Positions 1 to 64,000 of a stretch of DNA of 64,000 nucleotides are shown here, piece by piece. Source of the stretch: a virus; IMG/VR virus record IMGVR_UViG_3300029448_000010, positions 19,931 to 83,930 of that record; one strand, 5' to 3'. The notes beneath the pieces were generated by a model. The model saw nothing but the letters and a program-made list of their open reading frames with translations. It was not told where the DNA came from and made no database searches. Both the position numbers and the translations under genes were made by a program. Within the stretch, counting starts at the first letter, position 1, and every line of letters begins with the position of its first letter.

Positions 1-384
1 CAATTCCCACCAATACACATGCTGTGCTGAAATACGGTGGTGTCCTTTGGTTATAGCGTTTTCTTCTGACCACGCTACCATGTCGGTTATTGCACCTTCT
101 AGCCACTCATGCAGTAATGCAGTAAAACTATGACTAATAGGCATATCAGTAGCATTTCGTATCAATTGATTAAGACTAACTCTAGAATTGTATTTTCTCT
201 TCTTGGGCTGTTTAGGCTCAATAAATTCTCCTTGCTCATTAAAGTAAGGAACGAGATGTTGTAGCAATTTTTTAGGTCTGCCTTGTTCATGTAATACATT
301 CTTTAGATGAGCATATCCATCCACTACATCAATACAAGTATAAGTCTCAAAATCTATTACAGTTAACTGTCCTTTTTGTATCAT
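1..384 (-). CDS. Partial CDS (runs off window start) with C-terminal histone-fold-like domain
   Basis: Not in the ORF track. ATG at 384 overlaps the stop of 381..863 (ATGA). Manual translation: MIQKGQLTVIDFETYTC...KKRKYNSRVSLNQLIRNATDMPISHSFTALLHEWLEGAITDMVAWSEENAITKGHHRISAQHVYWWEL. Helix/loop spacing matches HMf-like histones. Confidence 0.6.
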   Translation of the reverse strand, partial: MIQKGQLTVIDFETYTCIDVVDGYAHLKNVLHEQGRPKKLLQHLVPYFNEQGEFIEPKQPKKRKYNSRVSLNQLIRNATDMPISHSFTALLHEWLEGAITDMVAWSEENAITKGHHRISAQHVYWWEL

Positions 385-863
385 TCTTCTGCCTCCATTT
401 GCGATTGTTTTAGTATCTTTAGAATAAGGTCTGTATCTGCACCGTTTTCTAATTGTAGTATGGTAAGGTTAATCACTTGCTTCTGCCTTTCAGCAAAATC
501 TCTATCTTCTTTTAGAGAAACTAAAGACTCAAAAGCAGACCTAAAATCAGGAGTAAGAGTAAAACCAGCATCTTTAGCAAGTTTTTTTTCTAGACCAAGT
601 TTGTTTATCATAGCGACCTTTGGTGCGATTTCTGCATCCCAGTCATAATAGCGAGCATACAAGTTACGCAATTTGGCTAAAGAAATCCTTACCCTTTTCT
701 TGTAAAACTCTAGATGTCCTTCTATTTGTTTTTTAGACAAACTACTTATTTTGAAAACATTCCCTTTCGGGTCAGAAACATATCTAGTACTAGGTTTAGC
801 ATAAGTAGTTGAGGTTGGGTGAATTACATATCTATCATTTACTGCACTATATTCATCATTCAT
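381..863 (-). CDS. Hypothetical protein
   Basis: 160-aa ORF, ATGA-coupled to both neighbours. Confidence 0.75.
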   Translation of the reverse strand: MNDEYSAVNDRYVIHPTSTTYAKPSTRYVSDPKGNVFKISSLSKKQIEGHLEFYKKRVRISLAKLRNLYARYYDWDAEIAPKVAMINKLGLEKKLAKDAGFTLTPDFRSAFESLVSLKEDRDFAERQKQVINLTILQLENGADTDLILKILKQSQMEAEE

Positions 864-2398
864 ATTATCATCTCTATCATATCATCTAAGGTATTAATAT
901 CCGCAACAAACTTATCATCACGAATACGGACACATCTAGGAAATCTTAATCCATAGTTACCTTCTGCATCTTGTGTTATTAAATCAGCAGTTACTTCTAA
1001 AACCACTCTAGGCAAGAAGTGATAAGTGCCTTTATCGTAATTATCAACTTGCCTTCTTAATTCATTAGTTAATCTAACTAATTGACTATCACTAAAACCC
1101 GTACCGACAGAACCTAAATTAACATAACCGTCATTTTCAGTCCTTAGACCTATTCCAAAAGTACCGAATACATTTGCTCTTTTACCTTCACCATACTTAG
1201 CAGTTAGAATAACTACATCTAAGTTAATGCGTGGAGGTTTGTATTTAGCCCAACCTATACTTCTTTTACCTGCTTCATACGACATAGAAGCATCCTTTAC
1301 GATTATTCCTTCAAAGCCGTCATTAATTGCTCGACTGTAAAAGGCAAGAGTATCAACGCATTCATCCGGCATTCTATGTGCTTGATTAGGCAATCCTTTG
1401 AATTTGTTAAGTCTATCTCTATAAGATAATTCCATAATAGTTTCACCATTAAACTTTAGACAGTCAAAAATTACCCATTCAACGGGAACCTTTTCAATTG
1501 CTTCTGCATGGTCTTTAGAGTGAACCCTTGTACCCATCTTCTTGTGTTCTGCTGGCGTACCATCTTCATTAATAGGATATATTTCACCATCTAGTATAGC
1601 ATTAGGAATATCATATTCTCTAACAATATCCGCTACATCAGAAAACTGAGGAGTAACTACATTACCCTTACGATTAAAGATAATTACATTGTCTCCTTCT
1701 TTATGGATTTGATAACGATTACCGTCATACTTGTAGTCCACTATTTTATCAAGAGGCCATTTATTCATAGGTAGGTCTTTTGCTAACATAGGTGCTACAA
1801 AAGAACCATGCTCAAGATTCATTGGTGGCTCGGTATTAGATTCATAATACCGTGCAACATTGGAAATAGAATTAAAGTTACAATGCTTTTTGACATCAGA
1901 TAACTTCTTGTCATAATGTTTAGCCAATATCTTCTTTACTACTCCACTGTTAATCCCGTTGCGTGGTGTTCTTAACCAATACCTAATAAACCATTTACAT
2001 TCTAAAGCACTCATATTAATTATAGCATGTCTAATAGTATCATATGAATTACTGCTGATTGAGCCGCAATCCATAGAAAGAAGATTTAAAACAACTGGCA
2101 TAGGTGTTGCTTCTAATGTTTCTGCTGATACATCTAAGTAATATATTGCTTCTCCTAAATCATCGTGAGCCTTATATTCATCTTCTATTTCATCGTCATG
2201 AACATTGTATATCTTTGCCAACCATTTCTTAGCCTTTGAAAGACCTATATTGTTACTAGGATATTCTTTTGCTAGGATAGCAAATAAGGCTGGTTTATTA
2301 TGGAAGGTTTGAAGTTCCCTCGTAATCATAGATACCTGTTGTGTTGGTGTTCTTTGGTCTGTGCTTTCTAATAGTCTCGATAGTCTCATCATTGTCAT
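860..2398 (-). CDS. lig: ATP-dependent DNA ligase
   Basis: Motif I KYDGNR, ILDGE, FDCL, EGIIVK, WAKYK and C-terminal OB fold with LRFPRCVRIRDDK. Confidence 0.95.
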   Translation of the reverse strand: MTMMRLSRLLESTDQRTPTQQVSMITRELQTFHNKPALFAILAKEYPSNNIGLSKAKKWLAKIYNVHDDEIEDEYKAHDDLGEAIYYLDVSAETLEATPMPVVLNLLSMDCGSISSNSYDTIRHAIINMSALECKWFIRYWLRTPRNGINSGVVKKILAKHYDKKLSDVKKHCNFNSISNVARYYESNTEPPMNLEHGSFVAPMLAKDLPMNKWPLDKIVDYKYDGNRYQIHKEGDNVIIFNRKGNVVTPQFSDVADIVREYDIPNAILDGEIYPINEDGTPAEHKKMGTRVHSKDHAEAIEKVPVEWVIFDCLKFNGETIMELSYRDRLNKFKGLPNQAHRMPDECVDTLAFYSRAINDGFEGIIVKDASMSYEAGKRSIGWAKYKPPRINLDVVILTAKYGEGKRANVFGTFGIGLRTENDGYVNLGSVGTGFSDSQLVRLTNELRRQVDNYDKGTYHFLPRVVLEVTADLITQDAEGNYGLRFPRCVRIRDDKFVADINTLDDMIEMII

Positions 2399-2517
2399 TT
2401 ATAATCATCTCCATATTGTTATTACATTTTATTACTAATTCCTTTAGTAAAAGGCCCATTTTACCGCCTTCTAGTTTGATAGAATGCGCCCATAAGTGAT
2501 GGGCTAATCTTTCCCAT

Positions 2518-2886
2518 TCACTCTTCTTCATCTGAAACAACTCCCTGTTCTATACTATTCATTAACCTTACAAAGTTAATCATCATAGTTTGAACAAGTG
2601 CTGATTCTTCTTCTTTGCCTTGTTCCATTAAGCGATGTAACATATGAATCATAGATGCTTGAGTTACAGCCGGTGCTAGGCGTGCCAAATTATCAGAATG
2701 AAACATTTCCCAATACATCATAAATGACGCTCTCGGTAAAAACATTCCATTCCTAACTACCGCATAGTTATCTTCAAAGTGGGCTAATGCGGCAGGGTTC
2801 TTCTTAATCTTCTTTTTCATGGCTTTCGCCCATTCCACAAATCTTTTATCATTCGTTATATCTAAAAACATTTTATTCATATTCAT
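2518..2886 (-). CDS. Hypothetical protein
   Basis: 122-aa ORF in the coupled minus-strand operon. Confidence 0.7.
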   Translation of the reverse strand: MNMNKMFLDITNDKRFVEWAKAMKKKIKKNPAALAHFEDNYAVVRNGMFLPRASFMMYWEMFHSDNLARLAPAVTQASMIHMLHRLMEQGKEEESALVQTMMINFVRLMNSIEQGVVSDEEE

Positions 2887-3149
2887 TCTTCTTCATCTCC
2901 TAATAACATTAGTTGCATTAATGCAGTTTGGAATCTTCCCCAACATGCGTCTATATGGTTTGGTTGTACCCTACAACCCCTACCAGAATTAGGCGGTAGT
3001 GGCATTTGCATTTCAATATAAGCAGACCATAAATCAATCAATTCATTTGAACATTTTCTATGTCTCCCCAATGCACCCATACCATATTGTCTATCAGGAT
3101 TAGCCTTTCTAACGCTGGCCTTTGTTTGTACTTCACTTATTCTAGTCAT
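2883..3149 (-). CDS. Small protein, possible divergent histone fold
   Basis: 88 aa: ISEVQTKASVRKANPDRQYG, a long helix, then GCRVQPNHIDACW (cf. H2A RITPRHL, HMf KTIKAEDI). Confidence 0.4.
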   Translation of the reverse strand: MTRISEVQTKASVRKANPDRQYGMGALGRHRKCSNELIDLWSAYIEMQMPLPPNSGRGCRVQPNHIDACWGRFQTALMQLMLLGDEEE

Positions 3150-3339
3150 CTAATTCCCTCTTTAATATATTTAATAATGTCTTTGCTTCATCTATATTTA
3201 GACGAATGCCTTTTGTTGGCTTATCATTCTTATGCCAACGAATATCTAAGACTTCGATATTCCAATAAGTACCACGCTTAACTAATACTTCATCATTAGC
3301 GTTCCTTACTATTCTTCCTTTAATTTCAAAATCACTCAC
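3142..3339 (-). CDS. PC4/p15-like ssDNA-binding protein
   Basis: VLDIRW...KPTKGIRL matches the PC4 signature DIR...PTxKGIxL; 65 aa. Confidence 0.75.
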   Translation of the reverse strand: MSDFEIKGRIVRNANDEVLVKRGTYWNIEVLDIRWHKNDKPTKGIRLNIDEAKTLLNILKRELDD

Positions 3340-3736
3340 TAAACCACCCCTGTTTGAATTTATCTAATTCCTTTCTTGAAGTAAAATATCTAGGAGTATC
3401 TAACTCATCTATTCTATTAACTAACCAACAAGCCCCGCCTAATGACGATATTTGTACTATTTCATATTGGCCTCCATTGATTTCTATTACTTCAATAGTG
3501 TTAACCTCCGGCACTAATCCATATGTCTTAGTAATCTCATTAGCAACATCATGTATATTTTCAACTACATACTTGATGATATGCGCTCTTTGAATAGGTA
3601 TCTTGGGCGCAACTTGAATAGATAACTTACCTGTCATATTACAAACTTTACATTTGTTTCCTTCACATATAGGACACTTTACTTCTGCTGCATGTGGCGC
3701 AGGTAAAGTAACTGTCACTGCCCTTTTCTTAGACAT
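3332..3736 (-). CDS. Zn-finger protein (CxxCxG repeats)
   Basis: CPICEGNKCKVCNMTG, DnaJ-like cysteine pattern. Confidence 0.6.
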   Translation of the reverse strand: MSKKRAVTVTLPAPHAAEVKCPICEGNKCKVCNMTGKLSIQVAPKIPIQRAHIIKYVVENIHDVANEITKTYGLVPEVNTIEVIEINGGQYEIVQISSLGGACWLVNRIDELDTPRYFTSRKELDKFKQGWFSE

Positions 3737-3892
3737 ATTAATCCTCCTTAAAAAGAAGAATGCCGTGTTCCATACAATATCCTCCTTCTATCATTTTTTT
3801 AACCCAAGTAGGCTGTTCTCCGATTACAGATGCGCTGTTTTTCAGTATTTTTTTCTGACAGCCTTTAAATTGACATTTAAACCATACCATAT

Positions 3893-5428
3893 TTATTCCT
3901 CCAATAACACCGCTACTTCAGTTGATAAGAATAGATTAGCAATAGACATAGCCGCAAGGAAACTATTCTTAGTTACCTTTACGGGGTCAATAATCCCTGA
4001 ATCGTGCATATTCTCAATCTTACCTGTTAAGGCATTCAGCGCATAATCCTTACCCACTGTGTAGTTTACCTCTATATCATGAACATAGTCAGCATACTTC
4101 AATCCGCTATTATCGAAGATAGCGCATATTGGCGCACTTAGAGAATCATATACTAAAGCATGGCCGGTCTGTGCTACATCTAATTCTTGTCTAGCAATAA
4201 TAAATGCTTTACCTCCACCAATAACAATACCTTCATCCAAAGCCGCTTTAGTTGCGTTAAGTGCATCATCAAGCCTTTCCTTCTTTTCTCTCATTTCAAT
4301 AGAAGAAGAAGCACCTATTCTAATAGTAGCGACGCCACCGTTAAGTCTAGCAATTCTTCCCTTTAGTCTCATCTTATCGTATTTATCTTCAGCAGATTCA
4401 TATAATTGTTTAAGACTTAGTACCTTATGTTTTAACTCATCGGCATCTCCTTCTCCACCAATAATAACAGTATTTTCTTTACTTACTACTATTCTATCAG
4501 CAGTACCTAATTCATCCATAGTAGCCATAGCAGGGTCGTCTTTACTTTCTTCGTTGAATAGTTTACCACCACAAATAGCAGTAATATCTGTTAACTCATC
4601 TAATTGAGCATCACCAAAGTTAGGAGCCTTTACTACAACTACTTCAATAGTTTTCTGCAATACATTCATAATTACATTACTTAGTGCAGTGCCTTCCATA
4701 CCCCTACAAATAATAACTAGCGGTCTTTTGTTTCTAGCACACAATTCCAACAAAGGGAGTATGTCTTGGAAATGTCGTATGTTAAGATTAGATGTAAATA
4801 TTACAGGGTTGTCGAAGGTTGTTTTACCATCTTCGCCATTAGTCATCATATGACTCAAGTACCCTTCATCAAACTCTATACCATCTCTAACTATTAGATT
4901 AGTCATGTGGGATTTAGATTCCTCAACTGTAATTACGCCATCTCTCCCTACTTTATTAATAGCCCCTTGAATCAGCAAACCTAACTTAGAATCATTATTC
5001 GCCGCTATTGTGGCTACATTCAGAATATCATCATCAAGAATAGGTTTAGCCTGTTCAGCAAGAGAGGCTAAAATTATCTCTTCTGCTTCTTTGAACTCCT
5101 TTTGCAAGTTACGCATATTGTAAAACTGTTGTTCTTTAATACCTTTAACTAATGCTTGAGCAATAATACAAGCAGTAGTAGTACCATCACCTGAATTATC
5201 CTGTGCTTTACTTGCTAAGTTTTGAACCATCTGAACACCCATTTGAACATAAGGGTCTTTACTTGAAATATACTTAGTAATGGTTACGCCGTCATTAATC
5301 ACAACAGGTGGATTGCCTTGCAAAATTACTGTTTTTGCTTGTGGCCCCAATGTCGGTTTTACTGTATTCGCTACTAAATCAATTCCTTCTTGTAACTTCT
5401 GCTTAACTTCTTTTCCATTAATTATCAT
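3893..5428 (-). CDS. groEL: Group I chaperonin (GroEL-like)
   Basis: TLGP, NDGVTI, GDGTTT, APNFGD, ERLDDALNAT, GIIDPVKVT motifs; lacks the GGM tail. Confidence 0.95.
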   Translation of the reverse strand: MIINGKEVKQKLQEGIDLVANTVKPTLGPQAKTVILQGNPPVVINDGVTITKYISSKDPYVQMGVQMVQNLASKAQDNSGDGTTTACIIAQALVKGIKEQQFYNMRNLQKEFKEAEEIILASLAEQAKPILDDDILNVATIAANNDSKLGLLIQGAINKVGRDGVITVEESKSHMTNLIVRDGIEFDEGYLSHMMTNGEDGKTTFDNPVIFTSNLNIRHFQDILPLLELCARNKRPLVIICRGMEGTALSNVIMNVLQKTIEVVVVKAPNFGDAQLDELTDITAICGGKLFNEESKDDPAMATMDELGTADRIVVSKENTVIIGGEGDADELKHKVLSLKQLYESAEDKYDKMRLKGRIARLNGGVATIRIGASSSIEMREKKERLDDALNATKAALDEGIVIGGGKAFIIARQELDVAQTGHALVYDSLSAPICAIFDNSGLKYADYVHDIEVNYTVGKDYALNALTGKIENMHDSGIIDPVKVTKNSFLAAMSIANLFLSTEVAVLLEE

Positions 5429-5598
5429 TCAATCATCTCCACATCATTAATATTGTATTTATTCAAACCATAGTACTCTTCACCGTGATAAGGCACTCCG
5501 GCATATAGGCAATAACACTCTTCACTACAAAAGGCTCTTTGCCCTACTGCTGTCATAACTAGATACTTCACTGTTTCTTCTCCACAATTAGCACACAT
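5425..5598 (-). CDS. Small Zn-binding protein (TRASH/YHS-like)
   Basis: Below the track cutoff; 57 aa MCANCGEE...AFCSEECY; overlaps both neighbours. Confidence 0.6.
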   Translation of the reverse strand: MCANCGEETVKYLVMTAVGQRAFCSEECYCLYAGVPYHGEEYYGLNKYNINDVEMIE

Positions 5599-5816
5599 TA
5601 TCCAATCACCGCCATTATCTGTTCATAAGGAATAAACATCACATTGTTCTCTGTTGTATATTCTAGTTTATCATTGAAGACTACAATCTTATCTCTAAGA
5701 GTTGTGTCACATTGACAGTCAAACACCCTGCCTCTGTTAGAGGCTTTTGTTAAGATACCGCTATCAGTTTTCTTTTCTTCTATTACTACTACAACCCAAT
5801 TTCCTACTGCTTTCAT
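5598..5816 (-). CDS. groES: Co-chaperonin (GroES-like)
   Basis: MKAVGNWVVV..EEKKTDSGIL...GRV...EQIMAVI pattern; 72 aa; one gene upstream of the GroEL-like gene. Confidence 0.75.
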   Translation of the reverse strand: MKAVGNWVVVVIEEKKTDSGILTKASNRGRVFDCQCDTTLRDKIVVFNDKLEYTTENNVMFIPYEQIMAVIG

Positions 5817-6004
5817 TCTAAATCACCTTCAAGTGGAGTAATGTTTATTCCCGATTGAAATACAGTTTTATTAGGATTGTTTAGCATCCACTGTATTGTG
5901 TCAAACTCGTCTTTGTGATGTTGACTACTATGTGACATCATTGATAAATAATCAACTATACTATCCAACACCTTTGCTTTTGTTTTTACGCTTGCTTTTT
6001 TCAT
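5813..6004 (-). CDS. Hypothetical protein
   Basis: 63-aa ORF with ATGA overlaps. Confidence 0.6.
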   Translation of the reverse strand: MKKASVKTKAKVLDSIVDYLSMMSHSSQHHKDEFDTIQWMLNNPNKTVFQSGINITPLEGDLE

Positions 6005-6273
6005 TCTTCTTCACCTAAACTAAATTTATTCATTCTTGCTACTTGGCAACAAAGTCTAATCTTTTGAGTTGATTCAAGATTCCAAAACTCATCATCTTTC
6101 CAGCCAAGTTTAACTTCAATATACCTACATAATTCTCTTCTAGTCATATTCTGAAAATCATCATCAATAGGTACTCCTAGTATCTCTCTAGTATCGTGGG
6201 TTAGAAACTTATCTAAGAATACATACACTCTTCCCATTAAACCAATTAATCTTCTAATAATCCATTGTATCAT
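6001..6273 (-). CDS. Hypothetical protein
   Basis: 90-aa ORF with ATGA overlaps. Confidence 0.65.
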   Translation of the reverse strand: MIQWIIRRLIGLMGRVYVFLDKFLTHDTREILGVPIDDDFQNMTRRELCRYIEVKLGWKDDEFWNLESTQKIRLCCQVARMNKFSLGEEE

Positions 6274-6554
6274 TCTTCTTCACCGCCAATTTTAATCCAT
6301 CCCATATTTAGGTCTGCATCAATAAAAGTATGAACATGAGTTTCATAAAACTCATCTAGAATATCATCCTTATATCCTCTCTTTCCCCAATAGATACCTT
6401 TAGTTTTCTTTTGGTTCTTATCATTAGGATGCCTTCTCTTATGGTTAGCCTGTCTTTCTTTAAGAGTTATTTTACCAGTAGGTGTTCTAACTTCTATTAA
6501 CATACTTTCCCCGTACTTATCCTTAACCTGCTTAAATGTAGTAGTGTAACTCAT
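6270..6554 (-). CDS. Hypothetical protein
   Basis: 94-aa ORF with ATGA overlaps. Confidence 0.65.
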   Translation of the reverse strand: MSYTTTFKQVKDKYGESMLIEVRTPTGKITLKERQANHKRRHPNDKNQKKTKGIYWGKRGYKDDILDEFYETHVHTFIDADLNMGWIKIGGEEE

Positions 6555-6676
6555 TCTTCATCACCCATCTTAATTAATTCTTGTTGTATTGGTATGTGTT
6601 CATCTGGTAATAAAGATTGACCAAATAAATATAACAATACTATTCCTATAAATCCTATAATTACTTCGCCTATCAT
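6551..6676 (-). CDS. Small membrane protein (41 aa)
   Basis: Not in the track; MIGEVIIGFIGIVLLYLFGQ...GDEE fills the gap with ATGA overlaps at both ends. Confidence 0.6.
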   Translation of the reverse strand: MIGEVIIGFIGIVLLYLFGQSLLPDEHIPIQQELIKMGDEE

Positions 6677-7158
6677 TCTTCTTCATCTCCTTTTGAAGAC
6701 CAAACCTGTGTCCTATCATATTCATAGTTACGGTAAATCTTTAATTGATTAGATTCTTCTTGGAACCAAGAACCATAATGACCGTCGCCGCCTAATACAT
6801 GAGCAGTTTTCATTAACGGTTCCCAAACTCTAACAGTCCTAATATCAGTCCCACTAAAATAAGCAGAACCAAATGGGTGTGTATGAATCCATGTCTTAAT
6901 AGGTAATTTCATTCCAACAGGGTCTATTTGAAAATCAACATAGCCCGATGAACCCGATGAAATATGGATAGCATCGTTAGAATCAATAACTACTTGCACT
7001 TCAAGGTTAGGTAGTATTTCAGTTGAAGCATACCATATATGCTCAAATAGGTCTTTTATCTCCATACCTTGCTCATAATACGCATCAATGTATAATTCAG
7101 CCTTCATCCTTGCTATCTTTAAATCAATTCTTTTCATAATAGTTTCAAAATTTTCCAT
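6673..7158 (-). CDS. JAB/MPN+ metalloprotease (deubiquitinase-like)
   Basis: Upstream Glu (NLEVQ) and WIHTHPFGSAYFSGTD = HxH-x7-S-x2-D JAMM motif. Confidence 0.85.
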   Translation of the reverse strand: MENFETIMKRIDLKIARMKAELYIDAYYEQGMEIKDLFEHIWYASTEILPNLEVQVVIDSNDAIHISSGSSGYVDFQIDPVGMKLPIKTWIHTHPFGSAYFSGTDIRTVRVWEPLMKTAHVLGGDGHYGSWFQEESNQLKIYRNYEYDRTQVWSSKGDEEE

Positions 7159-8275
7159 CTATGTTCACCTTCTTTTGTAGTTTACTTAGTTTAGTAACGG
7201 CTTTATCCAATTTACGATTGAGCCTCTTTTCTCTTTTAGCGATTCTTCGCAGTTTCCAACGCTTTAGAAGCGAAGGTTTCTTCTCCGGCTTCATATTACG
7301 CTTCATTTGATTGCGTATTTCAGTGGCCTTCATAACCAACTCTTCACTAACAGCATATGTTAAATCATAATGCTTCTCATAGTGTTTTGCTATTACCCAA
7401 TACGGCCTTTCATAAGTTTCTCTCGCTTCTTCTATTGAAATCTCAGGGAAAGATACCAGTAAACTTAGTGATTCATCCATAGACCAAGTATCAGATACTT
7501 TAGAGTATTCTTTACTTGGGCTTTCATTAAGCCTTACAGGTTTATTTTCTCTAGTATGAATCTCAACATAATCGTCTTTAGTCGAAGCAGTATTAGTTAC
7601 TCTTTCTTCAGTGACAATTTTATCTAAATCAACTTTGTTGATAATTTCAAAAGCACGATGTTTCAATGACCTTTGCCATCTCTGTTGTATTGCCTTATGT
7701 GTGCGATTAGTGAATAAAGTAGTAGGAGGGTATTTATTCTTATTTACCTTCCATTCAGTAACAATAGCGTCTTCTTCTAAAGTCCATCTAGAACTAGATG
7801 CGTGTTTATTATCCTTAACACCCTTTCCTTTAGTAGCCCTTGGATTAGTACCCAATGCTCTTGGATTAGTACCCTGTGTTCTTAGATTACTACCTACCGG
7901 AGTTAACAAGTCAATCTGTTCACTAGCAACTGCTTTAGTGAAGTTTCCTTCTTTGGCGGATTCTGCTAATTTATCCTCTAATACTTTCTTTTCTTTAGTA
8001 GTACCGTTAGGTAAAGTTAAAGAGGCAATAAACTTGCATTGTCTCCTTGTTGCAGGGTCGTCTTTCCAATGAGTAGGAATACTTACCGACAGTTCTTGAC
8101 GGTCTTGTAACTTTATATCATATTTCTTTTTAAACTTAGCAATAGTGGATGAATAGTTAGAAGCACTTCTATTAGGAAATCCTTCACTATACATTTCAAA
8201 TGCTATTTCAGGCCATGTTTTGCCTTCTTCTCTTTTCTTTATTGCTGTTGCAATTTCAATAGGTTTCCATTTCAT
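7145..8275 (-). CDS. Multi-domain DNA-binding protein with Myb/SANT-like repeats
   Basis: RWTLEEDAIV...RTHKAIQQRW and TWSMDESLSL resemble Myb repeats; N-terminal HTH-like segment (GKTWPEIA). Confidence 0.55.
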   Translation of the reverse strand: MKWKPIEIATAIKKREEGKTWPEIAFEMYSEGFPNRSASNYSSTIAKFKKKYDIKLQDRQELSVSIPTHWKDDPATRRQCKFIASLTLPNGTTKEKKVLEDKLAESAKEGNFTKAVASEQIDLLTPVGSNLRTQGTNPRALGTNPRATKGKGVKDNKHASSSRWTLEEDAIVTEWKVNKNKYPPTTLFTNRTHKAIQQRWQRSLKHRAFEIINKVDLDKIVTEERVTNTASTKDDYVEIHTRENKPVRLNESPSKEYSKVSDTWSMDESLSLLVSFPEISIEEARETYERPYWVIAKHYEKHYDLTYAVSEELVMKATEIRNQMKRNMKPEKKPSLLKRWKLRRIAKREKRLNRKLDKAVTKLSKLQKKVNIDGKF

Positions 8276-8277
8276 AT

Positions 8278-8490
8278 TTATACCTCCAATTCTTCATTCA
8301 TTTCCATTTTAAATTCCCATGTGTGGAATACTTCGTGACCTCCTAAAAAGCCACCTGCTTCTCTAATAGGGCCAATATATCTAGCCCCGCAAACTTGACA
8401 ATAAGCCATAACGATTCTTTCTTCATAATAAGAACCTTTATCACCGTCTATATCTATTACTCTCCCAATGTCTGATTCTGTATATTTCAT
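8278..8490 (-). CDS. Small Zn-finger-like protein
   Basis: CQVCG...HEVFH (C2H2-like). Confidence 0.55.
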   Translation of the reverse strand: MKYTESDIGRVIDIDGDKGSYYEERIVMAYCQVCGARYIGPIREAGGFLGGHEVFHTWEFKMEMNEELEV

Positions 8491-9044
8491 ACATTCACGA
8501 CCATAAAGGACTTTACTTCTTCTTCATTGAACCATCGTTGAATCCAATGTGCGCCCATTCCAGCAATAGCGGCTTGCATGAAATGAACCGCTTTATTGGT
8601 TCCATCCCATGAATCACCTTGACAACTAAAAGAACCATTTGGCCCTGCTAAAAGGGAATCATACATCTTAGGGTCTGCTTCATAACTCACAAATACCGCA
8701 TTCCTACCTTGCGCTCGTAAGTCGAGCCATTTAAGGGTTGTGTTGTATAAGGTGCGTCTTACGCTTAGGTTATCCACACAGCATACTACCAAATCATAAC
8801 CCTCCATCTGTTTTGCAGTTAAGATAGGGAAAGGAATTACCTTTTTTATGTTGTATCTTTTATTCATAGCCTTTGCTTTATTTTCACCTACTTCTTCTTC
8901 AGTAAAGTTCTGATAAGGTAAATTCTTTTTCTCAACTTTATCAGGGTCGGCTACTGTAATATCATACATTCCTACTTGATTCAATAAAGGTATTAGATAA
9001 CTACCAATACCGCCTGTTCCTATAACTAATATTTTTCTTTTCAT
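8487..9044 (-). CDS. ThiF/MoeB/E1-family adenylyltransferase
   Basis: ILVIGTGGIGS, DPDKVEKKNL.YQ, VGENKA, DLVVCCVDNLSVR; distal Cys in FSCQG. Likely start is 9044 (ATGA overlap). Confidence 0.9.
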   Translation of the reverse strand: MKRKILVIGTGGIGSYLIPLLNQVGMYDITVADPDKVEKKNLPYQNFTEEEVGENKAKAMNKRYNIKKVIPFPILTAKQMEGYDLVVCCVDNLSVRRTLYNTTLKWLDLRAQGRNAVFVSYEADPKMYDSLLAGPNGSFSCQGDSWDGTNKAVHFMQAAIAGMGAHWIQRWFNEEEVKSFMVVNV

Positions 9045-9676
9045 TCTAACATCTCCAAATTGGCATTCCATCTTTCATTATACTCTTGTATTTCTGCGTT
9101 GTATTTTGTTTTGAAATGGTCTTTAGGCCACCATTCAGGCATTCTGTTTTGTCTCCATTCAGCAAACTTCCATTTACCTTCAAGATAATAATGTCTGTAA
9201 GACTTGATTACAAAGTCCCAATCGGGAATCCTGTTATCTTTAACTAATCTATACTTATCATCCATAGCAATAGTTACAGGAGTAGCCCACCAAGGGTCAG
9301 CCTGAAAATCAATTGTATATGCTATATCTAGTATTCTAGATTGTGAGCCATGCTTCTTATTGTAGCGATGAGTATATTCATCACAAAGAGCGCATCCGTG
9401 CGAGTATAACCATCGAGTATTGTTAGGGGTTTGTCTAGCCCAAATAGTACTAGGATGATTAAGCATAGCAGGTTTCATTAGGTTTGAACCAATATCTCTA
9501 TGAAATGCTTTTAATTGAGCAAGAGTAGGTTCTTCATTATAATGCTCAATATAGTCAAAATACAAAGCATTAGTATGTAACATCTGACAAGTTTCAGTCG
9601 GCATTTTTACTACATGCTTATTTAGCATTTGTTGTGCCGCTTCTTGTGGATTTCTTGATAGTGCAAATATATTCAT
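9041..9676 (-). CDS. Pyrimidine-dimer DNA glycosylase-like protein (DenV/endonuclease V family)
   Basis: MNIF.L...P..AA...KHVVKM..E..QML, NHPSTIWAR, EYTHRY.K.H, SYR.YY motifs. Confidence 0.75.
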   Translation of the reverse strand: MNIFALSRNPQEAAQQMLNKHVVKMPTETCQMLHTNALYFDYIEHYNEEPTLAQLKAFHRDIGSNLMKPAMLNHPSTIWARQTPNNTRWLYSHGCALCDEYTHRYNKKHGSQSRILDIAYTIDFQADPWWATPVTIAMDDKYRLVKDNRIPDWDFVIKSYRHYYLEGKWKFAEWRQNRMPEWWPKDHFKTKYNAEIQEYNERWNANLEMLE

Positions 9677-9852
9677 TTGAATTTCCTCCTTGCTTCTTCG
9701 TATATCTTATAGGTGTCTGTACGACCCAAAAGAGTTTGTTGTTTACAATACTCTTTTCTTTTAGTGTTTGTACTGACATAGGTATTTAGAAAATCTTTTT
9801 TCCAATATCTATGTTCGCTTGTCGGTATTACTTCTCTCATTCTTATTGTCAT

Positions 9853-10692
9853 TTAAATTACCATTCCTTTTATTTCGGACATTTTATTATATCCTAACAT
9901 TTGTATTATCTTTTTACTTGTCTTTCCTATTGCTGAAAGTGAGATACCTGTTGATTCGGTTATATCGGATTTTCTAACACCTTCGTATCTGAATATATTA
10001 GACGCTACCCAACAAACACTAGCGTAGTATGCTCTAGGTTTATTAAAACAATGAGTCTCCACTAACGGTTCTAGTTTTTCTAATAGAGTAACTGCGTTAG
10101 AATAGAACATTATATCATCAGTTACTTTACTGCAAACCTGCTTTAACATAAAGGTAGGGTCTGCACCATACAATAGATTTTTGTTTTTGAAGTGATTAAT
10201 CATCTTCTGTACTAACCTATTTACTATTTTAATAGAACAGGAGTATTCCGAACATAACTCTTTCATTGAAGCAGGTGTCCTATTCTCTTTTAGAACATAG
10301 AAAACCGTAGCAGTACATCTTGCTTCTAATTTTATTTTACCGAATAGACCTTTCTGTTGAGAATCTAAATAACATTCTTCCACTCGCTCTTTTAGAGGGT
10401 GGTTTATCTGAATGCTAGATAGAATCATATTACAAGTCTGTAATCCTGAAAGGATATGTCTAGGTGTTGTTGAGTTGTTGCCTCTTCTATTAAACTTGTA
10501 AGAACCCTTACCTGAAATAATAGACCCTAGTTTACCTTTATCGGCTGAATGAGTAACTACTCCGTCATCAACCATTCTTACAGTCTCTTCAAACAATTCA
10601 GTAACTACGACTAAGCCGCAATCACTACATTCTGTCTCTCCCATTCTTTCATTATAATTAAATATTAAACTACCACATTCACTGCATTTCAT
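9853..10692 (-). CDS. tfb: Transcription factor B (TFIIB/TFB) homologue
   Basis: N-terminal Zn ribbon CSECGS...GETECSDCGLVV followed by two cyclin-fold repeats. Likely start is 10692. Confidence 0.85.
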   Translation of the reverse strand: MKCSECGSLIFNYNERMGETECSDCGLVVVTELFEETVRMVDDGVVTHSADKGKLGSIISGKGSYKFNRRGNNSTTPRHILSGLQTCNMILSSIQINHPLKERVEECYLDSQQKGLFGKIKLEARCTATVFYVLKENRTPASMKELCSEYSCSIKIVNRLVQKMINHFKNKNLLYGADPTFMLKQVCSKVTDDIMFYSNAVTLLEKLEPLVETHCFNKPRAYYASVCWVASNIFRYEGVRKSDITESTGISLSAIGKTSKKIIQMLGYNKMSEIKGMVI

Positions 10693-11962
10693 CCATCTCA
10701 ACCCTATATTCATTTTCATTACATTGTATGTATCTTTGTATTGTATTTACTATTTTAACCGTCATTGTGTCATTCAATAACGCTAAGGCTCTTGCTACAA
10801 ATTGGTCGCCTAGTGAAGAACCGCCTGTCATATTATCAATACAAATTGGCCCTCTCCAAGTACCTTCTCTAACAGGCATTTCAGGATAAGATTGTAATGT
10901 TAATTCTTCTTCTGTGCAAGTATCTGCATACATTTCTTTATATTCAGCATTTTGCTGGTCTATTTCCGCACAAGAAGCATCCCATTTTTGAATCGCTTCA
11001 TTAAAGGCGTGTTCGGTAATAGAAGGAGAATAAACAAAGGTCGAAACCATTTGAATATCAGACTTGAACTTATTGTTAGTCAGTTTCCAATCCCAACCTT
11101 TACCACGAACATACATAGTAATAGGCTCATTATCTTCATAGATTACCTTTAGTCGATTAGGGTATTTTTCTGCCATATCTTTAACTAACTGCTTGGCCCT
11201 ACTTTCAACAATATCCTGTTGCCTGTTCTGTTTCATAAATTCTATCATTACCTTTCTATTAGCAATTGTAGGAGCGTTACCTACGGTTCTCTCATAGAGT
11301 AATTCTGGAGAAATAAACATCCATTTTTTACTTCGTTTCTTATTATGAAGATAGAAACTACAAAAGTATTCTAATTCTTTAAGAGTCATTGTACCCCAAA
11401 CACCATCACTAACTTCGATGGCAATTTCATCATCACTTATTTGCTGACAATCTAACCTAACCTCGGTCTTGACAAAATCAGAATAGAAGTGAAAGGGTAC
11501 TTTATTTTCTAAACAATACTTTACATCTTCGGGAATACTCAATGCTGAATATAGTGCCTTTAGTAATTTACCTGCATCATGCTCAAATGCGGCTTTCAGT
11601 GCCACTCTTGCTAATGCACATGCAATTGTACTAAGATTCTCTTTTTGACCGTTTACTGTTAAACGATTACCTATTCTCCCAATTGCTATCGGACAAGAAC
11701 CTATGTTAATTACACTGTTAAAATCAGAACTGGGGAAATCAAACACAGACGAAGCACTTCGTCTATAACGGCTATATCTTCGGGTCTTCTTTAAAGCCAG
11801 TTTAAAGAAATCAGTCAATGCTTTGTGTATTGGGTCTTTTGCGCTTCTGTCGTTATTAAGAGTTATATTTCTTCTCAAAGGAATATGGGAAGAAGATATT
11901 TGAGTACTCCAATATCCGCCTGAATCGTCTGGTTTTCTAATTTGTATTGTTACTGTATTCAT
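10679..11962 (-). CDS. Hypothetical protein; C-terminal region may be an E2/UBC-like domain
   Basis: 427 aa; WRGPICIDN resembles the E2 catalytic GxICLD motif and is followed by a helix (GDQFVARALALLND). Confidence 0.45.
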   Translation of the reverse strand: MNTVTIQIRKPDDSGGYWSTQISSSHIPLRRNITLNNDRSAKDPIHKALTDFFKLALKKTRRYSRYRRSASSVFDFPSSDFNSVINIGSCPIAIGRIGNRLTVNGQKENLSTIACALARVALKAAFEHDAGKLLKALYSALSIPEDVKYCLENKVPFHFYSDFVKTEVRLDCQQISDDEIAIEVSDGVWGTMTLKELEYFCSFYLHNKKRSKKWMFISPELLYERTVGNAPTIANRKVMIEFMKQNRQQDIVESRAKQLVKDMAEKYPNRLKVIYEDNEPITMYVRGKGWDWKLTNNKFKSDIQMVSTFVYSPSITEHAFNEAIQKWDASCAEIDQQNAEYKEMYADTCTEEELTLQSYPEMPVREGTWRGPICIDNMTGGSSLGDQFVARALALLNDTMTVKIVNTIQRYIQCNENEYRVEMDEMQ

Positions 11963-11966
11963 ATTC

Positions 11967-12134
11967 TCACATCATATATTTATTGTCATTAATTTTATCG
12001 GCACACTCACGGTGCATTTCTTTTTTCATGTCTTCTGGCAATAATAATTGCCCTCCGCATATCCTACATTTAGTGGCTATTTTCTTTTTGTAAGACCAGC
12101 CACTCGTAACATATTCAGGGTCTTTATCTTTCAT
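11967..12134 (-). CDS. Small Zn-finger protein (55 aa)
   Basis: Not in the track; CRICG...HREC. Confidence 0.55.
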   Translation of the reverse strand: MKDKDPEYVTSGWSYKKKIATKCRICGGQLLLPEDMKKEMHRECADKINDNKYMM

Positions 12135-12472
12135 TCTTCCCACCTATCCATTATGTTACATACATTACAATCTTTTCCTTTACAGTTTTTATCATGATAC
12201 TGTAAAGCATCGTATCGTTGAATAAAGTTTTTCTTAGCATAGTGATTAAAACCAATATCCACTGCTTCGGGAAACTCCCATAGTATTACTTGTATGGTCT
12301 GCCAAAGCCTATATTTTTTATCTGATTCATCTTCTAAACCAGAACATGCGTTAAGGGCTAATTTAATTCTATCCTTGGCAGAATTAGACCATTCGTTATC
12401 ATAAGATACAATGACTCTTGCGAAGTCATCATATTTCAAATCACGAATATGTCTAATTCTGCGAGATTTCAT
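12131..12472 (-). CDS. Hypothetical protein with C-terminal His/Cys cluster
   Basis: HDKNCKGKDCNVC; GGTGA SD upstream. Confidence 0.65.
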   Translation of the reverse strand: MKSRRIRHIRDLKYDDFARVIVSYDNEWSNSAKDRIKLALNACSGLEDESDKKYRLWQTIQVILWEFPEAVDIGFNHYAKKNFIQRYDALQYHDKNCKGKDCNVCNIMDRWEE

Positions 12473-12481
12473 CTAATCACC

Positions 12482-14341
12482 TTAGATTTCACATGCTCCG
12501 CCAGCACAAGCCAATTCGCCTGTTAAGTTAGTATCATCCTGTTCTTCAGTAACCTTAGTTAAATCAATCTTCTTCAGATTAACCATCATTTTATCATAGG
12601 TTTCTTTATCAATAGTTTCAAACGGTGCTTGTTTGTAAGTACCGCCATCATAAGGAAGAACAGAAAGACCATTGTAATAATGTCTATTCATCCATAGCCA
12701 TTCGCCCACATCATCCCATTCATCCTCTTTAACAGATAGAGTAGCGGAGACATTGTGAGTATTCAATCCATCAACATGCCCTGTTCTAACCCATCTAATG
12801 CTGAAATTCTTGACTCTCTCCATCAAATCAAATACTGATTCATGGCGAGTTATTGCATCTTGGGGTGCTTTTTGTGGTATAGAAATAACAGCCTGTTCTT
12901 CAGGATTAAAGTACTCATCCTCAACTAATTCAGGATGATTATTTAATAGATAAGAATAGATTGCTTCATTCTTTCCAACTCTAAGTCTTCTAACATAATA
13001 CTCATCATGCCATGCGTGAATACCGCTACTAGTACCTAATACTAAAGAAGTGGTTCCGGCAGGTTTTACACAAGTAATTCTTGCCGCAGGTTTAATCCCT
13101 ATCAACTTAGCAATTTTCTTATTCTCTTGCTTTGCCGCAAAGGAAGCCATTTCTAAATCTAAACCTTCCACGATATTAGAAGCAATACCTGTCATTGATA
13201 CTCCAAGTAAAGCATCCTTTTCAGTATTCTTACGCCATACTTCTCTTAGATAATGAAAGTCAGTATATCCGGCTTGAAGCGTTCCTAAGAATGCCGCCGC
13301 TTTTACTCTTGCTTCTAAGTCTGCTTGGTCTATTACATCAGAAGCATTTACTTCTGTTAGATTACAAAACTGATATGGTCGCAAGGCTATTTCACAACAA
13401 GGGTTAGTTCCCCAATCCTTGTCATTATTGAAATAGACCGCAGGTTCACCACTGCCACTATGTTGTATTCTTTCCCATAGACCCATAAAGAAGTCTTTAG
13501 TAACTCTATGTCTAAGGATTACTGCTGAATTGTTTGCTCTGCCTCTTTGTGGGTTGTTCTCCCACCAATTACCGGCTTTACAACTAATCATCTTTGAATC
13601 ATCAGCACTGAATAAACTAATCATAGCGGCTCTGCGAATACCACCGGCTAATACTGCATCTGCTAAATAACACATAATATCATGTGCTTCTATTGATTCT
13701 AATTTAGAGCCATTAGTTTTATTTTGAAGCATTCCTTCTATTTTAACTAAACATTCCCTTAATGGCTGAAAACCCGGTGCTTTTCCACCACTAGTCTTTA
13801 ATAGACTTCCTTTTGGTCTAATATCAGAATAATCAAAAATAGGACTACTACTCCTAATGCCGGTATAACACTCCAAAAGGATTCTAATTGAATCGGCCCA
13901 ACCTTCAATAGAGTCACTAATAAGATACCTGCGTTTTCTTTCGGGATTAGGTTGAATGATTTCTGGTAATTGCTCAACATGATGTCGTTGTACCGAATAT
14001 CCAACTCCCGTTCCACCGAGAAGTAAGAACATAGCCTCGCTAAAAGATAAAAGGGAATCAATAGGCATATAAGCACAATTATAAACCCTATTTGGGCTAA
14101 TTTCAATAGGCTTACCCCCAAATTGCATAGACCGCATAGAAGGGAGGACTTTCTTTGTTTTAACGAACTTTTCATATATTTCACCTATTTCTTTAGTTAA
14201 TTCAGGATATGATTTAATGTGCATATCTCGGTTTCTCTTGGTTATTTCTTCCCAAGTCTCTCTTCTTTTCTTTGCCGGTAAATACCTTGCATACTTCATA
14301 TGCACAGTAATATCCGATAATGTATCTATTGCTGTATTCAT
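12482..14341 (-). CDS. nrdJ: Class II (B12-dependent) ribonucleotide reductase, monomeric RTPR type
   Basis: VYNCA, GIRRAA, GTNPCCEI, FCNL, VKPAGT and C-terminal ACAGGACEI redox pair. Confidence 0.93.
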   Translation of the reverse strand: MNTAIDTLSDITVHMKYARYLPAKKRRETWEEITKRNRDMHIKSYPELTKEIGEIYEKFVKTKKVLPSMRSMQFGGKPIEISPNRVYNCAYMPIDSLLSFSEAMFLLLGGTGVGYSVQRHHVEQLPEIIQPNPERKRRYLISDSIEGWADSIRILLECYTGIRSSSPIFDYSDIRPKGSLLKTSGGKAPGFQPLRECLVKIEGMLQNKTNGSKLESIEAHDIMCYLADAVLAGGIRRAAMISLFSADDSKMISCKAGNWWENNPQRGRANNSAVILRHRVTKDFFMGLWERIQHSGSGEPAVYFNNDKDWGTNPCCEIALRPYQFCNLTEVNASDVIDQADLEARVKAAAFLGTLQAGYTDFHYLREVWRKNTEKDALLGVSMTGIASNIVEGLDLEMASFAAKQENKKIAKLIGIKPAARITCVKPAGTTSLVLGTSSGIHAWHDEYYVRRLRVGKNEAIYSYLLNNHPELVEDEYFNPEEQAVISIPQKAPQDAITRHESVFDLMERVKNFSIRWVRTGHVDGLNTHNVSATLSVKEDEWDDVGEWLWMNRHYYNGLSVLPYDGGTYKQAPFETIDKETYDKMMVNLKKIDLTKVTEEQDDTNLTGELACAGGACEI

Positions 14342-14343
14342 GT

Positions 14344-14724
14344 CTAACACCTAAATTTGCTGGCTTTTGGTAATTCAAATAGAGTTGAAAAGGATGAAAG
14401 CCATTCACCTTTTTTACTAATTACCCACTCTTTTTCTTCTAAAAACTGCCAATCCTCAAAATTATGGATAGCAGAAGAATTATCCTCAAGTAATGTATTC
14501 ACACTAGAGTATTCTTTTTCATTGAATATGATTTTAGTATCACCCGAAGCAAACATTATGCCGTATTTACCACGGCCTAAGACATAGCCTTCGGGATAGA
14601 AGTCAGGCTTGAATACCGCAACTTCGTTTTGTATTATGGGGTCTGTAAGGTTCCACCCATTTAACTCAAATAGTATTTTTAGTGCATCAGGAGATAAAAA
14701 ATGCCTAAGATTCATTTTAACCAC
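14344..14724 (-). CDS. Hypothetical protein
   Basis: 126-aa ORF directly upstream of nrdJ. Confidence 0.65.
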   Translation of the reverse strand: MVKMNLRHFLSPDALKILFELNGWNLTDPIIQNEVAVFKPDFYPEGYVLGRGKYGIMFASGDTKIIFNEKEYSSVNTLLEDNSSAIHNFEDWQFLEEKEWVISKKGEWLSSFSTLFELPKASKFRC

Positions 14725-14728
14725 ACTG

Positions 14729-14772
14729 CAAAAAGGGGAGAAAACAGGCCGGTTATGACCTATTTTCCCCCC
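14729..14772 (-). terminator. Hairpin plus T-tract after the Ubl gene
   Basis: Minus strand GGGGGAAAATAGGTC...GGCCTGTTTTCTCCCCTTTTT. Confidence 0.55.
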
Positions 14773-14802
14773 AACAATGCGAGGCTAAACTTACTTATTA
14801 GT

Positions 14803-15003
14803 TTAACCGCCAACGATAGCAGGTGTCAATTCAACCGAGTCTATTGTAGTCCAGTCAATCTCACTAATTGTTTCCCTTGCGGTCATTTCACCGTTAAGGA
14901 ATACCCAATGTGTAGGGTGTGTGTCAATCTGTTCAATAATCTCATCAGAAGCCAACACTAATTCAGTGTGGCCTGTCTCGTTCAAAATTGTTAACTTAAT
15001 CAT
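14803..15003 (-). CDS. Ubiquitin-like (beta-grasp) protein with C-terminal GG
   Basis: 66 aa: MIKLTIL...WVFLNGE...DSVELTPAIVGG-stop. Typical SAMP/ThiS/MoaD-type terminus; own TATA promoter and GGAG SD. Confidence 0.8.
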   Translation of the reverse strand: MIKLTILNETGHTELVLASDEIIEQIDTHPTHWVFLNGEMTARETISEIDWTTIDSVELTPAIVGG

Positions 15004-15040
15004 TCTATCATCTCCATTCTATTCTCTCTATGTTCTTGTA

Positions 15041-15058
15041 CCATATAAGGCGAGTCAT
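15041..15058 (-). promoter_or_regulatory. TATA-box promoter of the Ubl gene
   Basis: Minus strand TGACTCGCCTTATATGG; nearly identical to TGACTCTCCTTATATATGG at about 21485-21503. Confidence 0.6.
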
Positions 15059-15176
15059 TCATTGTCACCATCTCCGGCGTTTGCTAGTAAGGCTAGCGGC
15101 CCCGTTATTGTTGATACTACCACTATTGCAGGTACTATCATTATTGCATCTTTTATTAGTTTTAACATTCCCATAT

Positions 15177-16508
15177 TTATTCACCTTTTATTTTTTCTAT
15201 TTCTTCACTTGCTTGTTTTCTAGTTAAGTTCTTTCTCCATTCTTTGTTATCTTCAGGAGCATAAAATAAGTCCTGTAAATAATTCAGTTGGGCTGGAGTA
15301 GCCATTTTGTTTAATATCTCTTTTAGTTTGTTTATTTGAGTGTCGCTTAGTGGTTTTTTAACAACCATTTGCTGTTTAACACTCTTTAGGAAAGACATCT
15401 CCCAAGCATTACTACCTAGTTTAGAATCAAATACTCTAATACCGTAGTAATTACACATCTGCTCAAATTCCTCTCCTAAACCATATGCACCATCCAAATA
15501 ATCAGTTGCATTTGCTAACTTAATTTCTTTGGCTTTAGCCTCTCTAACCATTCTTTCTGCGATTTTTGCGGCTCTTTCTTTTTCTATTCTTTCTGCTTCA
15601 AGTCTTCTTGCTTCAACATTTTCAGGAAGATTGTAAATCCTTTCTTTTTCCAACCTTTCTTCTTCTCTTATTCTTTGGTCTTCAAGAATACGCCGTCGCC
15701 TTTCTTCATCTCTGACTCTTCTTGCTTCTCTTCGTGCCAATTCTTCTGTTGTCTGCTTTAGAGCATAATTCATTTTATTATTGTATTCGCTTCTATGCTT
15801 TGCATTACACATAGCATCAAAGATAATCATGTCTTGCCACAACTTATCTGTTGGATAACCTCTTGTTTGAGATTGCGCCCTTGAATTATCAGGGTGTTCC
15901 CATCTCCAAACAATAGAAGCCATGCGATAGTAATTGCTAGTAGGTGCGCCTTCTGCTTTCTTTCTTAGTTTAGAAGAGTATTTGTATTCCTGAGAAACAC
16001 CATGCCAATACAAATTAGTACCCTTAGCATTAATCAATATATCAATATCCTTGACTCTCTCATAAATAGCATCAAACTGTTCACCGTTTTGGTGCATCCA
16101 TGCTTTAGCCATCATAGTCTTTGTTCTTTCTTGAATCCACTTATCAATATCTCCTTGAGTAATGTCGGCAATATCAATTCCTGTTCTTTGTGATATTTCT
16201 TTCATAATCAAGTATGTATTAATGTGGTCTGAACCAACACATTCAACTATACCGTTTTCTGTATTAACTATCTCAAAGTGATATACTACACTATGACCAC
16301 AAAGACATTTACCTCGCCCCATTTGCGAGTTTCTAACCCAATCCGGCATATTGTCTTCTCCGCCCCACCAAACATTACCTGTGGCTATCCATTCTTCTTT
16401 AGCCTCTTCGTAATTATCTGCTACGGATAATTCAACCATCTTCTTCATTAAAGCCCTGTCCCATCGACCTGAACCTAATTGTCTTTTTGCTACTATTGTT
16501 TCAGCCAT
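15177..16508 (-). CDS. Hypothetical protein (Zn-binding N-terminus, coiled coil)
   Basis: CLCGH...VGSDHI motif; R/E-rich coiled coil; C-terminal ATPAQLNYL...LTRKQASEEI. Confidence 0.75.
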   Translation of the reverse strand: MAETIVAKRQLGSGRWDRALMKKMVELSVADNYEEAKEEWIATGNVWWGGEDNMPDWVRNSQMGRGKCLCGHSVVYHFEIVNTENGIVECVGSDHINTYLIMKEISQRTGIDIADITQGDIDKWIQERTKTMMAKAWMHQNGEQFDAIYERVKDIDILINAKGTNLYWHGVSQEYKYSSKLRKKAEGAPTSNYYRMASIVWRWEHPDNSRAQSQTRGYPTDKLWQDMIIFDAMCNAKHRSEYNNKMNYALKQTTEELARREARRVRDEERRRRILEDQRIREEERLEKERIYNLPENVEARRLEAERIEKERAAKIAERMVREAKAKEIKLANATDYLDGAYGLGEEFEQMCNYYGIRVFDSKLGSNAWEMSFLKSVKQQMVVKKPLSDTQINKLKEILNKMATPAQLNYLQDLFYAPEDNKEWRKNLTRKQASEEIEKIKGE

Positions 16509-16510
16509 TT

Positions 16511-16699
16511 TTATTCACCATTATAATTTAATTTGTACTGTTTTGCTAGTGTGAGTGCATCATTGTAAGTGATATGGGAATTTCTTTCCATGTTCACTTT
16601 AACAATCCATGTTGCTATCTCCGCCACCGAATCTCCATCCGATAACATCATAGATAAATGTTTCATATATCCCATCAGGACATCATCTCTTCGTGCCAA
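16511..16699 (-). CDS. Hypothetical protein
   Basis: 62-aa ORF in the operon. Confidence 0.55.
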   Translation of the reverse strand: MARRDDVLMGYMKHLSMMLSDGDSVAEIATWIVKVNMERNSHITYNDALTLAKQYKLNYNGE

Positions 16700-16935
16700 T
16701 CTTTTTCAAATTGCCTTTGTTCCATAAGATAACTTGTCAAGATTGTGTCAATCTTTTCAGGTAAATTATCTATAATGCCAGCAATTAGTTTTCTATTCAG
16801 ACTTAGCCATATCCTATGATAAGTGTTCAGAACCACCTTTGGTTCATCATTCTCATTCTGTGATATACAGATAGGCGGTAGGTCTTCGCTATTTACTATT
16901 CTAAATTCAACATTTGTTCTTGGTTCTCTATTCAT
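16675..16935 (-). CDS. Hypothetical protein
   Basis: 86-aa ORF with GGAGG SD. Confidence 0.65.
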   Translation of the reverse strand: MNREPRTNVEFRIVNSEDLPPICISQNENDEPKVVLNTYHRIWLSLNRKLIAGIIDNLPEKIDTILTSYLMEQRQFEKDWHEEMMS

Positions 16936-17238
16936 TCAAATCCCTCCTGCTAACGCAAAAATGTTAGATACATTCTTGTGTGCAATAAATCCCTCAACAG
17001 TCGCTAAAAAGTCTTGAGAGTCATTAATATATTTACTGTGATTAACCAAGAGACTAGACACTGTTTGTGCTAGTTTCTGATTACTTAAACCTGATAGTAA
17101 TTTAGACAACTCAAATGCTAGATGTTCTCTATAATTATCATCCATCATACATGAGATACATTCCTTCTTAATCATACAATCGTGTTGATGGTCAGGTTCA
17201 ATTACATATCCTTTACCTTTACATTCTAGACATTCCAT
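16936..17238 (-). CDS. Zn-finger protein
   Basis: CLECKGKG...CISC. Confidence 0.65.
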   Translation of the reverse strand: MECLECKGKGYVIEPDHQHDCMIKKECISCMMDDNYREHLAFELSKLLSGLSNQKLAQTVSSLLVNHSKYINDSQDFLATVEGFIAHKNVSNIFALAGGI

Positions 17239-17489
17239 CAGAAATCCGCCTCCGTATTAAATTCATCAAAGGTAGTCTTTTGAGTCCAATACTGATAGGC
17301 TAACATAGCAGTTAGCATCATATTGTAATTGACATGGTTAGGGTTATCCAAATAATTAGCATTGGCTTTACCTAATGCGTTAGTTGACCCTATTCTCTTT
17401 TCATGCCTATATTCTCTATCCACAGGTACATGTACTGTACCGTATTCTTGTTCTAACAAGTCCGTTATTGTTTGTTCTATATCATTCAT
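17238..17489 (-). CDS. Hypothetical protein
   Basis: 83-aa ORF with GGAGG SD. Confidence 0.65.
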   Translation of the reverse strand: MNDIEQTITDLLEQEYGTVHVPVDREYRHEKRIGSTNALGKANANYLDNPNHVNYNMMLTAMLAYQYWTQKTTFDEFNTEADF

Positions 17490-17493
17490 ATTA

Positions 17494-17712
17494 TTATTCC
17501 TCCTTTTTTACTAGTGGTGGAATCCACCTTGAGTTGTAAAGAGCGTTATATTCCTCCAAACATGACCCACATAATCTAAACTCTATTACTTCTTCATTGA
17601 AGGTAGTAGTCATATCATATGTTGCTCTAAGGCCACATCTTGTGCATTTTGGAACCGGAATAACCGGAATCCTTTTTATTTGTTTAAATTTATTTCTAAT
17701 CCAATTAATCAT
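17494..17712 (-). CDS. Zn-finger protein
   Basis: CTRCG...LCGSC; likely start MINW after GGTGA. Confidence 0.6.
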   Translation of the reverse strand: MINWIRNKFKQIKRIPVIPVPKCTRCGLRATYDMTTTFNEEVIEFRLCGSCLEEYNALYNSRWIPPLVKKEE

Positions 17713-18041
17713 ATTATCACCTAAATGGGCGAGGATAAACACGCTTATGTTTTAATGCAGTTGGTATCAATAGACATTGTACCAATGAATAAGTCGCACT
17801 TCAAACACTTTGCCCGCTAAGTAGCGTTTTTTTATTAGCAAACCTCTTTGTCTTGGTAGTGGATAGAACCACCTATGTACTACCTTGACTATAATTTCTG
17901 ATAGGCAATAATACCTACCCTTTTACCACTAACATATAGATGAATTACATCACCTTTTATTTCTAAATCGGTGACATCATCAATATACTTAGATGCCCAA
18001 CCGAGCAAATATTCCTTTTTTAAGTCATTCATAATATCACA

Positions 18042-18377
18042 TCAAAAAGATTTACCGTGCATAAATTCACGGCTTTCGTTATATTCAATCTTAGCCTCTA
18101 TTGCACCTGCAATATCTAAGTCTTTACCAAAGGCATAATCCATAATACGGATTACTGCATCTGCCAATTCTTCTTCAACAGATGAGTATTCCATAATCTT
18201 ATTAGAAGTGGGGTTATCATCCCTTAGTGCTTCTAATGCTTCACTTATTTCAGCATGAATTAAAGCCATCCGTTCACCGTCATTTGGAACCTCTTTCCAA
18301 AAACCATGATTAACTGCATTCTTGTAAACCTTCTTGGCTATCTTATTCCATTGTTTTTCAAAACTCAAATTTTTCAC
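18042..18377 (-). CDS. MazG-like nucleotide pyrophosphohydrolase
   Basis: ALIHAEISEALEA...EEELADAVIRIMD...KIEYN all-alpha NTP-PPase motif. Confidence 0.85.
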   Translation of the reverse strand: MKNLSFEKQWNKIAKKVYKNAVNHGFWKEVPNDGERMALIHAEISEALEALRDDNPTSNKIMEYSSVEEELADAVIRIMDYAFGKDLDIAGAIEAKIEYNESREFMHGKSF

Positions 18378-18606
18378 CTCTATTAATTGCCGCTTCTTGT
18401 AACTTCGCTATATGCCTTCTTGGTGCATGTTGCTTTGCCATTACCTGTATTAATGATTCACTAACACTAGCAGGTACAGGCACTATCGTTGCACATTTGC
18501 TACATAAAGGCTTATTCGTTTTATCACATATTGTTACTGATGACTTGCTACCTTTACAAAAGGCACAAGCCGGTTTCTTACTCATCATATTCTTCAATCC
18601 TACCAT
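18358..18606 (-). CDS. Zn-finger protein (B-box-like spacing)
   Basis: CAFC...ICDKTNKPLCSKCA. Confidence 0.55.
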   Translation of the reverse strand: MVGLKNMMSKKPACAFCKGSKSSVTICDKTNKPLCSKCATIVPVPASVSESLIQVMAKQHAPRRHIAKLQEAAINRGEKFEF

Positions 18607-18608
18607 AT

Positions 18609-18866
18609 TTATTCCTCCATATTATTTACCGGACAATCAACATTTAATGTTTGATGGTCTAAGTTATTGCATTCGCAAATATCTTCAGGATTATCTCCAT
18701 CGACCCATGTTCCTTTTACAAGATAATAACCACAATCATTGAGTAAGTCTGAAGCATCTCTTAATAACTTTGAGAGGAATATGATATATTCTGCACATTC
18801 AGTACATGCTTTTTCTTCCATAATCTCATCAAATAGTCTCACTGTATCTTCTATTCTCATATTCAT
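18609..18866 (-). CDS. Cys-rich hypothetical protein
   Basis: CTEC and CEC...H...C clusters. Confidence 0.55.
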   Translation of the reverse strand: MNMRIEDTVRLFDEIMEEKACTECAEYIIFLSKLLRDASDLLNDCGYYLVKGTWVDGDNPEDICECNNLDHQTLNVDCPVNNMEE

Positions 18867-19000
18867 TCCTCACATACACATCTAACTTGAAATGTTCTCC
18901 ACGCATCAGTAAAAGATACATTATCAAGAGCGTTATATTTAGCCGTAGCGTCACAAGTCCTACATGTCATTGTTTCCATTTGTACTAATTTTCCATTCAT

Positions 19001-19195
19001 TCAAATACACCCCATAAACATTCTAGCCCATTCGCTAAACTTACTGTAATAAACTACATCATCTGCATTTACTTCAGACAAGTCGAAAGAAGCATCAGTT
19101 AAGAATACTACGCTTTTAGTACCTTTATCCCATGCTACTTCTTTGGTTATCTCCCATTCATCTAGTGCTTTTATCATTATACTATATTTATTCAT
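19001..19195 (-). CDS. Hypothetical protein
   Basis: 64-aa ORF following the helicase. Confidence 0.55.
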   Translation of the reverse strand: MNKYSIMIKALDEWEITKEVAWDKGTKSVVFLTDASFDLSEVNADDVVYYSKFSEWARMFMGCI

Positions 19196-19199
19196 ATTA

Positions 19200-20633
19200 T
19201 CATCTCTTTGGTTTTGGCCCGCAATAGAACAGATTCTTCTTTGCTCTAGTAATTGCTACATAGCAAATGTTTCTCTCTTCTTTAGGATTAGTAGCCTTTG
19301 GGTGAGGCATTCTTTCAGTAGCAAGGATATATACATTGTCTGCTTCAAGACCCTTGGCCTTGTGAACAGTGGATAGCATAATCTCACCTTTGTCATTGTT
19401 ATCGAATACTCTCTTAATTTCAGCAATAATTCCACCAACAGTGTCAGCCTTACTTGAAAGAATAAGCAAACATTCATGCTTGTCTTCAAGGTTATTTGCT
19501 TGGTTAAACTTCTCAGCCTTAACCAATTTATTATACTGGAAAGTATAGTCTTGTTGTAGTAAATCAATAAACTCTTTTGAACCCATACTCTCGTTAGAAG
19601 TAATCTTCTTAACTGCATTAATCAATCCCTTAGTCATGTCACGGCCTAGAATATAGGCAGACTTACCTTGAAGGATTAGGTCATAGAAAGCAGAAACTAG
19701 CGGTGCATTATATCTGCACAATACCATATCTCCCTCTAAAGGAGTAAAGGCCGCATTTACAATTACATTACCATCTTCTGCATCAGAACGGCAACTAAAA
19801 TCTGTTACATATCTGTTTGCTTCAGCAACGACGCTTTTAGGACATCTCCAAGTTAGACTCAAGGAGAAACGCTTTGTTTCTCTATCATCATGACTTAATC
19901 TTTCAGCAAACATATTCATTGAATTTGAATCTGCTCCACGGAAGCCATAAATTGCCTGATTAGGGTCGCCTACAATAATACATCTGCCGCTTCCCACACA
20001 TCTTGAAATTAACTCTCTTTGCATTTCATTGAAGTCTTGCGCTTCATCAACGAATAGAGTATCAAAGGTAGGTAATGGCATGTTTAGCACCAAAGGCAAC
20101 CAAATCATATCATCAAAATCAATCATTGAAGTATTCTCCATACATCTGTTAAGAATGGCTGGAATGTTCGCTAATGCGATTGCTTCTTCACGGTCTGATT
20201 TAAATTCAACATTGTATTCATCAATTAGTCTATGAATTTCTAGAACATCATTACCATCAATCAATGAACCTTTAATTAGACTAATTAGTTTAACTAGTGG
20301 CTGTGCGTAAAAGTCACGACCTAGAATATCATCAATAATATTCTTTACTTTGAAGTTGTTTACTTTGGTTTTGATACCTGCGGCTCTTAATGCTGCAAAT
20401 CCTAAAGCATGGAAAGTTTTTGCTTCAACATCATTAGGAAGTCTTTCTCCTAATTCAGTCGCTATTGACTTATTAAATGCCAAAAACGCTTTCTTATTTC
20501 CATTATCTCTATTCGCTCCTTCAACAATTGTAAAGGTTTTACCAACACCGGCTCCCGCATCAACTATGATGTGTGAGTTACCGTGTGCTATTTCCTCCCA
20601 TATTGCTCTTTGTTCTATTGTTCCATTTATCAT
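19200..20633 (-). CDS. Superfamily 1 (UvrD/Rep-like) helicase
   Basis: AGAGVGKT, VDEAQD, VGDPNQAIYGFRGA, STVHKAKGLE, YVAITRAK. Confidence 0.95.
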   Translation of the reverse strand: MINGTIEQRAIWEEIAHGNSHIIVDAGAGVGKTFTIVEGANRDNGNKKAFLAFNKSIATELGERLPNDVEAKTFHALGFAALRAAGIKTKVNNFKVKNIIDDILGRDFYAQPLVKLISLIKGSLIDGNDVLEIHRLIDEYNVEFKSDREEAIALANIPAILNRCMENTSMIDFDDMIWLPLVLNMPLPTFDTLFVDEAQDFNEMQRELISRCVGSGRCIIVGDPNQAIYGFRGADSNSMNMFAERLSHDDRETKRFSLSLTWRCPKSVVAEANRYVTDFSCRSDAEDGNVIVNAAFTPLEGDMVLCRYNAPLVSAFYDLILQGKSAYILGRDMTKGLINAVKKITSNESMGSKEFIDLLQQDYTFQYNKLVKAEKFNQANNLEDKHECLLILSSKADTVGGIIAEIKRVFDNNDKGEIMLSTVHKAKGLEADNVYILATERMPHPKATNPKEERNICYVAITRAKKNLFYCGPKPKR

Positions 20634-20868
20634 TGTTATTCCTCCATTTTTATTTGTGAGTAGGTGGGAGAAGGAGTGCGATGTATAAATACATCATATC
20701 TTCTTGTTGTAGCCCCTTGCTCTCGACTTCTCCCGTTGAAGCGGTAATACTTGGTATTACTTTTTGCTCCAATACTAAGGGGGGCCACACTATATGAAGG
20801 GTGCCGCAGGTCGCCCGACCCCCCTTGATTAACAATTAAATGCCAATCTAGGGTCACTTAACAGTCAA

Positions 20869-20909
20869 TAAAAAAAGCCCCCACCGAGAGCGAACTCCCG
20901 ATGAGGGCA
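20869..20909 (-). terminator. Intrinsic-type terminator
   Basis: Minus strand GCCCTCATCGGGAG-TTCG-CTCTCGGTGGGGGC followed by TTTTTTT. Confidence 0.7.
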
Positions 20910-20957
20910 ATAGCCTGTTAAGGCGAAACCATACCGACTTAATCAAAGCGAATTACT

Positions 20958-21434
20958 TCACTCTGAAGAATCATCTGACAAAAGCGAGTTAACGCTTCCA
21001 TCCCATGTCTTTAGACGATACTGCTTAGAAAGCATGTTTCGTACTTTCTTAGTCTGTGCCGAAGCATAGTCTTCAGCAGAGTCAAATACTCCGCCACCGG
21101 ACTTTGCGTGTTTTAGAGACACTGCCGCTATAATACCATCATGGTTATAGTACGCTAATGCCGCTTCTTCAACAACTCCACAAATGCGGTCAATTGCTAC
21201 TCTAACTGCTGCTGGAACACTACTTCTTTGTCCACGACGGCCCAAAGGTGAACCATCACGGCCCTTCAATAGTGCCTTTAGTGCGTTTGTAGCCGCATCT
21301 CTTTCATTCGGGTTTTCCTGACCAACTTGAAGGTGCAACTCAACAACTTGCTTGAGTGCGCCATCTAACTGTTCATCTGCTTCTAGGTAATCGTTAATCT
21401 CGATAACGAGACTGTCCCATTTTACATCTTCCAT
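20958..21434 (-). CDS. Hypothetical protein, paralog family A (copy 1)
   Basis: Likely start MEDVKW after GGAGG; shares HAKSGGG and WDG motifs with the ORFs at 24780 and 25583. Confidence 0.75.
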   Translation of the reverse strand: MEDVKWDSLVIEINDYLEADEQLDGALKQVVELHLQVGQENPNERDAATNALKALLKGRDGSPLGRRGQRSSVPAAVRVAIDRICGVVEEAALAYYNHDGIIAAVSLKHAKSGGGVFDSAEDYASAQTKKVRNMLSKQYRLKTWDGSVNSLLSDDSSE

Positions 21435-21509
21435 ATTTCTCAATTCCTCCCCGCTAACTACGGGGCAAACTCTCCACTGGCTAACCATATATAAGGAGAG
21501 TCAATGACC

Positions 21510-22120
21510 TATTTCCGATGTAATTCAGACACCTTTACTTATTACACCTACAACATAATGATTATCAATAATAATTAACTAATTACGATATATCGAATTA
21601 TAATTAAAAAAGAAATGGCTCATTTTAATTAGGCAAACATTATTCCACCGGAAAAATAAGAGGAATAATAATAGGTAGTAAAACGACAGGGTTGTGATAC
21701 ATAACTATTCTAATTCTAGGAGGTTTGACATTATTCCATTATTCCACTTTTTTTAGGGGGTCACTATCTCATAGGGTCTATACATAACCCTAGAGAATCT
21801 AAGGGGTTCATATCCCATAAGAAACAAAGGGGATATACTTGTCAGATTGCCTTAGAGTATATGGAATAATGGAATAATGGAATAAAAAAATATCTTTATA
21901 CTTATGTTACATAACCCTCTAGTTTCTTTAATTATATTTCCATTTTGGGGTGGAAACATCGGTGGAAACATCTTTTCCATTGTATATTATATGATATATT
22001 ATATTCATATTGAATACCTATACCATAGTTATACGCTCAATTGAAAGATAGATTAACTAATAGTCCACTATTCCGGTAGTGAAATATTACCTCCAAATAA
22101 TCGCTCGTTAATACTATGTA
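21510..22120. repeat. AT-rich ORF-free tract with direct and inverted short repeats (candidate replication origin or genome end)
   Basis: (GGAATAAT)x3 at about 21863-21885, inverse ATTATTCC copies at about 21639 and 21730-21746, (GGTGGAAACATC)x2 at about 21949-21972. Confidence 0.5.
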
Positions 22121-22174
22121 TCTTGGTTGTAGTGGCACTTTGCAGAACGGAAACCCTAAAAAAATAGGAGGGGA

Positions 22175-22206
22175 GGCTCCATAGGGGGCGAACCCCCTAT
22201 GAAGCC
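22175..22206 (-). terminator. UUCG hairpin terminator of cassette 1
   Basis: Minus strand GGCTTCATAGGGGG-TTCG-CCCCCTATGGAGCC, then a pyrimidine run and T7. Confidence 0.7.
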
Positions 22207-22255
22207 AACTTTGGGTGCAATACCCAGTTAACTGAGTGAAAAATCAGATAATTCT

Positions 22256-22516
22256 TCATTCGTCGTTGCGCTTATTGTTCAACCTGCGAATCATGTTGAC
22301 AATTTTGTTCTGGTCGTATTTGGTAAAACTACCTGACATGACTATTCTCAAATCTTCATTGAGATGAAACCTGTCAAGTCTGATGCTGGGATTAACATCC
22401 ATCAATCGCCCGACAAAAGCCAGTATTTTCTTTCTATATCTAAAAGCATCAGAGCAGTATTGAATATCAATACTCCCTGCGCCAGTCATCAAGTCTATGT
22501 TCATTTGTGCGCCCAT
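22256..22516 (-). CDS. Hypothetical protein (cassette gene)
   Basis: 86 aa; GGTGA SD and CCTATATCAT TATA upstream. Confidence 0.7.
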   Translation of the reverse strand: MGAQMNIDLMTGAGSIDIQYCSDAFRYRKKILAFVGRLMDVNPSIRLDRFHLNEDLRIVMSGSFTKYDQNKIVNMIRRLNNKRNDE

Positions 22517-22565
22517 ATTATCACCTTGTAATGATAATGGCTCCTGTATATGATATAGGCTCCCT

Positions 22566-22600
22566 CAAAGTTACGACCATATGGTTGTAAATCGGCTTTG
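22566..22600. repeat. Conserved palindromic inter-cassette element 1
   Basis: CAAAG TTACG ACCATATGGT TGTAA ATCGG CTTTG. Confidence 0.85.
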
Positions 22601-22681
22601 GTAATTTGCGTTCTTAAAAAAATAGAAAAAAATGATGCAGGGCCGATTTAAGTCACCCTGCATCATTTTTTACATCAAACC

Positions 22682-23047
22682 TCATACATGCCATCGAATA
22701 GCCGTTTTTGGCATTGTCATCAGCAGTGAAAACGCTGCTTTGATATACGATTCTTCATTTTCTTTATCGAAGAAATCACAAGTTATCGACAATATTTCTT
22801 GAAGGTTTTCGGGAACATCACTGAAATTGATTGAGGGTTTCAATCCATTTTCAAGTACCAAGTTTTTGAAATCTGCATACATTTTAATTCCATTATCGGA
22901 CATCAAAGTTATTCCATCTCGTTCTCGGACACATTGACCACATAGAACAGTTATGTTGATTTCTGACAATTCATCTTCATGTTCTGAACCATAAAACCCA
23001 TAACTGACCGTTTCTCCACATTCGCACATACTCTCACACCATGACAT
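22682..23047 (-). CDS. Hypothetical Zn-binding protein (cassette gene)
   Basis: CECG...CGQC; GGTGA SD and CCTATATCAT TATA upstream. Confidence 0.7.
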   Translation of the reverse strand: MSWCESMCECGETVSYGFYGSEHEDELSEINITVLCGQCVRERDGITLMSDNGIKMYADFKNLVLENGLKPSINFSDVPENLQEILSITCDFFDKENEESYIKAAFSLLMTMPKTAIRWHV

Positions 23048-23094
23048 ATTATCACCTATTAATATCTATTATTGAAGATGATATAGGGCCGCTA

Positions 23095-23125
23095 CAAAGT
23101 CACAACCATATGGTATTAGACTTTG
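23095..23125. repeat. Conserved palindromic inter-cassette element 2
   Basis: CAAAG TCACA ACCATATGGT ATTAGA CTTTG. Confidence 0.85.
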
Positions 23126-23142
23126 AGCATCCTTCGGAGAAC

Positions 23143-23594
23143 AAAAAAAATAATGAAGAAAATCCGGTTAATAGGTCAATCAACTACAATACTGCATTGT
23201 TTTTACCCATTTCTCTAGAACTATGGGACTATTTTTTAGCAGAATCACATGTAGTTATGTGATTGACTTTTCACCTTCATTTCTCCATATGGGAATTGAA
23301 AGGTGTTGGACAGGCTATCTTTTAGATTCCTGCATTGTGAGTGAATTATCTTGCATCACTAAGTTTGAAAGTCCGTTATGGATTTCATATATGAGGTCAC
23401 AAACTACACAATCTATTCATTGACAGTCAATCAACGCCCTTTTGAGGAACATAGGCCAAGAGCCACTATTCTAACTCATTTGAGCATCGAATACTGGTTA
23501 GACTCGCCACCACAGCGATTAGTGCATACCTTACGCCCCTTCAAGCGCATTCGGTCACCAACTATCCCAAGAACCCGCTAAAGTACCTTGAGAC
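23143..23594 (-). ncRNA. Candidate ~450-nt non-coding RNA occupying a whole cassette
   Basis: Same promoter and initiator (ATATTATTGTCTCAA) as the 25307 gene and a terminal T-tract, but no minus-strand ORF of 60 aa or more; 5' hairpin GUCUCAAG/CUUGGGAU. Confidence 0.45.
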
Positions 23595-23630
23595 AATAAT
23601 ATGGCACATTACCGTATATATCGGCTACTA

Positions 23631-23661
23631 CAAAGTTACTACCATATGGTAGTGTACTTTG
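23631..23661. repeat. Conserved palindromic inter-cassette element 3
   Basis: CAAAG TTACT ACCATATGGT AGTGTA CTTTG, a near-perfect palindrome. Confidence 0.85.
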
Positions 23662-23730
23662 GTGATAGCCTATTTCAAAAAAAAAATAATAGAAAGCCGA
23701 TGTAAGTCACTTTCTATTATTTTTTTATTT

Positions 23731-23879
23731 TGGACACCCACTATGGCACTTTAGACGACCATGTTTCATCAGTTAATGTCAGACTACTGGCCAGTAGTCC
23801 AAATACACCGGATGAGTTTTTGTTTCCCCGTCATTTTTCTGTACCAAACTATTCGGTCAGATTGTGCCACAGTGAGTGT
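23731..23879 (-). ncRNA. Candidate structured RNA: 16-bp closing stem ending in CCA, with internal hairpins
   Basis: ACACUCACUGUGGCAC (23879-23864) pairs with GUGCCAUAGUGGGUGU (23749-23734), immediately followed by CCA. Confidence 0.5.
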
Positions 23880-23884
23880 GGAAT

Positions 23885-24061
23885 CTATTCATCCCATAAA
23901 GCCGCTCTGAAATGCTTTTCGTTGAATGTGTCGCTATCTTCACTTAGCATAGCACATAATTCATTCACTAGGTCTTCATGGCTTATTAGGCCATCAGACA
24001 TAGTAACATGATTGAGTACTTTTACTAATGCGAGATAATGTCTTTTTGAAAACTTGCTCAT
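23885..24061 (-). CDS. Small hypothetical protein (58 aa)
   Basis: Not in the track; MSKFSKRHYLALVKVL...FNEKHFRAALWDE; ATGA-coupled to the 24058 gene. Confidence 0.65.
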   Translation of the reverse strand: MSKFSKRHYLALVKVLNHVTMSDGLISHEDLVNELCAMLSEDSDTFNEKHFRAALWDE

Positions 24062-24522
24062 TCTTCTTCATCTCCTGATAGGTCTAAGTCCCGAATACAC
24101 AATATAGCCGCAGTACGGTTTCTATCGAATGTGTCGTCATTATCGAATAGAGTTTCAGTCATTTTATGTAATTGAAATGACACTACAAGTTTCATATCTT
24201 CATCCTTAATCAAGGGAAGTTGTTTCTGTAACTTCAATAATTTATTGATTCTGCCTCTAATCCATGCACGGTCAATCATTTTGTTACCTGTGCTACTAAC
24301 TTCATCTATTTGCACAACTCCGACATCAGTACCAAACACAACATAATCAACGCATGTAATTGTTAATTTGTTAAGGCTCATAGTCCATTCAATATCCGTG
24401 CTTGTATCTCTTTCACTCCACATACTAACCATTGTGTTAGTATCTGTGAATTGATATACCATTTGTTTCTTGATTGTTCCATCATTATACACTGTATCGC
24501 CATAGGTAGTTATTATCTCCAT
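24058..24522 (-). CDS. Hypothetical protein (cassette gene, probably leaderless)
   Basis: 154 aa; ATG lies about 25 nt downstream of CCTAAATA, with no SD. Confidence 0.7.
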   Translation of the reverse strand: MEIITTYGDTVYNDGTIKKQMVYQFTDTNTMVSMWSERDTSTDIEWTMSLNKLTITCVDYVVFGTDVGVVQIDEVSSTGNKMIDRAWIRGRINKLLKLQKQLPLIKDEDMKLVVSFQLHKMTETLFDNDDTFDRNRTAAILCIRDLDLSGDEEE

Positions 24523-24558
24523 GTTAATATGGCATATTGGGGGCTATTTAGGCTAGCA

Positions 24559-24594
24559 CAAAGCCGCTACCATATGGTTGTAAAATGTGCTTTG
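24559..24594. repeat. Conserved palindromic inter-cassette element 4
   Basis: CAAAG CCGCT ACCATATGGT TGTAAAATGTG CTTTG. Confidence 0.85.
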
Positions 24595-24779
24595 GCGTTT
24601 GGCGTTCTTAAAAAAAAAGGGCTGGGAAAGGGGAATAGCGAGTAGGTTTCATTCTTCTCTCGCTATCCCCCTTTCTCTCATCTTATCGCATTGACTCTGT
24701 TCAGATTATTATAATTTTAACTGGTATTCCGATTGCCCGATGAGTATTAATTGGGGCCACAAAGGGTTTGAAGTGAGTA

Positions 24780-25307
24780 TCAGTGTGATTCCTCCGTTGA
24801 GTCCTCGTCACTTTCTTCATTGTCTGATGTTTCCTTAACTAGCGGAGTTATGTTAGTTAGTCCATCATCAGTCATTGTACCATCCCAACGGTCATCTTTC
24901 AATGCCGCCTTTAGTACTCTTACTGCTTTTGTTGCCATATCTTTTGCGTATGCGTCAATATCAGCGTAAACACCGCCGGTTTTGCCATGAGGAAGCATAA
25001 CTTCCAAAACAAGGTTAGCGTCAGTAATGGTTGCAAAGGCAGTTTGAATGCGGTTCTGAACAGAATCCACAACAGCCTGTATTGCTGGCTCTAGTGTTGA
25101 GCCACGGCCCTTCTTGATAGGTGAGTTTGGCAGTGTTTTGCACAATGCCCTTACTGCCTCCCAAAAACGGTTCCTATCTTCATCAGATGCGGCATCGTCG
25201 CCAGCATCTAAGTTTACTGTAATTACATTAGTCATGGCTCCAGCGTCATTGTGCTGTAACCATGCTCTGATTTCGTTAGACTTCATTATCCATTTATCGT
25301 TTTCCAT
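24780..25307 (-). CDS. Hypothetical protein, paralog family A (copy 2)
   Basis: Likely start MENDKW after GGAG; N-terminal half nearly identical to 25583..26068 (FWEAVRALCKTLPNSPIKKGRGSTL). Confidence 0.8.
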   Translation of the reverse strand: MENDKWIMKSNEIRAWLQHNDAGAMTNVITVNLDAGDDAASDEDRNRFWEAVRALCKTLPNSPIKKGRGSTLEPAIQAVVDSVQNRIQTAFATITDANLVLEVMLPHGKTGGVYADIDAYAKDMATKAVRVLKAALKDDRWDGTMTDDGLTNITPLVKETSDNEESDEDSTEESH

Positions 25308-25400
25308 TCTTTTCATCTCCTGTATTAAAATAACTCCTAATACCAACCTCAAACCCTTTGAGACAATAATATAGCACCCTGCGGTATATGTAGGGTTGAG

Positions 25401-25451
25401 CAAAGATACAACCATATGGTGTTAAGTGATTATGTAATAATCATCGCTTTG
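25401..25451. repeat. Conserved palindromic inter-cassette element 5
   Basis: CAAAG ATACA ACCATATGGT, a 26-nt self-complementary insert, then CTTTG. Confidence 0.8.
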
Positions 25452-25487
25452 CGACTTAACAGCCTATTAAAAAAATAAAAGGCTACA

Positions 25488-25543
25488 ACCGGCATAGACT
25501 GAATTAACAGATTAGAACTAGTTTTTAATTAGTCTATGCCGGT
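25488..25543 (-). terminator. Hairpin terminator of a cassette
   Basis: ACCGGCATAGACT...AGTCTATGCCGGT 13-bp inverted repeat; T-tract follows on the minus strand. Confidence 0.65.
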
Positions 25544-25582
25544 CATAATGTAAGTGGGGCTACGGGGGATATTCCGCATCAA

Positions 25583-26068
25583 TCATTCTTCTTCTTCAAC
25601 CTCCAGATTGAAGGTTTGAGCATTTAGTCCATCACGACTACCATCCCAAATACCATTCTTTAGACGCTTTTTGAGCGAACCTACAATAGTACTCGACATG
25701 TATGCTGAATACTCATCAGCAGTGAATAAACCACCGCCAGACTTACCGTGCTTCAATAATAGCATATTCATGCTACCAGTAGCAAAAAAATCAGAGGCCG
25801 CCTGTGCGACTTCATCTGATATTGAGTCAAGAACCGCTTGAATTTCGGGAGCAAGTGTTGAACCCCTTCCTTTCTTAATTGGGCTATTTGGCAGTGTTTT
25901 ACATAATGCTCTAACTGCTTCCCAAAATCTATCTCGGTCTTCATCTGTTGTTGCGCTATTACCTGCTTCAAGGTTAACTTGAATTACATTTGTCATAGCA
26001 CCTGCGTCATTTTCATTTAGCCATGCACTTATCATGCTGGCTCTTTCTGTCCATTTCTCTATATCCAT
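25583..26068 (-). CDS. Hypothetical protein, paralog family A (copy 3)
   Basis: 161 aa; MDIEKW..., HGKSGGG and WDG motifs. Confidence 0.8.
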   Translation of the reverse strand: MDIEKWTERASMISAWLNENDAGAMTNVIQVNLEAGNSATTDEDRDRFWEAVRALCKTLPNSPIKKGRGSTLAPEIQAVLDSISDEVAQAASDFFATGSMNMLLLKHGKSGGGLFTADEYSAYMSSTIVGSLKKRLKNGIWDGSRDGLNAQTFNLEVEEEE

Positions 26069-26170
26069 TAATAATCAACTCCTAATTGTGTTTGATTAAT
26101 GCTTCAATCCCCCGAAGCAATAATATAGCCACTTAGGGTATAATTAGGCTAGTCGTTCATTCTTCACTGG

Positions 26171-26225
26171 CAAAGCACCTACCATATGGTTGTGAGTCGT
26201 AATTCGTCTATATAGATGGCCTTTA
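26171..26225. repeat. Conserved palindromic inter-cassette element 6
   Basis: CAAAG CACCT ACCATATGGT TGTG...CTTTA; a degenerate seventh copy TACAACCATATGGCTTTGTA lies at 26384-26403. Confidence 0.75.
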
Positions 26226-26912
26226 TGACGATTAAAAACATTCGTTTTGGAGAATAAGGTATTTTTTAATAATGAAAGATAACACTTTAATTGAGTTGAT
26301 GCGATTATTTAGGTGATTTTGGCTTGTATGCGAAGTCACCTATATATTTTTAAAAAATCTATATAGGCCAACATAGCAGTTTATACAACCATATGGCTTT
26401 GTACAAATTTTTTATTTGCCTATATTAACATTAAAATGCCCATATTTAGGTGTTAATTAGCCAATATTAACATTTAAAGGTTAATTATTTCGCCATTATA
26501 CCGGCATACTTATACCATAAACAGGACTCGCTTAATACGGGATTGATAGTGTCAGACGATAATGATGCAATTAAACACCTTAATAATATAGTTAACATTA
26601 TTACACCAATACTTTCGGATATTAAAACTAATACTGAATCAAAGACTAATATACAAGTTACACCGGATAATAAGGTTAAATTAAAAGAAATAGCAAAGAT
26701 GCTTAAAACATTAAAAGCAAAGATTATAGCATTATACCATCCAAAGCCCACTAAACAAACTTCATTAAATATAAAATAACATTAAATCATTAAGATTTTA
26801 TTCTGGGAATACATTAATTAATAAAAAAATGCTGACGCTAGTGCCACAAAAATTCCGCCACAATTTTTCAAAAACGATTCTATTTTAAACAATTAACAGG
26901 AAAAGGATTAAT

Positions 26913-27203
26913 ATGACATGGAAAAATAGTATTAAAAAAGCCAAAAAGGTTTATGTTGTCGTAAAGTTCGGAGCATATCATAATCCTAAAGACCTTAAAT
27001 TGTCTGTCTTTGATGATAGGAAAAAGGCAGAAGAGGCTTTACAAAAAGTAACTTCATACAACGAAGATGGCAGTATAGATGACGGTAGTGGAAAAAGAAC
27101 GAAAGGCGAGGCATATATTTACCAAACTTACATGAATGAAGATTTCCCAAATACACCTAGATTACTAACGCCACTCAAAGATAGACAACAGAAAAAGAAG
27201 TGA
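26913..27203 (+). CDS. Tagged hypothetical protein (MTWKNSIKK)
   Basis: First convincing plus-strand gene; N-terminal W-tag. Confidence 0.7.
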   Translation: MTWKNSIKKAKKVYVVVKFGAYHNPKDLKLSVFDDRKKAEEALQKVTSYNEDGSIDDGSGKRTKGEAYIYQTYMNEDFPNTPRLLTPLKDRQQKKK

Positions 27204-27208
27204 TTAAT

Positions 27209-27376
27209 ATGACACGCTGTAATTATTTAGAAGGCTGGTTCGATAAGGAATCTGCTAAATTAGACAAAGTTGAGAATGATTATGGTACTTGTTTAGTTAC
27301 AGGTCAAAAGAAAAAGGCTACTACTTTAACTAAGGCTCAAGCATGGGCCAAAGTATTCAGGAGGAATAAGGTATGA
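27209..27376 (+). CDS. Small hypothetical protein (55 aa)
   Basis: Not in the track; MTRCNYLEGWFD...; fills the gap and overlaps the next gene (ATGA). Confidence 0.55.
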   Translation: MTRCNYLEGWFDKESAKLDKVENDYGTCLVTGQKKKATTLTKAQAWAKVFRRNKV

Positions 27377-27885
27377 GTTGGCAAGATATAGTGAAAGTAT
27401 CAATTACAGAGGGTCTATTCAATCAGACAAAAGAAAAGATGAGAGACATAAAAGCACAGTTAAGTGGTTTAGAGAATAGTTATACGAAAACGGCTTTAGA
27501 CGAGATAGTTCATATCTATGAACAAGCAAAGAAGGCTCATAGGGAAAATAATAAAAAACTACTTGGATTTCATCTTAGAACAATGACAATAATAGGAAAA
27601 GACATATCAAACTACTTTGATGCACAAGATATAGTAAAAGGTTCAGATAATGAACGAAATATAAGTGCAGATTCTTTTAGAGAATACGGAAAGGCTTCAA
27701 AGGAAAACCCTACATCTGCAAAAGACGATATTTCAACCCGTTCTCCTGAATTACAAAAAGGCGCACGGACATATCCACAAGGTATTGAAAAGGTAGGCAA
27801 GTTATTTTCTAAAGGAAAAATCGACATGAAGAGATATACAGAACTTCGTAAAGAATTACAGGAAATATTCGGAGTGGGGGAATAG
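27373..27885 (+). CDS. Tagged hypothetical protein (MSWQDIVK)
   Basis: N-terminal tag; internal partial repeat AQDIVK. Confidence 0.7.
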   Translation: MSWQDIVKVSITEGLFNQTKEKMRDIKAQLSGLENSYTKTALDEIVHIYEQAKKAHRENNKKLLGFHLRTMTIIGKDISNYFDAQDIVKGSDNERNISADSFREYGKASKENPTSAKDDISTRSPELQKGARTYPQGIEKVGKLFSKGKIDMKRYTELRKELQEIFGVGE

Positions 27886-27886
27886 T

Positions 27887-28537
27887 ATGAGTTGGAAAAA
27901 TATACTAAAGAGAGAGAAAACACCCCTTGTCCCTGATGAAGCGATGTTTGATATTCCTACTGGGAATTTAAAAAGTCCTCCTGAAAGCAGGTATTTTGAA
28001 AATGCAAAGGTGACTTATATGGAATCTGGCCAATTTGTGTTTGATGAAATAGATAAAAGATATATAATGACTGATAAATACAAAAGAGGTGAAGTAGCGG
28101 CAGATAGAGCAACTATGGGAGAAATGGATGGAAGACAAGTTGTTTCTTTTGCCCCCCGCAGAGTGGCGAAAGATGCCTTTATTAAAGTCTTTGACCCCTA
28201 CATGGACTTTATGCAATCTTGGCATAATCTAGAAACTTTACAAGAAGCAAATAAAGAATGGGAATATCTAACCCATAGAGTTATGCTCACTGTTCACACC
28301 GCATTAAACAATTTATTCCCAACAGTGGAAGACGCATACAAGTCTAGAAAGTTAAATGGTTTCTTACATTGGAAAGGTGAATACTATCAGAATCTAATGA
28401 ATGAGAAACTACCTGATACTATGGAACAAATTAAACCAGCGAAGAAACAACCATCGAAGAAAGAGCCTCCAAAGAAAAGAGACTATATGGCTGAAAGAAG
28501 AGAAAAAATAAAGCGTCTTAGGAGGGATAGGAAATGA
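27887..28537 (+). CDS. Tagged hypothetical protein (MSWKNILK)
   Basis: N-terminal tag. Confidence 0.7.
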   Translation: MSWKNILKREKTPLVPDEAMFDIPTGNLKSPPESRYFENAKVTYMESGQFVFDEIDKRYIMTDKYKRGEVAADRATMGEMDGRQVVSFAPRRVAKDAFIKVFDPYMDFMQSWHNLETLQEANKEWEYLTHRVMLTVHTALNNLFPTVEDAYKSRKLNGFLHWKGEYYQNLMNEKLPDTMEQIKPAKKQPSKKEPPKKRDYMAERREKIKRLRRDRK

Positions 28538-28854
28538 GTTGGAAAAATATACTCAAAGACTCAAAAGCCGCTAATGAAGCACTAGAGATGGATTTCTTTA
28601 TGAATAATTTAGAAAAGGCTCTAAAGTATGAAACTCAAGATATTCGTTTTGCTGACTTTGGCACTAAACAAAAGGTGCTAGATATTGCTAAAAAAGATAA
28701 TTATAACCTACGGAATGCGGATGGAGATTATCACTTTATGACTCTTTCCGTTTCTGATTCTGAAGTAACCTTTGATGTTAAAAGAGGATTCATAGGGATG
28801 ATGGTAAGGTTTAGTTTTGAAGGCGATAAAGTCAAATTTAAAATAATTGGGTGA
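28534..28854 (+). CDS. Tagged hypothetical protein (MSWKNILK)
   Basis: N-terminal tag. Confidence 0.7.
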   Translation: MSWKNILKDSKAANEALEMDFFMNNLEKALKYETQDIRFADFGTKQKVLDIAKKDNYNLRNADGDYHFMTLSVSDSEVTFDVKRGFIGMMVRFSFEGDKVKFKIIG

Positions 28855-28859
28855 TTAAG

Positions 28860-29108
28860 ATGACATGGGAAGATATAATTAAAGTTGGGAGCCAAACATT
28901 CGACTATCGAGAAAGAGCCGGACAACAAATGGTTGCGGATAGAAAAAAACAAGAGTTGGAAAAACTACGACTTAAAACACAAAAAGAAATTAGCCAAATC
29001 TTGCGAGAAGTGCAGGAAAAACAAAAGTTGCTTGCTCAAAAGAAGAAGATACTAGAGGCAAAAGAAGTAGCAGATTTAGATGCTTTAGGTATCTCTTTAG
29101 GCAATTAG
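28860..29108 (+). CDS. Tagged coiled-coil protein (MTWEDIIK)
   Basis: Start after GGTGA SD. Confidence 0.7.
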   Translation: MTWEDIIKVGSQTFDYRERAGQQMVADRKKQELEKLRLKTQKEISQILREVQEKQKLLAQKKKILEAKEVADLDALGISLGN

Positions 29109-29116
29109 GTGATGCT

Positions 29117-29413
29117 ATGTCTTGGAAAGATTCTCTAAAGAAGTATAGAACCAATGTAAGTGGTTCAGGTATGATTCCTTTAGACCATGTACTAAAAGAC
29201 CATAGTGAATTAGGTTTGAAAATTAGAGGCCTTATGGGTGCAGTAGGTAGTCTTAGGAATAATATGCCACGAAGCGTTAGTAAAGTGATGGTTAAGTTAG
29301 ATAAAATAAAAGAAGAAATGTATAGAGTCGAACAACTTATTACTGCTATGAATGAGTCTTATTCTGCTATGGATAAAGAAGATTGGCAAAAGACAATGGA
29401 GGACTTAGAATGA
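29117..29413 (+). CDS. Tagged hypothetical protein (MSWKDSLK)
   Basis: N-terminal tag, GGTGA SD. Confidence 0.7.
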   Translation: MSWKDSLKKYRTNVSGSGMIPLDHVLKDHSELGLKIRGLMGAVGSLRNNMPRSVSKVMVKLDKIKEEMYRVEQLITAMNESYSAMDKEDWQKTMEDLE

Positions 29414-29781
29414 GTTGGTTTGATATTATTAAAATGATGACTCCTAGAGAGTTTTTACAGGCACTAAATCTAGATGGTGACATTAAAGGAAGTGTGGGTA
29501 AAGCAGGTACTAATATGTCATTACATCACGATGCTGGTTTTGTTAAAGTCAATCAATCTAAAAAAGGCCCGTACATCGTAAATGTTGATGGTGAAAGATT
29601 TACCGATTATAGTCTAAGTAAGATACTGCCTCAAGTTAAAGACCAAGTTAAAAAGTCCCAAACTTCTTATACAGATGTCTTGCTAAGAGAAGCAGGGGCG
29701 GTTAGTACGGCCACCCCTAGTATTATTAATGTAAGATATTCTAAGAAAAAGGAGGATGAGAAGGATGCCGTCACAGAGTAA
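29410..29781 (+). CDS. Tagged hypothetical protein (MSWFDIIK)
   Basis: Likely start 29410 (ATGA overlap, GGAGG SD). Confidence 0.7.
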   Translation: MSWFDIIKMMTPREFLQALNLDGDIKGSVGKAGTNMSLHHDAGFVKVNQSKKGPYIVNVDGERFTDYSLSKILPQVKDQVKKSQTSYTDVLLREAGAVSTATPSIINVRYSKKKEDEKDAVTE

Positions 29782-30892
29782 GAAGAAGAATATTCAAAGA
29801 GATGAGTACGGCAATACTATTGATTCTCCTACCTTAGATTTTATTATCGAATTTAAGAAATGGGAAAAGCAACTTAGAGGTATTAGTGCTAAACGGATTC
29901 AATCAGAAGGCCGAGAGAATAAAGACGGCTCTAGAAAAGCCGTTCCTAAAACCTTGTATGGTCAATTAAGACAACATGTTACTGCGGCATTCAGAAGACC
30001 TAATTCTGTAAATGCTGGAGATAAAGGCGCATATAAGTTATTAGATAAAATTACTAAAGCAATTAAGACTAGGACTGTTTTTACTGAAGAAGACCTAGAT
30101 GACCTTAAAGAGTTTCAAGATGACTTGACTGTATTTGAACAGGCAGAAGGAAAGTTAAATCCTAGAAATACTCTATTTACTACTCCTAAAAGTTTCGATG
30201 AAGTGGATGGAGAAGTAGTTCCTAGTGAAGCCACTAAGCCACTATACGGTCATTATGTGGATAAATTTTTTGTGAGAAAATATCCTAAAAAGGGATATAA
30301 AGTAAAAACTAAATGGTCTAATTCTAGTATGAATACTGCTAATCCACCATTGGCTCAAGCCTTATTTGCAGGGCCAAAAAGCCCAAGTGACTTAGGTATT
30401 GAAAAAGGATTAATTCAAATCGTCGATGATGCAATAGAGGAATTAGAAAGTGAAAAGATTAATCTATACACTATTGGAATTAAGAGAGCAGGGGCATTAG
30501 CAAGACTACCTTCTGTTAAGAAGTGGGTTAATTCTGCTATTAGAAATAAAAGATTCTATCCTGAAAACAGTGGTAAGATTAATTTGAGGGCTATTGGTAA
30601 TGCTCTATTGGCCCAGACTTTTCCTATTAAAAGTGAAGCCGAGCAAAAGGTGTTAATGATAGCCGCTACTAATAAGCAGGTAAATTATGCTCAAGATATA
30701 TTAAGATTCAAAGTAGGTCAAATTACACCTGCGGTCATGACTACTTTAATTAGAGAAGTTATTTCAAGAGGTTCGCAAGAACACATTAAAGTTAGAAATG
30801 GATATTATTTACAGTTAAGAGGATTGTCCGACCCTCCTTCTGAAACACATAAAGACATTAAAAAGAGTTGGATAGAAATGCTATGGGCGTGA
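29756..30892 (+). CDS. Hypothetical protein with tag-like C-terminus (KKSWIEML)
   Basis: 378-aa basic protein. Confidence 0.7.
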   Translation: MRRMPSQSKKKNIQRDEYGNTIDSPTLDFIIEFKKWEKQLRGISAKRIQSEGRENKDGSRKAVPKTLYGQLRQHVTAAFRRPNSVNAGDKGAYKLLDKITKAIKTRTVFTEEDLDDLKEFQDDLTVFEQAEGKLNPRNTLFTTPKSFDEVDGEVVPSEATKPLYGHYVDKFFVRKYPKKGYKVKTKWSNSSMNTANPPLAQALFAGPKSPSDLGIEKGLIQIVDDAIEELESEKINLYTIGIKRAGALARLPSVKKWVNSAIRNKRFYPENSGKINLRAIGNALLAQTFPIKSEAEQKVLMIAATNKQVNYAQDILRFKVGQITPAVMTTLIREVISRGSQEHIKVRNGYYLQLRGLSDPPSETHKDIKKSWIEMLWA

Positions 30893-30896
30893 TTAA

Positions 30897-31241
30897 ATGA
30901 ATTGGGAAAATATATTGAAGAAAGATATTAATTGGTTAGATGCGTTTCATAAATTCGGATTTAATGATGGAGAAAACTATACCGGACAAACAGAAGCAAT
31001 TGCTGGCTTTTTAGGAACGAAAGGATATTTGTCACATGTAACTAAATCAGGAGGTCATAATACTTTCATTAGAGCAATATATAAAACAACAATTGCCGAA
31101 GGATATGATAAAGAAAAGGTATATCCTCTTGATAGTGAAGAGTCCCGTAGTGGGGCAAGGGAAGATTTTGCACCTGAATTATTGAAATTATTAGATGACA
31201 GATATGGCAAATCAACAAAATCCGAAGGCATTACGAGTTGA
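30897..31241 (+). CDS. Tagged hypothetical protein (MNWENILK)
   Basis: N-terminal tag. Confidence 0.7.
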   Translation: MNWENILKKDINWLDAFHKFGFNDGENYTGQTEAIAGFLGTKGYLSHVTKSGGHNTFIRAIYKTTIAEGYDKEKVYPLDSEESRSGAREDFAPELLKLLDDRYGKSTKSEGITS

Positions 31242-31246
31242 TTAAA

Positions 31247-31507
31247 ATGAGTTGGGAAAATATTGTAAAACGCAGTAATTCTGATGAACTCGATAAGGTA
31301 TTAGACATGTATTCAGGACTAAAATTTATTGTAAATGATACTTATGCTGATATGATACCTTTTGTTTCTTTATTACAAAATGGTTCTTTAGAAGAGGCAA
31401 ATGATGAATGGAAAAAGATGCAGGGTAACATTAAGGATTTAGAAGGTTCACTGAGAGGCATGCAAGAAGTTAATGATTTTATTACTAAATTGTTAGGTGA
31501 TGCTTAA
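31247..31507 (+). CDS. Tagged coiled-coil protein (MSWENIVK)
   Basis: N-terminal tag. Confidence 0.7.
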   Translation: MSWENIVKRSNSDELDKVLDMYSGLKFIVNDTYADMIPFVSLLQNGSLEEANDEWKKMQGNIKDLEGSLRGMQEVNDFITKLLGDA

Positions 31508-32163
31508 TGATTACTCGCAAACGATGTGCCGTCTGTCAGCATGATGATAGAGAAGAATTAGAAGCCGCTTTAGAAGGCGCATTTATTTCCTGTGATGATT
31601 TAGATAATAGAGAAGGCTGGAGAAGCGGTACTTCTGCAAAGCATCTTAGAAATCACATGGGGGATTATACTAACAGTAGTAATCCTAAATGTAAATTGTG
31701 TGTTGACCCAATGAGGAAACATTACGAGGAAGCATTATCCGATGGTAATATCACTGCTGAAGGCGTTTCTCTAGCACTTGATGTTACTAAGGAACAGGTA
31801 CAGCGACACATGAAGCACCACTTAGCACCTTTGGTTCAACAATCTGCCGCCAACATTATAGCGAAAAAGGAAGTAAATGAAATCGAACTACTAAGTACTA
31901 ACATACAAAGGTTAGATGATAAGTTAGATGAGTTATTCAGGAATACAGAATTAGAACCTAGAGAGATAGATAGCCTAACTAAACTTGCTAAAGAAGTTAG
32001 AGAGAGTCTAAAGTATCTTATGGAGTTTAAGGGCAAACTTATTCACAAGAGACAAGACACAATTATTGTCGCACAAATGCAAGTTGTTCAAGAAGTCCTT
32101 GCACAAAACAATCCTGAGATATGGCTTGAGATTAAAAAGAAAATGCAGGAGAAATTACAATGA
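31507..32163 (+). CDS. Putative terminase small subunit / Zn-HTH DNA-binding protein
   Basis: Two CxxC...HxxxH HTH-like repeats followed by a coiled coil; untagged; upstream of terL. Confidence 0.5.
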   Translation: MITRKRCAVCQHDDREELEAALEGAFISCDDLDNREGWRSGTSAKHLRNHMGDYTNSSNPKCKLCVDPMRKHYEEALSDGNITAEGVSLALDVTKEQVQRHMKHHLAPLVQQSAANIIAKKEVNEIELLSTNIQRLDDKLDELFRNTELEPREIDSLTKLAKEVRESLKYLMEFKGKLIHKRQDTIIVAQMQVVQEVLAQNNPEIWLEIKKKMQEKLQ

Positions 32164-32396
32164 GTTGGTTTGATATATTGAAACAAGAATCGGTAAAAGC
32201 ATTGGTTGAAGATGCTTTAGATTTGCATAGTAGGGGTCGTGATTTTTACAAAGAAACTTATACAAAAGAAGATATTAAGCAAATGATGGACTTTTTCAAA
32301 AAGGAAAATAAAAGAGATAGGCTAGACCAATTTGATACGGACTATAATAGTAAAGCAATAAGACTACTAGAAAAAGCATTGGAGGAATTACAATGA
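32160..32396 (+). CDS. Tagged hypothetical protein (MSWFDILK)
   Basis: N-terminal tag. Confidence 0.7.
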   Translation: MSWFDILKQESVKALVEDALDLHSRGRDFYKETYTKEDIKQMMDFFKKENKRDRLDQFDTDYNSKAIRLLEKALEELQ

Positions 32397-32779
32397 GTTG
32401 GAAAGATATAATTAAAGCACCATTTGATGCACCTAGAAGAAGTAGGGCATTCAGGGCTAGAAGTAAGGCTGAAGAAGAAATAAGTGCAACAAAACCTAAA
32501 GAGGATTTATCCACTGACATTTCTGCTTTTGCTTCTAAGATTATTGACCCTCAGATGGAAAGATACGGTAGGGCTTTTGTGGATATAACAAAAAATAAAG
32601 ATTGGAAAGAATTTTCTGAATTATTGGATAAATACAAAGGTAAGGATAGACTAGCGAATGAACTCGGTAAATTATACAATACCAAAGTGTTCATTACCCA
32701 TAGGCCGTCTAAAGGCGACCCTAGAGATGAAGACTATGTTATTGATATTGGAGCAAACCACGAAGAAAGAGGTGCTTAA
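32393..32779 (+). CDS. Tagged hypothetical protein (MSWKDIIK)
   Basis: N-terminal tag. Confidence 0.7.
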   Translation: MSWKDIIKAPFDAPRRSRAFRARSKAEEEISATKPKEDLSTDISAFASKIIDPQMERYGRAFVDITKNKDWKEFSELLDKYKGKDRLANELGKLYNTKVFITHRPSKGDPRDEDYVIDIGANHEERGA

Positions 32780-32781
32780 TA

Positions 32782-33204
32782 ATGAGTTGGAAAGAAACAC
32801 TAAAAGCCCACTGCGGCACAGAGGAAAAATTAGAAGACGATGACCCATTTGAAAAACTAGTCGGTAATCAAGATGAAATAGATGCTGACGGTGATGGTAA
32901 AATAACAGGAAATGATTTTAAGATTCTAGGAAGAAAGTCTAAACTAAAGAAAGCAAGAGACATGAAGCAAGTCCCTCTATCTAATGGCAAGACCTATCCA
33001 CAGAATATTAGAATATTTGAAGCCACTTTGAAAAAAGAAGGTGGTGCGGCTGGTATTAAGAATTTAGTTGATGCAAGTAAACTATCAAAAAAAGAAGTGA
33101 AGGCTGTTCTTGATATAATGAAGAACATAAGGATTCACAAGTATGGAGACATTATTCTAATGGATGGATTACCTAAAGGAAAAGGGAGAGGGTTCACTGC
33201 ATGA
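32782..33204 (+). CDS. Tagged protein with EF-hand-like loop (MSWKETLK)
   Basis: IDADGDGKITGNDF = DxDxDG Ca-binding loop. Confidence 0.65.
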   Translation: MSWKETLKAHCGTEEKLEDDDPFEKLVGNQDEIDADGDGKITGNDFKILGRKSKLKKARDMKQVPLSNGKTYPQNIRIFEATLKKEGGAAGIKNLVDASKLSKKEVKAVLDIMKNIRIHKYGDIILMDGLPKGKGRGFTA

Positions 33205-33464
33205 GTTGGGAAAATATAATTAAAAGAGGCCGAAGTTATGGTCGTAAAAAAAGAGCCGCCGAACATAACGCACCTACTCTTAAACAAATAGAAGAATTAG
33301 AGAAAGACCTTGAAAAGCATAAGGTTGAATTATCAACTTTAGGAACAAGTCAGCAAATTGAAAGATATGGTTTTGAAACACAGATGAACAAGGTTCGCAA
33401 AAAAGAAAAAGTCATTCGTTCATTAGAAAGCAAAATAAAAGAATTAAAGGATAAACTGAAGTGA
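33201..33464 (+). CDS. Tagged coiled-coil protein (MSWENIIK)
   Basis: N-terminal tag. Confidence 0.7.
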   Translation: MSWENIIKRGRSYGRKKRAAEHNAPTLKQIEELEKDLEKHKVELSTLGTSQQIERYGFETQMNKVRKKEKVIRSLESKIKELKDKLK

Positions 33465-33468
33465 TAAC

Positions 33469-33870
33469 ATGGATTGGCATATTATTCTAAAGAAACTTGT
33501 GTGTCCTACGGCAACACAAGACCTGAAACTCAACACTAAAAATAGAGATAGGGCAATAAAAGAAAAACATATTCAATATGGCCCTCTCAATCTAAACGAT
33601 GAAAAGTATTGGGAAGAATATGCTAAGAAGTGGAATACTACTGCTGATGTGGCTAAGGAATCTAATTGTAGTAATTGTGTTGCATTTGACATATCTCCAA
33701 GAATGGATGACTGTATGCCACTAAATACAGACGAAGATGGCCGACTAGGTTATTGTTGGATGCACGATTTCAAATGCCATTCTGTGAGAACTTGTTATAC
33801 TTGGGCTAAAGGAGGCCCAATTGATGACGATAAGGCTTCTAAAGAAAATCAAATGAGAGGCCGCAGGTGA
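33469..33870 (+). CDS. Tagged Cys-rich protein, HiPIP-like metal-binding pattern (MDWHIILK)
   Basis: CSNCVAF...GYC...CYTW. Confidence 0.6.
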   Translation: MDWHIILKKLVCPTATQDLKLNTKNRDRAIKEKHIQYGPLNLNDEKYWEEYAKKWNTTADVAKESNCSNCVAFDISPRMDDCMPLNTDEDGRLGYCWMHDFKCHSVRTCYTWAKGGPIDDDKASKENQMRGRR

Positions 33871-33874
33871 TTGA

Positions 33875-35983
33875 ATGAAAAAATTTCCGGATAGTCTAAT
33901 TGAATTATTTGCTATGTTGGCTGACGATAAGCGAGCCAAAGTATTGTTTAACATTAAATCTAGCAAGGTTGGTAAAAAAAGCATTACTAACCCTGTATTC
34001 GATGGTATGGTAAATCACTTCAGGGCAAATGAAATTAGTCAAGATTCAGTTAGACAATATCTTAGGGATAATGATATTCTTGCAACTCTAATACCTAATT
34101 CTTTAGGTAAAGCCGAAAGACTACAATTACGAAGTAATATGGCTAACAATTTAGAAACTCTTATTCAGAATTTAGGTAAAAGACAATCCCGTGACCAAAC
34201 TCAACGCTTACTTGATGCTATCTTAGCAGATGATAATAAATCTAAAGCAGGTATTGTGGCTTTGAATGTGTTTATTAAGGATGCTAGCCCAAGAAAGATA
34301 AGGGAGATAAAAGATGATTACTTAACTCCCGAAATAAGACTAAACTTAATAGGAATTGTTGAAAAATACGCCTCCAAAAAGAAAAATTTTACTCCAAGTG
34401 ACTTCGATAAAGACACAATGATTAACTTAAATAACAATTTGATAACAATTCGCTCCACAGCAACAGAAATTGACGCAAAAGAACTCAATGACGAAGCCAA
34501 AAAGAACGGTTGGACTAGAGAATCGTCAGGTAATAGCGTTATTTTAAGAAAAATATTCAAAATGGGCGTTAAAACCACAGAAGAGTCACTAAGAAAGTTA
34601 ATTCAAGATGATTTACCTTCAGTTGAATCTGCTAATGATGGACAAAACACTCAAATTACTCAAAAACCATCAGATTTACGCAGATTATTGTATGGAAAAG
34701 AAGCAACTTTCAAAACAATAGGTGGTTTTTCTCAAATTGCGGCTAAAATGCAAGTTATACTAGAAGACTTCGGTACTGTTGATAAAGAAATCATAGAAAG
34801 TTGGTTTAAATTAGTGACAGAAGGTGTAGGTACGGGATTAAGTTCAGATGCGGAGTTTATGAAGGCAATTACTAACTTTAAAGTCAATGGTTCTTCTATG
34901 TATGGTAAGTTTTTAAGCGGAAAAACGCAATCAAAGAACCATAAGGCATCTTTTTATGTTAGAGAGTTATTGGAACAGCCTCTTAGTCAAAACTTATTCG
35001 ATGAAGTTATGAAAAACATCAAAGGTAGTCTTAGAGTGTCTAGGCAGAATTGGATAGCATGGAAAAAGGCTTCTTTAGATACTAAAAAAGAAAAAGATGC
35101 TTTTGAGATTGATGCTAGAAAGCCATTAACTGATGAATCTAGACAGGCTTTTGAAGAAACTTATCTTACAGCGACTAGAAATTCAATACAAGCGATTATG
35201 CTAGAATATCTCAAAGATGAGGAAGGATTAGAAATAAGCGATAGTGACTATGTTATATTAAATGAAAATCAGAAAAAGGAATCTCAAATAGCGTTAATAG
35301 AAGATTCAGAAATTATGGAAAAGATTTCTGCACTCCGTACTGACATATTAGACGATAAAGATGCTTTAATATTTTACAAGGATTGGTTGAAAGAAAACGA
35401 CTATGCTGAAGATTTAACCTTATTTAGAGAAAGAAGGATGGTATCTCAATTACCTACGAAAGAAACTGAGGAAATAGATTTTACTTATTTAGATACCGAG
35501 TCCGAATTGACTAGGGTTATATATTCTGTAATACATAATGCGCCAACCAAAGTCACAGAAGATAAAGACGGCGAGAAAGTCGAGAGGCCGATAGATGGTA
35601 TTTTCAGAAAATATTTAGGCAACAGGTCAAAGTTAGCAAAGTATGTAAAATCTAATAAGAAGGACATAAAAGAAGGTCTAGTAGTATTCTATCATATCTG
35701 TAATACTATGGGGTCTTCTTTGGTGACAGAAGCACAAGCCATAGACAAGCATACATCAAAAGGCTTATCTGCGGAAAACGAGTCGCTGCTAGCAGCAGTA
35801 AAGAAATTTGCCGCTAAAATGGAAAGAAGTCTTAAATTATTCAAAAATAGGTTTAAAGAAGAATTAGGCACAAGACTGAAAGATATAGCAGATAGCCCAA
35901 AAAAGTACCCTGCTGTTTATGATAAACAACCTTACATAACTAAACTAATTAAGTATTCACTGCTAAAGAGGCGACCACAATGA
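33875..35983 (+). CDS. Large hypothetical protein (possible internal virion protein)
   Basis: 702 aa, helical and charged; no recognisable motif. Confidence 0.7.
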   Translation: MKKFPDSLIELFAMLADDKRAKVLFNIKSSKVGKKSITNPVFDGMVNHFRANEISQDSVRQYLRDNDILATLIPNSLGKAERLQLRSNMANNLETLIQNLGKRQSRDQTQRLLDAILADDNKSKAGIVALNVFIKDASPRKIREIKDDYLTPEIRLNLIGIVEKYASKKKNFTPSDFDKDTMINLNNNLITIRSTATEIDAKELNDEAKKNGWTRESSGNSVILRKIFKMGVKTTEESLRKLIQDDLPSVESANDGQNTQITQKPSDLRRLLYGKEATFKTIGGFSQIAAKMQVILEDFGTVDKEIIESWFKLVTEGVGTGLSSDAEFMKAITNFKVNGSSMYGKFLSGKTQSKNHKASFYVRELLEQPLSQNLFDEVMKNIKGSLRVSRQNWIAWKKASLDTKKEKDAFEIDARKPLTDESRQAFEETYLTATRNSIQAIMLEYLKDEEGLEISDSDYVILNENQKKESQIALIEDSEIMEKISALRTDILDDKDALIFYKDWLKENDYAEDLTLFRERRMVSQLPTKETEEIDFTYLDTESELTRVIYSVIHNAPTKVTEDKDGEKVERPIDGIFRKYLGNRSKLAKYVKSNKKDIKEGLVVFYHICNTMGSSLVTEAQAIDKHTSKGLSAENESLLAAVKKFAAKMERSLKLFKNRFKEELGTRLKDIADSPKKYPAVYDKQPYITKLIKYSLLKRRPQ

Positions 35984-38637
35984 CTAAACAATTAAATAAG
36001 TATTTGCCTAGTCAGGCTAAAGAGATTCTAAATGCTTCTGAAAAGGAATTTAGAAGAGTTGTTGGTGGAAGTAGCCAAAGTGATAAAAAGAAAGCAATTA
36101 CTTCAATAGAAGATTCTATTAGAGAGAACATAATGAAGTATAGAAAGGTTCTTAGAACTAATATAGGAACTAAAACTAGACAGGCTACTAGTAAGGAAGT
36201 TAGAGAAGTTATTTTACAAATCATACAAGAAGTAAATGAGCATTTAATGACTTTAAAAACTGAGAAAAAAATGCCTTCTAGTAAAGATATAGCAGTACAA
36301 GAACATATAATAGATTCTATTAGAGATATATTAGAAGATACTAAGCATGTAAGATATAGCGGTGCTAAGTTAAAGGTTGAGGATATTATGTCTAATTCCT
36401 TTTCATCTGACCAAATAACTACTACTAAAAAGATTAATGTTTCTGAAATAGAATCAGACATTAAAATCCTTTTTAATACAAAAGAATACCCTATTCCTAA
36501 TCATATTAAAAAGAATTTAAGGGCTTTTACTGAAAGGCTTGAAGAATTGTCTAAAGCAAAGACTACTAGATTCAAAATACATAGACATGAATCCCATTTG
36601 AAAAAGATTTTTGGTAGCGATACTCAAAGGGCTAAAGATGCTAAAGATAGAAAGGCCACATATAAGTTTTGGAAAGGTATTGCTGGTCATGAAGATGATT
36701 TAGAAACTGAATTAGATAAGTTAGTTGTATTATTAAAAAAAGGTAATCCAAGTGATGCTAAAGCCGATAAAGATGTAGCGGCATTTCTAAAGTTTATGTC
36801 TGATGAACCTGATTTGAAGTATGTTTATCCATTCCCTAAAAAGACATTAGGCTTTGCTGATTTACATGCAAGGTCGTATCAATTCCTACTTAATTTCCTT
36901 AAACTGTTTAATTATGATGTTAACTTTAGAGGAAGTAAAAGTAGTTATGCGGGTAAAGGAGATTCCGACGCACCTAGCGATGATGACGATACTTCGGATT
37001 CAGAAGTAACAGGCGGTACAGGTCGAGAAGAAGTAGTATCAGACGAACCTCAAGACTGGGATGATAGCAAGGAATTAGATGTTCAAACAGAACAGAATAT
37101 AGCCGCAGAAGCCCAAAGAGCAGATAGAGCGAATCAATTGACCGTAGGTGAAGATGTAGTAAGAGATGTATTCAGTAATCCTGAAGTTTCAGAATTGATA
37201 AAAGATATGGAGAAAGAAGATTACGACCCATTAGGTATATTAGTAGTAAAAGATGACTTAAAGAGTTTAATGCCTTTATATGGAGAAATAGACGAAATTA
37301 AAGACTATTTAGAAGAAAAGAGAGCCTTGCTAGATATAGATGAAGACGATGAAGAGGCTATTTTTAAGACATTTATGGATGATTTAGAGAGAATACACTC
37401 TTTAGCAGACAGTCTAAAAGAGTTCCATTTACCTATATTTGCGGCGGAAAACCCTGTAATTAGAGAAGAATATCCAGAATTGAAGGCTAAAGCAGGGTCA
37501 ACAGGTGCAGACATTGATAGATTTTTAGAATTGTTTGCTAATTTAATCCAAGATGAAAAAGCGACTATGGCTAATGTAACTGCTCTTGATTTAAGGGGCG
37601 CAAGCACCGGAGGGAAAAAGGAAGAAAAAGCCCCACCAAGATATTTCAAATATGTTAAGGGAGTTGCCTCAAGAAAAGGTTCTCCTAGACAGTCCTTTAA
37701 AGCAGCAAGTTCAGCAAACTCTAAGATTAATGCGGCTATTAATAGAGTAGTTAAAGAAATGGCACATGTATTTATTACTCCACAAATGTCTCATTTAGAT
37801 GCGGGAATATCTCTCCCCTTTAAGAATAACTTTGCTCTAAGATTAATTTCCTCAACTAAAAAATTAGATGAAAAGTTTAAGATTTATCAAGCCATAAATC
37901 AAAAGTTTATGAGTACAGGAGAAGCATTCATAGATGAAGAAGCCGTGGTTAAATTAAGGTCATTTACTAATATGCTGGCTAAAGGTGATGCAGTTCAGAA
38001 TTTTGAGAACATTAAATCGGCAGGTGCTAAGTTTGCAGAGGCATTGTATGACATCGCTGAATATACTGAAGATAAAACAAAGACTAAATTAAATAACAAC
38101 ATAAAGGAAAGCATACAAAAAGATGTGGCGGCAATACTAGGTTCTATTAGAAGCATTTCTAATGTTAGAAGAGATGAATATTTCATGAATAATACATGGG
38201 GTAACAAGATAGGAATACTAGACGAGTATAAGAAAAGTAAGAAGGATGGAATAGAAGATATTTCAGTCCTTAGAGTAATTCTAGATTTGTTGGAAACCAA
38301 GCACGGTGAAACTGCAATACCCGACAAGAACGAAAGACAGAAGTTGCTAGATGATTTGAGAGAGATTAAGAAAAGTGAAGTTAGTGAAAAAATACTAAGT
38401 GTTCACGATTCTATTCGGCTACTAAAACAGAAGCCGGTATTTTATGGTAAAAAGAAAATCAATAACTTTGACCATATAGGTGACATGATAACTAAGATGG
38501 AAAGGGAATACAATTTAGATATTAGCGCAAGTGAGATAACAGGTGTTGTTAATGAATTGGATTCTTTTGATAGTATTAGTAAATCTTACGGTATTAGTAC
38601 AGAACATGTTTATGTGATTAAAGCCAACTTTAGGTGA
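35980..38637 (+). CDS. Large hypothetical protein (possible internal virion protein)
   Basis: 885 aa with an acidic linker; no recognisable motif. Confidence 0.7.
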   Translation: MTKQLNKYLPSQAKEILNASEKEFRRVVGGSSQSDKKKAITSIEDSIRENIMKYRKVLRTNIGTKTRQATSKEVREVILQIIQEVNEHLMTLKTEKKMPSSKDIAVQEHIIDSIRDILEDTKHVRYSGAKLKVEDIMSNSFSSDQITTTKKINVSEIESDIKILFNTKEYPIPNHIKKNLRAFTERLEELSKAKTTRFKIHRHESHLKKIFGSDTQRAKDAKDRKATYKFWKGIAGHEDDLETELDKLVVLLKKGNPSDAKADKDVAAFLKFMSDEPDLKYVYPFPKKTLGFADLHARSYQFLLNFLKLFNYDVNFRGSKSSYAGKGDSDAPSDDDDTSDSEVTGGTGREEVVSDEPQDWDDSKELDVQTEQNIAAEAQRADRANQLTVGEDVVRDVFSNPEVSELIKDMEKEDYDPLGILVVKDDLKSLMPLYGEIDEIKDYLEEKRALLDIDEDDEEAIFKTFMDDLERIHSLADSLKEFHLPIFAAENPVIREEYPELKAKAGSTGADIDRFLELFANLIQDEKATMANVTALDLRGASTGGKKEEKAPPRYFKYVKGVASRKGSPRQSFKAASSANSKINAAINRVVKEMAHVFITPQMSHLDAGISLPFKNNFALRLISSTKKLDEKFKIYQAINQKFMSTGEAFIDEEAVVKLRSFTNMLAKGDAVQNFENIKSAGAKFAEALYDIAEYTEDKTKTKLNNNIKESIQKDVAAILGSIRSISNVRRDEYFMNNTWGNKIGILDEYKKSKKDGIEDISVLRVILDLLETKHGETAIPDKNERQKLLDDLREIKKSEVSEKILSVHDSIRLLKQKPVFYGKKKINNFDHIGDMITKMEREYNLDISASEITGVVNELDSFDSISKSYGISTEHVYVIKANFR

Positions 38638-38641
38638 TAGC

Positions 38642-39121
38642 ATGGGTTGGTTTGAGATATTAAAAAGAACAGAAATTGTTCCCGAAGAATCTCTTGAGCA
38701 TTTAGAAGAGTTTGTTTTAGCAGAAGAGAAAGGCTATCCTTCTGTATTGCACCCTCTAAAAATAGTCGCTGAGTTTGATGATGATACAAACGATTTGAAG
38801 GCTTATACTTCTTTTAGAGATTTTGGTAAATTCTTTTTTGTAGGTAATAGTTATTCTTTTGTTAGGGGCGGCGGTTTTTACAAGAAAGTTCTAAACTTTA
38901 GAGACAAGTTTTTAGGTTCTTCTAAACCTAAGATTGCTTTACTTAATGTTAAAGAGTCCACTCAAATAGACAGAATGACTTCTTTAGTTGAAGGTAGGGG
39001 AGGCATTAAGATAGAAGAATATTCACAAGTGGATGATGTTATGGATGAATCTATGTATAACGAATTTAAGAAATTACCTATGTTTAGATACCCGCCATTA
39101 AAAGAAGGTGAAGAAGAATGA
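38642..39121 (+). CDS. Tagged protein, possible GNAT-fold acetyltransferase (MGWFEILK)
   Basis: FVGNSYSFVRGGGFYKKVL resembles the acetyl-CoA binding R-G-x-G motif A. Confidence 0.45.
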   Translation: MGWFEILKRTEIVPEESLEHLEEFVLAEEKGYPSVLHPLKIVAEFDDDTNDLKAYTSFRDFGKFFFVGNSYSFVRGGGFYKKVLNFRDKFLGSSKPKIALLNVKESTQIDRMTSLVEGRGGIKIEEYSQVDDVMDESMYNEFKKLPMFRYPPLKEGEEE

Positions 39122-39534
39122 ATTGGTTTGATGTATTAAAATTAAAAGACGATGATGGAAACTTGTTAATTGTTGAAGATGTTGACGAGTTTGTAAGATA
39201 CCTTAGAGAATCTTTAAGGGCAGTGGCCGCACCTTTCTATGGTACTATTACACAACCAAAGAGCGAAGGAAATCCTAGAAAATCGAACATAGTTGTAAAG
39301 GAAACATGGGTCGATGATAATACCTTAAAGGTAGTAGCCAGCGTAAGAAATCCTAATACGACACAAAGAGAATACTTTGAAATTATTCTCCGAGAAAATG
39401 AAGAAGGAGACTTTTACTTTGATAAGGTTGAAGGGGCGGGAGTGTTCCTATTCCGTAACACTAATGTCAGTAATTCGGGTAAATTAATACAAGAAATACA
39501 GCAAGCGGTTAAGAGATATTTACAAAGTAGTTGA
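39118..39534 (+). CDS. Tagged hypothetical protein (MNWFDVLK)
   Basis: N-terminal tag. Confidence 0.7.
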   Translation: MNWFDVLKLKDDDGNLLIVEDVDEFVRYLRESLRAVAAPFYGTITQPKSEGNPRKSNIVVKETWVDDNTLKVVASVRNPNTTQREYFEIILRENEEGDFYFDKVEGAGVFLFRNTNVSNSGKLIQEIQQAVKRYLQSS

Positions 39535-39538
39535 TTGC

Positions 39539-40969
39539 ATGGAAATAGAGCCTTTTAATTTTGAACATAATATGGATATGGAGTTATCTAAAAACTCCTT
39601 TCCGTATTTTTTCCAGAATGTATTAGGTTTTGATTTTCCATCTTATATTCAAGAATGGCATGAGTTAATGAATGAAACTCAAAGGACTGTTATCATTTGT
39701 AGTCGTGACCACGGTAAGTCTGTATTTATGCACAGTTGGGTTGTATGGAAATTAATCTTTGAAGAACCCCCATACCAAATGCTATACATATCTTCTAACC
39801 AAAAGCAGACTCTTGTTCACATGAGAGACATTGATAAAATGTTTACTCATCCTATGCTTAAAAAATTCAAACCTGCTAGGGGTTGGGCTATTGGTAACAT
39901 TACATTAACTAATGGTAATCAAATCTTAGAGCGTTCCGTAGGTTCACAGATTCGTGGATTGCACCCTCAAGAAATAGTAATTGATGACCCTTTGAAAGAG
40001 TTTAGTATGACAGGTATTCAAAAGGTTACAGATTGGTTTTATGGTGACATGATACCTACACTGCATCACACTGCATCATTGAGAGTTATTGGTACTCCAT
40101 TTAGTTACACAGATATTTACCAACAGTTAGCAGAAAATGATGCTTATACGGTCAGAACATATCCATGTCTCAATTCTTTGAATGAACCCTTATGGCCGGA
40201 TAGATGGAATTACGATGCGTTGATGGCTCGTAAAGCAGAAGTAGGTTCATTGATGTTTACAAGAGAATACATGTGTGTACCTATTTCAACGGGTACTTCT
40301 TTATTCAATCCCGATTATTTAGAGAGGGCCAAAGATAAGGATTATGTTTTGAAACCACAAAGGCGTGAAGGCTTCAAGTATTATGTAGGAGTTGACCCTG
40401 CTATCTCAACCGATGGAGATTACAATGTAATTACTGTATTAGAAGTTGATGAACATGACAATAAAACAGTAGTGTTTGTTGACCGTTCTAAGAATGTTGA
40501 GTTTAGAGAGAACATAGAAAAGGTTCGTCTAATAGGAAAGATGTTTCATCCCGAAGTAGTATTGTTTGAGACAAATACATTCGCTAAATCATTTACACAA
40601 GAATTAAGGAATGTATCTGATTTGAATGTTCATGACTTTAACACTACTAGAAAAAGAAAGGAAGAGATTATTCTAAGTTTGCAGATGAATTTTGAGAATG
40701 AAAAGATTAGATTACCTTATGGTAATGAAGAGAGTCGAAGAGTATCAATGATTCTTTTAGAAGAATTGTCAATGTTTGCTATTACAGACAAAGGAAAGTT
40801 TGAGGGAATTGGAGCGCATGACGATATGGTTATGAGTTTAGCCCTCGCTAATGCAGCCACCCATACTATGAGTGAAACATTCATACTGTTAGATGACTTG
40901 GGCTTATTTGAGCCGGTTAAGACTAACCGCTATCAACGCACTGGTGGCTTTATAGGAATGAATTTTTGA
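39539..40969 (+). CDS. terL: Terminase large subunit
   Basis: Walker A SRDHGKS, Walker B IVIDD, coupling motif IGTP, nuclease GVDPA and HDDMVMSLALA. Confidence 0.95.
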   Translation: MEIEPFNFEHNMDMELSKNSFPYFFQNVLGFDFPSYIQEWHELMNETQRTVIICSRDHGKSVFMHSWVVWKLIFEEPPYQMLYISSNQKQTLVHMRDIDKMFTHPMLKKFKPARGWAIGNITLTNGNQILERSVGSQIRGLHPQEIVIDDPLKEFSMTGIQKVTDWFYGDMIPTLHHTASLRVIGTPFSYTDIYQQLAENDAYTVRTYPCLNSLNEPLWPDRWNYDALMARKAEVGSLMFTREYMCVPISTGTSLFNPDYLERAKDKDYVLKPQRREGFKYYVGVDPAISTDGDYNVITVLEVDEHDNKTVVFVDRSKNVEFRENIEKVRLIGKMFHPEVVLFETNTFAKSFTQELRNVSDLNVHDFNTTRKRKEEIILSLQMNFENEKIRLPYGNEESRRVSMILLEELSMFAITDKGKFEGIGAHDDMVMSLALANAATHTMSETFILLDDLGLFEPVKTNRYQRTGGFIGMNF

Positions 40970-40978
40970 GGTGGTTAT

Positions 40979-42334
40979 GTGACAACGGCAGAAGAATACG
41001 ACGAAGCCTCTGAAAGAATGAAGCGTTTAGCGGAGTTAGAGAGAGAAAAGCAAGAAGAATTATCAGAAGTTCAAAATGATTTAAGCACTAAATTAACAGG
41101 AGTTTCTGATTATGTCATGTCTGATTATGAAGCAGTAAATACTTTATCCAAGAATCTAAATATTAATGCTACTGATGCTAGGAAACAACTATCCACATTT
41201 CCTTCTGAATATATTGTTGATGGTCAAAATATCCCAGACCTAGTAAGAAAAATGCGTAAAGCAAGAAGGAAACTAAAAGGAGATTCTAGAATAAGAATGT
41301 CTGAAACTATTGATACAGTTATTGATGGATATGCAGACCACATAAACAAATGTATTGATTCTATTTATTGGATTACTCCGTATAAGATTCCTCTATTGAA
41401 AATGAGATTCAACGAAAAAGATTTATCTAAATTAAATAAGATTTCAGAAGTTAAACAAAGAAGAAACATAGTTGATTCTCTTTGTAAATTATGGGAAATA
41501 GATTTAAACAAAACAGATATGGCTTTTGGTTCTAACTATGCTAAATTGGAAAAAGAATCTAGATTAGCAAAAAAGCAATTTAGAGAAGAGTTAAAGAAAA
41601 TTAGCGACCAATCTTTAATTAAATCTAAAAAGGAAAAGTCTTTAAATTTTATTTTAAAATCAATATGCGAAAATCCGGGAATTGGTATTGGAACTATTCA
41701 TGACCAAATGCCAAACAATTTACATAAAGCCAATTCAAGTAATACTATTTCTAAAATGATTAAGAAATTAGAAGTAGGTAGTATAAATGGTGCTTATTAT
41801 AAATTACCTAATGAATTAAAAAAGAATGTTTGGGCTTATACTGCCGCATTTATTGATTCCGACGGCTATATTACTATGGATAGAAACCATAATCCAAGAG
41901 TAGGGTTGGTTGCCACTGGAGAAAGAGGTAAGGTGTTTATGAATGAAATGCACAAATCTATTGGGTTTGGTAAGTTGCATTTAGACCAAAAATCCCCTCA
42001 AGATACACGGCCTGTTAATCGCTTAAACTTTTATTCACAAGGAGATGTAGTCAATCTATTAACTAAATGCTTACCACATTTCAGACTAAAGAAGGGTAAT
42101 GCTGAATTATTATTAGAATTAATTCGCATGAAAAAGTCACACAAGAAGGCTGATTGGTATAAGTCTAGGTGTGATGAGATATTCAAGTTAATGAAATGGG
42201 AGAACCATAAAGACCATGTTGGTTTTGATTTTGCTAAAGAAGGAATATATGTTGATGATATTTCTAAGTTACAAGGTAACTGTAAGATGTCTGCTATGGA
42301 TGAGTTAGAAGGTATTGGAGGTATGATAGTATGA
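40979..42334 (+). CDS. Protein with C-terminal LAGLIDADG endonuclease-like domain
   Basis: WAYTAAFIDSDGYI plus downstream GFG.L and LPHFRLKK; long helical/HTH N-terminal region. Confidence 0.75.
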   Translation: MTTAEEYDEASERMKRLAELEREKQEELSEVQNDLSTKLTGVSDYVMSDYEAVNTLSKNLNINATDARKQLSTFPSEYIVDGQNIPDLVRKMRKARRKLKGDSRIRMSETIDTVIDGYADHINKCIDSIYWITPYKIPLLKMRFNEKDLSKLNKISEVKQRRNIVDSLCKLWEIDLNKTDMAFGSNYAKLEKESRLAKKQFREELKKISDQSLIKSKKEKSLNFILKSICENPGIGIGTIHDQMPNNLHKANSSNTISKMIKKLEVGSINGAYYKLPNELKKNVWAYTAAFIDSDGYITMDRNHNPRVGLVATGERGKVFMNEMHKSIGFGKLHLDQKSPQDTRPVNRLNFYSQGDVVNLLTKCLPHFRLKKGNAELLLELIRMKKSHKKADWYKSRCDEIFKLMKWENHKDHVGFDFAKEGIYVDDISKLQGNCKMSAMDELEGIGGMIV

Positions 42335-42528
42335 GTTGGGAAGAAGTATTGAAAAAGAAATCCACTGTCAATTCAGCAGGTAATTACACTAAACCTAAAC
42401 TTCGTAAAAAAATCTTTAACCGAATTAAAGCAGGTAATAAGGGCGGTGCATCCGGTCAATGGTCTGCTAGAAAAGCACAGATGGTTGCCGCCGCCTACAA
42501 AAAAGCAGGTGGTGGTTATCGTGATTAA
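42331..42528 (+). CDS. Tagged small basic protein (MSWEEVLK)
   Basis: YTKP.LR...GG..GQWSARKAQ...YKKAGGGY, a motif widespread in viral proteins. Confidence 0.7.
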   Translation: MSWEEVLKKKSTVNSAGNYTKPKLRKKIFNRIKAGNKGGASGQWSARKAQMVAAAYKKAGGGYRD

Positions 42529-42793
42529 TTGGCGTGATGTTCTCAAAGCCAAAGCAGAAACTCAACAGGCTTTAACCACTTGGACTGACGAAGAATGGGG
42601 AAGTCAAAAACAACACAAAGCGAAAGCAAAGGGTAAAACCCCCCCTTCTAAAGCAAAAGGAAGATATATGCCTAAAAGTAAATTTCAAGGAACAGGACAA
42701 GGAAGATTAGACTATCAAGACAAAAAGAAAGAAGAAGGAACTGAACAAGGAAAACAACATGTTCCAACAGGAAAGAAGTTCAAGCAGGTGTGA
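42521..42793 (+). CDS. Tagged small basic protein (MINWRDVLK)
   Basis: Likely GTG start at 42521; Q.AL..WT.EEW...RYMP...GKQHV. Often the C-terminal partner of the previous motif (from recall). Confidence 0.6.
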   Translation: MINWRDVLKAKAETQQALTTWTDEEWGSQKQHKAKAKGKTPPSKAKGRYMPKSKFQGTGQGRLDYQDKKKEEGTEQGKQHVPTGKKFKQV

Positions 42794-42795
42794 TT

Positions 42796-43146
42796 ATGTG
42801 GGAAGATATTCTGAAAAAGAAACCTAAAAGTGCTAGGTCAAGAGCCTTAGAGAGAGCCAAAAAGAAAGGGCTTAAAGGATTAAATAGACCACAGCGATTA
42901 AAAGACAGTTCAGGAAAATCACATCATGTAATGGCCTTTGAAGGTAAAAAAGCCAAGTACATTAAATTCGGTCAAGCAGGTGTAAAAACAAATCAAACTG
43001 CCGGACAACGAAAAGCATTCAAATCTAGACACGCAAAGAACATAAAGCGTGGTAAAATGTCTGCCGCTTATTGGGCTGATAAGGTAAAGTGGAGTCCAAA
43101 GAAAACCAAAGAAAAGAAGAATAAGAAATGGCGGAAGGGTAGTTGA
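42796..43146 (+). CDS. Tagged small basic protein (MWEDILK)
   Basis: IKFGQ.G...RKAFKSRH...SAAYWA..VKW, a motif common in phage proteins. Confidence 0.7.
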   Translation: MWEDILKKKPKSARSRALERAKKKGLKGLNRPQRLKDSSGKSHHVMAFEGKKAKYIKFGQAGVKTNQTAGQRKAFKSRHAKNIKRGKMSAAYWADKVKWSPKKTKEKKNKKWRKGS

Positions 43147-43614
43147 ATGTGGAAAGACATATTAAAGGCTGATTTTGTGGTAAAAACCAATTGGCCTGAA
43201 GCGGATTTTTGGCTACAAAAAAGAGGTTCTGAACAGAATGTCGGAAAGCCTATGAGAAAGTTTAGCAAGGTTCAAGGTCAATATAACATAGGAATTAAAG
43301 TACCGAAAGGAATGAATAAAGAATATGTATATGCACAATTAGCGGCACTATTTAGAAAAGGATATTGGCAAACACATTCTTACGGTACTATTAATTTACA
43401 GCATATTAGAGTCGATGATGTAAAGAAGATACTACAATCTTTTGAAAATAAAGAAGACTACACAGATGCTACATCAGATAAGATAGAAAAAATATATGAT
43501 AAGTGGCTAAATGATTCTAAGTTGATAAGTCAATTACTTATGTCAAGTAACTCTCTAATTAGAGAAGGTCGGGAAATTAAAAGGTTCTTAGGGAAAATGG
43601 AGGACATGAGATGA
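43147..43614 (+). CDS. Tagged hypothetical protein (MWKDILK)
   Basis: ADFWLQKRGSEQNVGKP domain after the tag. Confidence 0.7.
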   Translation: MWKDILKADFVVKTNWPEADFWLQKRGSEQNVGKPMRKFSKVQGQYNIGIKVPKGMNKEYVYAQLAALFRKGYWQTHSYGTINLQHIRVDDVKKILQSFENKEDYTDATSDKIEKIYDKWLNDSKLISQLLMSSNSLIREGREIKRFLGKMEDMR

Positions 43615-43754
43615 AGTATTGCGGTCAATGTTATACTGCTGATATTGGGACTTATCCCTTCGGTTTTTGTCACGAATGTTGGGTCAAGGCTGGTAGTCCT
43701 AAGACCATGAAGATGAAAGCATTGATAAGAGAGGCAAATCCTCCAAATATTTAG
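43611..43754 (+). CDS. Small Zn-finger protein (47 aa)
   Basis: Not in the track; MKYCGQC...FCHECW; GGAGG SD. Confidence 0.55.
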   Translation: MKYCGQCYTADIGTYPFGFCHECWVKAGSPKTMKMKALIREANPPNI

Positions 43755-43764
43755 GGGTGTAATT

Positions 43765-45405
43765 ATGGCTGAAAAGAAGAGGCGATTCTCGTTTACTAAT
43801 TTGTTTAGGCGTTCAACTCCTAAACCTGCGGATAGGCAGATATTCAACATGGGTATTCAGGAAAGACAGAATAACTACATGATGACGGCTCCTATTATTT
43901 ATTCTATGGTTCAACAATCAGTTATTGTTAGGACTTGTATTACTCAATTAAAACAAGAGGTTTATAGAAGAGGTTATGTTTGGGAAAAAGCATTTGATTC
44001 TATTTGTAAACAATGCGGTAAAAAACACCAAAGACCTGTATCTGAATGTTCTAGATGCAAAAGCACTGATTTGAAAAAGCCAGATGTAAAGCAATTAGAG
44101 TATGCAGAAAAGTTTTTAGAAGGATATGTTAATCCTTCTGAACAATTATTTATTGATGTTCTGAAAGAATTAGAAGATGATTTGAATACAATGGATGATG
44201 CCTACATTGTCTTAGTTAAAGAATATTTCCTAGACGGTAATGGTAAAATAAGAATGCACCGCATAAAAGAAATCTTTAGAGGCGACCCTGTTACCATGTT
44301 TATTTATGCAGACGAAGAAGGTGTAAAGGGTACAAAAGGATTCACATGTATTAACCATAGAACAGTATTAGATACTGAACCGCACCACACTTGCGAAGAA
44401 TGTAATGGTAAACTATATCCTGTTCATTATGTTAATAGGGCGAATGGAGAAGACCAATACTTCTTAGAAGGCGAGGTACTACACTTTAGTAAATATAGCC
44501 CTAGTAGGCTGTACGGTTTCTCTCCTGTAATTACATTATACAATCATATCATGACTCTAATTGCTATGGAGAATTATGTTAATTCAGCCTATACTAAGAG
44601 CAGAATGCCTAGAGGATTATTGGCAGTACAGACTCGTAACATGGATTCAATGAGAGCCTTTTGGCGTGGTGTAAAAGAGAAGATGGAATCAGACCCTCAC
44701 TTTATTCCTGTTATGGGTGTTGAATCAGATGGTGGCGGTAAAGGTGCTGTTGAATGGATTAAGTTTATGGATAGTCTAAAAGAAATGGATTACATGTCCG
44801 TAAAGGATGATTTAAGAGATAGGATTTCGGCATTCTATGGAGTAAGTAAAGTATTCATGGCAGACAATACCACTAGTGGTGGGTTGAATAATGAAGGTAT
44901 GCAGATTCTTGTTACTAATCGTGCAGTGCAAATGGCACAGAATGTGTATAATAATTATGTATTCCCGTATTTAATCAAGCAATTTGGTATTACTGATTGG
45001 GTTCTAAAACTACCTCCATCAGAAGAAGAAGATGAAATTTCAGAACTTCGTAAAAGAGAATTAGAAGTTAGTATTGCGGCAGCAATTAAAAATCTAGGAT
45101 TTGAAGTTGAGATGGATGAAGACGGTCAATTTACTTATGAAAAACCTAAACCTATGGAGTCACAAGAAGGAGAAGAAGGGCAAAAAGGAAGTAAAGACCC
45201 CTTAGCAGGTTCTAATTTAGACCAAAGAGATTTAGACGAAAGTATGCGAGTAATGGCAGAAGGCGGAAGTAAGCCACAAGAAAATCCAGCGACAACTAGA
45301 AATAAGCCTAGTGTTGAGACAGGGCCAGATAAGCGTCTAACCGGATTACCTGAAGATGCCGGAAATCAGAATGTTGATTCAAGAACAGAAAGAAGAGTTG
45401 GTTGA
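43765..45405 (+). CDS. Portal protein
   Basis: LYGFSP, PRGLL, RISAFYGV portal motifs; two Zn-ribbon insertions; position after terL. Confidence 0.9.
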   Translation: MAEKKRRFSFTNLFRRSTPKPADRQIFNMGIQERQNNYMMTAPIIYSMVQQSVIVRTCITQLKQEVYRRGYVWEKAFDSICKQCGKKHQRPVSECSRCKSTDLKKPDVKQLEYAEKFLEGYVNPSEQLFIDVLKELEDDLNTMDDAYIVLVKEYFLDGNGKIRMHRIKEIFRGDPVTMFIYADEEGVKGTKGFTCINHRTVLDTEPHHTCEECNGKLYPVHYVNRANGEDQYFLEGEVLHFSKYSPSRLYGFSPVITLYNHIMTLIAMENYVNSAYTKSRMPRGLLAVQTRNMDSMRAFWRGVKEKMESDPHFIPVMGVESDGGGKGAVEWIKFMDSLKEMDYMSVKDDLRDRISAFYGVSKVFMADNTTSGGLNNEGMQILVTNRAVQMAQNVYNNYVFPYLIKQFGITDWVLKLPPSEEEDEISELRKRELEVSIAAAIKNLGFEVEMDEDGQFTYEKPKPMESQEGEEGQKGSKDPLAGSNLDQRDLDESMRVMAEGGSKPQENPATTRNKPSVETGPDKRLTGLPEDAGNQNVDSRTERRVG

Positions 45406-45406
45406 T

Positions 45407-45835
45407 ATGGATTGGAAATCTATTATTAAAAAAGCAAGGACTATGGCGGATTTAAGCGATAGCGATAAATCAACCCTTGAAAAAGAAAAAGAAAGGTATA
45501 ATAGAACCATAGAAGATGACCCAACAGAATATGATTCATTTGAAGAAATCGTAAACTTTTATTTATCTGAAGGAAAATCAATTCCTCAAATCGTGGAAAG
45601 TTTAGATGACGAATATAATGAATGGTTCACTTCTTCTGATGGGGAAAAATGGGCTAAATCTAAGGGTGGAATGACTCATAGAGAATATTATGATGTAGTG
45701 GATGACATGCTTGGAGAGGATAGCGACCATTTTACCGAGGATTATGACCTTAGCGAAGAAGCACTGGAAAGGCGGTCTGAAAGAAGTGCAGATGCTTATT
45801 TCTCAGGCGGCGGATATAATATGGGTGATGACTAA
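45407..45835 (+). CDS. Tagged acidic protein (MDWKSIIK)
   Basis: Likely start 45407, directly after the portal stop. Confidence 0.7.
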   Translation: MDWKSIIKKARTMADLSDSDKSTLEKEKERYNRTIEDDPTEYDSFEEIVNFYLSEGKSIPQIVESLDDEYNEWFTSSDGEKWAKSKGGMTHREYYDVVDDMLGEDSDHFTEDYDLSEEALERRSERSADAYFSGGGYNMGDD

Positions 45836-46062
45836 TGAAAGAAGATAGTAAGCAAAAAGAAATGAGACTAAAGAAAGAATTAGCAAAGATTAGGAGTCAA
45901 AATGCGGCAGATAGTCGTAAAGCAACTCCTAGCAGGGATTTCTCCGTTGGAGGATTACCGCCGGACACATCGCATAAATCAATTAATGCGTCTAATGATG
46001 TTCCCGATGTTGTTCTTTTACCTAAGAATAGAAGAGGCAAAGGCGAAAATATTCCTTTTTGA
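45835..46062 (+). CDS. Hypothetical protein
   Basis: 75 aa, TAATG-coupled, GGTGA SD. Confidence 0.6.
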   Translation: MKEDSKQKEMRLKKELAKIRSQNAADSRKATPSRDFSVGGLPPDTSHKSINASNDVPDVVLLPKNRRGKGENIPF

Positions 46063-46071
46063 TGTGATTAT

Positions 46072-49000
46072 ATGTTATGGGAAGCAGTGCTAGTAGGGCG
46101 TGAAAACGACCCTTCTTTTTTATTGAAGGCATTGGTTAATGACATAGAAAAGAGATACAAAGGAAATAATCCGTATCTAGATAATGAAGGTAAGGCCATT
46201 GATGAAGTAAAGGCTAAGGAATGGGAGAAAACACCAACTGTTCAAAGTCTAAATTCGATAGAGATTTTAGATAAAATACCTACGATTGGTAATAACTCTT
46301 TAAGGGATGCTTTCATATCAGCAGGAATGTATGCTATTAGTGAGAAAAATCTATTTAATAGAAGCAATACATTTAAGGTATTTTATGAAGCACAAAGAAA
46401 AAAAATACAAGATTATTATAAAAAACTTATTAGTAATCAAAAGAAACAAAAGTATTCTTTATCTGAATTAAATAAAGAATGGATAAAAGATAATAGATAT
46501 TGGAATCCTAAAGATAAATCAATAGATGAGTCTAAAAAGAAAATATTTCATGATTTAGGAATATCAACCGAAGGAACTTTCACAGGATATGACAGACCAA
46601 TAGAAGGCTTTGAAGATAAATTTTTTGGGAGTAAGGAAAGCCTAGAACCCGAACTAAAGAAACTTAAAGAGCGATTAGAAAAAGAAGAGAAAAAAACTGA
46701 AAAGGATTTCGATAATATAAACTTTAATTGGCAAACTAAAGAGGATGCCATTAAACAGAATAAAAAGTCTATTGAGTATCTAAAAGAAGAAATAGAATTA
46801 ACAGAAGGAAGAATCGCAGAAGGTAAAAGAAATCAATTAAGTAATAAACAATTATTTTCTATGTATGGAGGAAAGGCTAAGTTCCAAAAGAAAATAAATG
46901 ATAGTTATGTTTCTGCTATTAAACTATTAGAACAAGAAGATTTAAGATTGTTTGATGAGAACTATAAGAAAATGCAAACTAAAATAGATAAGGATATATC
47001 TAATGCAATTAAAAACACAAAGCCATCTCCCGATATGAAAGATACTATTACCTTTGAAGAAGTATATAGTAATATAGAAGGTCAAAGTGAATTAACTGCA
47101 CTAAAAGACCTTCTTGATAATAAAGAAATGAAACAGTATTTAAACCTTCTATCAGATAAATACACTCTTCCTAAGAAATGGGATGATATGTCCGATAAGG
47201 AACAAAATACTTGGGAGTTAGATAATAAAAGAAAGTTTCAAACTAATTACCAAAGACTATTAAAAACCTTATATGCTCTTAAAAATAAATATTCTGCTGA
47301 TGCTCCTACTTCAAATAAGATTGCAAAAGTTGAAGCGGTCATAAAAACTCTTAATGATAGATTTAACATGAAGTCATGGAAACCGGCCAGAAAAGAAGCA
47401 GAAGAAATGAAAAGAGAAAGCGGCACATCTTTGAGAAGAGATTCTAAAGAGTCTGACTTTGGCCCTAATAAATTAAAAAAACCAAGACCTAAAAAATGGA
47501 AATCAATGTCATTTAAAGAACAGCAAGAATGGTATTCAAAAAACACAAGTAAAAATCCTAGAAGAAAAGCCGCAGAAGAATCTGAAATGCAGAATATATA
47601 TGAAGTGGTATTTGGCGACAAAGAACCTTTAGATAAAATAGGTAAGAATAAAAAAATAAAAGCACTATTACCTAGTAAAGAAGTTGATGTTACGAAACCC
47701 ACTAGGGAAATGTGGGGTAATCTATTAACTAAACTAGAAGCGTTTGGTAAATCTAAAAACCCCGAAAGTCAATTTAACAAGTTAATCTTGTCTAATGAAT
47801 TATATCTTATTGATGTAATTAACTTAGTACAGACTAAAAGAAATAATGTATATCCTAAATACATGAAATTAACGAGTAAAAAGTTTGTATTTCAGAAACC
47901 TCCCAAAAAGAAAAAAGATGTTTCCATAGGGGGAACTAAGACTAGTCAATTATCCCCAACAGTAGGACTTTTTGATAAACTTGAGGGTCAAATGACTTCT
48001 GCACAAAGAAAAAAGTATCATAGTTTTATAGAAACAATCTTAGATAAAATCCCAAAAAAATATATTAGTGTAGTTAAAAATAAAAAGGGAGAAGACGAAG
48101 AAAGAATAGATTATGAAAAATTAACCGCCCCTAAAGGTGAAGGGGGAATGGGTTCTGCGGGTCAGAAAATATCAGATGAATTAGAAACAGAAATGAGTCT
48201 TGCTGGTAAAGGACATAAATATTTACAAGGCTTGGAAAAGAAAATTAAATCCAAAAAATATAAAGGTCTTGAAGATGGAGAAACTGAAGAATTTGAACCC
48301 ACGGGAAATAAAGACCCAAGAACAGAAAGTCAACGAGCGTGGGATAAAAAGTACTTCCGTAAAGCCGAGGTTGGTAGCAATAAAGCGGCTATGAAAGCAA
48401 GAGAAAAAAAATATGCAGAAATGTATAAGAAAGCAACTATGGCTAACTTTACTAAGTTAAAAGAAGATATAGATAAAGTTAAGCCCGATGAGTTAGATAA
48501 GTATTTCAATAAAACAAAAAGTGTTATGGATGCTGATTTATTCCATTGGATTGATAAAACTAACAAAGGAATAAGCATGAGGATTATTCCTTATGGAGAA
48601 GGAGATAAAGATTACTCCACCATTAGAAAAGATGTTCTTGATATAATGAAAATATTAGATAAAGATATGGAATACGAAGGTTCTGAAATGAAAGTATTAG
48701 ATGTTCTTAATATTCTCGGAAGAAAGGTGTATAAAAAGAAAGCAGGTTCTATTGTTTCAGCCAAGAAAAAAGAGGTTTCTGCTAAATTAAAAACCATAGG
48801 TGAAGAAGCAGTTAGAGCAGTTATGGATAAAGATAGTAAAGATTTCAAGATACCTAGATTGCTTAAATTAAAATTAAAGCAAAACAATCTTAAACTTAAA
48901 AAAGAGTTTTATAATATATTTACTGTTACACCGACCCCTGATAAAACGACAAAGGTTGAGGCTATGAGAATAGTTGAAGGTACTGAAGAATTATTAAATC

Positions 49001-49374
49001 AATTAACCCCAACAGAAGAAAAACTGTTAGTTATTTGGGAAAAGGTTTCTGATTCTTTAAAAGCCACTCCTGAGCAAAAAGAGGCAAGAGAAAGACAAAG
49101 AGTAGTCATGGATAAAGAAGAATTACGGGCTATTAATGAGTTATTAGAAGCGTATGAAGATGCAATATATGATATTGACGAAAAACTTGACCCTCTTGCT
49201 AATGAATTAATTGAAGTTCAAAAAGCAGTTGAAGAGTTAGGATTTGGCGAAAGAGAAGTTGAACACACAAAGCGGCTGATGAAGAAACAGGCGGATTATT
49301 TGAAAACAGTTACGAAAAAATATAACGAAATAAGGCGTTATGCTGTGGAATTAAAAAATAAAATAGGTGAATAA
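46072..49374 (+). CDS. Large Lys/Glu-rich coiled-coil protein
   Basis: 1100 aa; internal repeats PKKWDDMS.KEQ and PKKWKSMS.KEQ. Confidence 0.7.
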   Translation: MLWEAVLVGRENDPSFLLKALVNDIEKRYKGNNPYLDNEGKAIDEVKAKEWEKTPTVQSLNSIEILDKIPTIGNNSLRDAFISAGMYAISEKNLFNRSNTFKVFYEAQRKKIQDYYKKLISNQKKQKYSLSELNKEWIKDNRYWNPKDKSIDESKKKIFHDLGISTEGTFTGYDRPIEGFEDKFFGSKESLEPELKKLKERLEKEEKKTEKDFDNINFNWQTKEDAIKQNKKSIEYLKEEIELTEGRIAEGKRNQLSNKQLFSMYGGKAKFQKKINDSYVSAIKLLEQEDLRLFDENYKKMQTKIDKDISNAIKNTKPSPDMKDTITFEEVYSNIEGQSELTALKDLLDNKEMKQYLNLLSDKYTLPKKWDDMSDKEQNTWELDNKRKFQTNYQRLLKTLYALKNKYSADAPTSNKIAKVEAVIKTLNDRFNMKSWKPARKEAEEMKRESGTSLRRDSKESDFGPNKLKKPRPKKWKSMSFKEQQEWYSKNTSKNPRRKAAEESEMQNIYEVVFGDKEPLDKIGKNKKIKALLPSKEVDVTKPTREMWGNLLTKLEAFGKSKNPESQFNKLILSNELYLIDVINLVQTKRNNVYPKYMKLTSKKFVFQKPPKKKKDVSIGGTKTSQLSPTVGLFDKLEGQMTSAQRKKYHSFIETILDKIPKKYISVVKNKKGEDEERIDYEKLTAPKGEGGMGSAGQKISDELETEMSLAGKGHKYLQGLEKKIKSKKYKGLEDGETEEFEPTGNKDPRTESQRAWDKKYFRKAEVGSNKAAMKAREKKYAEMYKKATMANFTKLKEDIDKVKPDELDKYFNKTKSVMDADLFHWIDKTNKGISMRIIPYGEGDKDYSTIRKDVLDIMKILDKDMEYEGSEMKVLDVLNILGRKVYKKKAGSIVSAKKKEVSAKLKTIGEEAVRAVMDKDSKDFKIPRLLKLKLKQNNLKLKKEFYNIFTVTPTPDKTTKVEAMRIVEGTEELLNQLTPTEEKLLVIWEKVSDSLKATPEQKEARERQRVVMDKEELRAINELLEAYEDAIYDIDEKLDPLANELIEVQKAVEELGFGEREVEHTKRLMKKQADYLKTVTKKYNEIRRYAVELKNKIGE

Positions 49375-49741
49375 CATGACATGGGATTACTACGACAACA
49401 AAGAAGAATTTATTCTTAAAGCAAAAAAATCACCTGAAAAAACTATTCTTAATAGTTTAGATAAGAAGCAGACTAAGAAGTTGAAGAAGACACTGCAAGC
49501 GGCAGAACCTACTGAATTTTTTGGTCAAGACTTTACTAAGATGGGTGACTTAATTGATGTGCTTAAAGATTTAGACCTTACAAAGTCAGATAAAAAACTA
49601 AATAAGCGCATGAAGAGTATGGATGAGCGCAACCTTGACATAGTGGCAACCGCTACCAAACTCCGTAAGGACTACGAAACCTTGTACCGGCAATTACGGG
49701 AAATGGTTTATCCAAAGAAAAAAGGTGAAAAAGATGAGTGA
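49367..49741 (+). CDS. Hypothetical head-module protein
   Basis: 124 aa; ILKA and LTKS sites. Confidence 0.65.
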   Translation: MNNMTWDYYDNKEEFILKAKKSPEKTILNSLDKKQTKKLKKTLQAAEPTEFFGQDFTKMGDLIDVLKDLDLTKSDKKLNKRMKSMDERNLDIVATATKLRKDYETLYRQLREMVYPKKKGEKDE

Positions 49742-49970
49742 AAGTGAAGATGTATTGGCTATTCTAAAAGCCTTAACCGAAAAAATTGAACAGTTAGAAA
49801 AAACAGTCTATCATCAAGATAACCTTTTGATGAAGTCAGGTTTTGTAGTAGCAACAAGTCCAAGTCCAAAAATGAATAATTCAGTAGCCGCAACTTCGGG
49901 TATTGGAGATGTTTCTAATATGGAATGGTCTGATATTCATAAGATGGTCGAAAAGATAGGTGGTCAATAA
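49734..49970 (+). CDS. Small scaffold-like protein
   Basis: Coiled coil plus C-terminal MEWSDIHKMV, nearly identical to the protease/scaffold C-terminus. Confidence 0.65.
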   Translation: MSESEDVLAILKALTEKIEQLEKTVYHQDNLLMKSGFVVATSPSPKMNNSVAATSGIGDVSNMEWSDIHKMVEKIGGQ

Positions 49971-50362
49971 TGCCAGAAAGAGTAACTAAAGAAGAAAGAA
50001 TAGTGAGCCTTGCTATTGAAAAGGCTAGGAAAGCAAAGGAATTACTTCAACAAGAAAGCACTCATGAAAGATTGCCTCTTGAAGATGAATTGGTAGTTGA
50101 GAAAATTACACGGCCAAAGGCTAAAAATGTAAAGTTAATGAATCAAACAGACCAAAAAGAAGGATATGGTCTTGCTGGTGAGTCTATTGAACATACGATT
50201 AAAAAGAATATAAGGATTAAGCGACAAAGAGAAGGTAAAGAAATACTAGAATTATTAGATTCCTTGATTGGTAAAGAAATGACTACTTCTCATAAAGGTA
50301 AAATTGTATCATTAATGACTAGAATGCTATCCTCTGCTCAAGAAGATAATCTGCCTCAGTGA
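49970..50362 (+). CDS. Hypothetical head-module protein
   Basis: 130 aa; IEKA and IKK sites. Confidence 0.6.
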   Translation: MPERVTKEERIVSLAIEKARKAKELLQQESTHERLPLEDELVVEKITRPKAKNVKLMNQTDQKEGYGLAGESIEHTIKKNIRIKRQREGKEILELLDSLIGKEMTTSHKGKIVSLMTRMLSSAQEDNLPQ

Positions 50363-52896
50363 TTTCTATGCCAGCATCCGGCCTTCTATTTGAGAAGGGT
50401 AAAGCCTCTAATGAAATATTAAGATTATTTGAAAGAGTTAGAGTGGCGTATCTTTCTGCACGAACAGACCCCAAAGAATATGGGTCAAAGTGGCATAGTG
50501 CAGTGGAATACATTAGAGATGAATACGATGATTCAGAAGAGTTTGGAGAAGAATTAAAGAATTTCATCAATGATAAAGATTTAGAGCATGAAGATGCTAA
50601 GGATGCAACGACGACTACTGCTGAAAAGATATACGAATCTGTAAAAAATCTAAGGTACTCTTCTGACCAAGTTAGTGACCCCTTCTCTAAAAACTTCAAA
50701 GGTAATGTCCTTGAAGAATTACTTGATAATCCTGAATCAATGGTTAAATTCGTGCATTATGCTATGCGTTCAGACAATAAAGCACTTAAACCATCCATTT
50801 ACAGCGTTAAAGACATGGAACCTGACACAATTACAGAGGGTCTTATGGGACTTGACCTAGAAGTTGACGATATACCCCTCTATATTATAGAGCATTACGG
50901 TGACGGAAAAGACTCAAAGAAGGTCGGAAAGAAAGTTAAGGCTGCTATGTCTATGTTAGAACTATTATTCTTTTCTAAGCATGATGAAGAAGATTGGGAT
51001 GAATTAAAAGACATTGATATGGAAACTGATACTCCTAAGAAAATGATAACAAAGTCTGATACTGAAAAGGGAAAGACAGATTTTATTACTCCTAATAAGC
51101 CAATGTATAGAATCTTTGAGATAGATGATATGAAAGAACTAAAAGGGTTTAGTGGTGAGTATATTGTTCAAGAAAAGTATGACGGTATGAGAATACAAGT
51201 ACATAAGATAGATAATAAGATAAAAATATATTCATACGATGAAAAGGATATTACTAGTAAATGTAAAGAACAAGTCAAGGAATTAGAAAAGAAACACTTC
51301 GGAGATTGCATTCTAGATGGGACACTAGTGTTATTTGATGGTGATAATTCTTTATCTAGAGCAGAAGTTATTTCACAGGTATTTAGTGACAAAAATCCTG
51401 ACTTTAAACTAAAGGCTCATATGTTTGATATTATTAGACATAATGAAAAAACTATTGCTGATGAACCTTTGAATGATAGATTAAATATTATGTTTAATAA
51501 TTATTCAGTTCATTCAAGCGAATACCTTAACTTTCCTTCTAAAAAAGACACTCGTTTAGCAGACTCAATAGAAGATGTTGAGAAGTATGCTAAAGAAATA
51601 ATGGACATGCCAACAGCAGAGGGAGTAGTAATTAAAGATGCTACTTCAACTTATTACATAGGCACACGCAAAAATCCTAAATGGGTTAAGTGGAAGAGTT
51701 ATGTTGATTTAGATTTAATAGTATTAGATAAGAAAAAGAAAGGGAATACTTATTCCTATGCTTTAGGTGCTGGCCCAACAGAAGGCGAAGGCAAAGAATA
51801 CGAAACAATAGAAGGTAATACCTACATGAATGTAGGTAATGCAATTAATACTAAGATTGAAGTTGATGTTGGTTCTATTCTCAGAGTTAAAATAGACGAG
51901 GTAAAGAAGACAGGTGATAAATACTTAATTTATTCTGCTAAAGCAATAGAAGTACCTGAAGTGGAAATGCCTGACAAGTTAGTTACTTTGGAATTGTTAT
52001 CTAAAGACAATAAAAAAGAATTAAATTACGATGTTAAAGCATTAGAGAAAGGAATAGTAATTACTGATTATATTCACGGCGAAGCCTCTATTATTATTAA
52101 AAGTGACATGGATGGTTTTACTATCTATGGGTTTGATGAACATAATTTAATGGCTAAAAATGCTATGTTAGATTTAGATGTTTGGAAAACTCAAGCAGAA
52201 GAAATAATGAAAACGAAGCAATCCAAATTGACAGTAGCGGCATTTAATCATATGAAAGAAAAAGGCCCAAAAACTCCTAAAGAATTGCATAATTATTTAG
52301 TAAAGTCTCACTCTTCCCTTTATGAAGACATTTTAGATAGTAAATTGACAAGAGTAAAAGATTGGATGGAACAGAGGGATGGTATATCTTATGACGAAAA
52401 GACAAAGAAATTGTTTTCTGACCCTGATAAAATAATGCAAGAGACAAATATACTCAAGCAGTATAAAACACCTAAAGAATATCAAAATGGAAACTTTAAA
52501 TTATATCTAAGAGAAGATGAAAATTTAAACTTAGTAATTAAATTAAAAGATGAAACTTTGAATTGGCTGATAGATTTAGAAAAAGACGATGATATATTCA
52601 AATTGTTTGGTAAAGCCAATAAATACCCTGCACAAGTAGCACAGAACATATCTAAGAAGAAAATTATTGATTCTGGGAAAATAGGTCTTGGGGTACAGAA
52701 GAATGGCTATCACGAATACTTCCTAAAAGGAAATAAGTTTGAAACTAAATTGCATCTTAGAGTGCTAGAAGCAGAAGGTAAAACAATGTGGTTAGCATGG
52801 ACTGGCTACAAACAGAAGCCAGCAGACAAAGAAGGTGATGCTGGCTTATGGAATATTTACGAGGATAGGTATAGAAAAATACCACTTCCTGAATAA
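50359..52896 (+). CDS. Second ATP-dependent ligase-like protein within the head module
   Basis: EKYDGMR, ILDG, MFDI, AEGVVIK, KWVKWK; additional N-terminal (~240 aa) and C-terminal (~300 aa) domains. Confidence 0.85.
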   Translation: MISMPASGLLFEKGKASNEILRLFERVRVAYLSARTDPKEYGSKWHSAVEYIRDEYDDSEEFGEELKNFINDKDLEHEDAKDATTTTAEKIYESVKNLRYSSDQVSDPFSKNFKGNVLEELLDNPESMVKFVHYAMRSDNKALKPSIYSVKDMEPDTITEGLMGLDLEVDDIPLYIIEHYGDGKDSKKVGKKVKAAMSMLELLFFSKHDEEDWDELKDIDMETDTPKKMITKSDTEKGKTDFITPNKPMYRIFEIDDMKELKGFSGEYIVQEKYDGMRIQVHKIDNKIKIYSYDEKDITSKCKEQVKELEKKHFGDCILDGTLVLFDGDNSLSRAEVISQVFSDKNPDFKLKAHMFDIIRHNEKTIADEPLNDRLNIMFNNYSVHSSEYLNFPSKKDTRLADSIEDVEKYAKEIMDMPTAEGVVIKDATSTYYIGTRKNPKWVKWKSYVDLDLIVLDKKKKGNTYSYALGAGPTEGEGKEYETIEGNTYMNVGNAINTKIEVDVGSILRVKIDEVKKTGDKYLIYSAKAIEVPEVEMPDKLVTLELLSKDNKKELNYDVKALEKGIVITDYIHGEASIIIKSDMDGFTIYGFDEHNLMAKNAMLDLDVWKTQAEEIMKTKQSKLTVAAFNHMKEKGPKTPKELHNYLVKSHSSLYEDILDSKLTRVKDWMEQRDGISYDEKTKKLFSDPDKIMQETNILKQYKTPKEYQNGNFKLYLREDENLNLVIKLKDETLNWLIDLEKDDDIFKLFGKANKYPAQVAQNISKKKIIDSGKIGLGVQKNGYHEYFLKGNKFETKLHLRVLEAEGKTMWLAWTGYKQKPADKEGDAGLWNIYEDRYRKIPLPE

Positions 52897-52906
52897 TGAG
52901 CCGATT

Positions 52907-52917
52907 CTTTAATATAG
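52907..52917 (+). promoter_or_regulatory. Probable late TATA promoter
   Basis: CTTTAATATAG about 30 nt upstream of the protease ATG (52946), in a rare intergenic gap. Confidence 0.45.
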
Positions 52918-52936
52918 TCATTAAAATTACAAGGGG

Positions 52937-54169
52937 TTGAAGACTATGAGCATTAGTGTCATGGCATCTAGGAATAATGATTTCAGGATTCTTAAAAGTG
53001 ATGAATTAATGATTGGTGGTTATGCAAGCATCGAAGTTGTGGATAAACAAAACGATTTAATTACACTAGAAGCATTAAATACCGCAGTTAAAAAGTTTAT
53101 GGATGATAAGAAATTCAGAAATGTAATGACAAATCATTCTAATGTTCAAGTTGGTGAAGTAATAGACTCTTATCGAGATAAAAGTGGAAAACTATGGAAA
53201 TCAGAAGTTGATGATGTAGGATTTTTTGTAGTAATAAAGTTAAGAGATGATATAGAAAAAGCCAAAGAAGTTGGAAGAGGTATTCGTAAAGGAACATTAA
53301 GGTCTTTTAGTATCGGTGGACAAGCATTACAAAAGGTAAAGAAAAGTCACGGTGAATTAGGCGAATACAACGAAATTAGTAAATTAGAACTCCATGAGGT
53401 AACAATCTGTGAAAAAGGAATTAACCCCGAAGCAAAGTTTGATATTTTAAAAAGAGATAAAGGAGATGAAAAAATGAGTGATAAACTTGAGAAAGCATTG
53501 AATGAGTTGGATATACTTCTAAAAGAAGTTGAAGAACTTAAGGGCGACGAAGAGGAAATGGCTGAATACGCTGAATCCGAATCTGATGAAAACATGGAAA
53601 TGGCAGATGAAGAAGAAATGGCAGATGAAGAAGAAATGGCAGATGAAGAAGAGATGATGGGTGGAACACACCCTGCTTACAAGGATGGTGCAGAAAAAGC
53701 ATATCTTCGTACTCTTGATGGCGCAGGTAATCAAATTGGAGAACCAGCAGACCGTATTGTAATTAACAATGGTAAGCCTACTGCAACCGATATGCCGGTA
53801 GTTAAGGCATTTAACAACGGAGAGTTTGATACTCTAAACCTTTCTAATTCTAACATTGAAAAGGCATACGAAGCATTCCGTCAAGAACAACTTGAAGCAC
53901 TTGCATACGACAACCTACGAAAGTCTTTTGAAACTCGTTTTGAGTCTGAAAAGGCAAACCGTGAGAATGTTCTAGCAAAGTCTCAATATGACGCACAGGC
54001 TGAAATTGCTTCCATGAAGCAAGAGTTTAGCGACCTACGCAAGTCTCTTACTGCTGAAAAAGAAACTATTCTAAAGGCACAAGAAGAGTCAGTAATTAAA
54101 ATGCCAAGCATTGAAGAGATTTCATCAATGGATTGGTCAGATATTCACAAGATGGTGAACAACAGATAA
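52937..54169 (+). CDS. Prohead protease fused to scaffold
   Basis: IGGYAS..VVDKQND, NH, SFSIGG, ELHEVT...GINPEA (HK97-type protease); acidic coiled-coil C-terminal half. Confidence 0.9.
   Translation: MKTMSISVMASRNNDFRILKSDELMIGGYASIEVVDKQNDLITLEALNTAVKKFMDDKKFRNVMTNHSNVQVGEVIDSYRDKSGKLWKSEVDDVGFFVVIKLRDDIEKAKEVGRGIRKGTLRSFSIGGQALQKVKKSHGELGEYNEISKLELHEVTICEKGINPEAKFDILKRDKGDEKMSDKLEKALNELDILLKEVEELKGDEEEMAEYAESESDENMEMADEEEMADEEEMADEEEMMGGTHPAYKDGAEKAYLRTLDGAGNQIGEPADRIVINNGKPTATDMPVVKAFNNGEFDTLNLSNSNIEKAYEAFRQEQLEALAYDNLRKSFETRFESEKANRENVLAKSQYDAQAEIASMKQEFSDLRKSLTAEKETILKAQEESVIKMPSIEEISSMDWSDIHKMVNNR
53600..53653 (+). repeat. 18-bp tandem repeat x3 (MADEEE)
   Basis: ATGGCAGATGAAGAAGA(A/G) x3 in the scaffold linker. 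Confidence 0.9.
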
Positions 54170-54179
54170 GGTGATTAAG

Positions 54180-55514
54180 ATGACAGGATATATTAACACA
54201 ATAGCAGATTTAGAAGCACAAACATATGGAATGAATCTTCCAGCCGGTAATGCCTTGCTAAAGCAAGCAGGTATGGTTGGTGGAATACACACAGGACATG
54301 ACGGTTCTCCGTCATTTAGCGGTTCAGCCGTTTCTGATGTATCAGCCCTATACAATGTAGTTTACGGACAAAAGGTTTGGTCTATGCTAAACCGTGAAGT
54401 TAACGCATTGTCTATGATTTCAAAGCGACCTTACACTTCAAGTGGATGGAGAGTACTAAAGAGCAGACCTGCGGGTGGTTCTGGTAATCTCTTTACAGTT
54501 GATAAAGCAGATACTTCCCTTACATTGGGAGAATTGGGTTCAGACACACCAAGAGCAGACGCAATTGGTGGTGTACCAGAAAATGCAGGTCTTTCAACCG
54601 CACAAGATGGATTGGGGCCAATTGCACCAACTTATGCTCAATTGAACATGAGTCCTAAAGTAGTTGCTCATCAATTTGATTTCAGCGAGTTGGCTATGGA
54701 AATGGCACAAATTGACGATGGTATCGGAGATATTAGAGCGCAAATGCGTGAAGATATGGGTAAGCACCATGCAGAAGTACAAAACAAGATGCTTGTTATG
54801 CCACTACAATTTTACGGTGAAGCAACTCTATTGCCTAACATTGGTAACAATTATACTTCTTTGCTAAAGGTAGTTACTTCAAAGGCTGAATTAGACCTAT
54901 TGGATGCACAATCTTCTCTAATGACAGATGGTGCTACTGCAACAAATGTAAGTCACATTTACGGTACAAACCGTGATAGTGCTTCATTCCTTGATTCAGA
55001 AGTTGACCAAGGTACTTCCTATGCGGCAACAGATGTTAGGTCACTAACTCTAACTTTGCTAAATAACATGGTTCGTAACTTGAGACTTGCTGGTGGTTCA
55101 CCAAAGGTTATTCTAACCGGATATGATACCATTCAAGCAATTGCAGACCTATTGCAAAGCCAAGAAAGATTCATGGATAGAAAGGAAATTGTACCAACAG
55201 TTAACGGTGTTCGTGGAACAAAGGGTCAAGAAGTCGGATTTAGAGTAGCAACATACTACGACATTCCACTAATTCCTGTAAAGGACATGACACAAACTGG
55301 ACTTGCTTCAACTAAACTATCTGACCTATTATTCCTTGATACAGACCATCTATGGTTATCTGTTATGAAGCCAACTCAATACTTTGAGGATGGTATCGCT
55401 AATGGAAACCCATTCGGTGTAGGAACACTAGGAAACCGTGCATTGTACCGTACTATCGGTGAAGTCGGTTGTTCGTTCTTCAAGGGTCAAGGTAAAATAA
55501 CTAACATACAGTGA
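54180..55514 (+). CDS. Major capsid protein (HK97 fold)
   Basis: Follows the protease; ~444 aa; LNMSPKVVAH, VATYYDIPLIP and C-terminal QGKITNI. Confidence 0.9.
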   Translation: MTGYINTIADLEAQTYGMNLPAGNALLKQAGMVGGIHTGHDGSPSFSGSAVSDVSALYNVVYGQKVWSMLNREVNALSMISKRPYTSSGWRVLKSRPAGGSGNLFTVDKADTSLTLGELGSDTPRADAIGGVPENAGLSTAQDGLGPIAPTYAQLNMSPKVVAHQFDFSELAMEMAQIDDGIGDIRAQMREDMGKHHAEVQNKMLVMPLQFYGEATLLPNIGNNYTSLLKVVTSKAELDLLDAQSSLMTDGATATNVSHIYGTNRDSASFLDSEVDQGTSYAATDVRSLTLTLLNNMVRNLRLAGGSPKVILTGYDTIQAIADLLQSQERFMDRKEIVPTVNGVRGTKGQEVGFRVATYYDIPLIPVKDMTQTGLASTKLSDLLFLDTDHLWLSVMKPTQYFEDGIANGNPFGVGTLGNRALYRTIGEVGCSFFKGQGKITNIQ

Positions 55515-55534
55515 GATAAAGGAGAGGATGAAAA

Positions 55535-55798
55535 ATGGCATTTGCAACAGTAATACACTTAGAAATGAATTTAGAAGGAAATAGAAGAATAGTTTGTGGA
55601 CAAACTACTTCCGATAGCACAGATGGAAATATTGAAACAGGGCTTTCAAGCGTTGATTCTCTATTATTTACCCATAAGGGTTCTGCTGAAGAAGCGACGG
55701 CAGCAGTAATTAATGCTGATTTGCCACTTGCAAGCGGTGATGTAGCAATACATTGTGTTAGCGGTGATGTAGTCTATTTCATGGCAATCGGACAGTGA
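55535..55798 (+). CDS. Putative capsid decoration/minor structural protein
   Basis: 87 aa beta-rich protein after the MCP; IETGLSSV...YFMAIG. Confidence 0.55.
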   Translation: MAFATVIHLEMNLEGNRRIVCGQTTSDSTDGNIETGLSSVDSLLFTHKGSAEEATAAVINADLPLASGDVAIHCVSGDVVYFMAIGQ

Positions 55799-55808
55799 GG
55801 TGTTTTAA

Positions 55809-56168
55809 TTGGCACTAGTTTATACAGTAACTCTTTTGGGCGACCATAAGGGCAATACTCGCCCTAAAGTTAGTGGTGATGAATATGTGGTTGATGCACT
55901 ATTAGATGTGACTTCGCATGTGGAGGCAGGGGCAGAAATCCCTGCTTCTGCATTCGGTCTATCAACAGTGCATTGTGTATCAATTACCGGACATGAGGGT
56001 GCTAACGATGTTTACCCGCAGATTCTAACTTCAACAGGTGGTGTTTATGAATCAGATACTTCGTTTAAAATTATATTTACTAATTTAGACGGAACCAACG
56101 CTACTGCGGCGGCTGATGATGCAGACCCTACTTGTGCAACAAGACTTAGAATTTGGGGCAACCTTTGA
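55809..56168 (+). CDS. Putative structural protein
   Basis: 119 aa; AFGLSTV resembles the preceding gene. Confidence 0.55.
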   Translation: MALVYTVTLLGDHKGNTRPKVSGDEYVVDALLDVTSHVEAGAEIPASAFGLSTVHCVSITGHEGANDVYPQILTSTGGVYESDTSFKIIFTNLDGTNATAAADDADPTCATRLRIWGNL

Positions 56169-56177
56169 GGTGATTAG

Positions 56178-56528
56178 GTGGTTAAAGTTAAGTTAACTCC
56201 TAATTCAACAATTGGGCTACTAAACATAACACCTGACTTACAAATCACAAGAGAAAAAGAAGCAGAAGTTAGCGTTGTCTTTGCAATTAATTGCATTGGC
56301 GACCCTAACTATCTGTTTACTTTCTCTGAAGATGACCGTTTAGAATTGGAAAACGCTAATAGGCAACTATTAGACAGTGCTTCAATAGGCTTAGGTATAG
56401 AAAATCTATCGGCTAAAATGCTGACTGATACTCTTTTACCACCTAAAGTAGTACCTAAAAAGCGTTCACTACCAAAGACGACTAAGAAGGAATCCTCTAA
56501 GGCTTCCTCCAAGTCCTCTCTTGCGTGA
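56178..56528 (+). CDS. Hypothetical protein
   Basis: 116 aa, basic C-terminus. Confidence 0.6.
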   Translation: MVKVKLTPNSTIGLLNITPDLQITREKEAEVSVVFAINCIGDPNYLFTFSEDDRLELENANRQLLDSASIGLGIENLSAKMLTDTLLPPKVVPKKRSLPKTTKKESSKASSKSSLA

Positions 56529-56585
56529 TTTTAACCGGCAGTGTTAATAGAGAGGCGTAGCCTCCCTAAAACAGAAGGTGATGAT

Positions 56586-56885
56586 ATGACATTTGGTTGT
56601 AGGTCTAGCGGCGTATTAGGCGCAAGTAAATTAATTGTAACAGGTAAAACAAAGTTAGTTAGCATACATGCGGCTCTTTTTATTACCGGCGGAACAGCCG
56701 CAACGATTAATGTATATGACGGTTTGGATAATTCTGGCACTAAAATAGCCATGATTAAACATTCGACTAATGGATATTATAATTATGAATATGATATGCA
56801 CGGAGTTTTGTGCAATACAGGTCTATTCTTAGAAGTAATTGAAGCGGGTTCTTCCACTGTTGATGTTTCAGTGGAATTTGCTTGA
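56586..56885 (+). CDS. Putative structural beta-sandwich protein
   Basis: Likely start MTFG after GGTGA; INVYDG...GVLCNTGLFL. Confidence 0.55.
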   Translation: MTFGCRSSGVLGASKLIVTGKTKLVSIHAALFITGGTAATINVYDGLDNSGTKIAMIKHSTNGYYNYEYDMHGVLCNTGLFLEVIEAGSSTVDVSVEFA

Positions 56886-56895
56886 GGTGTTTAAT

Positions 56896-57288
56896 ATGGC
56901 AGTAATGAATCAAGATACTAGGTTAATTATGACGATTCTATTCGTTGGTACTGTTAGTGGAGCAAATGTTTATTTCTATGCTTCTTACGGTTCTAATTTC
57001 CCATACACTCAATTATCTCATGCTGTATTGTTTGGGCTAATCACAGTGGGCGGAATTATGGTTCTTAAAGCAGTGTTTGATTTAGCACTAAATGATAAGA
57101 TTGAAATTCGACTATTAGATAGACGAATAGCGGCTTATTGGGAACGAAAAAAGCGTGATGAGCAACAAAGACAAAGGCTCCAAGATACTATGAAACAGTA
57201 TCAAACTACATTTAATACTACACCATTAACCCCTGCGTATGAATCTGAAAATACGGTATCAAACCAATTTTTAGCAGAATTACAATGA
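56896..57288 (+). CDS. Two-TM membrane protein with coiled-coil tail
   Basis: Hydrophobic LIMTILFVGTVSGANVYFY and AVLFGLITVGGIMVLKAVF; likely start MAVM. Confidence 0.7.
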   Translation: MAVMNQDTRLIMTILFVGTVSGANVYFYASYGSNFPYTQLSHAVLFGLITVGGIMVLKAVFDLALNDKIEIRLLDRRIAAYWERKKRDEQQRQRLQDTMKQYQTTFNTTPLTPAYESENTVSNQFLAELQ

Positions 57289-57297
57289 GGTGATTAA

Positions 57298-57513
57298 GTG
57301 GTATTTGGCGACATAATGGGTTTTAGTGAATCCGACTATGTGTATAATCAAAGCAGGGCGCATTCTGCTGACATGTTTTTTATCAAGGCTAGATTTTGGT
57401 TTTGGGGAATAACTGCTACGGTTGCTGGTTTTTTAGCAGGTAATATAATGGGTGTCTTTGACATCAATATTATGGGTTGGATAGTAAATACAGTAAAGGA
57501 TTTATTTCATTGA
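57298..57513 (+). CDS. Small membrane protein
   Basis: FWFWGITATVAGFLAGNIMGVF TM segment. Confidence 0.65.
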   Translation: MVFGDIMGFSESDYVYNQSRAHSADMFFIKARFWFWGITATVAGFLAGNIMGVFDINIMGWIVNTVKDLFH

Positions 57514-57526
57514 TGTGGTGTTATGA

Positions 57527-58189
57527 ATGTCAATGATAGCAGGGTTCGCAGTAGTTGTAACGGAGGCTTGTATTGCTTTTTGGAAAAGAGTACATGCAAT
57601 TAATTTTGGTGTTTATGGGGCTACAATGGTTGGAAAAACAACATTAAGTTATCAAATGAGAACAAGGGGAGAAGTACAAACTATTCAAGAAAGAACAGTA
57701 GGCCTACATAGACCTACTAGAAAGGTTATTAAATTAGAAGGAGATGTGCATACCATTAGAAGTTCTGATATAGGGGGAGAAGCGATATATTGGAAAGAAT
57801 GGGCTAAAGATATGCAAGTTAGAAAACCTAAATATGTTATTTTTATGATAGACCATAGACATTTAGATAGTCCAGCCAATTTAGACCACCAAGTAGCATG
57901 GAAATTTTTAGTTGATATTATATTAAGTGATAGATGGCCGAGTGGTAAAAAGAAAAAAGATAAAGATTATCCTATGGCAATTGGTATTTGGGCTAATAAA
58001 TATGATATTTGGGGAGATAAATACAAGTCTAACCGTGAAATAGATAAGCATGAGATATTTGACCCATTTACTTATGGTATGAGAAAACTAAATGATAAAG
58101 GAATACCTACTTACAAATATATAGTTTCAGCAAAATCAGACCCCGAAATGGTGTATAGAGGAATCACTACAATGATAAAAGATTATTGA
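57527..58189 (+). CDS. Ras-superfamily (Arf/Sar-like) small GTPase
   Basis: G1 GATMVGKT, G2 RTVG, G3 DIGGE, G4 NKYD, G5 SAK; hydrophobic N-terminal helix. Confidence 0.85.
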   Translation: MSMIAGFAVVVTEACIAFWKRVHAINFGVYGATMVGKTTLSYQMRTRGEVQTIQERTVGLHRPTRKVIKLEGDVHTIRSSDIGGEAIYWKEWAKDMQVRKPKYVIFMIDHRHLDSPANLDHQVAWKFLVDIILSDRWPSGKKKKDKDYPMAIGIWANKYDIWGDKYKSNREIDKHEIFDPFTYGMRKLNDKGIPTYKYIVSAKSDPEMVYRGITTMIKDY

Positions 58190-58198
58190 GGAATTAAA

Positions 58199-58870
58199 AT
58201 GTATCAACAACCGAACTTAATAGGAACTAATGTTCCAATAACACCAAATCAAAGCAACCCAAGTCAAATGCAATCATTTTCTTTGAATAAATTTTTACCT
58301 AAATTACAACAATTTAGAGCCGCAGGGAATATATCAGAATATAGTTATGATAGTATTAAACCTAAAAAGAAACTAAAAGAAATTAAAAAGATTTTATATC
58401 CTGAAAAGAAAAGTTTTCTAAAAATTAAATATGGATTTAAGTTTAATTTTAAAGACATATGTGTTGTTTGTGGGACTCATCATGTTTGGGAATCAGGAGA
58501 CTTTTTGAGGCCACCTATACCTTTAGATAAAGTAACTAAAGGTAGGCCACTAAGAGGAACCTATTGTCAAAAACATGCAGGTATTCATAAGCAAATGGAA
58601 ATGCTTCAACAGCAGATTTTAGCAGAAGAACATGGGTTAGATTTTAAGGCATTTATCCCAAAGGCAAGAATGCCGAAGATGCTATCAAGGTCAGGGCCGT
58701 TAACTACCTTAACAAAAGAAGAGGTAATGACGCTTACGGCGGGGGGATGGTTTATTAAGCCACCCACCATCACAGACAATGAGACTACTATGGCTGAAAT
58801 AGTCAGATTAGTAGCGGAAATAGGTTTAACTACCGAAAGATTGAATTTTTTAATAGGTAAGGAGGAATGA
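58199..58870 (+). CDS. Hypothetical Zn-binding protein
   Basis: CVVCG...YCQKH. Confidence 0.65.
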   Translation: MYQQPNLIGTNVPITPNQSNPSQMQSFSLNKFLPKLQQFRAAGNISEYSYDSIKPKKKLKEIKKILYPEKKSFLKIKYGFKFNFKDICVVCGTHHVWESGDFLRPPIPLDKVTKGRPLRGTYCQKHAGIHKQMEMLQQQILAEEHGLDFKAFIPKARMPKMLSRSGPLTTLTKEEVMTLTAGGWFIKPPTITDNETTMAEIVRLVAEIGLTTERLNFLIGKEE

Positions 58871-59532
58871 ATATGGGATTTTTAGGAACAAGTAATGGAA
58901 CAGTAATGAATGCGGTTAATGCACAAAGCGACCAGCAGTTTAAGAATGTAAGTAACTTACTTTCTTTGCAAGAGAACCATGTCGAGGAATTTTTTCAGTA
59001 TCATGGAAAAGAGTTTTTATCGGCTATGGAAAAACTAATAGAAGATGTTGTGGAAAGAGCAGTTAGTCAGATGCTAACTAAGTTAGTATTCGTACAAGAC
59101 TCCACTAGCGGGACTATGAAATTGCAATCAGGTTCTTTATCTGAATTTGAGAAAATTACTCAAGAAAACATTGAGTTAGATTTAACAAGACTATTAGATT
59201 CAGCAATTAATTCAGAAGTAATTAATCAAAGAAAAATGGCTAAACAACAATACTTAGAATCTCAAGGATTTTCTTCTCCGCAGGGAGGTCAACAAGTTGG
59301 AGTAGGTTTGGCAGTAGCGGGATTAACCGGACAAACGCAACAGTTCCAACAAATGCAAAACGCTACCAATAACGGCAGTGGTTATCCTATTCCACCAAAC
59401 GGTACAGACGGATATGGTAGGCCATATTGGTTAGATGCTCAAGGTAATATGACACTTGAGCCACCATCTTCGGGATTAGGTCTAGGAGGCGCAATTCAAA
59501 AAGGTGCGGCTTGGGCTAAATGGTTAATGTGA
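58867..59532 (+). CDS. Hypothetical protein (Q/G-rich C-terminus)
   Basis: 221 aa; amphipathic C-terminus GAAWAKWLM. Confidence 0.65.
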   Translation: MNMGFLGTSNGTVMNAVNAQSDQQFKNVSNLLSLQENHVEEFFQYHGKEFLSAMEKLIEDVVERAVSQMLTKLVFVQDSTSGTMKLQSGSLSEFEKITQENIELDLTRLLDSAINSEVINQRKMAKQQYLESQGFSSPQGGQQVGVGLAVAGLTGQTQQFQQMQNATNNGSGYPIPPNGTDGYGRPYWLDAQGNMTLEPPSSGLGLGGAIQKGAAWAKWLM

Positions 59533-59542
59533 TGGTGATTAA

Positions 59543-61408
59543 GTGGAAATAATTTACAGTGGTGCTGGCGGTTCAGCCGTCGAATGGACTACTGATTATG
59601 CTAGTAATCAAATGCAGTATTATATTTTTAGTAAATACATAGATTCTAGAAAGAAGGATTTGAATGATATTAATAGATATATCGAAGCCATTCCTAAACT
59701 AAATGAAGAATTTGATGCTGATAAATTTAGACAAATAACTACAAAAGCATTTAATGATATTAAATCAAAAAAGATTAGTCAGTTATCTGTATTAAATGAT
59801 TTTAGTAATAAATTTTATTTTAAAGAGTTAGTCGAAAATTATACCATTGAAGAACTATCTAGAGATAAGACACTAGATAAAATAACAAGAGAAACTGCTA
59901 GGGTTGACTTTTCTGATGAAATAGAAGATGGATGGACTAACGATTTTAATAGTTACTTTAACACTTTATGGGAAACTAAAAAGACTGAAAAAGACCAAAA
60001 AAGTAAAGAACAAGTAATGCCTGTAAAGGAAACAAAAACCAAGACAGGTCGAAAAACTAGAAGAGTTATTATTCTAGATGAACAGGAGTTAAAACCTGAA
60101 TTGCCAAATAAAGGCGCACCTAAGAATAAACTTGAAAAACTAAGTGACTTAGGTTTTGATTGGATTTATGGTCAAACGATGAGTCAGGATATTAATTTAA
60201 AAGACACTAAGGTAGGTCATGAAGATGTTATGCGATTCGGTAAAGAAGGAAGACCAGCACAGATTATTGATGCTGATTTAATGCAATCATTCGATAAGTT
60301 CTATAATAGGGCTAAAAGAGAAAAAGGAACAGGGGCTACTGCTCCTAAAAAAGTATTTGATTTACCTTTTGTTTTTACAAGGACTCTCTATTTCATAGAA
60401 GAAATCAAAGAAGATTTAGATAATTGGTTAAAGACTTGGGAAAGTTCTAAAGGCATGAAATTGTCTGATAAGGAAAAGGAAAAGAAAAAGAAAATAGATA
60501 GGTACTACAAGTTAACTAAACCCATACGAGAAGAAATGAAAAAAGAAATGGAAGTATATGACGAAGTTGACAAAGAGTTTGATGCCATAGAAAATAAAAT
60601 AAAAAAGGGCATTCTTCTTAGTGAAGAGGAATTGACTAGAATAGATAAAATTAAAATTACAGAAAAACCCATAGTGAGATTAGATTTAGAAGAAGATGAA
60701 GAAGATGAAGAAGATGAAGAAGATGAAGAAGAATCTGATGAAGTCCAAGCAACTGAAAGATATGTTGAAACCGACGAAAAGATAGTATTTAGTGAAGAAT
60801 ACGAAGCCAATAAAGAAAATTTAAAGGATGAAAAGGTTATAAAACATTTACTTGAAACCTTTTCTTATGCTACATCAGCCTATGATGATATAATCGAAGA
60901 TAAGTGGAAAGGTTGGTTAGAGCAATACCAAAAATTAGGCAAACAATTATTTAAAGAGTTTGAAGCCAAATTAGGTATAAAAAGAGAAAAAACCACTTTA
61001 AGTTCCGCCGATGAAAAAAAGGCATGGTCTAATCCTAAAAGTTTTATAAAAACAAATAAAGGCATAATTAGAGCCTTAAATGATTTAAAAACATTATACA
61101 CAATAAAGTTAGTAGTAACAGAAACGATTACTAAAGATAAAGAAGGAAAGGAAAAGCCACCCAAATATACAGTCAATACCTTTATGTTAACTGCAAAACA
61201 AGAGTTAGTTCCTCCTATTGTTCCAAAAGGAAAGGGTGGAGGAAGTGAAGCCTCTCCTTTTAAGCAAAGACCGTCAATTCCTCATATTAGGGGAGAAGGT
61301 TCTCCTTTATCTGGGTTTGATAAAGAACCTTATGAAGTTAGCAGAGATATTAATTTATTCGCTAAAAGAATAAATAAAAAATTAAAGCAATTAAATATGG
61401 TGATTTGA
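59543..61408 (+). CDS. Large charged hypothetical protein
   Basis: 621 aa with an (EED)n tract at about 60689-60733. Confidence 0.65.
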   Translation: MEIIYSGAGGSAVEWTTDYASNQMQYYIFSKYIDSRKKDLNDINRYIEAIPKLNEEFDADKFRQITTKAFNDIKSKKISQLSVLNDFSNKFYFKELVENYTIEELSRDKTLDKITRETARVDFSDEIEDGWTNDFNSYFNTLWETKKTEKDQKSKEQVMPVKETKTKTGRKTRRVIILDEQELKPELPNKGAPKNKLEKLSDLGFDWIYGQTMSQDINLKDTKVGHEDVMRFGKEGRPAQIIDADLMQSFDKFYNRAKREKGTGATAPKKVFDLPFVFTRTLYFIEEIKEDLDNWLKTWESSKGMKLSDKEKEKKKKIDRYYKLTKPIREEMKKEMEVYDEVDKEFDAIENKIKKGILLSEEELTRIDKIKITEKPIVRLDLEEDEEDEEDEEDEEESDEVQATERYVETDEKIVFSEEYEANKENLKDEKVIKHLLETFSYATSAYDDIIEDKWKGWLEQYQKLGKQLFKEFEAKLGIKREKTTLSSADEKKAWSNPKSFIKTNKGIIRALNDLKTLYTIKLVVTETITKDKEGKEKPPKYTVNTFMLTAKQELVPPIVPKGKGGGSEASPFKQRPSIPHIRGEGSPLSGFDKEPYEVSRDINLFAKRINKKLKQLNMVI

Positions 61409-61409
61409 A

Positions 61410-62528
61410 ATGCCGATAGCATCCTCCCCAAGTGACTATACCGCAATTGATGTTGATTACTCAACAGGAAAAGGTTTCTATACAGACAAAGATGCAGTAT
61501 CGGACTTACTACAAGTACCTGCATTTTCATCATCGACTTATCCTAGTCAAGCACAAGTAGGTTCAATAATAAAAACTATTGAAGGTCTAGTTGACGAAAA
61601 GGTAAAGCGTTCATTTAGACCTATCATATGGAAAAATGAATATCATAATTTTGAATTTATTCGCCATCCTATGCAATCTTATTATGGAGGATATGTAGGT
61701 TTTATTCAATTAGACACTCTAAAAGTTAAAAAGATTATTTCACTAAAGGTATGGCAAGGAAATCAATATCAAGAATTGGCTTCCGCTTCGGCATCTATTA
61801 GTTTGAATACAACAGGCTATAATAGCCTAAGAAGTATAACTTTACAATTACCTAATAGTGGTGAATCATGGGTGCTTTATCATCATGCAGAAGGGAGTTT
61901 AGCCTCACACAATACATTCCATAATGGGTTCGGTTCTAAGACAACAGCAAAAGAAATCTGTCATTTAATCAATGAAGAATACCCTGCTAACACTGCACAA
62001 TTTACAGGTGCTACAAGAGATAAAGTATTGTCTTCTTCTCCTAATAGCCTAAACATAAGTGATTTCTTTTATGCAAGCATAGACCCCGATGATGGTAATA
62101 AAATAAACATTTCTAGCCTTTTATCGGGTGAGGATGGCTCGTATTGTACTATCACAACAGCAGATAAAGCGGGTCAGACATCAAATACTACTACAACTCC
62201 GTTCACTGATATGCAAGATATGAAGAGACTTGGTTCCTTTTGGTCTATTGGTGATGAAGGTCGAATCTTTTTCCTTAGAGATTATCCTTATCATACTCAA
62301 AATTCAATCATAGTTACTTATATTGCAGGTGATGGGAGAGTACCTTCATTAATTCACAAAGCAACAACTATGTTAGTAGCGGCTGAATTGTTACGACATG
62401 ATGACCAAACCATTCTTATTGCTGAAACAGGCGGTAATATATCAACTAAAGAAAAATATGATATATTAGTTAAAGAAGCCAATGCTTTAATTAAAGGTAA
62501 AGGGGATATGGTATTCCTTATTGATTAG
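61410..62528 (+). CDS. Putative head-tail adaptor protein
   Basis: N-terminal FYTD..AV..LL and C-terminal VTYIAG..RVP..I.KATTMLVAA pattern of gp6/gp15-like adaptors. Confidence 0.65.
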   Translation: MPIASSPSDYTAIDVDYSTGKGFYTDKDAVSDLLQVPAFSSSTYPSQAQVGSIIKTIEGLVDEKVKRSFRPIIWKNEYHNFEFIRHPMQSYYGGYVGFIQLDTLKVKKIISLKVWQGNQYQELASASASISLNTTGYNSLRSITLQLPNSGESWVLYHHAEGSLASHNTFHNGFGSKTTAKEICHLINEEYPANTAQFTGATRDKVLSSSPNSLNISDFFYASIDPDDGNKINISSLLSGEDGSYCTITTADKAGQTSNTTTTPFTDMQDMKRLGSFWSIGDEGRIFFLRDYPYHTQNSIIVTYIAGDGRVPSLIHKATTMLVAAELLRHDDQTILIAETGGNISTKEKYDILVKEANALIKGKGDMVFLID

Positions 62529-62536
62529 GTGTTAGT

Positions 62537-62794
62537 ATGAATATTGATGCTTCGATAAGAGGATTTAGAAAATATCTTGATATTGAAAAAGAAAGACAAA
62601 AAGGAATGAAAGAATTATCTGAATTGTTAGGAATGGACTTTACTTTTAGTGATGAAGAAATGATTAGGAATGCAGAAAGTAATTTTTCTAAAGCGATTGC
62701 AAAGGAAATACAGAAGGAAATAAAATCCGCTATCAATAATATGAATAAAATAGGTTCAATCGGTACTGCTAAAAAAATAAACCCACCATACTAA
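62537..62794 (+). CDS. Hypothetical protein
   Basis: 85-aa ORF in the neck region. Confidence 0.55.
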   Translation: MNIDASIRGFRKYLDIEKERQKGMKELSELLGMDFTFSDEEMIRNAESNFSKAIAKEIQKEIKSAINNMNKIGSIGTAKKINPPY

Positions 62795-62806
62795 GGAGAA
62801 ATAATT

Positions 62807-63316
62807 ATGGATGAAGTATCTTTGCTAATAGATTTAGTAAGTAGTAAGTGGTCTTCTTCTGTTAGTACTTTACAAAGTGCAGGGACTATTTCAGCAGACC
62901 ACGCAGGTACTCCTAATTTTGTTGATGTAAGAACATTACAAAAAAATAAAGGGGTAAGGTATGATTTGACCGCTAAAGATGTAATTATCTTTTTTGAAGA
63001 TGGTCAGAATCTAGAATATCCTACGGTTCACTTTGATGTGAGAAATGAAACCTATACATTCACAATGCACATACGCACGATTCACGATGAAAGAGCCGGA
63101 ACGGATGCTGATTTTGGAAAAGATAGGCTAAGGGCTTTATACTTGATTGCTCGTCATGCACTTGAACGGGGGCGTACTGGCTACACTGCAAGTGACGGCT
63201 CTAAGTTTAATCAAATATTTGTTGGTTCTAGAAATGAAAGTAATGACCGTTCAAAAAGATTATTTGGATATAAAATGAGCATAGAAGCAAAAAGATTCGC
63301 ATTAACACTCCCTTAG
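62807..63316 (+). CDS. Putative tail completion/terminator protein
   Basis: 169 aa; size and position between adaptor and tail tube. Confidence 0.5.
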   Translation: MDEVSLLIDLVSSKWSSSVSTLQSAGTISADHAGTPNFVDVRTLQKNKGVRYDLTAKDVIIFFEDGQNLEYPTVHFDVRNETYTFTMHIRTIHDERAGTDADFGKDRLRALYLIARHALERGRTGYTASDGSKFNQIFVGSRNESNDRSKRLFGYKMSIEAKRFALTLP

Positions 63317-63345
63317 TAAGTTTGTAAAGGAAAGGAGAGATTAAC

Positions 63346-64000
63346 ATGACAGATAGTGGTATATTTTTAGGTAGCGGCGCATCAATGACTTTTGTTCCAG
63401 AGGTGGACTTTTATTTCCAACCTGAGACAACTAGCACAACTCAAATTCAATTTTTACAATCAACATTGGCTCAGTTTCAATTAGTTGATAATATGTATGT
63501 TGGTTGTACTATTGATTGGTACGATAACGGGGTTTATACTTCTTCTCACACTGTTACTTCTAACGACAATGATACCTTTACTATTACACCTGCTACGGGT
63601 ACGGCGGTGGTTATTGCAGAAGATTCATTCGTATTAAGAGGATATGGCGCACCATGCCCTGCTCCTGATTCAGACGATGATGGAACAGGTAAAACAAGGC
63701 TTCATGCTGACAATTGGCTTGGATTAGTTGAAACTGCGGCATTCCCTAATATTGAAGTTGAAATGAAACAATTAAATCTTTCTCTCGGTGGTACAAGAAA
63801 CTTTACTCATCAATACAAAGGTATTGAAACTGCTTCTGGCGGTAACTTGGCTTTGATGTGTAATCAAGTAACTTGGCTTTATTATGCTTTAGGTAAATGT
63901 GCTGAAATAACTCCGGCATCGACAAGTACTTCTAACCACCCAACAAATTACCATACAGGAACTAACGCCCATAAATTATACATTGATGACGGGGCCACCG
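63346..64000 (+). CDS. Partial CDS, putative major tail (tube) protein
   Basis: Not in the track (no stop in window); MTDSGIFLGSGASMTFVPE...WLGLVE...GIETASGG...TWLYYALG; GGAG SD. Confidence 0.55.
   Translation, partial: MTDSGIFLGSGASMTFVPEVDFYFQPETTSTTQIQFLQSTLAQFQLVDNMYVGCTIDWYDNGVYTSSHTVTSNDNDTFTITPATGTAVVIAEDSFVLRGYGAPCPAPDSDDDGTGKTRLHADNWLGLVETAAFPNIEVEMKQLNLSLGGTRNFTHQYKGIETASGGNLALMCNQVTWLYYALGKCAEITPASTSTSNHPTNYHTGTNAHKLYIDDGAT

Follow-up and report, generated by a model that had tools for sequence, protein, structure and literature searches.

What does a short palindrome repeated between the small genes of an uncultured virus do: does it drive the transcription of these genes, mark the points at which they are exchanged, or both? 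The question was raised by an array of such palindromes in a 64,000-nucleotide stretch (the window) of a viral record of 83,930 bp that is 91% complete. In the surface ocean, few uncultured host-virus pairs are as abundant as Marine Group II archaea and their magroviruses, and we know of nothing on how magroviruses regulate their genes or diversify. Judged from its sequence, the virus is a magrovirus-like, archaeal tailed virus. Archaeal-type genes (thermosome, ATP-dependent ligase and RNR) are accompanied by RFC, a split PolB, ERCC4, PD-(D/E)XK, AAA_24 and a PC4-like protein, and the repair and recombination genes comprise a Sak4/RadA-like ATPase and XPF and PD-(D/E)XK nucleases, with a UvrD helicase and the ligase also counted among them. 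A divergent TFB/TFIIB homologue is encoded on the minus strand at 9853-10719 (PF08271, E = 1e-4); its family profile matched human TFIIB (E = 4.9e-10, positions 19-263) and Pyrococcus TFB (5e-9), which makes it a candidate reader of the promoters described below. This gene content agrees with that of published magroviruses (PMC5434244).

The core of the element, ACCATATGGT, was present in six exact copies in the window (22576, 23105, 23641, 24569, 25411 and 26181), each preceded by CAAAG at a spacing of exactly N5, and the array extended over 22566-26190. With one mismatch allowed, 10 matches were found in the window against 1.86 expected, a number reached in 0 of 100 shuffles. Outside 22566-26190 the core was absent from the full 83,930-bp record, and a reversed-pattern control gave no match, confirming the six full copies reported in the first-pass annotation. 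The degenerate copy placed there at about 26384 was identified at 26388-26397 (ACCATATGGC on the plus strand, GCCATATGGT on the minus strand), in a divergent intergenic region with TATA-like boxes on both sides. The GCCATATGGT variant was the outermost copy in six of six relatives. The opposite end of the array carries a terminal half-site, TGGTTGTAGTGGCACTTTG, at 22124-22142, where a right half-site had been seen and which reads CAAAG-N11-ACCAAGA on the minus strand; it was kept in relatives.

The array consists of six small self-contained units, each headed by the same 10-letter palindrome, and one of them is an abundant non-coding RNA. All array genes lie on the minus strand, with the strand switch at about 26.4 kb. 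Read on that strand, the order is terminator hairpin and T-tract, palindrome, CTTTG, TATA-like box, and gene or ncRNA; alignment confirmed the TATA-like strings proposed earlier. A long hairpin with a T7-T10 tract closes five of the six units (z = -3.4 to -5.8), and the ncRNA unit ends in a T8 tract alone. The core centre is located about 52 bp before the predicted start, with CTTTG at about -41 to -37 and the TATA-like box thereafter. The resulting joint model reads core, CTTTG, CC-TAWATA and, in three units, GCYATATTATTG. Start sites are predictions throughout, one of which is matched by an RNA contig end.

Joint 1 (26118-26190, minus strand) has its core at 26181-26190, the CTTTG arm at 26171-26175 and a TATA-like box at 26137-26148, followed by the conserved GCTATATTATTG and a predicted start near 26118. 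The unit 1 gene (25583-26068, minus strand) encodes a 161-aa protein of paralog family F0 with an acidic C-terminal tail; its AF2 model was all-alpha (pLDDT 84) and gave no informative match to the PDB. A long hairpin with a T7 tract terminates the unit (25462-25547, minus strand; z = -5.8). In joint 2 (25364-25420, minus strand), the core (25411-25420) and the TATA-like box (25383-25394) precede a predicted start at G 25364, with which the RNA contig end coincides (a weak hint), and the stem GGTTG/CAACC holds CTTTG in its loop. The unit 2 gene (24780-25316, minus strand) belongs to a second subfamily of F0 and is followed by a 19-bp hairpin with a T9 tract (24610-24675, minus strand; z = -3.6).

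Joint 3 (24523-24578, minus strand; core 24569-24578, TATA-like box 24542-24552) contains the bulged stem GGTAGC/GCTA(G)CC. From the start of its TATA-like box to the ATG the distance is about 28 nt, and the mRNA is therefore probably leaderless. Unit 3 (23885-24522, minus strand) comprises two overlapping ORFs of 154 aa (24058-24522) and 58 aa (23885-24061), the former from a family found on the opposite strand in the relatives L125, L127 and L132. Its terminator (23677-23725, minus strand; z = -3.4), an A-tract, hairpin and T10, is symmetric and could thus act both ways. Joint 4 (23594-23650, minus strand) heads the ncRNA unit, with its core at 23641-23650, CTTTG, a TATA-like box at 23612-23623, GCCATATTATTG and a predicted start near 23594. 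Joint 5 (23048-23114, minus strand) carries its core at 23105-23114, CTTTG, a TATA-like box at 23077-23088 and the Shine-Dalgarno sequence GGTGAT before a Cys-rich 121-aa gene (unit 5; 22682-23047, minus strand), whose homologues in L125 and L127 lie on the opposite strand. The unit 5 terminator (22616-22673, minus strand; z = -4.3), an A-tract, hairpin and T-tract, has GUGACUUAnAUCGGC in its loop in common with the unit 3 terminator. Joint 6 (22517-22585, minus strand; core 22576-22585, CTTTG, TATA-like box 22546-22559) has the bulged stem GGTC/GA(G)CC and the Shine-Dalgarno sequence GGTGAT. It precedes the 86-aa gene of unit 6 (22256-22516, minus strand), of a family that occupies a different array slot in L132, and a 14-bp GC-rich hairpin with a T7 tract (22158-22206, minus strand; z = -4.5) ends the unit.

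The pairing of the palindrome with promoter-like features recurred across the family. Core arrays of ACCATATGGT with 2-10 copies were found in at least 61 IMG/VR loci, giving 369 unique copies. In a set of 360 unique cores, CTTTG lay 3-8 nt from the core on 63% of sides, and ACC(C/T)TA-TATA was enriched directly downstream. Over 612 sides, CTTTG was linked to a TATA-like box (OR 5.4, p = 3e-16) and to an outward ORF (OR 2.4, p = 3e-7); outward ORFs flanked 23% of cores on both sides, and about 25% had an outward ORF of at least 40 aa on neither side. The RNA contigs listed were confined within units, and DNA contigs spanned cores. The earlier proposal of an upstream promoter element is thus borne out in part, by its geometry, by the association of CTTTG with TATA-like boxes and ORFs, and by the TFB homologue; a Pfam search of the small ORFs yielded no clear sequence-specific dimeric factor. 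One conserved promoter, at 21488-21496, lies outside the array and is without a core.

The first-pass annotation had also considered that cassettes might be shuffled with breakpoints in the palindrome. Comparison with related genomes bore this out: the content, order and strand of units varied, and breakpoints fell at the core. Units of the same family were found on opposite strands in relatives, and inverted units were bounded by cores. The difference between L128 and L129 was exactly one core-to-core unit, with the crossover within ACCATATGGTTGTA, and in four further indels or replacements no breakpoint was more than 30 nt away from a core. In these five independent clean events, the crossover, with all four breakpoints, fell in the 10-14-bp core and the flanks diverged immediately; one-unit indels were precise, leaving a single hybrid core behind. 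Homology with L125 and L132 ended at a core, and with L125, L127 and L132 it restarted at the half-site (22124-22142); HSP ends fell within 25 nt of a core in 33 of 152 cases against 14.3 expected (2.3-fold), both results being subject to the caveat that BLAST HSPs run through any conserved block. DNA contigs from other samples diverged at 23126 and 26195, directly beside cores. No joints of deletions, inversions or circles were detected in the assembled contigs of two DNA and two RNA runs. The palindrome heads each unit and the exchanges among relatives fall exactly there; the element therefore marks a shared promoter module and a gene-shuffling joint alike. The zone is hypervariable among relatives, and the terminator hairpin or T-tract, joint and TATA-like box recur in its six units.

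An identity of 10-14 bp is short for homologous recombination of the RecA/RadA type, and the exchanges look more site-specific or microhomology-driven.

Left and right spacers had been described as often complementary, which was not above chance (0.30 against a null of 0.375). It is the promoter-side spacer that is complementary, to the bases directly upstream of the TATA box. This core-adjacent spacer covaries with the bases before the box, implying a short stem-loop. Complementarity was kept while sequence varied on 214 of 464 sides (51 +/- 6 in shuffled sets) and, for 3 nt, on 112 (15 +/- 4 shuffled); Watson-Crick pairs numbered 221 against 109 shuffled. A-C pairs were rarer than in shuffled sets (7 against 32) and G-T pairs were tolerated, a hint that one strand folds. 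A bulged base (A-G-CC) was present in four of the six window units. The window stems are 4-6 bp long, and their stability as free ssDNA was not above that of shuffles (-0.1 to -5.2 kcal/mol, z = -1.5 to +1.4). A covarying stem is superfluous for binding by a duplex-reading protein and points to a folded form.

The reading that we favour, with moderate confidence, is a promoter-linked regulatory joint that doubles as the crossover point in a hypervariable zone of accessory genes, whose expression is probably early. Each joint consists of an invariant core, ACC-ATAT-GGT, with arms on each promoter-bearing side, where a unit-specific spacer, CTTTG and the spacer complement ending in ACC lead to a TATA-like box; the predicted start follows about 25-30 nt further on. 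The core and arms, centred near -52 and abutting the BRE position, may be the binding site of a symmetric (dimeric) regulator of viral or host origin, which would act with host RNA polymerase and the viral TFB homologue in the joint control of the cassette promoters. Since the core is the only sequence common to otherwise unrelated units, exchanges would be resolved there, presumably by the viral recombination and repair machinery (the Sak4/RadA-like ATPase, XPF/ERCC4, PD-(D/E)XK, UvrD and ligase), and breakage at the small hairpins possibly aids exchange. Symmetric cores and two-way terminators would make a unit functional in either orientation. Several observations speak against this reading: the short identity at the crossovers, the covarying stem, the roughly one quarter of cores with an outward ORF on neither side, the lack of a clear dimeric factor in the Pfam search of the small ORFs, and the match of a single RNA contig end to the predicted starts.

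A possible but more doubtful explanation is a dedicated recombination site, in which the core and stem-loops fold as ssDNA hairpins or a cruciform and are cut and rejoined at ACC|ATAT|GGT by a specific enzyme, the promoter being cassette cargo. This enzyme might be viral and so far unrecognised, or it might be a recombinase of the host, for instance XerA. Analogues would be integron attC sites and phages that borrow Xer. All five clean events crossing within the 10-14-bp core with immediately diverging flanks would fit such a site, as would the retained stem complementarity with its A-C depletion and bulges, the conserved terminal half-site and the near-invariance of the core over 369 copies. 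However, the first-pass annotation had seen no recombinase, and a search extended to the whole 83.9-kb record (91% complete) still gave no tyrosine recombinase (PF00589; a control search matched 14 of 14 genomes), serine recombinase, LAGLIDADG enzyme or Y1 HUH transposase (PF01797). The window stems of 4-6 bp, no stabler than shuffles, also argue against it, as may the lack of deletion, inversion or circle joints in the assembled contigs of the four runs. Moreover, the 3' arm of the stem always adjoins a TATA-like box and CTTTG goes with the side of the promoter, features superfluous for a pure recombination site.

The same evidence bears on the attC-like class suggested at first. Integron attC/IntI systems likewise have cassette arrays separated by imperfect palindromes, conserved (as is apparently the case here) in structure more than in sequence; their stems, too, have bulged bases and are cut for crossover at the base, where triplets are conserved. 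Here, however, the integrase and the attI/Pc platform are missing, promoter and terminator come with every single cassette, the RNA contigs listed stop short of joints, the centre rather than the ends is conserved, and the stems are much shorter. Assignment to the integron class is unsupported because the cassettes have their own promoters and the 91%-complete record contains no recombinase of the tyrosine, serine or HUH type; a folded-DNA site stays a candidate because the short stem beside the core covaries. A speculative and rather unlikely version is an integron-like capture system of magroviruses that lacks a known integrase, its fold being cut at the core by a new viral or hijacked host enzyme. 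The twin stem-loop would take the form GGT-spacer-CAAAG-spacer'-ACC | ATAT | GGT-spacer-CTTTG-spacer'-ACC. If this were true, viruses co-infecting one of the most abundant archaea of the ocean could trade self-expressing cassettes, which would also be open to excision and inversion; among these would be the structured ncRNA, an abundant transcript, and genes with a probable anti-defence role.

We consider it improbable that the element is purely regulatory, units being replaced by illegitimate events and selection. Under that explanation the core is the sole conserved sequence and alignments must therefore end there, as BLAST HSPs continue through any conserved block, and the promoter repeats of halovirus HF2 are indeed conserved without shuffling (PMC8707807). 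Precise one-unit indels with a single hybrid core and core-bounded inverted units are nevertheless the expected products of core-core exchange, and random illegitimate events would not fall within 10-14 bp at both ends five times. That the virus is a bacteriophage (e.g. of Flavobacteriia) with bacterial promoter/operator motifs deserves next to no credence: a 14.7-kb contig with six cores sits in an 'Altibacter' MAG bin, the terminators resemble intrinsic bacterial ones and TG-n-TATATT is similar to an extended -10 element, but sigma-70-like sites were not enriched in a scan (28 against 31.8), a correctly spaced -35 element is absent, and the TFB/TFIIB homologue, thermosome, RFC, ERCC4/XPF nuclease, PC4-like protein and magrovirus-matching gene content (PMC5434244) all speak against it.

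Among known systems, the promoter-early stem-loops (PeSLs) of T4-type phages (Arbiol et al. 2010, PMC2839356; Comeau et al. 2014, PMC4122927) a class defined by function rather than by sequence, share with the joints a composite terminator/promoter motif that recurs in hyperplastic regions and separates early genes, most of them small ORFans, indels and replacements among relatives that end in the motif, and the lack of a dedicated recombinase, exchange being ascribed to the phage's own recombination system. PeSLs have a sigma-70 promoter and a G/C stem-loop and no invariant palindrome, whereas here an archaeal TATA-type promoter accompanies a perfect 10-bp palindrome common to the joints and flanked by unit-specific covarying stems, crossovers fall within 10-14 bp and whole units are often inverted. 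The sigma-70 early promoter consensus of the PeSL type was not found at this locus, which has TATA-type promoters and a TFB homologue. Mini-circles have been demonstrated for PeSLs (PMC2839356; PMC4122927). The class I intergenic repeats of HF2 (Russ, Pfeiffer and Dyall-Smith 2021, PMC8707807) also belong to an archaeal tailed virus; these repeats of about 58 bp precede early/middle genes and, like the joints, place a TATA motif between an upstream motif and a start-site motif initiating at a fixed G, but they are non-palindromic, keep position and orientation among relatives and have no sequence similarity to the present element. The HGTV-1 TATA-plus-inverted-repeat motif (Sencilo et al. 2013, as cited in PMC3950731) has already been likened to PeSLs; it too belongs to an archaeal tailed virus.

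Conserved early regulatory sequences also mark anti-defence genes of crenarchaeal viruses (Bhoobalan-Chitty et al. 2024, PMC11065993), where, as in the joints, clusters of small, unrelated single genes share a virus-specific sequence around BRE/TATA; some of these sequences carry inverted repeats presumed to bind the small viral regulator Aca8, a leucine-zipper protein (PMC11065993). Those viruses are rudi-, lipothrix- and bicaudaviruses, their inverted repeats overlap the BRE, whereas the palindrome here is located upstream of it, and cassette exchange at the motif is not reported (PMC11065993). The present cassettes may have an anti-defence role. In metagenomes, arrays of ACCATATGGT provide a simple handle on the accessory genes of this whole lineage, which are probably early or anti-defence genes. 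The element also offers a concrete promoter/operator architecture for an uncultured archaeon with a virus-encoded TFB, and a natural case of modular gene shuffling at a defined joint outside bacteriophages. Given how precise the crossovers are, they may reflect a new mechanism of recombination.

The cassette headed by joint 4 differs in its product. Unit 4 (23143-23594, minus strand) has no ORF of at least 35 aa on that strand, and its RNA had no match in Rfam. A conserved structured 5' domain at 23390-23570 is followed by the T8 tract at 23143-23150, and in two metatranscriptomes the RNA contig of greatest depth came from this unit. Very abundant in metatranscriptomes, the ncRNA of this cassette constitutes a new family of structured RNA.

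The units of the array are autonomous. Alignment of the window units (A1), numbered 1 to 6 from 26.4 kb downward, placed the start of each unit on the minus strand at the terminator of the preceding one, and the order reported in the first-pass annotation (hairpin, T-tract, palindrome, TATA box and then a gene or ncRNA) was seen. Long hairpins followed by T7-T10 tracts were found in five of the six units (z = -3.4 to -5.8); a simple terminator scan overlooks such long-loop hairpins. Several terminators were symmetric A-tract/hairpin/T-tract structures that could work in both directions. The terminator hairpins at 22634-22667 and 23690-23720, which belong to two different units, had GUGACUUAnAUCGGC in common in their loops, so the repeated module reaches into the terminators.

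The core that heads each unit is the 10-bp palindrome ACCATATGGT (ACC-ATAT-GGT). Six exact copies were present in the window, all within 22576-26190, and a search of the whole 83,930-bp record, in which the window spans bases 19931-83930, returned the same six only, with none for the reversed-pattern control. When up to one mismatch was allowed, 10 matches were obtained against 1.86 expected, a number reached by no shuffle. Every exact copy was preceded on the plus strand by CAAAG at a spacing of exactly 5 nt. With a one-mismatch copy at 26388 and a half-site closing the array at 22124-22142, the repeated sites described previously were all present. Every gene of the array zone ran on the minus strand; both the coding strand and the GC skew switched at ~26.4 kb.

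On the minus strand, 20-45 nt past the terminator, the core was followed by a 5-nt spacer, CTTTG, a further 5-6 nt (22 nt in unit 1) and CC-TAWATA, after which GCYATATTATTG appeared in three units. Units then began with a Shine-Dalgarno sequence and ATG, with an ATG ~28 nt past the start of the TATA box, in which case the transcript is probably leaderless, or with no ORF. Start sites, like timing, protein binding and DNA folding, were all inferred. With the G of ATTATTG as the predicted start, the TATA box would lie at about -28 to -21, CTTTG at -41 to -37 and the centre of the core at about -52, the classical position of an archaeal upstream activator or operator. The end of one RNA contig coincided exactly with the predicted G at 25364; since two other RNA contigs stopped 28-50 nt short, this end is a hint only. 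A conserved promoter just outside the array (CCTTATATA, 21488-21496), preceding the third paralog of the cassette protein family F0, lacked the core.

The element was recovered in at least 118 loci by an IMG/VR scan, and at least 61 of these carried 2-10 cores at a spacing of 0.3-1 kb. Six relatives found through their helicase (71-82% amino acid identity) each had 5-8 exact cores in the syntenic position, the outermost copy being the GCCATATGGT variant in all six, and the half-site at the array boundary was kept in relatives. Among the matches listed, CTTTG was found at a distance of 3-8 nt from the core, most often 5, on 63% of sides (360 unique copies), while control pentamers were rare, and ACC(C/T)TA-TATA was enriched 3-10 nt beyond CTTTG. 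In the same listed matches CTTTG was associated both with TATA-like boxes (OR 5.4, p = 3e-16) and with ORFs reading outward (OR 2.4, p = 3e-7); one such ORF was found at 52% of cores, two at 23% (divergent promoters on one core) and none at 25%. The CTTTG arm is coupled to the promoter. Because it tracks the TATA-like box and the outward ORF, and ORFs read outward on one or both sides, the core is symmetric and each arm is owned by the promoter on the same side. Some relatives had cores only ~100 bp apart (L089 4106-4302 and L033 7601-7889), and behind each core lay a small hairpin, then a strong Shine-Dalgarno sequence (GGAGGGTG) and an acidic micro-ORF of 6-7 codons (MFDCDD, MFFDDDE); these are mini-cassettes.

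Cassette shuffling had been proposed from the sequence, and units indeed differed among relatives in content, order and strand. The 154-aa, 121-aa and F0 proteins and the ncRNA, on the helicase strand here, were on the opposite strand in the related loci L125, L127 or L132. Homology to L125 stopped at the third core and picked up again at the half-site, and homology to L132 stopped at the second core. The loci L128 and L129 (~90% identical) differed by exactly one unit, 702 bp from core to core: the single L129 site combined the left flank of one L128 site with the right flank of the next, and ACCATATGGTTGTA was the only common stretch. Four further events, comprising one indel (L094/L124), one unequal replacement (L099/L108) and two replacements (L043/L107), had each of their four breakpoints no more than 30 nt from a core, and the flanks diverged at its first or last base. 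HSP ends, which are not independent of each other, fell within 25 nt of a core in 33 of 152 cases versus 14.3 expected (p = 4e-6). DNA contigs of other samples matched as far as 23126 and 26195, positions immediately next to cores, beyond which they diverged; the RNA and DNA run data were assembled contigs rather than reads, and missing joints or RNA cover carry no weight. When units are exchanged, deleted or inverted, the crossover lies in the core.

Both models first advanced, an upstream promoter site and a foldback site for cassette shuffling, thus retained a part, the former in the coupling of the CTTTG arm to an upstream promoter position and the latter in cassette exchange with crossovers in the core. 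The complementarity claimed between left and right spacers was not borne out. One long hairpin or cruciform running through the core would need complementary spacers on either side, and these were not complementary to each other. Complementarity was found instead between the first 2-3 spacer bases past GGT and the bases that immediately precede A(N)CC-TATA, in 214 of 464 cases versus 51 +/- 6 in shuffles, and over 3 nt in 112 versus 15 +/- 4. With a spacer-independent anchor, Watson-Crick pairs numbered 221 versus 109, A-C was depleted (7 versus 32) and G-T was tolerated (48 versus 53). These anchored covariation tests replaced a permissive hairpin finder, which was set aside for its many matches in shuffled controls. 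Because the spacer covaries with the pre-TATA bases, the promoter side is predicted to read GGT-spacer-[CTTTG loop]-spacer'-ACC directly before the TATA box. The window stems were only 4-6 bp, four with a bulged G, and their stability as free single-stranded DNA did not exceed that of shuffles. Recognition of duplex DNA by a protein leaves the covarying stem unexplained, and it is mainly for this reason that a folded-DNA mechanism is kept in play.

The explanation that we favour, at a probability near even, combines a symmetric regulator on the core and arms with general viral recombination at the core. The regulator would bind core and arms directly upstream of BRE/TATA, and the general machinery of the virus would cross over at the core as the only common sequence; general phage recombination at the motif has likewise been proposed for the promoter-early stem-loops (PeSLs) of T4-type phages. 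A dedicated, structure-specific recombination site, served by an unrecognised or host enzyme, would fit crossovers of 10-14 bp, covarying bulged stems and a near-invariant core; we regard it as the main alternative but a less probable one, because the stems are weak and tightly coupled to TATA boxes and the site is without any known recombinase. The earlier remark that no recombinase was visible in the window was extended to the rest of the 91%-complete record, in which tyrosine and serine recombinases, Y1-HUH transposases and LAGLIDADG_3 nucleases were all absent. Genes for general recombination and repair were present in the record; a search of the virus for RadA (PF08423) gave no match, and KaiC-like hits were weak P-loop matches only. 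That breakpoints gather at the core purely passively is improbable.

The left arm encoded an ATP-dependent ligase, a thermosome-type chaperonin, a class II RNR and a UvrD helicase, and the right arm a terminase, portal, prohead protease and capsid. Outside the window were a split family-B polymerase, RFC, an ERCC4/XPF nuclease with HhH, a PD-(D/E)XK nuclease, an RNase H-like protein and an AAA_24 (Sak4/RadA-like) ATPase. This content agrees with that of published magroviruses of Marine Group II archaea (PMC5434244), and from gene content and the literature these archaea are the probable hosts. The two polymerase ORFs (10433-11329 and 12297-13964 of the whole record, G000; L155) were separated by ~1 kb with small ORFs, the layout of group B magroviruses (Philosof et al.). 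A very divergent TFB/TFIIB homologue at 9853-10719 (-) matched the TFIIB zinc ribbon and both cyclin folds by profile, and a profile of its homologues gave a nearly full-length match to human TFIIB (E = 4.9e-10) and also matched the core of Pyrococcus TFB (5e-9). The PF00382 cyclin model, searched directly, was negative, single-sequence structure prediction gave a pLDDT of 32, and a search of PMC5434244 found no mention of the homologue. The gene set, this homologue included, justifies an archaeal reading of the promoters; a sigma-70 promoter scan found no enrichment of sites, and a bacterial host is highly improbable. Searched as a possible host motif in 185,579 species genomes, the full palindrome was no repeated element: it occurred as 15 singletons in unrelated bacteria, near chance, and in one viral-looking contig. 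That 14.7-kb contig, NZ_NZTP01000027.1 (L150) of an 'Altibacter sp.' MAG, carried six cores and a copy of the cassette ncRNA, and looks like a magrovirus fragment mis-binned in a bacterial MAG.

Two main magrovirus papers mention neither palindrome nor promoter. Closest in function are the PeSLs (PMC2839356, PMC4122927); also close are the intergenic repeats that carry promoters in halovirus HF2 (PMC8707807), the regulons of early anti-defence genes in crenarchaeal viruses (PMC11065993) and the HGTV-1 motif (as cited in PMC3950731). The present element is set apart from these by an invariant palindromic core, by unit-specific covarying stems that run up to the TATA box, and by crossovers that stay within the core, with units frequently inverted.

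RNA contigs listed for two metatranscriptomes, each from a different study, lay inside units, while DNA contigs spanned cores. RNA contigs were deepest, by a wide margin, for the ORF-less unit at 23143-23594 (-), with depths of 110 and 621 versus 2-28 in neighbours, 4-100 times deeper than neighbouring units. Its sequence was kept, inverted, in L125 (7118-7310) and L127 (7125-7316). A covariance model found 12 distinct loci in all, among them L091 12128-12320, L105 2015-2209, L043 4497-4687, L116 5865-6054, L150 3912-4097, L132 6590-6776 and L108 3449-3632; each match lay within one core-to-core unit, started 55-78 nt from the adjacent core and read away from it. The 5' domain (~190 nt, nine helices) covaried strongly. 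In the model-fitted alignment, where such counts lean towards the model, double changes affected 34 of 49 pairs, and double-change cells numbered 136 versus 48 +/- 6 in shuffled and 23-38 in slid controls; an independent five-sequence alignment gave 18 pairs with double changes versus 9.3 in shuffles. Rfam, at gathering and permissive thresholds, matched nothing on the window, the zone, L091 or L105, and a tRNA search found none. We take the unit to be a new structured ncRNA family carried as a cassette; one guess at its role is an anti-defence or decoy RNA.

Comparison of the cassette proteins with PHROGs and Pfam found nothing. The F0 paralogs (20958-21434, 24780-25316 and 25583-26068, all minus strand) had no ESM Atlas neighbours and no Foldseek PDB match, and VIA-align returned generic three-helix-bundle matches only. 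Related viruses each had 2-4 copies of F0, which falls into three subfamilies; HGKSGGG and WDG motifs were conserved and the C-terminal tail was acidic. The F0 AF2 model was confident and all-helical, with no informative structural match. The copy adjoining the helicase was syntenic in all relatives and lacked the palindrome. A 92-aa coiled-coil ORF with a weak bZIP-zipper match was rejected as a core-binding protein, being acidic and without a basic region.

Restriction-modification pressure was rejected as the origin of the core, since CATATG was not avoided (27 versus 31 expected). Strongly avoided 6-bp palindromes in the whole record were GATATC (0 versus 20.5 expected), GGTACC (0 versus 12), CCTAGG (0 versus 12), CCATGG (0 versus 14) and GCATGC (1 versus 15), and TATATA was depleted too (15 versus 59), which suggests that the host exerts restriction pressure and that stray TATA boxes are avoided. 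A conserved AT-rich, ORF-free zone of ~600 bp (21500-22120), near the GC-skew minimum, separated the array from the F0 and helicase genes, with GGAATAATG in direct and inverted copies and GTTTCCACC as a tandem repeat; it could be a replication origin or control region. At 26913-29800 (+), many small right-arm proteins opened with the same MSWKNILK-like peptide.

Follow-up and report, generated by a model that had tools for sequence, protein, structure and literature searches.

A covarying helix is predicted to close the mRNAs of early genes in a magrovirus-like virus

Introduction

In the hbs mRNA of Bacillus subtilis, a 14-bp helix joins the 5′ UTR to the 3′ UTR, affecting the access of ribonucleases and tying the stability of the message to its translation (Braun, Durand & Condon, 2017; PMC5737220). 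The 3′ UTR of the Staphylococcus aureus icaR mRNA pairs with the 5′ UTR of its own message, where it masks the Shine-Dalgarno sequence and creates a site for RNase III (PMC3868564). In haloarchaea, both UTRs are jointly needed for translational control, and this cooperation has been discussed as a forerunner of mRNA circularisation (Brenneis & Soppa, 2009; PMC2636863).

Here we describe two neighbouring genes, gA and gB, in a stretch of viral DNA of 64,000 nucleotides (the window). The kind of evidence on which pairing of the hbs and icaR type is judged was found for them, namely complementarity between the UTRs of the same transcript and compensatory change in relatives. Our search of the literature on magroviruses, the group to which this virus appears closest, found no description of a helix closing the ends of an mRNA.

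Results and Discussion

The virus and its early-gene cassettes

The window is taken from an 84-kb IMG/VR virus record and makes up its 3′ 64 kb. Genes in the window code for GroEL, a B12-dependent ribonucleotide reductase (RNR), an ATP-dependent DNA ligase and a UvrD-like helicase, as well as for portal, prohead protease and capsid proteins. Three weak matches (Pfam zinc ribbon, 1e-4; NCBIfam TFIIB, 1.6e-7; PDB TFIIB, 3e-3) point to a further gene, for a divergent TFIIB/TFB-like protein. GroEL, RNR and ligases together form the gene set of group B magroviruses, which have been assigned to marine group II archaea (PMC5434244). The window holds this set along with archaeal-type transcription and replication genes, and therefore matches group B by comparison with that work. 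On its gene content and marine origin, we thus assign it to a magrovirus-like virus of marine group II archaea.

The two genes under study are:

24780 to 25307, minus strand: gA ORF, 175 aa, helical, with an acidic C-terminal tail and no known family
25583 to 26068, minus strand: gB ORF, 161 aa, paralogous to gA (54% amino-acid identity)

An earlier reading of the window, made from the sequence only, had called gA and gB paralogs, which this level of identity bears out. PHROGs and Pfam gave no family for gA, gB or two neighbouring ORFs, and a profile search of the PDB with the gA/gB family gave no match. An AlphaFold model of a protein of the family (pLDDT 80) had no Foldseek match at E ≤ 0.001. 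When the model was compared with VIA-align, only generic three-helix bundles were returned, at Z ∼8; these were dismissed, as such scores are background for helical proteins. Homologs of gA and gB were found solely in marine metagenomes and viral contigs. They were absent from 185,579 prokaryote species genomes, and a BLAST search of the region against 50,697 phage records gave no match.

Both gA and gB are early genes, each in its own cassette of promoter, gene and terminator. We take this setting to resemble the PeSL (promoter-early stem-loop) cassettes of T4-type phages, where small early genes likewise form self-contained units of promoter, gene and terminator, set off by a repeated boundary signal (CCATATGG in the window). 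The likeness concerns the setting and not the closing helix, since PeSL cassettes do not pair a 5′ end with a 3′ UTR.

Promoters and transcription start

The promoters of the two genes are built from the same elements:

25385 to 25419, minus strand: gA promoter, with the CCATATGG palindrome at 25412-25419, CTTTG at 25401-25405 and the TATA box TACATATA at 25385-25392 (-28 to -21)
26139 to 26189, minus strand: gB promoter, with CCATATGG at 26182-26189, CTTTG at 26171-26175 and the TATA box TAATTATA at 26139-26146 (-28 to -21)

Eight CCATATGG sites occur in the window, against 0.69 expected, and all of them fall inside 22577-26396. Seven of the eight head a common minus-strand layout, CCATATGG-N6-CTTTG-N8-TATA box-N13-A/T-rich box-purine, whereas the site at 23285-23292 is without it; in gB, the spacer from CTTTG to the TATA box is 24 nt. 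Given an archaeal host, this layout can be taken as an upstream site followed by a TATA box at -28 to -21 and then a promoter-proximal element, with the purine as +1. The ATATTATT box is the promoter-proximal part of this archaeal promoter.

The placement of +1 at the purine rests on the neighbouring ORF 24522, which begins precisely at the equivalent purine and whose mRNA would thus be leaderless, on the first paired nucleotide of the helix in 50 of 51 homologous cassettes, and on RNA contigs from two samples that end at 25364. Two other cassettes have leaders of 10-14 nt with a GGUGA ribosome-binding site. It had been proposed that the helix begins at the transcription start, and the archaeal promoter geometry supports this together with the RNA contigs ending at 25364; the 5′ arms of both cassettes do start at the G after ATATTATT, as described previously.

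Bacterial promoter readings (sigma-70, Bacteroidetes -33/-7 and T7-like) were rejected because the spacings match none of them. A domain search for a T7-type RNA polymerase gave no match, but the control for this search matched no genome either, so the negative carries no weight.

Complementary ends of the gA and gB mRNAs

The arms of the two helices are:

25337 to 25364, minus strand: gA 5′ arm; G25364 is the predicted +1, and the arm alone can form a 5′-terminal hairpin, CUCAAA-GGG-UUUGAG
24756 to 24783, minus strand: gA 3′ arm, covering the stop codon UGA (24780-24782)
26093 to 26118, minus strand: gB 5′ arm, with an outer 12 nt at 26107-26118 (+1 at G26118), a UGAA loop and an inner 10 nt at 26093-26102
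25559 to 25585, minus strand: gB 3′ arm, with an inner 10 nt at 25576-25585 that includes the stop codon, a GGAAU loop and an outer 12 nt at 25559-25570

The sequence-only reading had paired GUCUCAAAGGGUUUGA (25364-25349) with UCAAACCCUUUGUGGC (24771-24756) in gA, and GCUUCGGGGGAU (26118-26107) with AUCCCCCGUAGC (25570-25559) in gB. Both complementarities are present on the minus strand, as is the U-U mismatch described at position 4 of each helix. The gA helix is longer than was noted at the time, with a repeat search and the minimum free energy fold extending it to 25364-25337 with 24783-24756, or about 25-28 positions. In gB, the 12 bp are followed by a 4 × 5 internal loop and then by a further 10 bp formed between GCAUUAAUCA (26102-26093) and UGAUUGAUGC (25585-25576), stop codon included. 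An extra 7-bp repeat in gB (TAAGUGG/CCACUUA), which would extend upstream of +1, was taken as chance and is not kept in the related locus L012.

Cognate arms form duplexes of -40.2 (gA) and -39.4 (gB) kcal/mol, compared with -22.6 and -24.8 kcal/mol when the arms are swapped. The arms thus pair far better with their own partners than with those of the paralog. The covariation between the two genes that had been suggested is supported. At most 1 in 1,000 shuffled arms matched the observed energy, the gB duplex is the extreme value among 142 ORFs in the window (mean -15.2, sd 5.5), and folds of the full-length RNAs gave the long-range pairs a probability of ∼1.0. The cognate and swapped energies, the shuffles, the comparison across ORFs and the fold probabilities together indicate that pairing in gA and gB exceeds chance. 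In these folds, the Shine-Dalgarno-like AGGAG or GGUGA and the AUG follow the 5′ arm on its 3′ side and form no pairs with the 3′ arm. For a third paralog, gC (20958-21434), the 5′/3′ duplex was no better than shuffles (175 of 1,000 were as good); its promoter is of a different type from those of gA and gB.

Conservation across homologous cassettes

Two scans of viral contigs and one of metagenomes yielded 96 loci (80 metagenomic and 16 from viral contigs), several of them overlapping. From these, 51 cassettes with distinct arms were extracted, representing 41 helix haplotypes and 17 clusters of 5′-arm sequence, one of which arose from a mis-set +1 (L074). Retention of the terminal complementarity in homologous cassettes had been put forward as a check on the pairing, and all 51 distinct cassettes retain it. 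The helix begins at +1 in 50 of them and has a mean length of 26.7 bp (range 16-32). Cognate duplexes over the cassettes average -39.3 kcal/mol (sd 4.8), compared with -20.8 kcal/mol for non-cognate arms (those differing at ≥6 of 24 positions) and -15.1 kcal/mol for shuffled arms.

An alignment of all clades misplaced the helix ends between clades, and the evidence for covariation was taken from pair counts in clade D alone and from the alignment-free duplex energies. Clade D, whose 27 sequences share 43-54% protein identity with gA, is more distant than any other clade, and a structure of 31 pairs was counted in it. Pairing is seen in 89.5% of the cells of this structure; sliding the partner by 1-3 columns lowers the figure to 30-43%. 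Changes on both sides were seen in 12 of the 31 pairs, in 58 cells, and none of 500 shuffles reached these values. Outside clade D, the window and L004 differ by a U-A to A-U swap and a one-base indel, both compensated across the arms, while in L033 an unrelated arm sequence (GUUCCGGCAAGGAAU...) builds the same architecture.

Among the non-Watson-Crick combinations, G-U and U-G pairs number 126 and A-C and C-A combinations 25, an imbalance that argues for selection on structure in the sense RNA and not in the DNA. This bears on the suggestion that the arms are inverted repeats acting at the level of DNA, where recombination or inversion would shift the gene or turn it round. Cassettes of this region do move and flip between relatives, and in L021, L028, L004 and L005 the ncRNA unit and gA are on opposite strands. 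However, an excess of G-U over A-C of five to one is relevant only in sense-strand RNA, the arms differ between cassettes and begin precisely at +1, and the rearrangement joints lie at CCATATGG sites and not at the arms. We give this explanation almost no credence.

As far as comparative sequence evidence can establish it, then, the helix exists, starts at +1 and has been kept by compensatory changes on the sense RNA in all 51 cassettes.

RNA contigs and transcript ends

The RNA data are assembled metatranscriptome contigs from two samples of one study, derived from a strain ∼96% identical to the window; they report the presence of ends and not their abundance, and contig cover is absent at 24486-24736, at 25365-25538 and beyond 26100, which does not show that RNA is lacking there. 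On the 5′ side of gA, contigs end at 25364 plus 1-3 unaligned letters (runs X2 and X4). One contig of 631 nt crosses both gA arms uninterrupted, from 25364 to 24737. The two gA arms are thus carried on a single RNA. The earlier claim that each mRNA uses its 5′ end to pair with its own 3′ UTR is supported.

The 3′ ends fall elsewhere than was predicted. Ends at 24752 and 25555, directly at the CCCA, had been expected; the contigs end instead at 24737 and 24735 for gA and, in another contig, at 25539 for gB, which is 16-21 nt past the CCCA and ∼20 nt past each helix. Downstream of the helices lie the probable sites of termination:

24610 to 24675, minus strand: likely gA transcription stop, a distal hairpin at 24626-24675 with a T-run at 24610-24618
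25469 to 25543, minus strand: gB terminator, a hairpin at 25488-25543 with a T-run at 25469-25480

Because the contigs stop ∼20 nt past the helix and not at the T-run, 3′ processing may occur.

These ends also bear on whether the helix is a processing stem, that is, a duplex cut by a double-strand-specific endonuclease in order to trim the mRNA or trigger its decay. RNase III cuts the stems that flank rRNAs and also the early mRNAs of phage T7. At 22-32 bp and with internal loops, the helices fit RNase III substrates, for which a duplex of at least 20 bp is expected, and the 4 × 5 loop of gB resembles T7-type RNase III sites. On the other hand, no viral RNase III domain was found in this virus, and many archaea are not known to have the enzyme. 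The 631-nt contig passes both gA arms uncut, and a helix that begins precisely at +1 is unneeded for a site that processes read-through transcripts. We consider such a role unlikely.

Circularisation would leave a different trace. Here, an RNA ligase would seal the paired ends, as in archaeal C/D-box sRNAs, or they would be cut and joined at a bulge-helix-bulge, as in archaeal rRNA, to give a circular coding RNA. In archaea, RNAs with ends held close by a terminal stem are made circular (PMC9014305, PMC7038931), and the helix would juxtapose the ends of the gA and gB mRNAs. Yet a bulge-helix-bulge (two 3-nt bulges on opposite strands, 4 bp apart) was found in none of the 51 helices. The virus has neither RtcB nor a dedicated RNA ligase, its sole match to the RNA_ligase domain being the DNA ligase, and the contigs are linear, beginning at +1 and stopping ∼20 nt beyond the helix. 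No circular or spliced joints are listed for the assembled contigs, which is not evidence of their absence. Circularisation appears very improbable to us and, like the processing stem and the DNA-level repeat, is a weaker explanation than an mRNA closed by a terminal helix.

The CCA that follows the helix

Both 3′ arms are followed by CCCA, as the sequence-only reading had pointed out (24755-24752 in gA, 25558-25555 in gB):

24752 to 24755, minus strand: CCCA after the gA helix, conserved in close relatives only, with the RNA continuing past it
25555 to 25558, minus strand: CCCA after the gB helix, at the junction where a structured module of 150 nt is inserted in relatives

On this basis, the mRNAs had been likened to tmRNA, as a mimic of the tRNA acceptor. 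In such a mimic, the paired ends and N-CCA would be recognised by RNase P or Z, a CCA-adding enzyme or an aminoacyl-tRNA synthetase. The locus does share with tmRNA and viral tRNA-like structures the pairing of 5′ and 3′ parts, after which N-CCA follows in the window. (N)CCA stands directly after the helix in both window cassettes and in about one third of distinct relatives, and a third CCA follows a closing stem at 23731-23733.

Against this, the helix is continuous over 22-32 bp, unlike a 7-bp acceptor stem stacked on a T-arm (7 + 5). The earlier reading had itself conceded that no T-arm was visible, and a T-loop consensus (GUUCRANYC-type) was indeed found in 0 of 51 cassettes. ARAGORN reported no tRNA or tmRNA genes in the window, and Rfam gave no tRNA, tmRNA or TLS match at E ≤ 5 in 20500-27500. 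The RNA contigs run 16-21 nt beyond the CCA, and N-CCA follows the helix in only 12 of the 51 distinct cassettes, all of them close relatives. The next four letters read CCCA in these 12, ACCC in 24 others, CCAx in 7, CCCC in 4 and other letters in 4. The CCA is lost in L021 and L028 (CAC), L074 (CUU) and L088 (AUC); four-letter forms without it include CACU, AUCA and CUUA. In clade D, one nucleotide follows the helix before the terminator hairpin begins, and the Cs make up the 5′ strand of that hairpin.

Relatives of gB also suggest where the repeated CCA comes from. Close relatives, with a protein 98% identical, carry a structured module of 150 nt precisely at the gB CCCA junction. Repeats of UUCCAC flank this module, whose end is UCCA, and the copy in the window follows another gene, at 23731-23879; the third CCA (23731-23733) is part of that copy. 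Since the gB CCCA is the junction of a module indel, the repetition of CCA is better explained by shared junction sequence or descent. The tRNA-acceptor or tmRNA-like mimic is thus unsupported, and we hold it to be exceedingly unlikely; the resemblance of the CCA to that of tRNA is superficial.

Competing local folds

The alternative local hairpin in the gB leader, to which attention had been drawn earlier, is present as GCUUC-N8-GAAGC, and it has counterparts throughout the family. The 5′ arm is self-complementary in every clade (e.g., GCUUC-loop-GAAGY, CUCAAA-GGG-UUUGAG and GUUCC-GGCAA-GGAAU), and in clade D the 5′-terminal hairpin reaches 94.7% pairing. Just upstream of the ribosome-binding site, the leader holds a second hairpin, which covaries (one of its pairs is GC in 15 sequences, UA in 10 and AU in 2) and is in competition with the innermost stretch of the closing helix (helix 2 of clade D, 75% paired). 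As a covarying local hairpin competes with the inner helix, the length of the helix in vivo is uncertain.

Mismatches near the end of the helix are conserved as well, with U-U in the window and tandem U-U/U-Y in 27 of 27 clade D sequences. The 5′ hairpin stays perfect despite them, but the equivalent hairpin of the 3′ arm is spoiled.

A model for the closed mRNA

The best overall reading, to which we give a probability of roughly 55%, is that early-gene mRNAs close via a terminal helix (a 'panhandle') that hides both ends and competes with a local 5′ hairpin, with functions that we infer below. Transcription would start at the G 28 nt downstream of the start of the TATA box, making the first 25-31 nt of the mRNA complementary to ∼30 nt that begin at the stop codon or a few nucleotides after it. 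Owing to this complementarity, the finished mRNA would close on itself through a terminal helix of 22-32 bp, followed directly by a hairpin or T-run terminator in clade D and by a longer trailer in the window. The 5′-terminal hairpin would probably form first, during transcription. The 3′ arm, once made, would be unfolded, as the conserved U-U and U-Y mismatches would keep it from folding on itself, and it could invade and displace the 5′ hairpin to give the far more stable closing helix.

Such a helix would bury the 5′-triphosphate end and the region next to the 3′ end. This burial would shield the message from end-dependent exonucleases, both 5′-3′ enzymes of the aRNase J type and 3′-5′ enzymes of the exosome type, and protection of this kind would be the most economical function. 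Protection alone does not explain the 3′ complement, however, because a 5′-terminal hairpin alone already protects the 5′ end.

The stop codon lies inside the 3′ arm or 4-5 nt before it, while the ribosome-binding site comes immediately behind the 5′ arm and the leader hairpin. The helix would therefore set the stop codon beside the ribosome-binding site, and a terminating ribosome would melt its inner part in every round. Perhaps the helix could in this way couple termination to re-initiation, a coupling that is known for overlapping gene pairs in archaea and bacteria (PMC6728339). A bolder version, which we offer tentatively and as possible at best, is that the helix makes a closed-loop mRNA out of RNA only: the terminating ribosome would be brought to within a few nucleotides of the message's own ribosome-binding site, ribosomes would re-initiate without leaving, the ends would be shielded, and the 5′ hairpin would be the co-transcriptional 'open' state. 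If true, this loop would be a base-paired analogue, in an archaeal virus, of the circularisation of eukaryotic mRNAs through cap and poly(A).

The closing helix is of interest whichever of these functions applies. With covariation of this extent, and spanning from +1 to the stop codon, it would rank among the best-supported end-to-end interactions in prokaryotic mRNAs. It belongs to the archaeal domain, where cooperation between UTRs has been shown without a known physical basis (PMC2636863). It also offers a concrete, mutable element with which to ask whether base-paired closure stabilises messages or recycles ribosomes in archaea.

Comparison with known systems

Sequences flanking a long RNA form a terminal stem in rRNA processing and in archaeal circularisation at bulge-helix-bulge motifs, as they would in gA and gB; here, the bulge-helix-bulge motif is missing and the helix encloses an ORF. 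As in icaR, the two UTRs of one message pair with each other in gA and gB. Nevertheless, the helix leaves out the ribosome-binding site (AGGAG or GGUGA), and masking of the icaR type was not found.

The haloarchaeal messages share the archaeal domain with gA and gB, and in them the 5′ UTR and the 3′ UTR act together. Base pairing was not proposed for them (the term is absent from PMC2636863), whereas the alignments of the gA/gB family point to a direct, covarying helix. The hbs mRNA likewise has a long-range helix that links the 5′ UTR of one mRNA with its 3′ UTR, but this is 14 bp long, lies inside the 5′ UTR and belongs to one bacterial gene. By comparison, the helix predicted for the gA/gB family is 22-32 bp long, extends from +1 to the stop codon, occurs in an archaeal virus and covaries across a whole gene family. 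The hbs, icaR and haloarchaeal cases all lack a full terminal helix that spans +1 to the stop codon, and all come from outside archaeal viruses.

An abundant ORF-free RNA

The most abundant RNA of the region came from a cassette that carries its own promoter and terminator.
23294-23594, minus strand: ORF-free cassette with promoter and terminator
In metatranscriptome contigs from three studies, its RNA was by far the commonest in the region, with a depth of 100-620 versus 3-28 for the neighbouring genes. The cassette is kept in five homologous loci (L021, L028, L013, L004 and L005); in four of these, gA, one of the two early paralogs with paired mRNA ends, is encoded on the other strand. RNAalifold predicted 76 pairs for its RNA, with a closing helix in the predicted structure, and found compensatory changes in 26 of the pairs. 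A search of Rfam returned no match. The RNA transcribed from the minus strand of 23294-23594 has the look of a viral ncRNA, stable and structured, approximately 270 nt long.

RNA contig ends and a putatively movable 3′-UTR module

RNA contigs of both gA and its paralog gB end ∼20 nt 3′ of the closing helix, in which the mRNA 5′ end pairs with bases at or after the stop codon, and not at the T-run (24735-24737 for gA, 25539 for gB). No local structure was found that accounts for the gA contig end at 24735-24737. These ends could mark a point of 3′ trimming or cleavage, or could be an effect of assembly.

A further structured element recurs among the relatives.
23731-23879, minus strand: structured 3′-UTR module of 150 nt
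About 800-960 in L012-L017 and L034: the same 150-nt module in homologous loci
The module is closed by a covarying stem of 16-17 bp; UUCCAC repeats flank it, and its last letters are UCCA. In relatives, its insertion point is exactly 3′ of the CCCA that follows the gB helix. The module thus behaves like a movable piece of RNA. The mRNA of the ORF at 24522 is leaderless, and the AUGGA at its 5′ end (24518-24522) can pair with the UCCA (23730-23733) after the module's closing stem. This pairing comprises just 4 bp, with a probability of 0.65-0.97 in the fold, and may be due to chance.

Third paralog, strand switch and promoters

The end pairing is absent in gC, and the promoter of this gene is of another type, in which TTTATATATGG is followed after ∼10 nt by GGAGAGUUUGCCC. 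The leader motif GGAGAGUUUG is found again 3′ of the gC terminator in relatives.
20958-21434, upstream region to 21500: gC, distant third paralog (27% identity)
21590-21900: gene-free stretch adjoining the strand switch, dense in GGAATAATGGAATAA repeats
9853-10719, minus strand: ORF for a divergent TFIIB/TFB-like protein with zinc ribbon and cyclin-fold matches
With its dense inverted and direct GGAATAATGGAATAA repeats, the gene-free stretch is a possible replication origin. The TFIIB/TFB-like matches are weak but agree across three libraries.

All eight CCATATGG palindromes in the window, against 0.69 expected, fall within 22577-26396, and seven of them are followed, at a constant spacing, by a TATA box at -28. 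Given this spacing, the combined CCATATGG and TATA units look like archaeal promoter units with an upstream protein-binding site.

What the first reader, a model, noticed from the sequence alone, without database searches (positions are those of the whole stretch)
26913..54169. Shared N-terminal peptide on ~21 unrelated proteins copies the scaffold C-terminus: candidate capsid cargo-loading system
Seen: ORFs at 26913, 27373, 27887, 28534, 28860, 29117, 29410, 30897, 31247, 32160, 32393, 32782, 33201, 33469, 38642, 39118, 42331, 42521, 42796, 43147 and 45407 begin M-(S/T/N/D/G)-W-x-x-(I/V/S/T)-(L/I/V)-K. After the Lys they are unrelated (EF-hand, HiPIP-like, GNAT-like, coiled-coil and basic domains). 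Codons vary while W, the hydrophobic pair and K are kept, so selection acts on the peptide. The protease/scaffold ends in MDWSDIHKMV (54128-54157), the same W-x-x-I-x-K pattern. Terminase, portal, capsid and the minus-strand early genes lack the tag. Known: scaffolds bind coat protein through C-terminal helices (P22, herpesviruses); T4 internal proteins use a cleaved ~10-aa N-terminal capsid-targeting sequence; encapsulins (HK97 fold) use cargo-loading peptides. Inference: the tag docks on the procapsid's scaffold-binding site and loads a large, exchangeable set of proteins into the head for delivery to the host.
Basis: partly seen in the sequence, partly recalled or inferred. Interest (0 to 1): 0.92.

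Follow-up and report, generated by a model that had tools for sequence, protein, structure and literature searches.

The report
Shared leader peptide on archaeal-virus proteins
Twenty-one otherwise unrelated small genes on the head-building arm of this ocean archaeal virus start with the same eight-residue peptide, which resembles the tail of the virus's capsid scaffold; it is most likely a clip-off address label that loads a fast-changing set of proteins into the capsid, but packaging has not been shown.

Summary
Twenty-one plus-strand ORFs (26913-45835) begin M-(S/T/N/D/G)-W-x-x-(I/V)-(L/I/V)-K. Their bodies are unrelated, and 18 of 21 have a Shine-Dalgarno-like site upstream. Selection acts on the peptide: at the L/I position, related genes differ by 1054 synonymous against 345 non-synonymous codon changes.

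The S78 protease/scaffold and a conserved 81-aa protein both end in M(D/E)WSDIHKMV. This tail is an old, conserved C-terminal helix of this protease-scaffold family. With a tag profile built from relatives, the two tails are the best true internal matches in the proteome, although shuffled proteomes reach that score in 3% of trials.

Tags are not plain copies of the tail. They never have His at position 7 and nearly always have Lys at position 8. A sister lineage keeps the tail but has no tags.

Relatives carry about 200 unrelated tagged families. Cellular genomes show no tag clusters.

Best reading (about 0.5): a capsid-targeting leader like the phage T4 capsid targeting sequence (CTS), perhaps cut after Lys by the prohead protease.

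The scan noted the same motif earlier in another magrovirus genome (e1-5848946).

The parts
26913..27203 (+). tagged ORF, 96 aa, MTWKNSIK
27373..27885 (+). tagged ORF, 170 aa, MSWQDIVK
27887..28537 (+). tagged ORF, 216 aa, MSWKNILK
28534..28854 (+). tagged ORF, 106 aa, MSWKNILK
28860..29108 (+). tagged ORF, 82 aa, MTWEDIIK
29117..29413 (+). tagged ORF, 98 aa, MSWKDSLK
29410..29781 (+). tagged ORF, 123 aa, MSWFDIIK
30897..31241 (+). tagged ORF, 114 aa, MNWENILK
31247..31507 (+). tagged ORF, 86 aa, MSWENIVK
32160..32396 (+). tagged ORF, 78 aa, MSWFDILK
32393..32779 (+). tagged ORF, 128 aa, MSWKDIIK
32782..33204 (+). tagged ORF, 140 aa, MSWKETLK; sub-threshold EF-hand loop
33201..33464 (+). tagged ORF, 87 aa, MSWENIIK
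33469..33870 (+). tagged ORF, 133 aa, Cys-rich, MDWHIILK; 29 tagged relatives in the loci
38642..39121 (+). tagged ORF, 159 aa, MGWFEILK
39118..39534 (+). tagged ORF, 138 aa, MNWFDVLK, directly upstream of the terminase
42331..42528 (+). tagged ORF, 65 aa, very basic, MSWEEVLK
42521..42793 (+). tagged ORF, 90 aa, basic, GTG start, M-I-N-W-R-D-V-L-K
42796..43146 (+). tagged ORF, 116 aa, basic, MWEDILK
43147..43614 (+). tagged ORF, 155 aa, MWKDILK. The DUF6943-like body starts after the tag. Homologues of 57-99% identity keep the tag pattern while its free positions change
45407..45835 (+). tagged ORF, 142 aa, acidic, MDWKSIIK, directly after the portal
52937..54169 (+). S78 prohead protease (residues 22-174) fused to a scaffold region. 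The likely true start is the ATG at 52946
54128..54157 (+). scaffold C-terminal tail MDWSDIHKMV; predicted helix 400-409; W400 invariant; M398 and H404 near-invariant
49725..49970 (+). 81-aa protein with a coiled-coil N-terminus and the same tail (MEWSDIHKMV at 49920-49949). A small tail-bearing protein of this kind is present in lineages A, B and C
53438..53452 (+). FDILK at the end of the protease domain (F168, I170, K172 invariant), in a low-pLDDT linker. Candidate self-cleavage site (inference)
54171..55514 (+). HK97-fold major capsid protein (MCP). The likely true start is the ATG at 54180
54255..54263 (+). LLK (K31 invariant, L29/L30 near-invariant) in the MCP N-terminal region, followed by an indel-prone stretch. 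Candidate maturation cut (inference)
46072..49374 (+). 1100-aa protein starting MLWEAVLV...FLLK19 (MSWKAVLS...FLLK in one relative). Degenerate tag with Lys displaced
39539..40969 (+). large terminase, untagged
43765..45405 (+). portal, untagged

Best explanation
The eight-residue leader M-(S/T/N)-W-x-(D/N/E)-(I/V)-(L/I)-K is a portable capsid-targeting sequence of a magrovirus-like archaeal head-tailed virus.

Its first six residues (M-S-W-x-D-I) imitate the amphipathic helix that ends the protease/scaffold protein and a second small head protein. The tag would therefore carry its protein to the site that holds the scaffold tail inside the assembling procapsid. That site is most likely the inner face or N-arm of the capsid protein.

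The last residues, (I/L)-(L/I)-K, may be a cut site for the encapsidated S78 prohead protease, so the leader would be clipped off after loading. The cargo would stay in the head and enter the host with the DNA.

The cargo set is large: 21 genes here and about 200 unrelated families among close relatives. It turns over fast, as expected for host-takeover or counter-defence proteins.

Shown: the motif, its restriction to true N-termini on the head arm, peptide-level selection, modularity, and likeness to a conserved scaffold tail.

Inferred: binding site, cleavage, packaging and delivery.
For: 1. Twenty-one true N-termini carry the tag, 18 of them with SD sites, and their bodies are unrelated.

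2. Selection is on the peptide. Within families the L/I position shows 1054 synonymous against 345 non-synonymous codon differences, while flanking positions are about 80% non-synonymous. In the DUF6943 family the pattern is kept while the free positions change.

3. Portability. In 80 relatives' loci there are 609 tagged ORFs in 198 body families, of 40-811 aa. W3 and K8 are the only invariant columns, and there is no conservation after K8. K8 and W3 were required by the search pattern, but an unforced count gives K8 in 80% of lineage A and 94% of lineage B starts.

4. The tail M(S/D/T)-W-x-(D/E)-(I/V)-H is conserved at the C-terminus of S78 protease-scaffold fusions down to about 35-40% identity. 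It is also conserved on a second small protein in three lineages.

5. A tag profile built without the window ranks the two tails first and second among 22,898 true internal positions (11.8 and 6.5 bits; the next is 4.2).

6. The tail is predicted to be helical.

7. Precedent. HK97 proheads contain about 60 protease copies (PMC12749128, citing Duda et al. 2013). T4 and P1 use N-terminal capsid-targeting sequences (PMC9024508).

8. (I/L)(L)K recurs at conserved sites: MCP K31, protease-end FDILK172 in a disordered linker, and FLLK19 of the 1100-aa protein.

9. The tag is virus-specific. Cellular genomes (596 Gb) give 36 scattered single hits with no clusters, against at least 119 stretches in IMG/VR.
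Against: - There is no direct evidence of binding, cleavage or presence in virions.
- Tag and tail differ consistently at positions 7-8 (L/I-K against H-x). They may not share one site.
- Genome-wide, shuffled proteomes reach the tail's score in 3% of trials, so the likeness is suggestive, not overwhelming.
- Lineage C keeps the tail and the small tail protein but has no tags in four 88-100% complete genomes. The tail system therefore does not require tags.
- The tag is N-terminal whereas the tail is C-terminal.
- [IL][IL]K is a common tripeptide in this K/L/I-rich proteome (my estimate from composition, roughly one per 350 residues). The cleavage idea therefore rests only on conservation.
- One tagged family matches PAP2, usually a membrane enzyme.
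- Twenty-one different cargo species is far more than in any studied phage.
Confidence: 0.5

Rival explanations
1. The leader is a common handle for another hub, not the capsid interior. Candidates are the portal/terminase complex, a host factor, or a viral assembly compartment. Its likeness to the scaffold tail would then be partial convergence on an amphipathic W-x-x-I-L helix.
For: Tag and tail differ at positions 7-8. Lineage C has tails but no tags. Shuffles reach the tail's score in 3% of trials. Tagged genes are simply the variable accessory genes of the arm.
Against: The best internal matches to the tag profile fall exactly on the two conserved C-terminal tails. M, S/D, W, an acidic residue and I/V are shared in register, including the Met. 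No other hub is indicated by any result.
Confidence: 0.17
2. The leader is a recognition or processing signal for a non-capsid enzyme system of the virus. One example is the Ubl/E1/JAMM module on the minus strand, with the invariant Lys as acceptor or the leader as a removable pro-peptide. It would control the activity or lifetime of accessory proteins in the cell.
For: Lys 8 is nearly invariant. D/E is the commonest residue class two positions after the Lys (73 of 198 families). A homologue of the JAMM protein (6673-7158) is present in the tag-bearing lineage B genome and was not found in four tag-less lineage C genomes.
Against: The co-occurrence rests on two related lineages against one, so it is confounded by phylogeny. 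In the window only 4 of 21 tags have D/E two positions after the Lys. This rival does not explain the likeness to the scaffold tail or the restriction to the head arm.
Confidence: 0.08
3. The leader acts during translation or gene shuffling. It could be a nascent-peptide or 5'-codon module that boosts initiation. Alternatively it could be a short shared sequence at which cassettes recombine, the peptide itself having no partner.
For: Ser2 is AGT in 10 of 11 cases against a 24% background, and position 2 is nearly always RRT. Homology between relatives often breaks at tagged gene starts: 170 of 413 right-hand HSP ends lie within 20 nt of a tag, against about 11 expected.
Against: Synonymous sites in the tag drift freely. 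Codons differ in 76% of within-family pairs at the L/I position, yet the residue class is kept. Untagged core-gene starts show equally many homology breaks. The AGT bias is explained by shared descent, since AGY and TCN Ser codons are two steps apart. A conserved Trp and a hydrophobic pair are not expected of a codon-level signal.
Confidence: 0.08
4. The leader recruits the virus-encoded group II chaperonin (thermosome, 3893-5428) to fold the accessory proteins.
For: The virus encodes a Cpn60/TCP-1 chaperonin.
Against: The complete tag-bearing lineage B genome has no chaperonin match. Two tag-less lineage C genomes have weak matches.
Confidence: 0.02

Closest known systems
Phage T4 capsid targeting sequence (CTS) of internal proteins IPI-III and Alt (Mullaney and Black 1996, as summarised in PMC9024508)
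   Same: A short N-terminal peptide shared by unrelated proteins. The T4 CTS is portable to foreign proteins. Here the tag is proposed to be removed by the prohead protease after loading, with the cargo delivered alongside the DNA.
   Different: No sequence likeness. T4 uses a different protease family and a separate scaffolding core. T4 has a handful of CTS proteins, whereas this virus has 21 per genome and about 200 families in its relatives. The host is an archaeon. Here nothing has been shown experimentally.
HK97-type prohead protease / scaffold C-terminal tail that brings the protein into the prohead (Duda, Oh and Hendrix 2013, cited in PMC12749128; the paper itself was not readable here)
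   Same: The S78 protease is encapsidated. A conserved C-terminal segment is the presumed capsid-binding element, and the tail here belongs to this protease family.
   Different: The tags are N-terminal, sit on unrelated proteins, and differ from the tail at positions 7-8.
Phage P1 DarB N-terminal packaging signal (PMC9024508)
   Same: An N-terminal signal sufficient for head incorporation of an anti-restriction cargo.
   Different: P1 Dar proteins share no consensus leader. Here one consensus is shared by all cargo candidates.
Encapsulin cargo-loading peptides
   Same: A short peptide addresses diverse cargo to the interior of an HK97-fold shell.
   Different: Encapsulins have no portal, terminase or protease. 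Their peptides are mostly C-terminal and unrelated in sequence, and their cargo is enzymatic rather than delivered to a host.
Staphylococcal phage 80alpha capsid and scaffold N-terminal leaders, which share a motif with ribosomal protein L27 and are removed by the host protease Prp (from my own knowledge)
   Same: A shared, cleaved N-terminal leader on several head proteins.
   Different: That system has only two viral proteins, uses a host protease, has a different motif, and does not address cargo.

Membership tests
T4-type capsid targeting sequence (functional class) | Short N-terminal peptide shared by otherwise unrelated proteins of one virus | tested here: met
   21 ORFs share the peptide and their bodies are unrelated. 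Relatives carry 198 tagged families.
T4-type capsid targeting sequence (functional class) | Leader ends at a prohead-protease cleavage site | tested here: inconclusive
   The tag ends in (I/L)(L/I)K. Similar conserved sites are MCP LLK31 and protease-end FDILK172. The specificity of this protease is unknown.
T4-type capsid targeting sequence (functional class) | Tagged proteins are present inside virions | not testable with these tools
   The virus is uncultured and no proteome is to hand.
T4-type capsid targeting sequence (functional class) | Tag is sufficient to load a foreign protein | not testable with these tools
   This needs an experiment.
T4-type capsid targeting sequence (homology) | Sequence or machinery homologous to the T4 CTS, T4 prohead protease and T4 scaffolding core | tested here: not met
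   The protease is Pfam Peptidase_S78 (HK97 type) fused to the scaffold. This is an analogue, not a homologue.
S78 protease/scaffold C-terminal capsid-binding tail | Conserved helix at the extreme C-terminus of the protease/scaffold | tested here: met
   This holds for the tail only: W400 invariant, M398 and H404 near-invariant, helix 400-409.
S78 protease/scaffold C-terminal capsid-binding tail | The N-terminal tags match the tail motif in full | tested here: not met
   Tags lack the near-invariant His7 and carry a Lys8 that tails do not require.
S78 protease/scaffold C-terminal capsid-binding tail | Tail (and tag) bind the capsid protein | not testable with these tools
The MCP model was too poor to use (pLDDT 51).
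Encapsulin cargo-loading system | HK97-fold shell without portal or terminase, with cargo genes next to the shell gene | tested here: not met
   Terminase, portal and prohead protease are all present.
Magroviruses (viruses of Poseidoniales) | About 90-100 kb genome with archaeal-type replication genes, a thermosome and an HK97-type head module | tested here: met
   Relatives are 93-97 kb. Thermosome, ATP-dependent ligase, TFIIB ribbon, RNR and UvrD helicase are present. The MCP is nearest to those of haloarchaeal tailed viruses. A relative's protease is labelled Euryarchaeota archaeon. The features are as described in PMC5434244. No direct comparison with a named magrovirus record was possible.

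The most novel reading that the evidence does not exclude
Marine archaeal head-tailed viruses (magrovirus lineages A and B) run a universal 'address label' system. An eight-residue leader, derived from the scaffold's own capsid-binding tail and joined to a protease cut site, loads a hypervariable arsenal into the capsid for injection with the DNA. The arsenal is tens of proteins per genome and hundreds of families per population. Functionally this is a virion-borne effector repertoire with a shared delivery signal, comparable to the signal-tagged effectors of secretion systems, and on a scale not seen in any phage.
Probability: 0.4. Interest if true: 0.85.

Novelty: new variant of a known kind. 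Interest (0 to 1): 0.72.

Why it matters
If the leader is a capsid-loading tag, these abundant ocean viruses deliver dozens of ready-made proteins into Marine Group II archaea. That would be a large pool of host-takeover or counter-defence effectors, none of which has a known family.

It would be the first capsid-targeting signal in an archaeal virus, and by far the largest cargo repertoire behind one signal.

It would also show how such a signal can arise, from the scaffold's own tail with its Met reused as a start codon.

An eight-residue natural tag that loads arbitrary proteins into an HK97-fold shell is directly testable in heterologous expression. It would also be useful for protein encapsulation.

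The tag gives a simple sequence rule for finding virion-delivered proteins in metagenomes of an uncultured virus-host system.

Tried and rejected
I reached divergent lineages through the search for related loci instead.
- The AF2 model of the MCP was too poor (mean pLDDT 51), so no fold search was made.
- A PDB sequence search with the MCP profile gave only a weak hit, 6j3q (E = 0.003).
- No RNA holder was listed for window 38601-48600.
- Duda et al. 2013 (PMC3709472) is not held.
- Nucleotide-level signal: rejected on the synonymous drift inside the tag.
- Host-derived signal: rejected, because cellular genomes give only chance-level single hits.
- Chaperonin handle: disfavoured by the distribution of the thermosome gene.
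- Depletion of membrane proteins among tagged ORFs: no discrimination, because untagged neighbours also lack TM segments (0 of 391 against 1 of 435).
- Recombination breakpoints at tags: these are real, but untagged core-gene starts show the same, so they only mark tagged genes as the variable cassettes.
- Function of the cargo. Pfam and PHROGs on 148 family representatives gave almost nothing: single hits to PAP2, pentapeptide repeat, DUF6943 and an HTH. The ESM Atlas gave only virus-only hypothetical clusters.
- HVTV-1, the nearest cultured MCP relative. Its protease ends differently and its MCP has a long N-terminal extension, so it is not a usable model. Only a 13-kb stretch was examined.
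- No paper in the library links 'capsid targeting' with archaeal viruses. Two of the magrovirus papers (PMC5434244, PMC11706807) do not mention an N-terminal motif.
Full report
**Context**

The window is the right-hand 64 kb of an 83.9-kb viral contig.

- The minus-strand arm carries an ATP-dependent DNA ligase, a group II chaperonin, a TFIIB-like protein, a ribonucleotide reductase and a UvrD helicase.
- The plus-strand arm carries the terminase (39539-40969), the portal (43765-45405), an S78 prohead protease fused to a scaffold region (52937-54169) and an HK97-fold MCP (54171-55514).
- The MCP is 25-27% identical to those of the haloarchaeal tailed viruses HVTV-1 and HCTV.
- Close relatives in IMG/VR are 93-97 kb.
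- These features fit the magroviruses of Marine Group II archaea (PMC5434244).

- A six-frame regex finds 29 hits. Twenty-one are at plus-strand ORF starts, at the coordinates given. Two are C-terminal copies.
- Eighteen of the 21 starts have an SD-like site upstream, against 15% of random positions. These are therefore real N-termini.
- After the Lys the proteins share nothing (best BLASTP E = 0.004).
- Pfam finds almost nothing in them.
- No tag occurs on core head genes, on minus-strand genes or in the remaining 20 kb of the contig.

**Selection is on the peptide, not the DNA**

- In the window the L/I/V position uses eight codons, and Lys uses AAA and AAG at background proportions.
- Among related tagged genes in 80 relatives' loci, codons at the L/I position differ in 76% of pairs. 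These are 1054 synonymous against 345 non-synonymous differences, whereas flanking positions are about 80% non-synonymous.
- The DUF6943-like family shows the same thing: MWKDILK, MWRDLLK, MSWIDLLK, MSWQSILK and MSWFSIIK sit on bodies 57-99% identical.
- The one nucleotide oddity is Ser2, which is AGT in 10 of 11 cases. Common descent of the tags explains this best.

**The tag is portable and the cargo set is hypervariable**

- Within 10 kb of the terminase, 80 relatives carry 609 tagged ORFs in 198 body families. Of these, 122 are singletons, and sizes run from 40 to 811 aa.
- In an alignment of 148 family representatives, only W3 and K8 are invariant and M1 is near-invariant. Conservation stops sharply after K8.
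- Without forcing positions 6-8, K8 is present in 80% (lineage A) and 94% (lineage B) of all M-x-W starts. His is not seen at position 7.
- Nearly all families are orphans in Pfam and PHROGs.
- Homology between relatives breaks at tagged genes, and equally at core-gene starts. Tagged genes are thus the variable cassettes between conserved core genes.
- The strict tag pattern gives only 36 scattered single hits in 596 Gb of cellular genomes, but at least 119 stretches in IMG/VR.

**The scaffold tail**

- The protease/scaffold ends in ...PSIEEISSMDWSDIHKMVNNR. The tail is nearly invariant in 120 close homologues.
- It is recognisable as M-(S/D/T)-W-x-(D/E)-(I/V)-(H/N/E)-x-(L/M) in representatives down to about 35-40% identity.
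- In a 37-sequence alignment W400 is invariant, and M398, H404 and P390 are near-invariant.
- AF2 predicts a helix at residues 400-409.
- A second protein (81 aa here, 49725-49970) ends in the same tail. A small tail-bearing protein of this kind exists in all three lineages examined.
- A profile built only from relatives' N-terminal tags ranks the two tails first and second among 22,898 true internal positions of the proteome (11.8 and 6.5 bits; the next is 4.2).
- Shuffled proteomes reach 11.8 bits somewhere in 3% of trials. The match is notable mainly because it falls on the conserved tail.

**Limits of the mimicry**

- Tails keep His at position 7 and vary at position 8. Tags keep L/I/V at 7 and Lys at 8.
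- Lineage B (protease 58% identical) has tags, about a dozen in a complete 101.5-kb genome.
- Lineage C (39% identical) keeps both tail proteins, but four 88-100% complete genomes have no match to the tag pattern.
- Tags are therefore a lineage-specific addition to an older tail system.

**A possible cleavage step (inference)**

- The tag ends in (I/L)(L/I)K.
- The MCP N-terminal region has an invariant K31 after near-invariant L29 and L30, followed by an indel-prone stretch.
- The protease domain ends in FDILK, with F168, I170 and K172 invariant, inside a segment that AF2 leaves disordered.
- The 1100-aa protein starts MLWEAVLV...FLLK19 (MSWKAVLS...FLLK in one relative).
- This suggests a composite leader: a tail-like targeting half followed by a protease site, as in the T4 CTS. 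However, [IL][IL]K is frequent in this proteome, and the specificity of the protease is unknown.
- I recall from memory that HK97 gp5 is cut after Lys103. I could not verify this here.

**Rivals**

- A chaperonin handle is disfavoured by gene distribution.
- A link to the viral Ubl/JAMM module stays possible but weak. A JAMM homologue co-occurs with tags in lineage B and was not found in lineage C. That contrast is confounded by phylogeny.
- A codon-level or recombination signal is contradicted by the free synonymous drift.
- A handle for some other hub cannot be excluded.

**What could not be done**

- The MCP model was unusable.
- No RNA run is listed.
- No proteome is available.

**Prior work**

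No paper in the library describes this motif. That is not independent evidence.

**Verdict**

- The capsid-loading interpretation is the best supported, at about 0.5, but it is unproven.
- It is a new variant of a known kind (capsid-targeting sequences): in an archaeal virus, and at unprecedented scale.

Noticed in passing
window 49725-49970: An 81-aa protein with a coiled-coil N-terminus carries the same C-terminal tail as the scaffold (MEWSDIHKMV). A small tail-bearing protein of 77-142 aa is conserved in all three virus lineages. It may be a second scaffold-like or head-assembly protein.
   Followed up: partly
window 46072-49374: The 1100-aa protein has no Pfam match. It starts with a degenerate tag (MLWEAVLV; MSWKAVLS in one relative) and has a conserved FLLK eleven residues later, as if the targeting half and the Lys site were separated.
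   Followed up: partly
window 860-2398 (-) and 50359-52896 (+): There are two ATP-dependent DNA ligase genes. One is a canonical N-M-C ligase on the replication arm. The other is an 845-aa protein with a ligase core, sitting inside the head module just upstream of the protease.
   Followed up: no
window 54264-54320 (MCP residues 32-50): Lineages A and B, which have tags, carry a conserved insertion of about 17 residues (…G-V-V-G-G-F-G-T-P-H-D…) directly after the MCP LLK31 motif. Tag-less lineage C lacks it. This could relate to tag docking, but it is confounded by phylogeny.
   Followed up: partly
window 6673-7158 (-) and 3893-5428 (-): A homologue of the 6673-7158 protein (JAMM-like according to an earlier scan note) is present in the tag-bearing lineage B genome and was not found in four lineage C genomes. 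The thermosome shows the reverse pattern.
   Followed up: partly
L239-L240 (G004:C1, about 99,400-100,800, minus strand): In a tag-less lineage C genome, one 479-aa open frame holds two internal tag-like modules 77 residues apart: M-A-Y-A-W-S-D-I-L-K and M-V-Y-A-W-S-E-L-L-K.
   Followed up: no
window 40979-42334: A 451-aa ORF lies between the terminase and the tagged genes. It has no Pfam hit, but contains a stretch (…AAFIDSDGYI…) that recalls a LAGLIDADG homing-endonuclease motif.
   Followed up: no
window 26913-45413 (second codon of the tags): Ser at tag position 2 is AGT in 10 of 11 cases (background 24%). The other residues at that position are mostly one step away (AAT, GAT, GGT). This suggests that all tags descend from one ancestral copy.
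   Followed up: partly
loci L001-L080, 6-8 kb upstream of the terminase: Relatives carry tagged proteins of 550-811 aa with no Pfam match. They sit where the window has untagged 702-aa and 885-aa proteins. One tagged 463-aa protein (L024:3351-4742) matches only the C-terminal half of the window's 885-aa protein (28% identity).
   Followed up: partly
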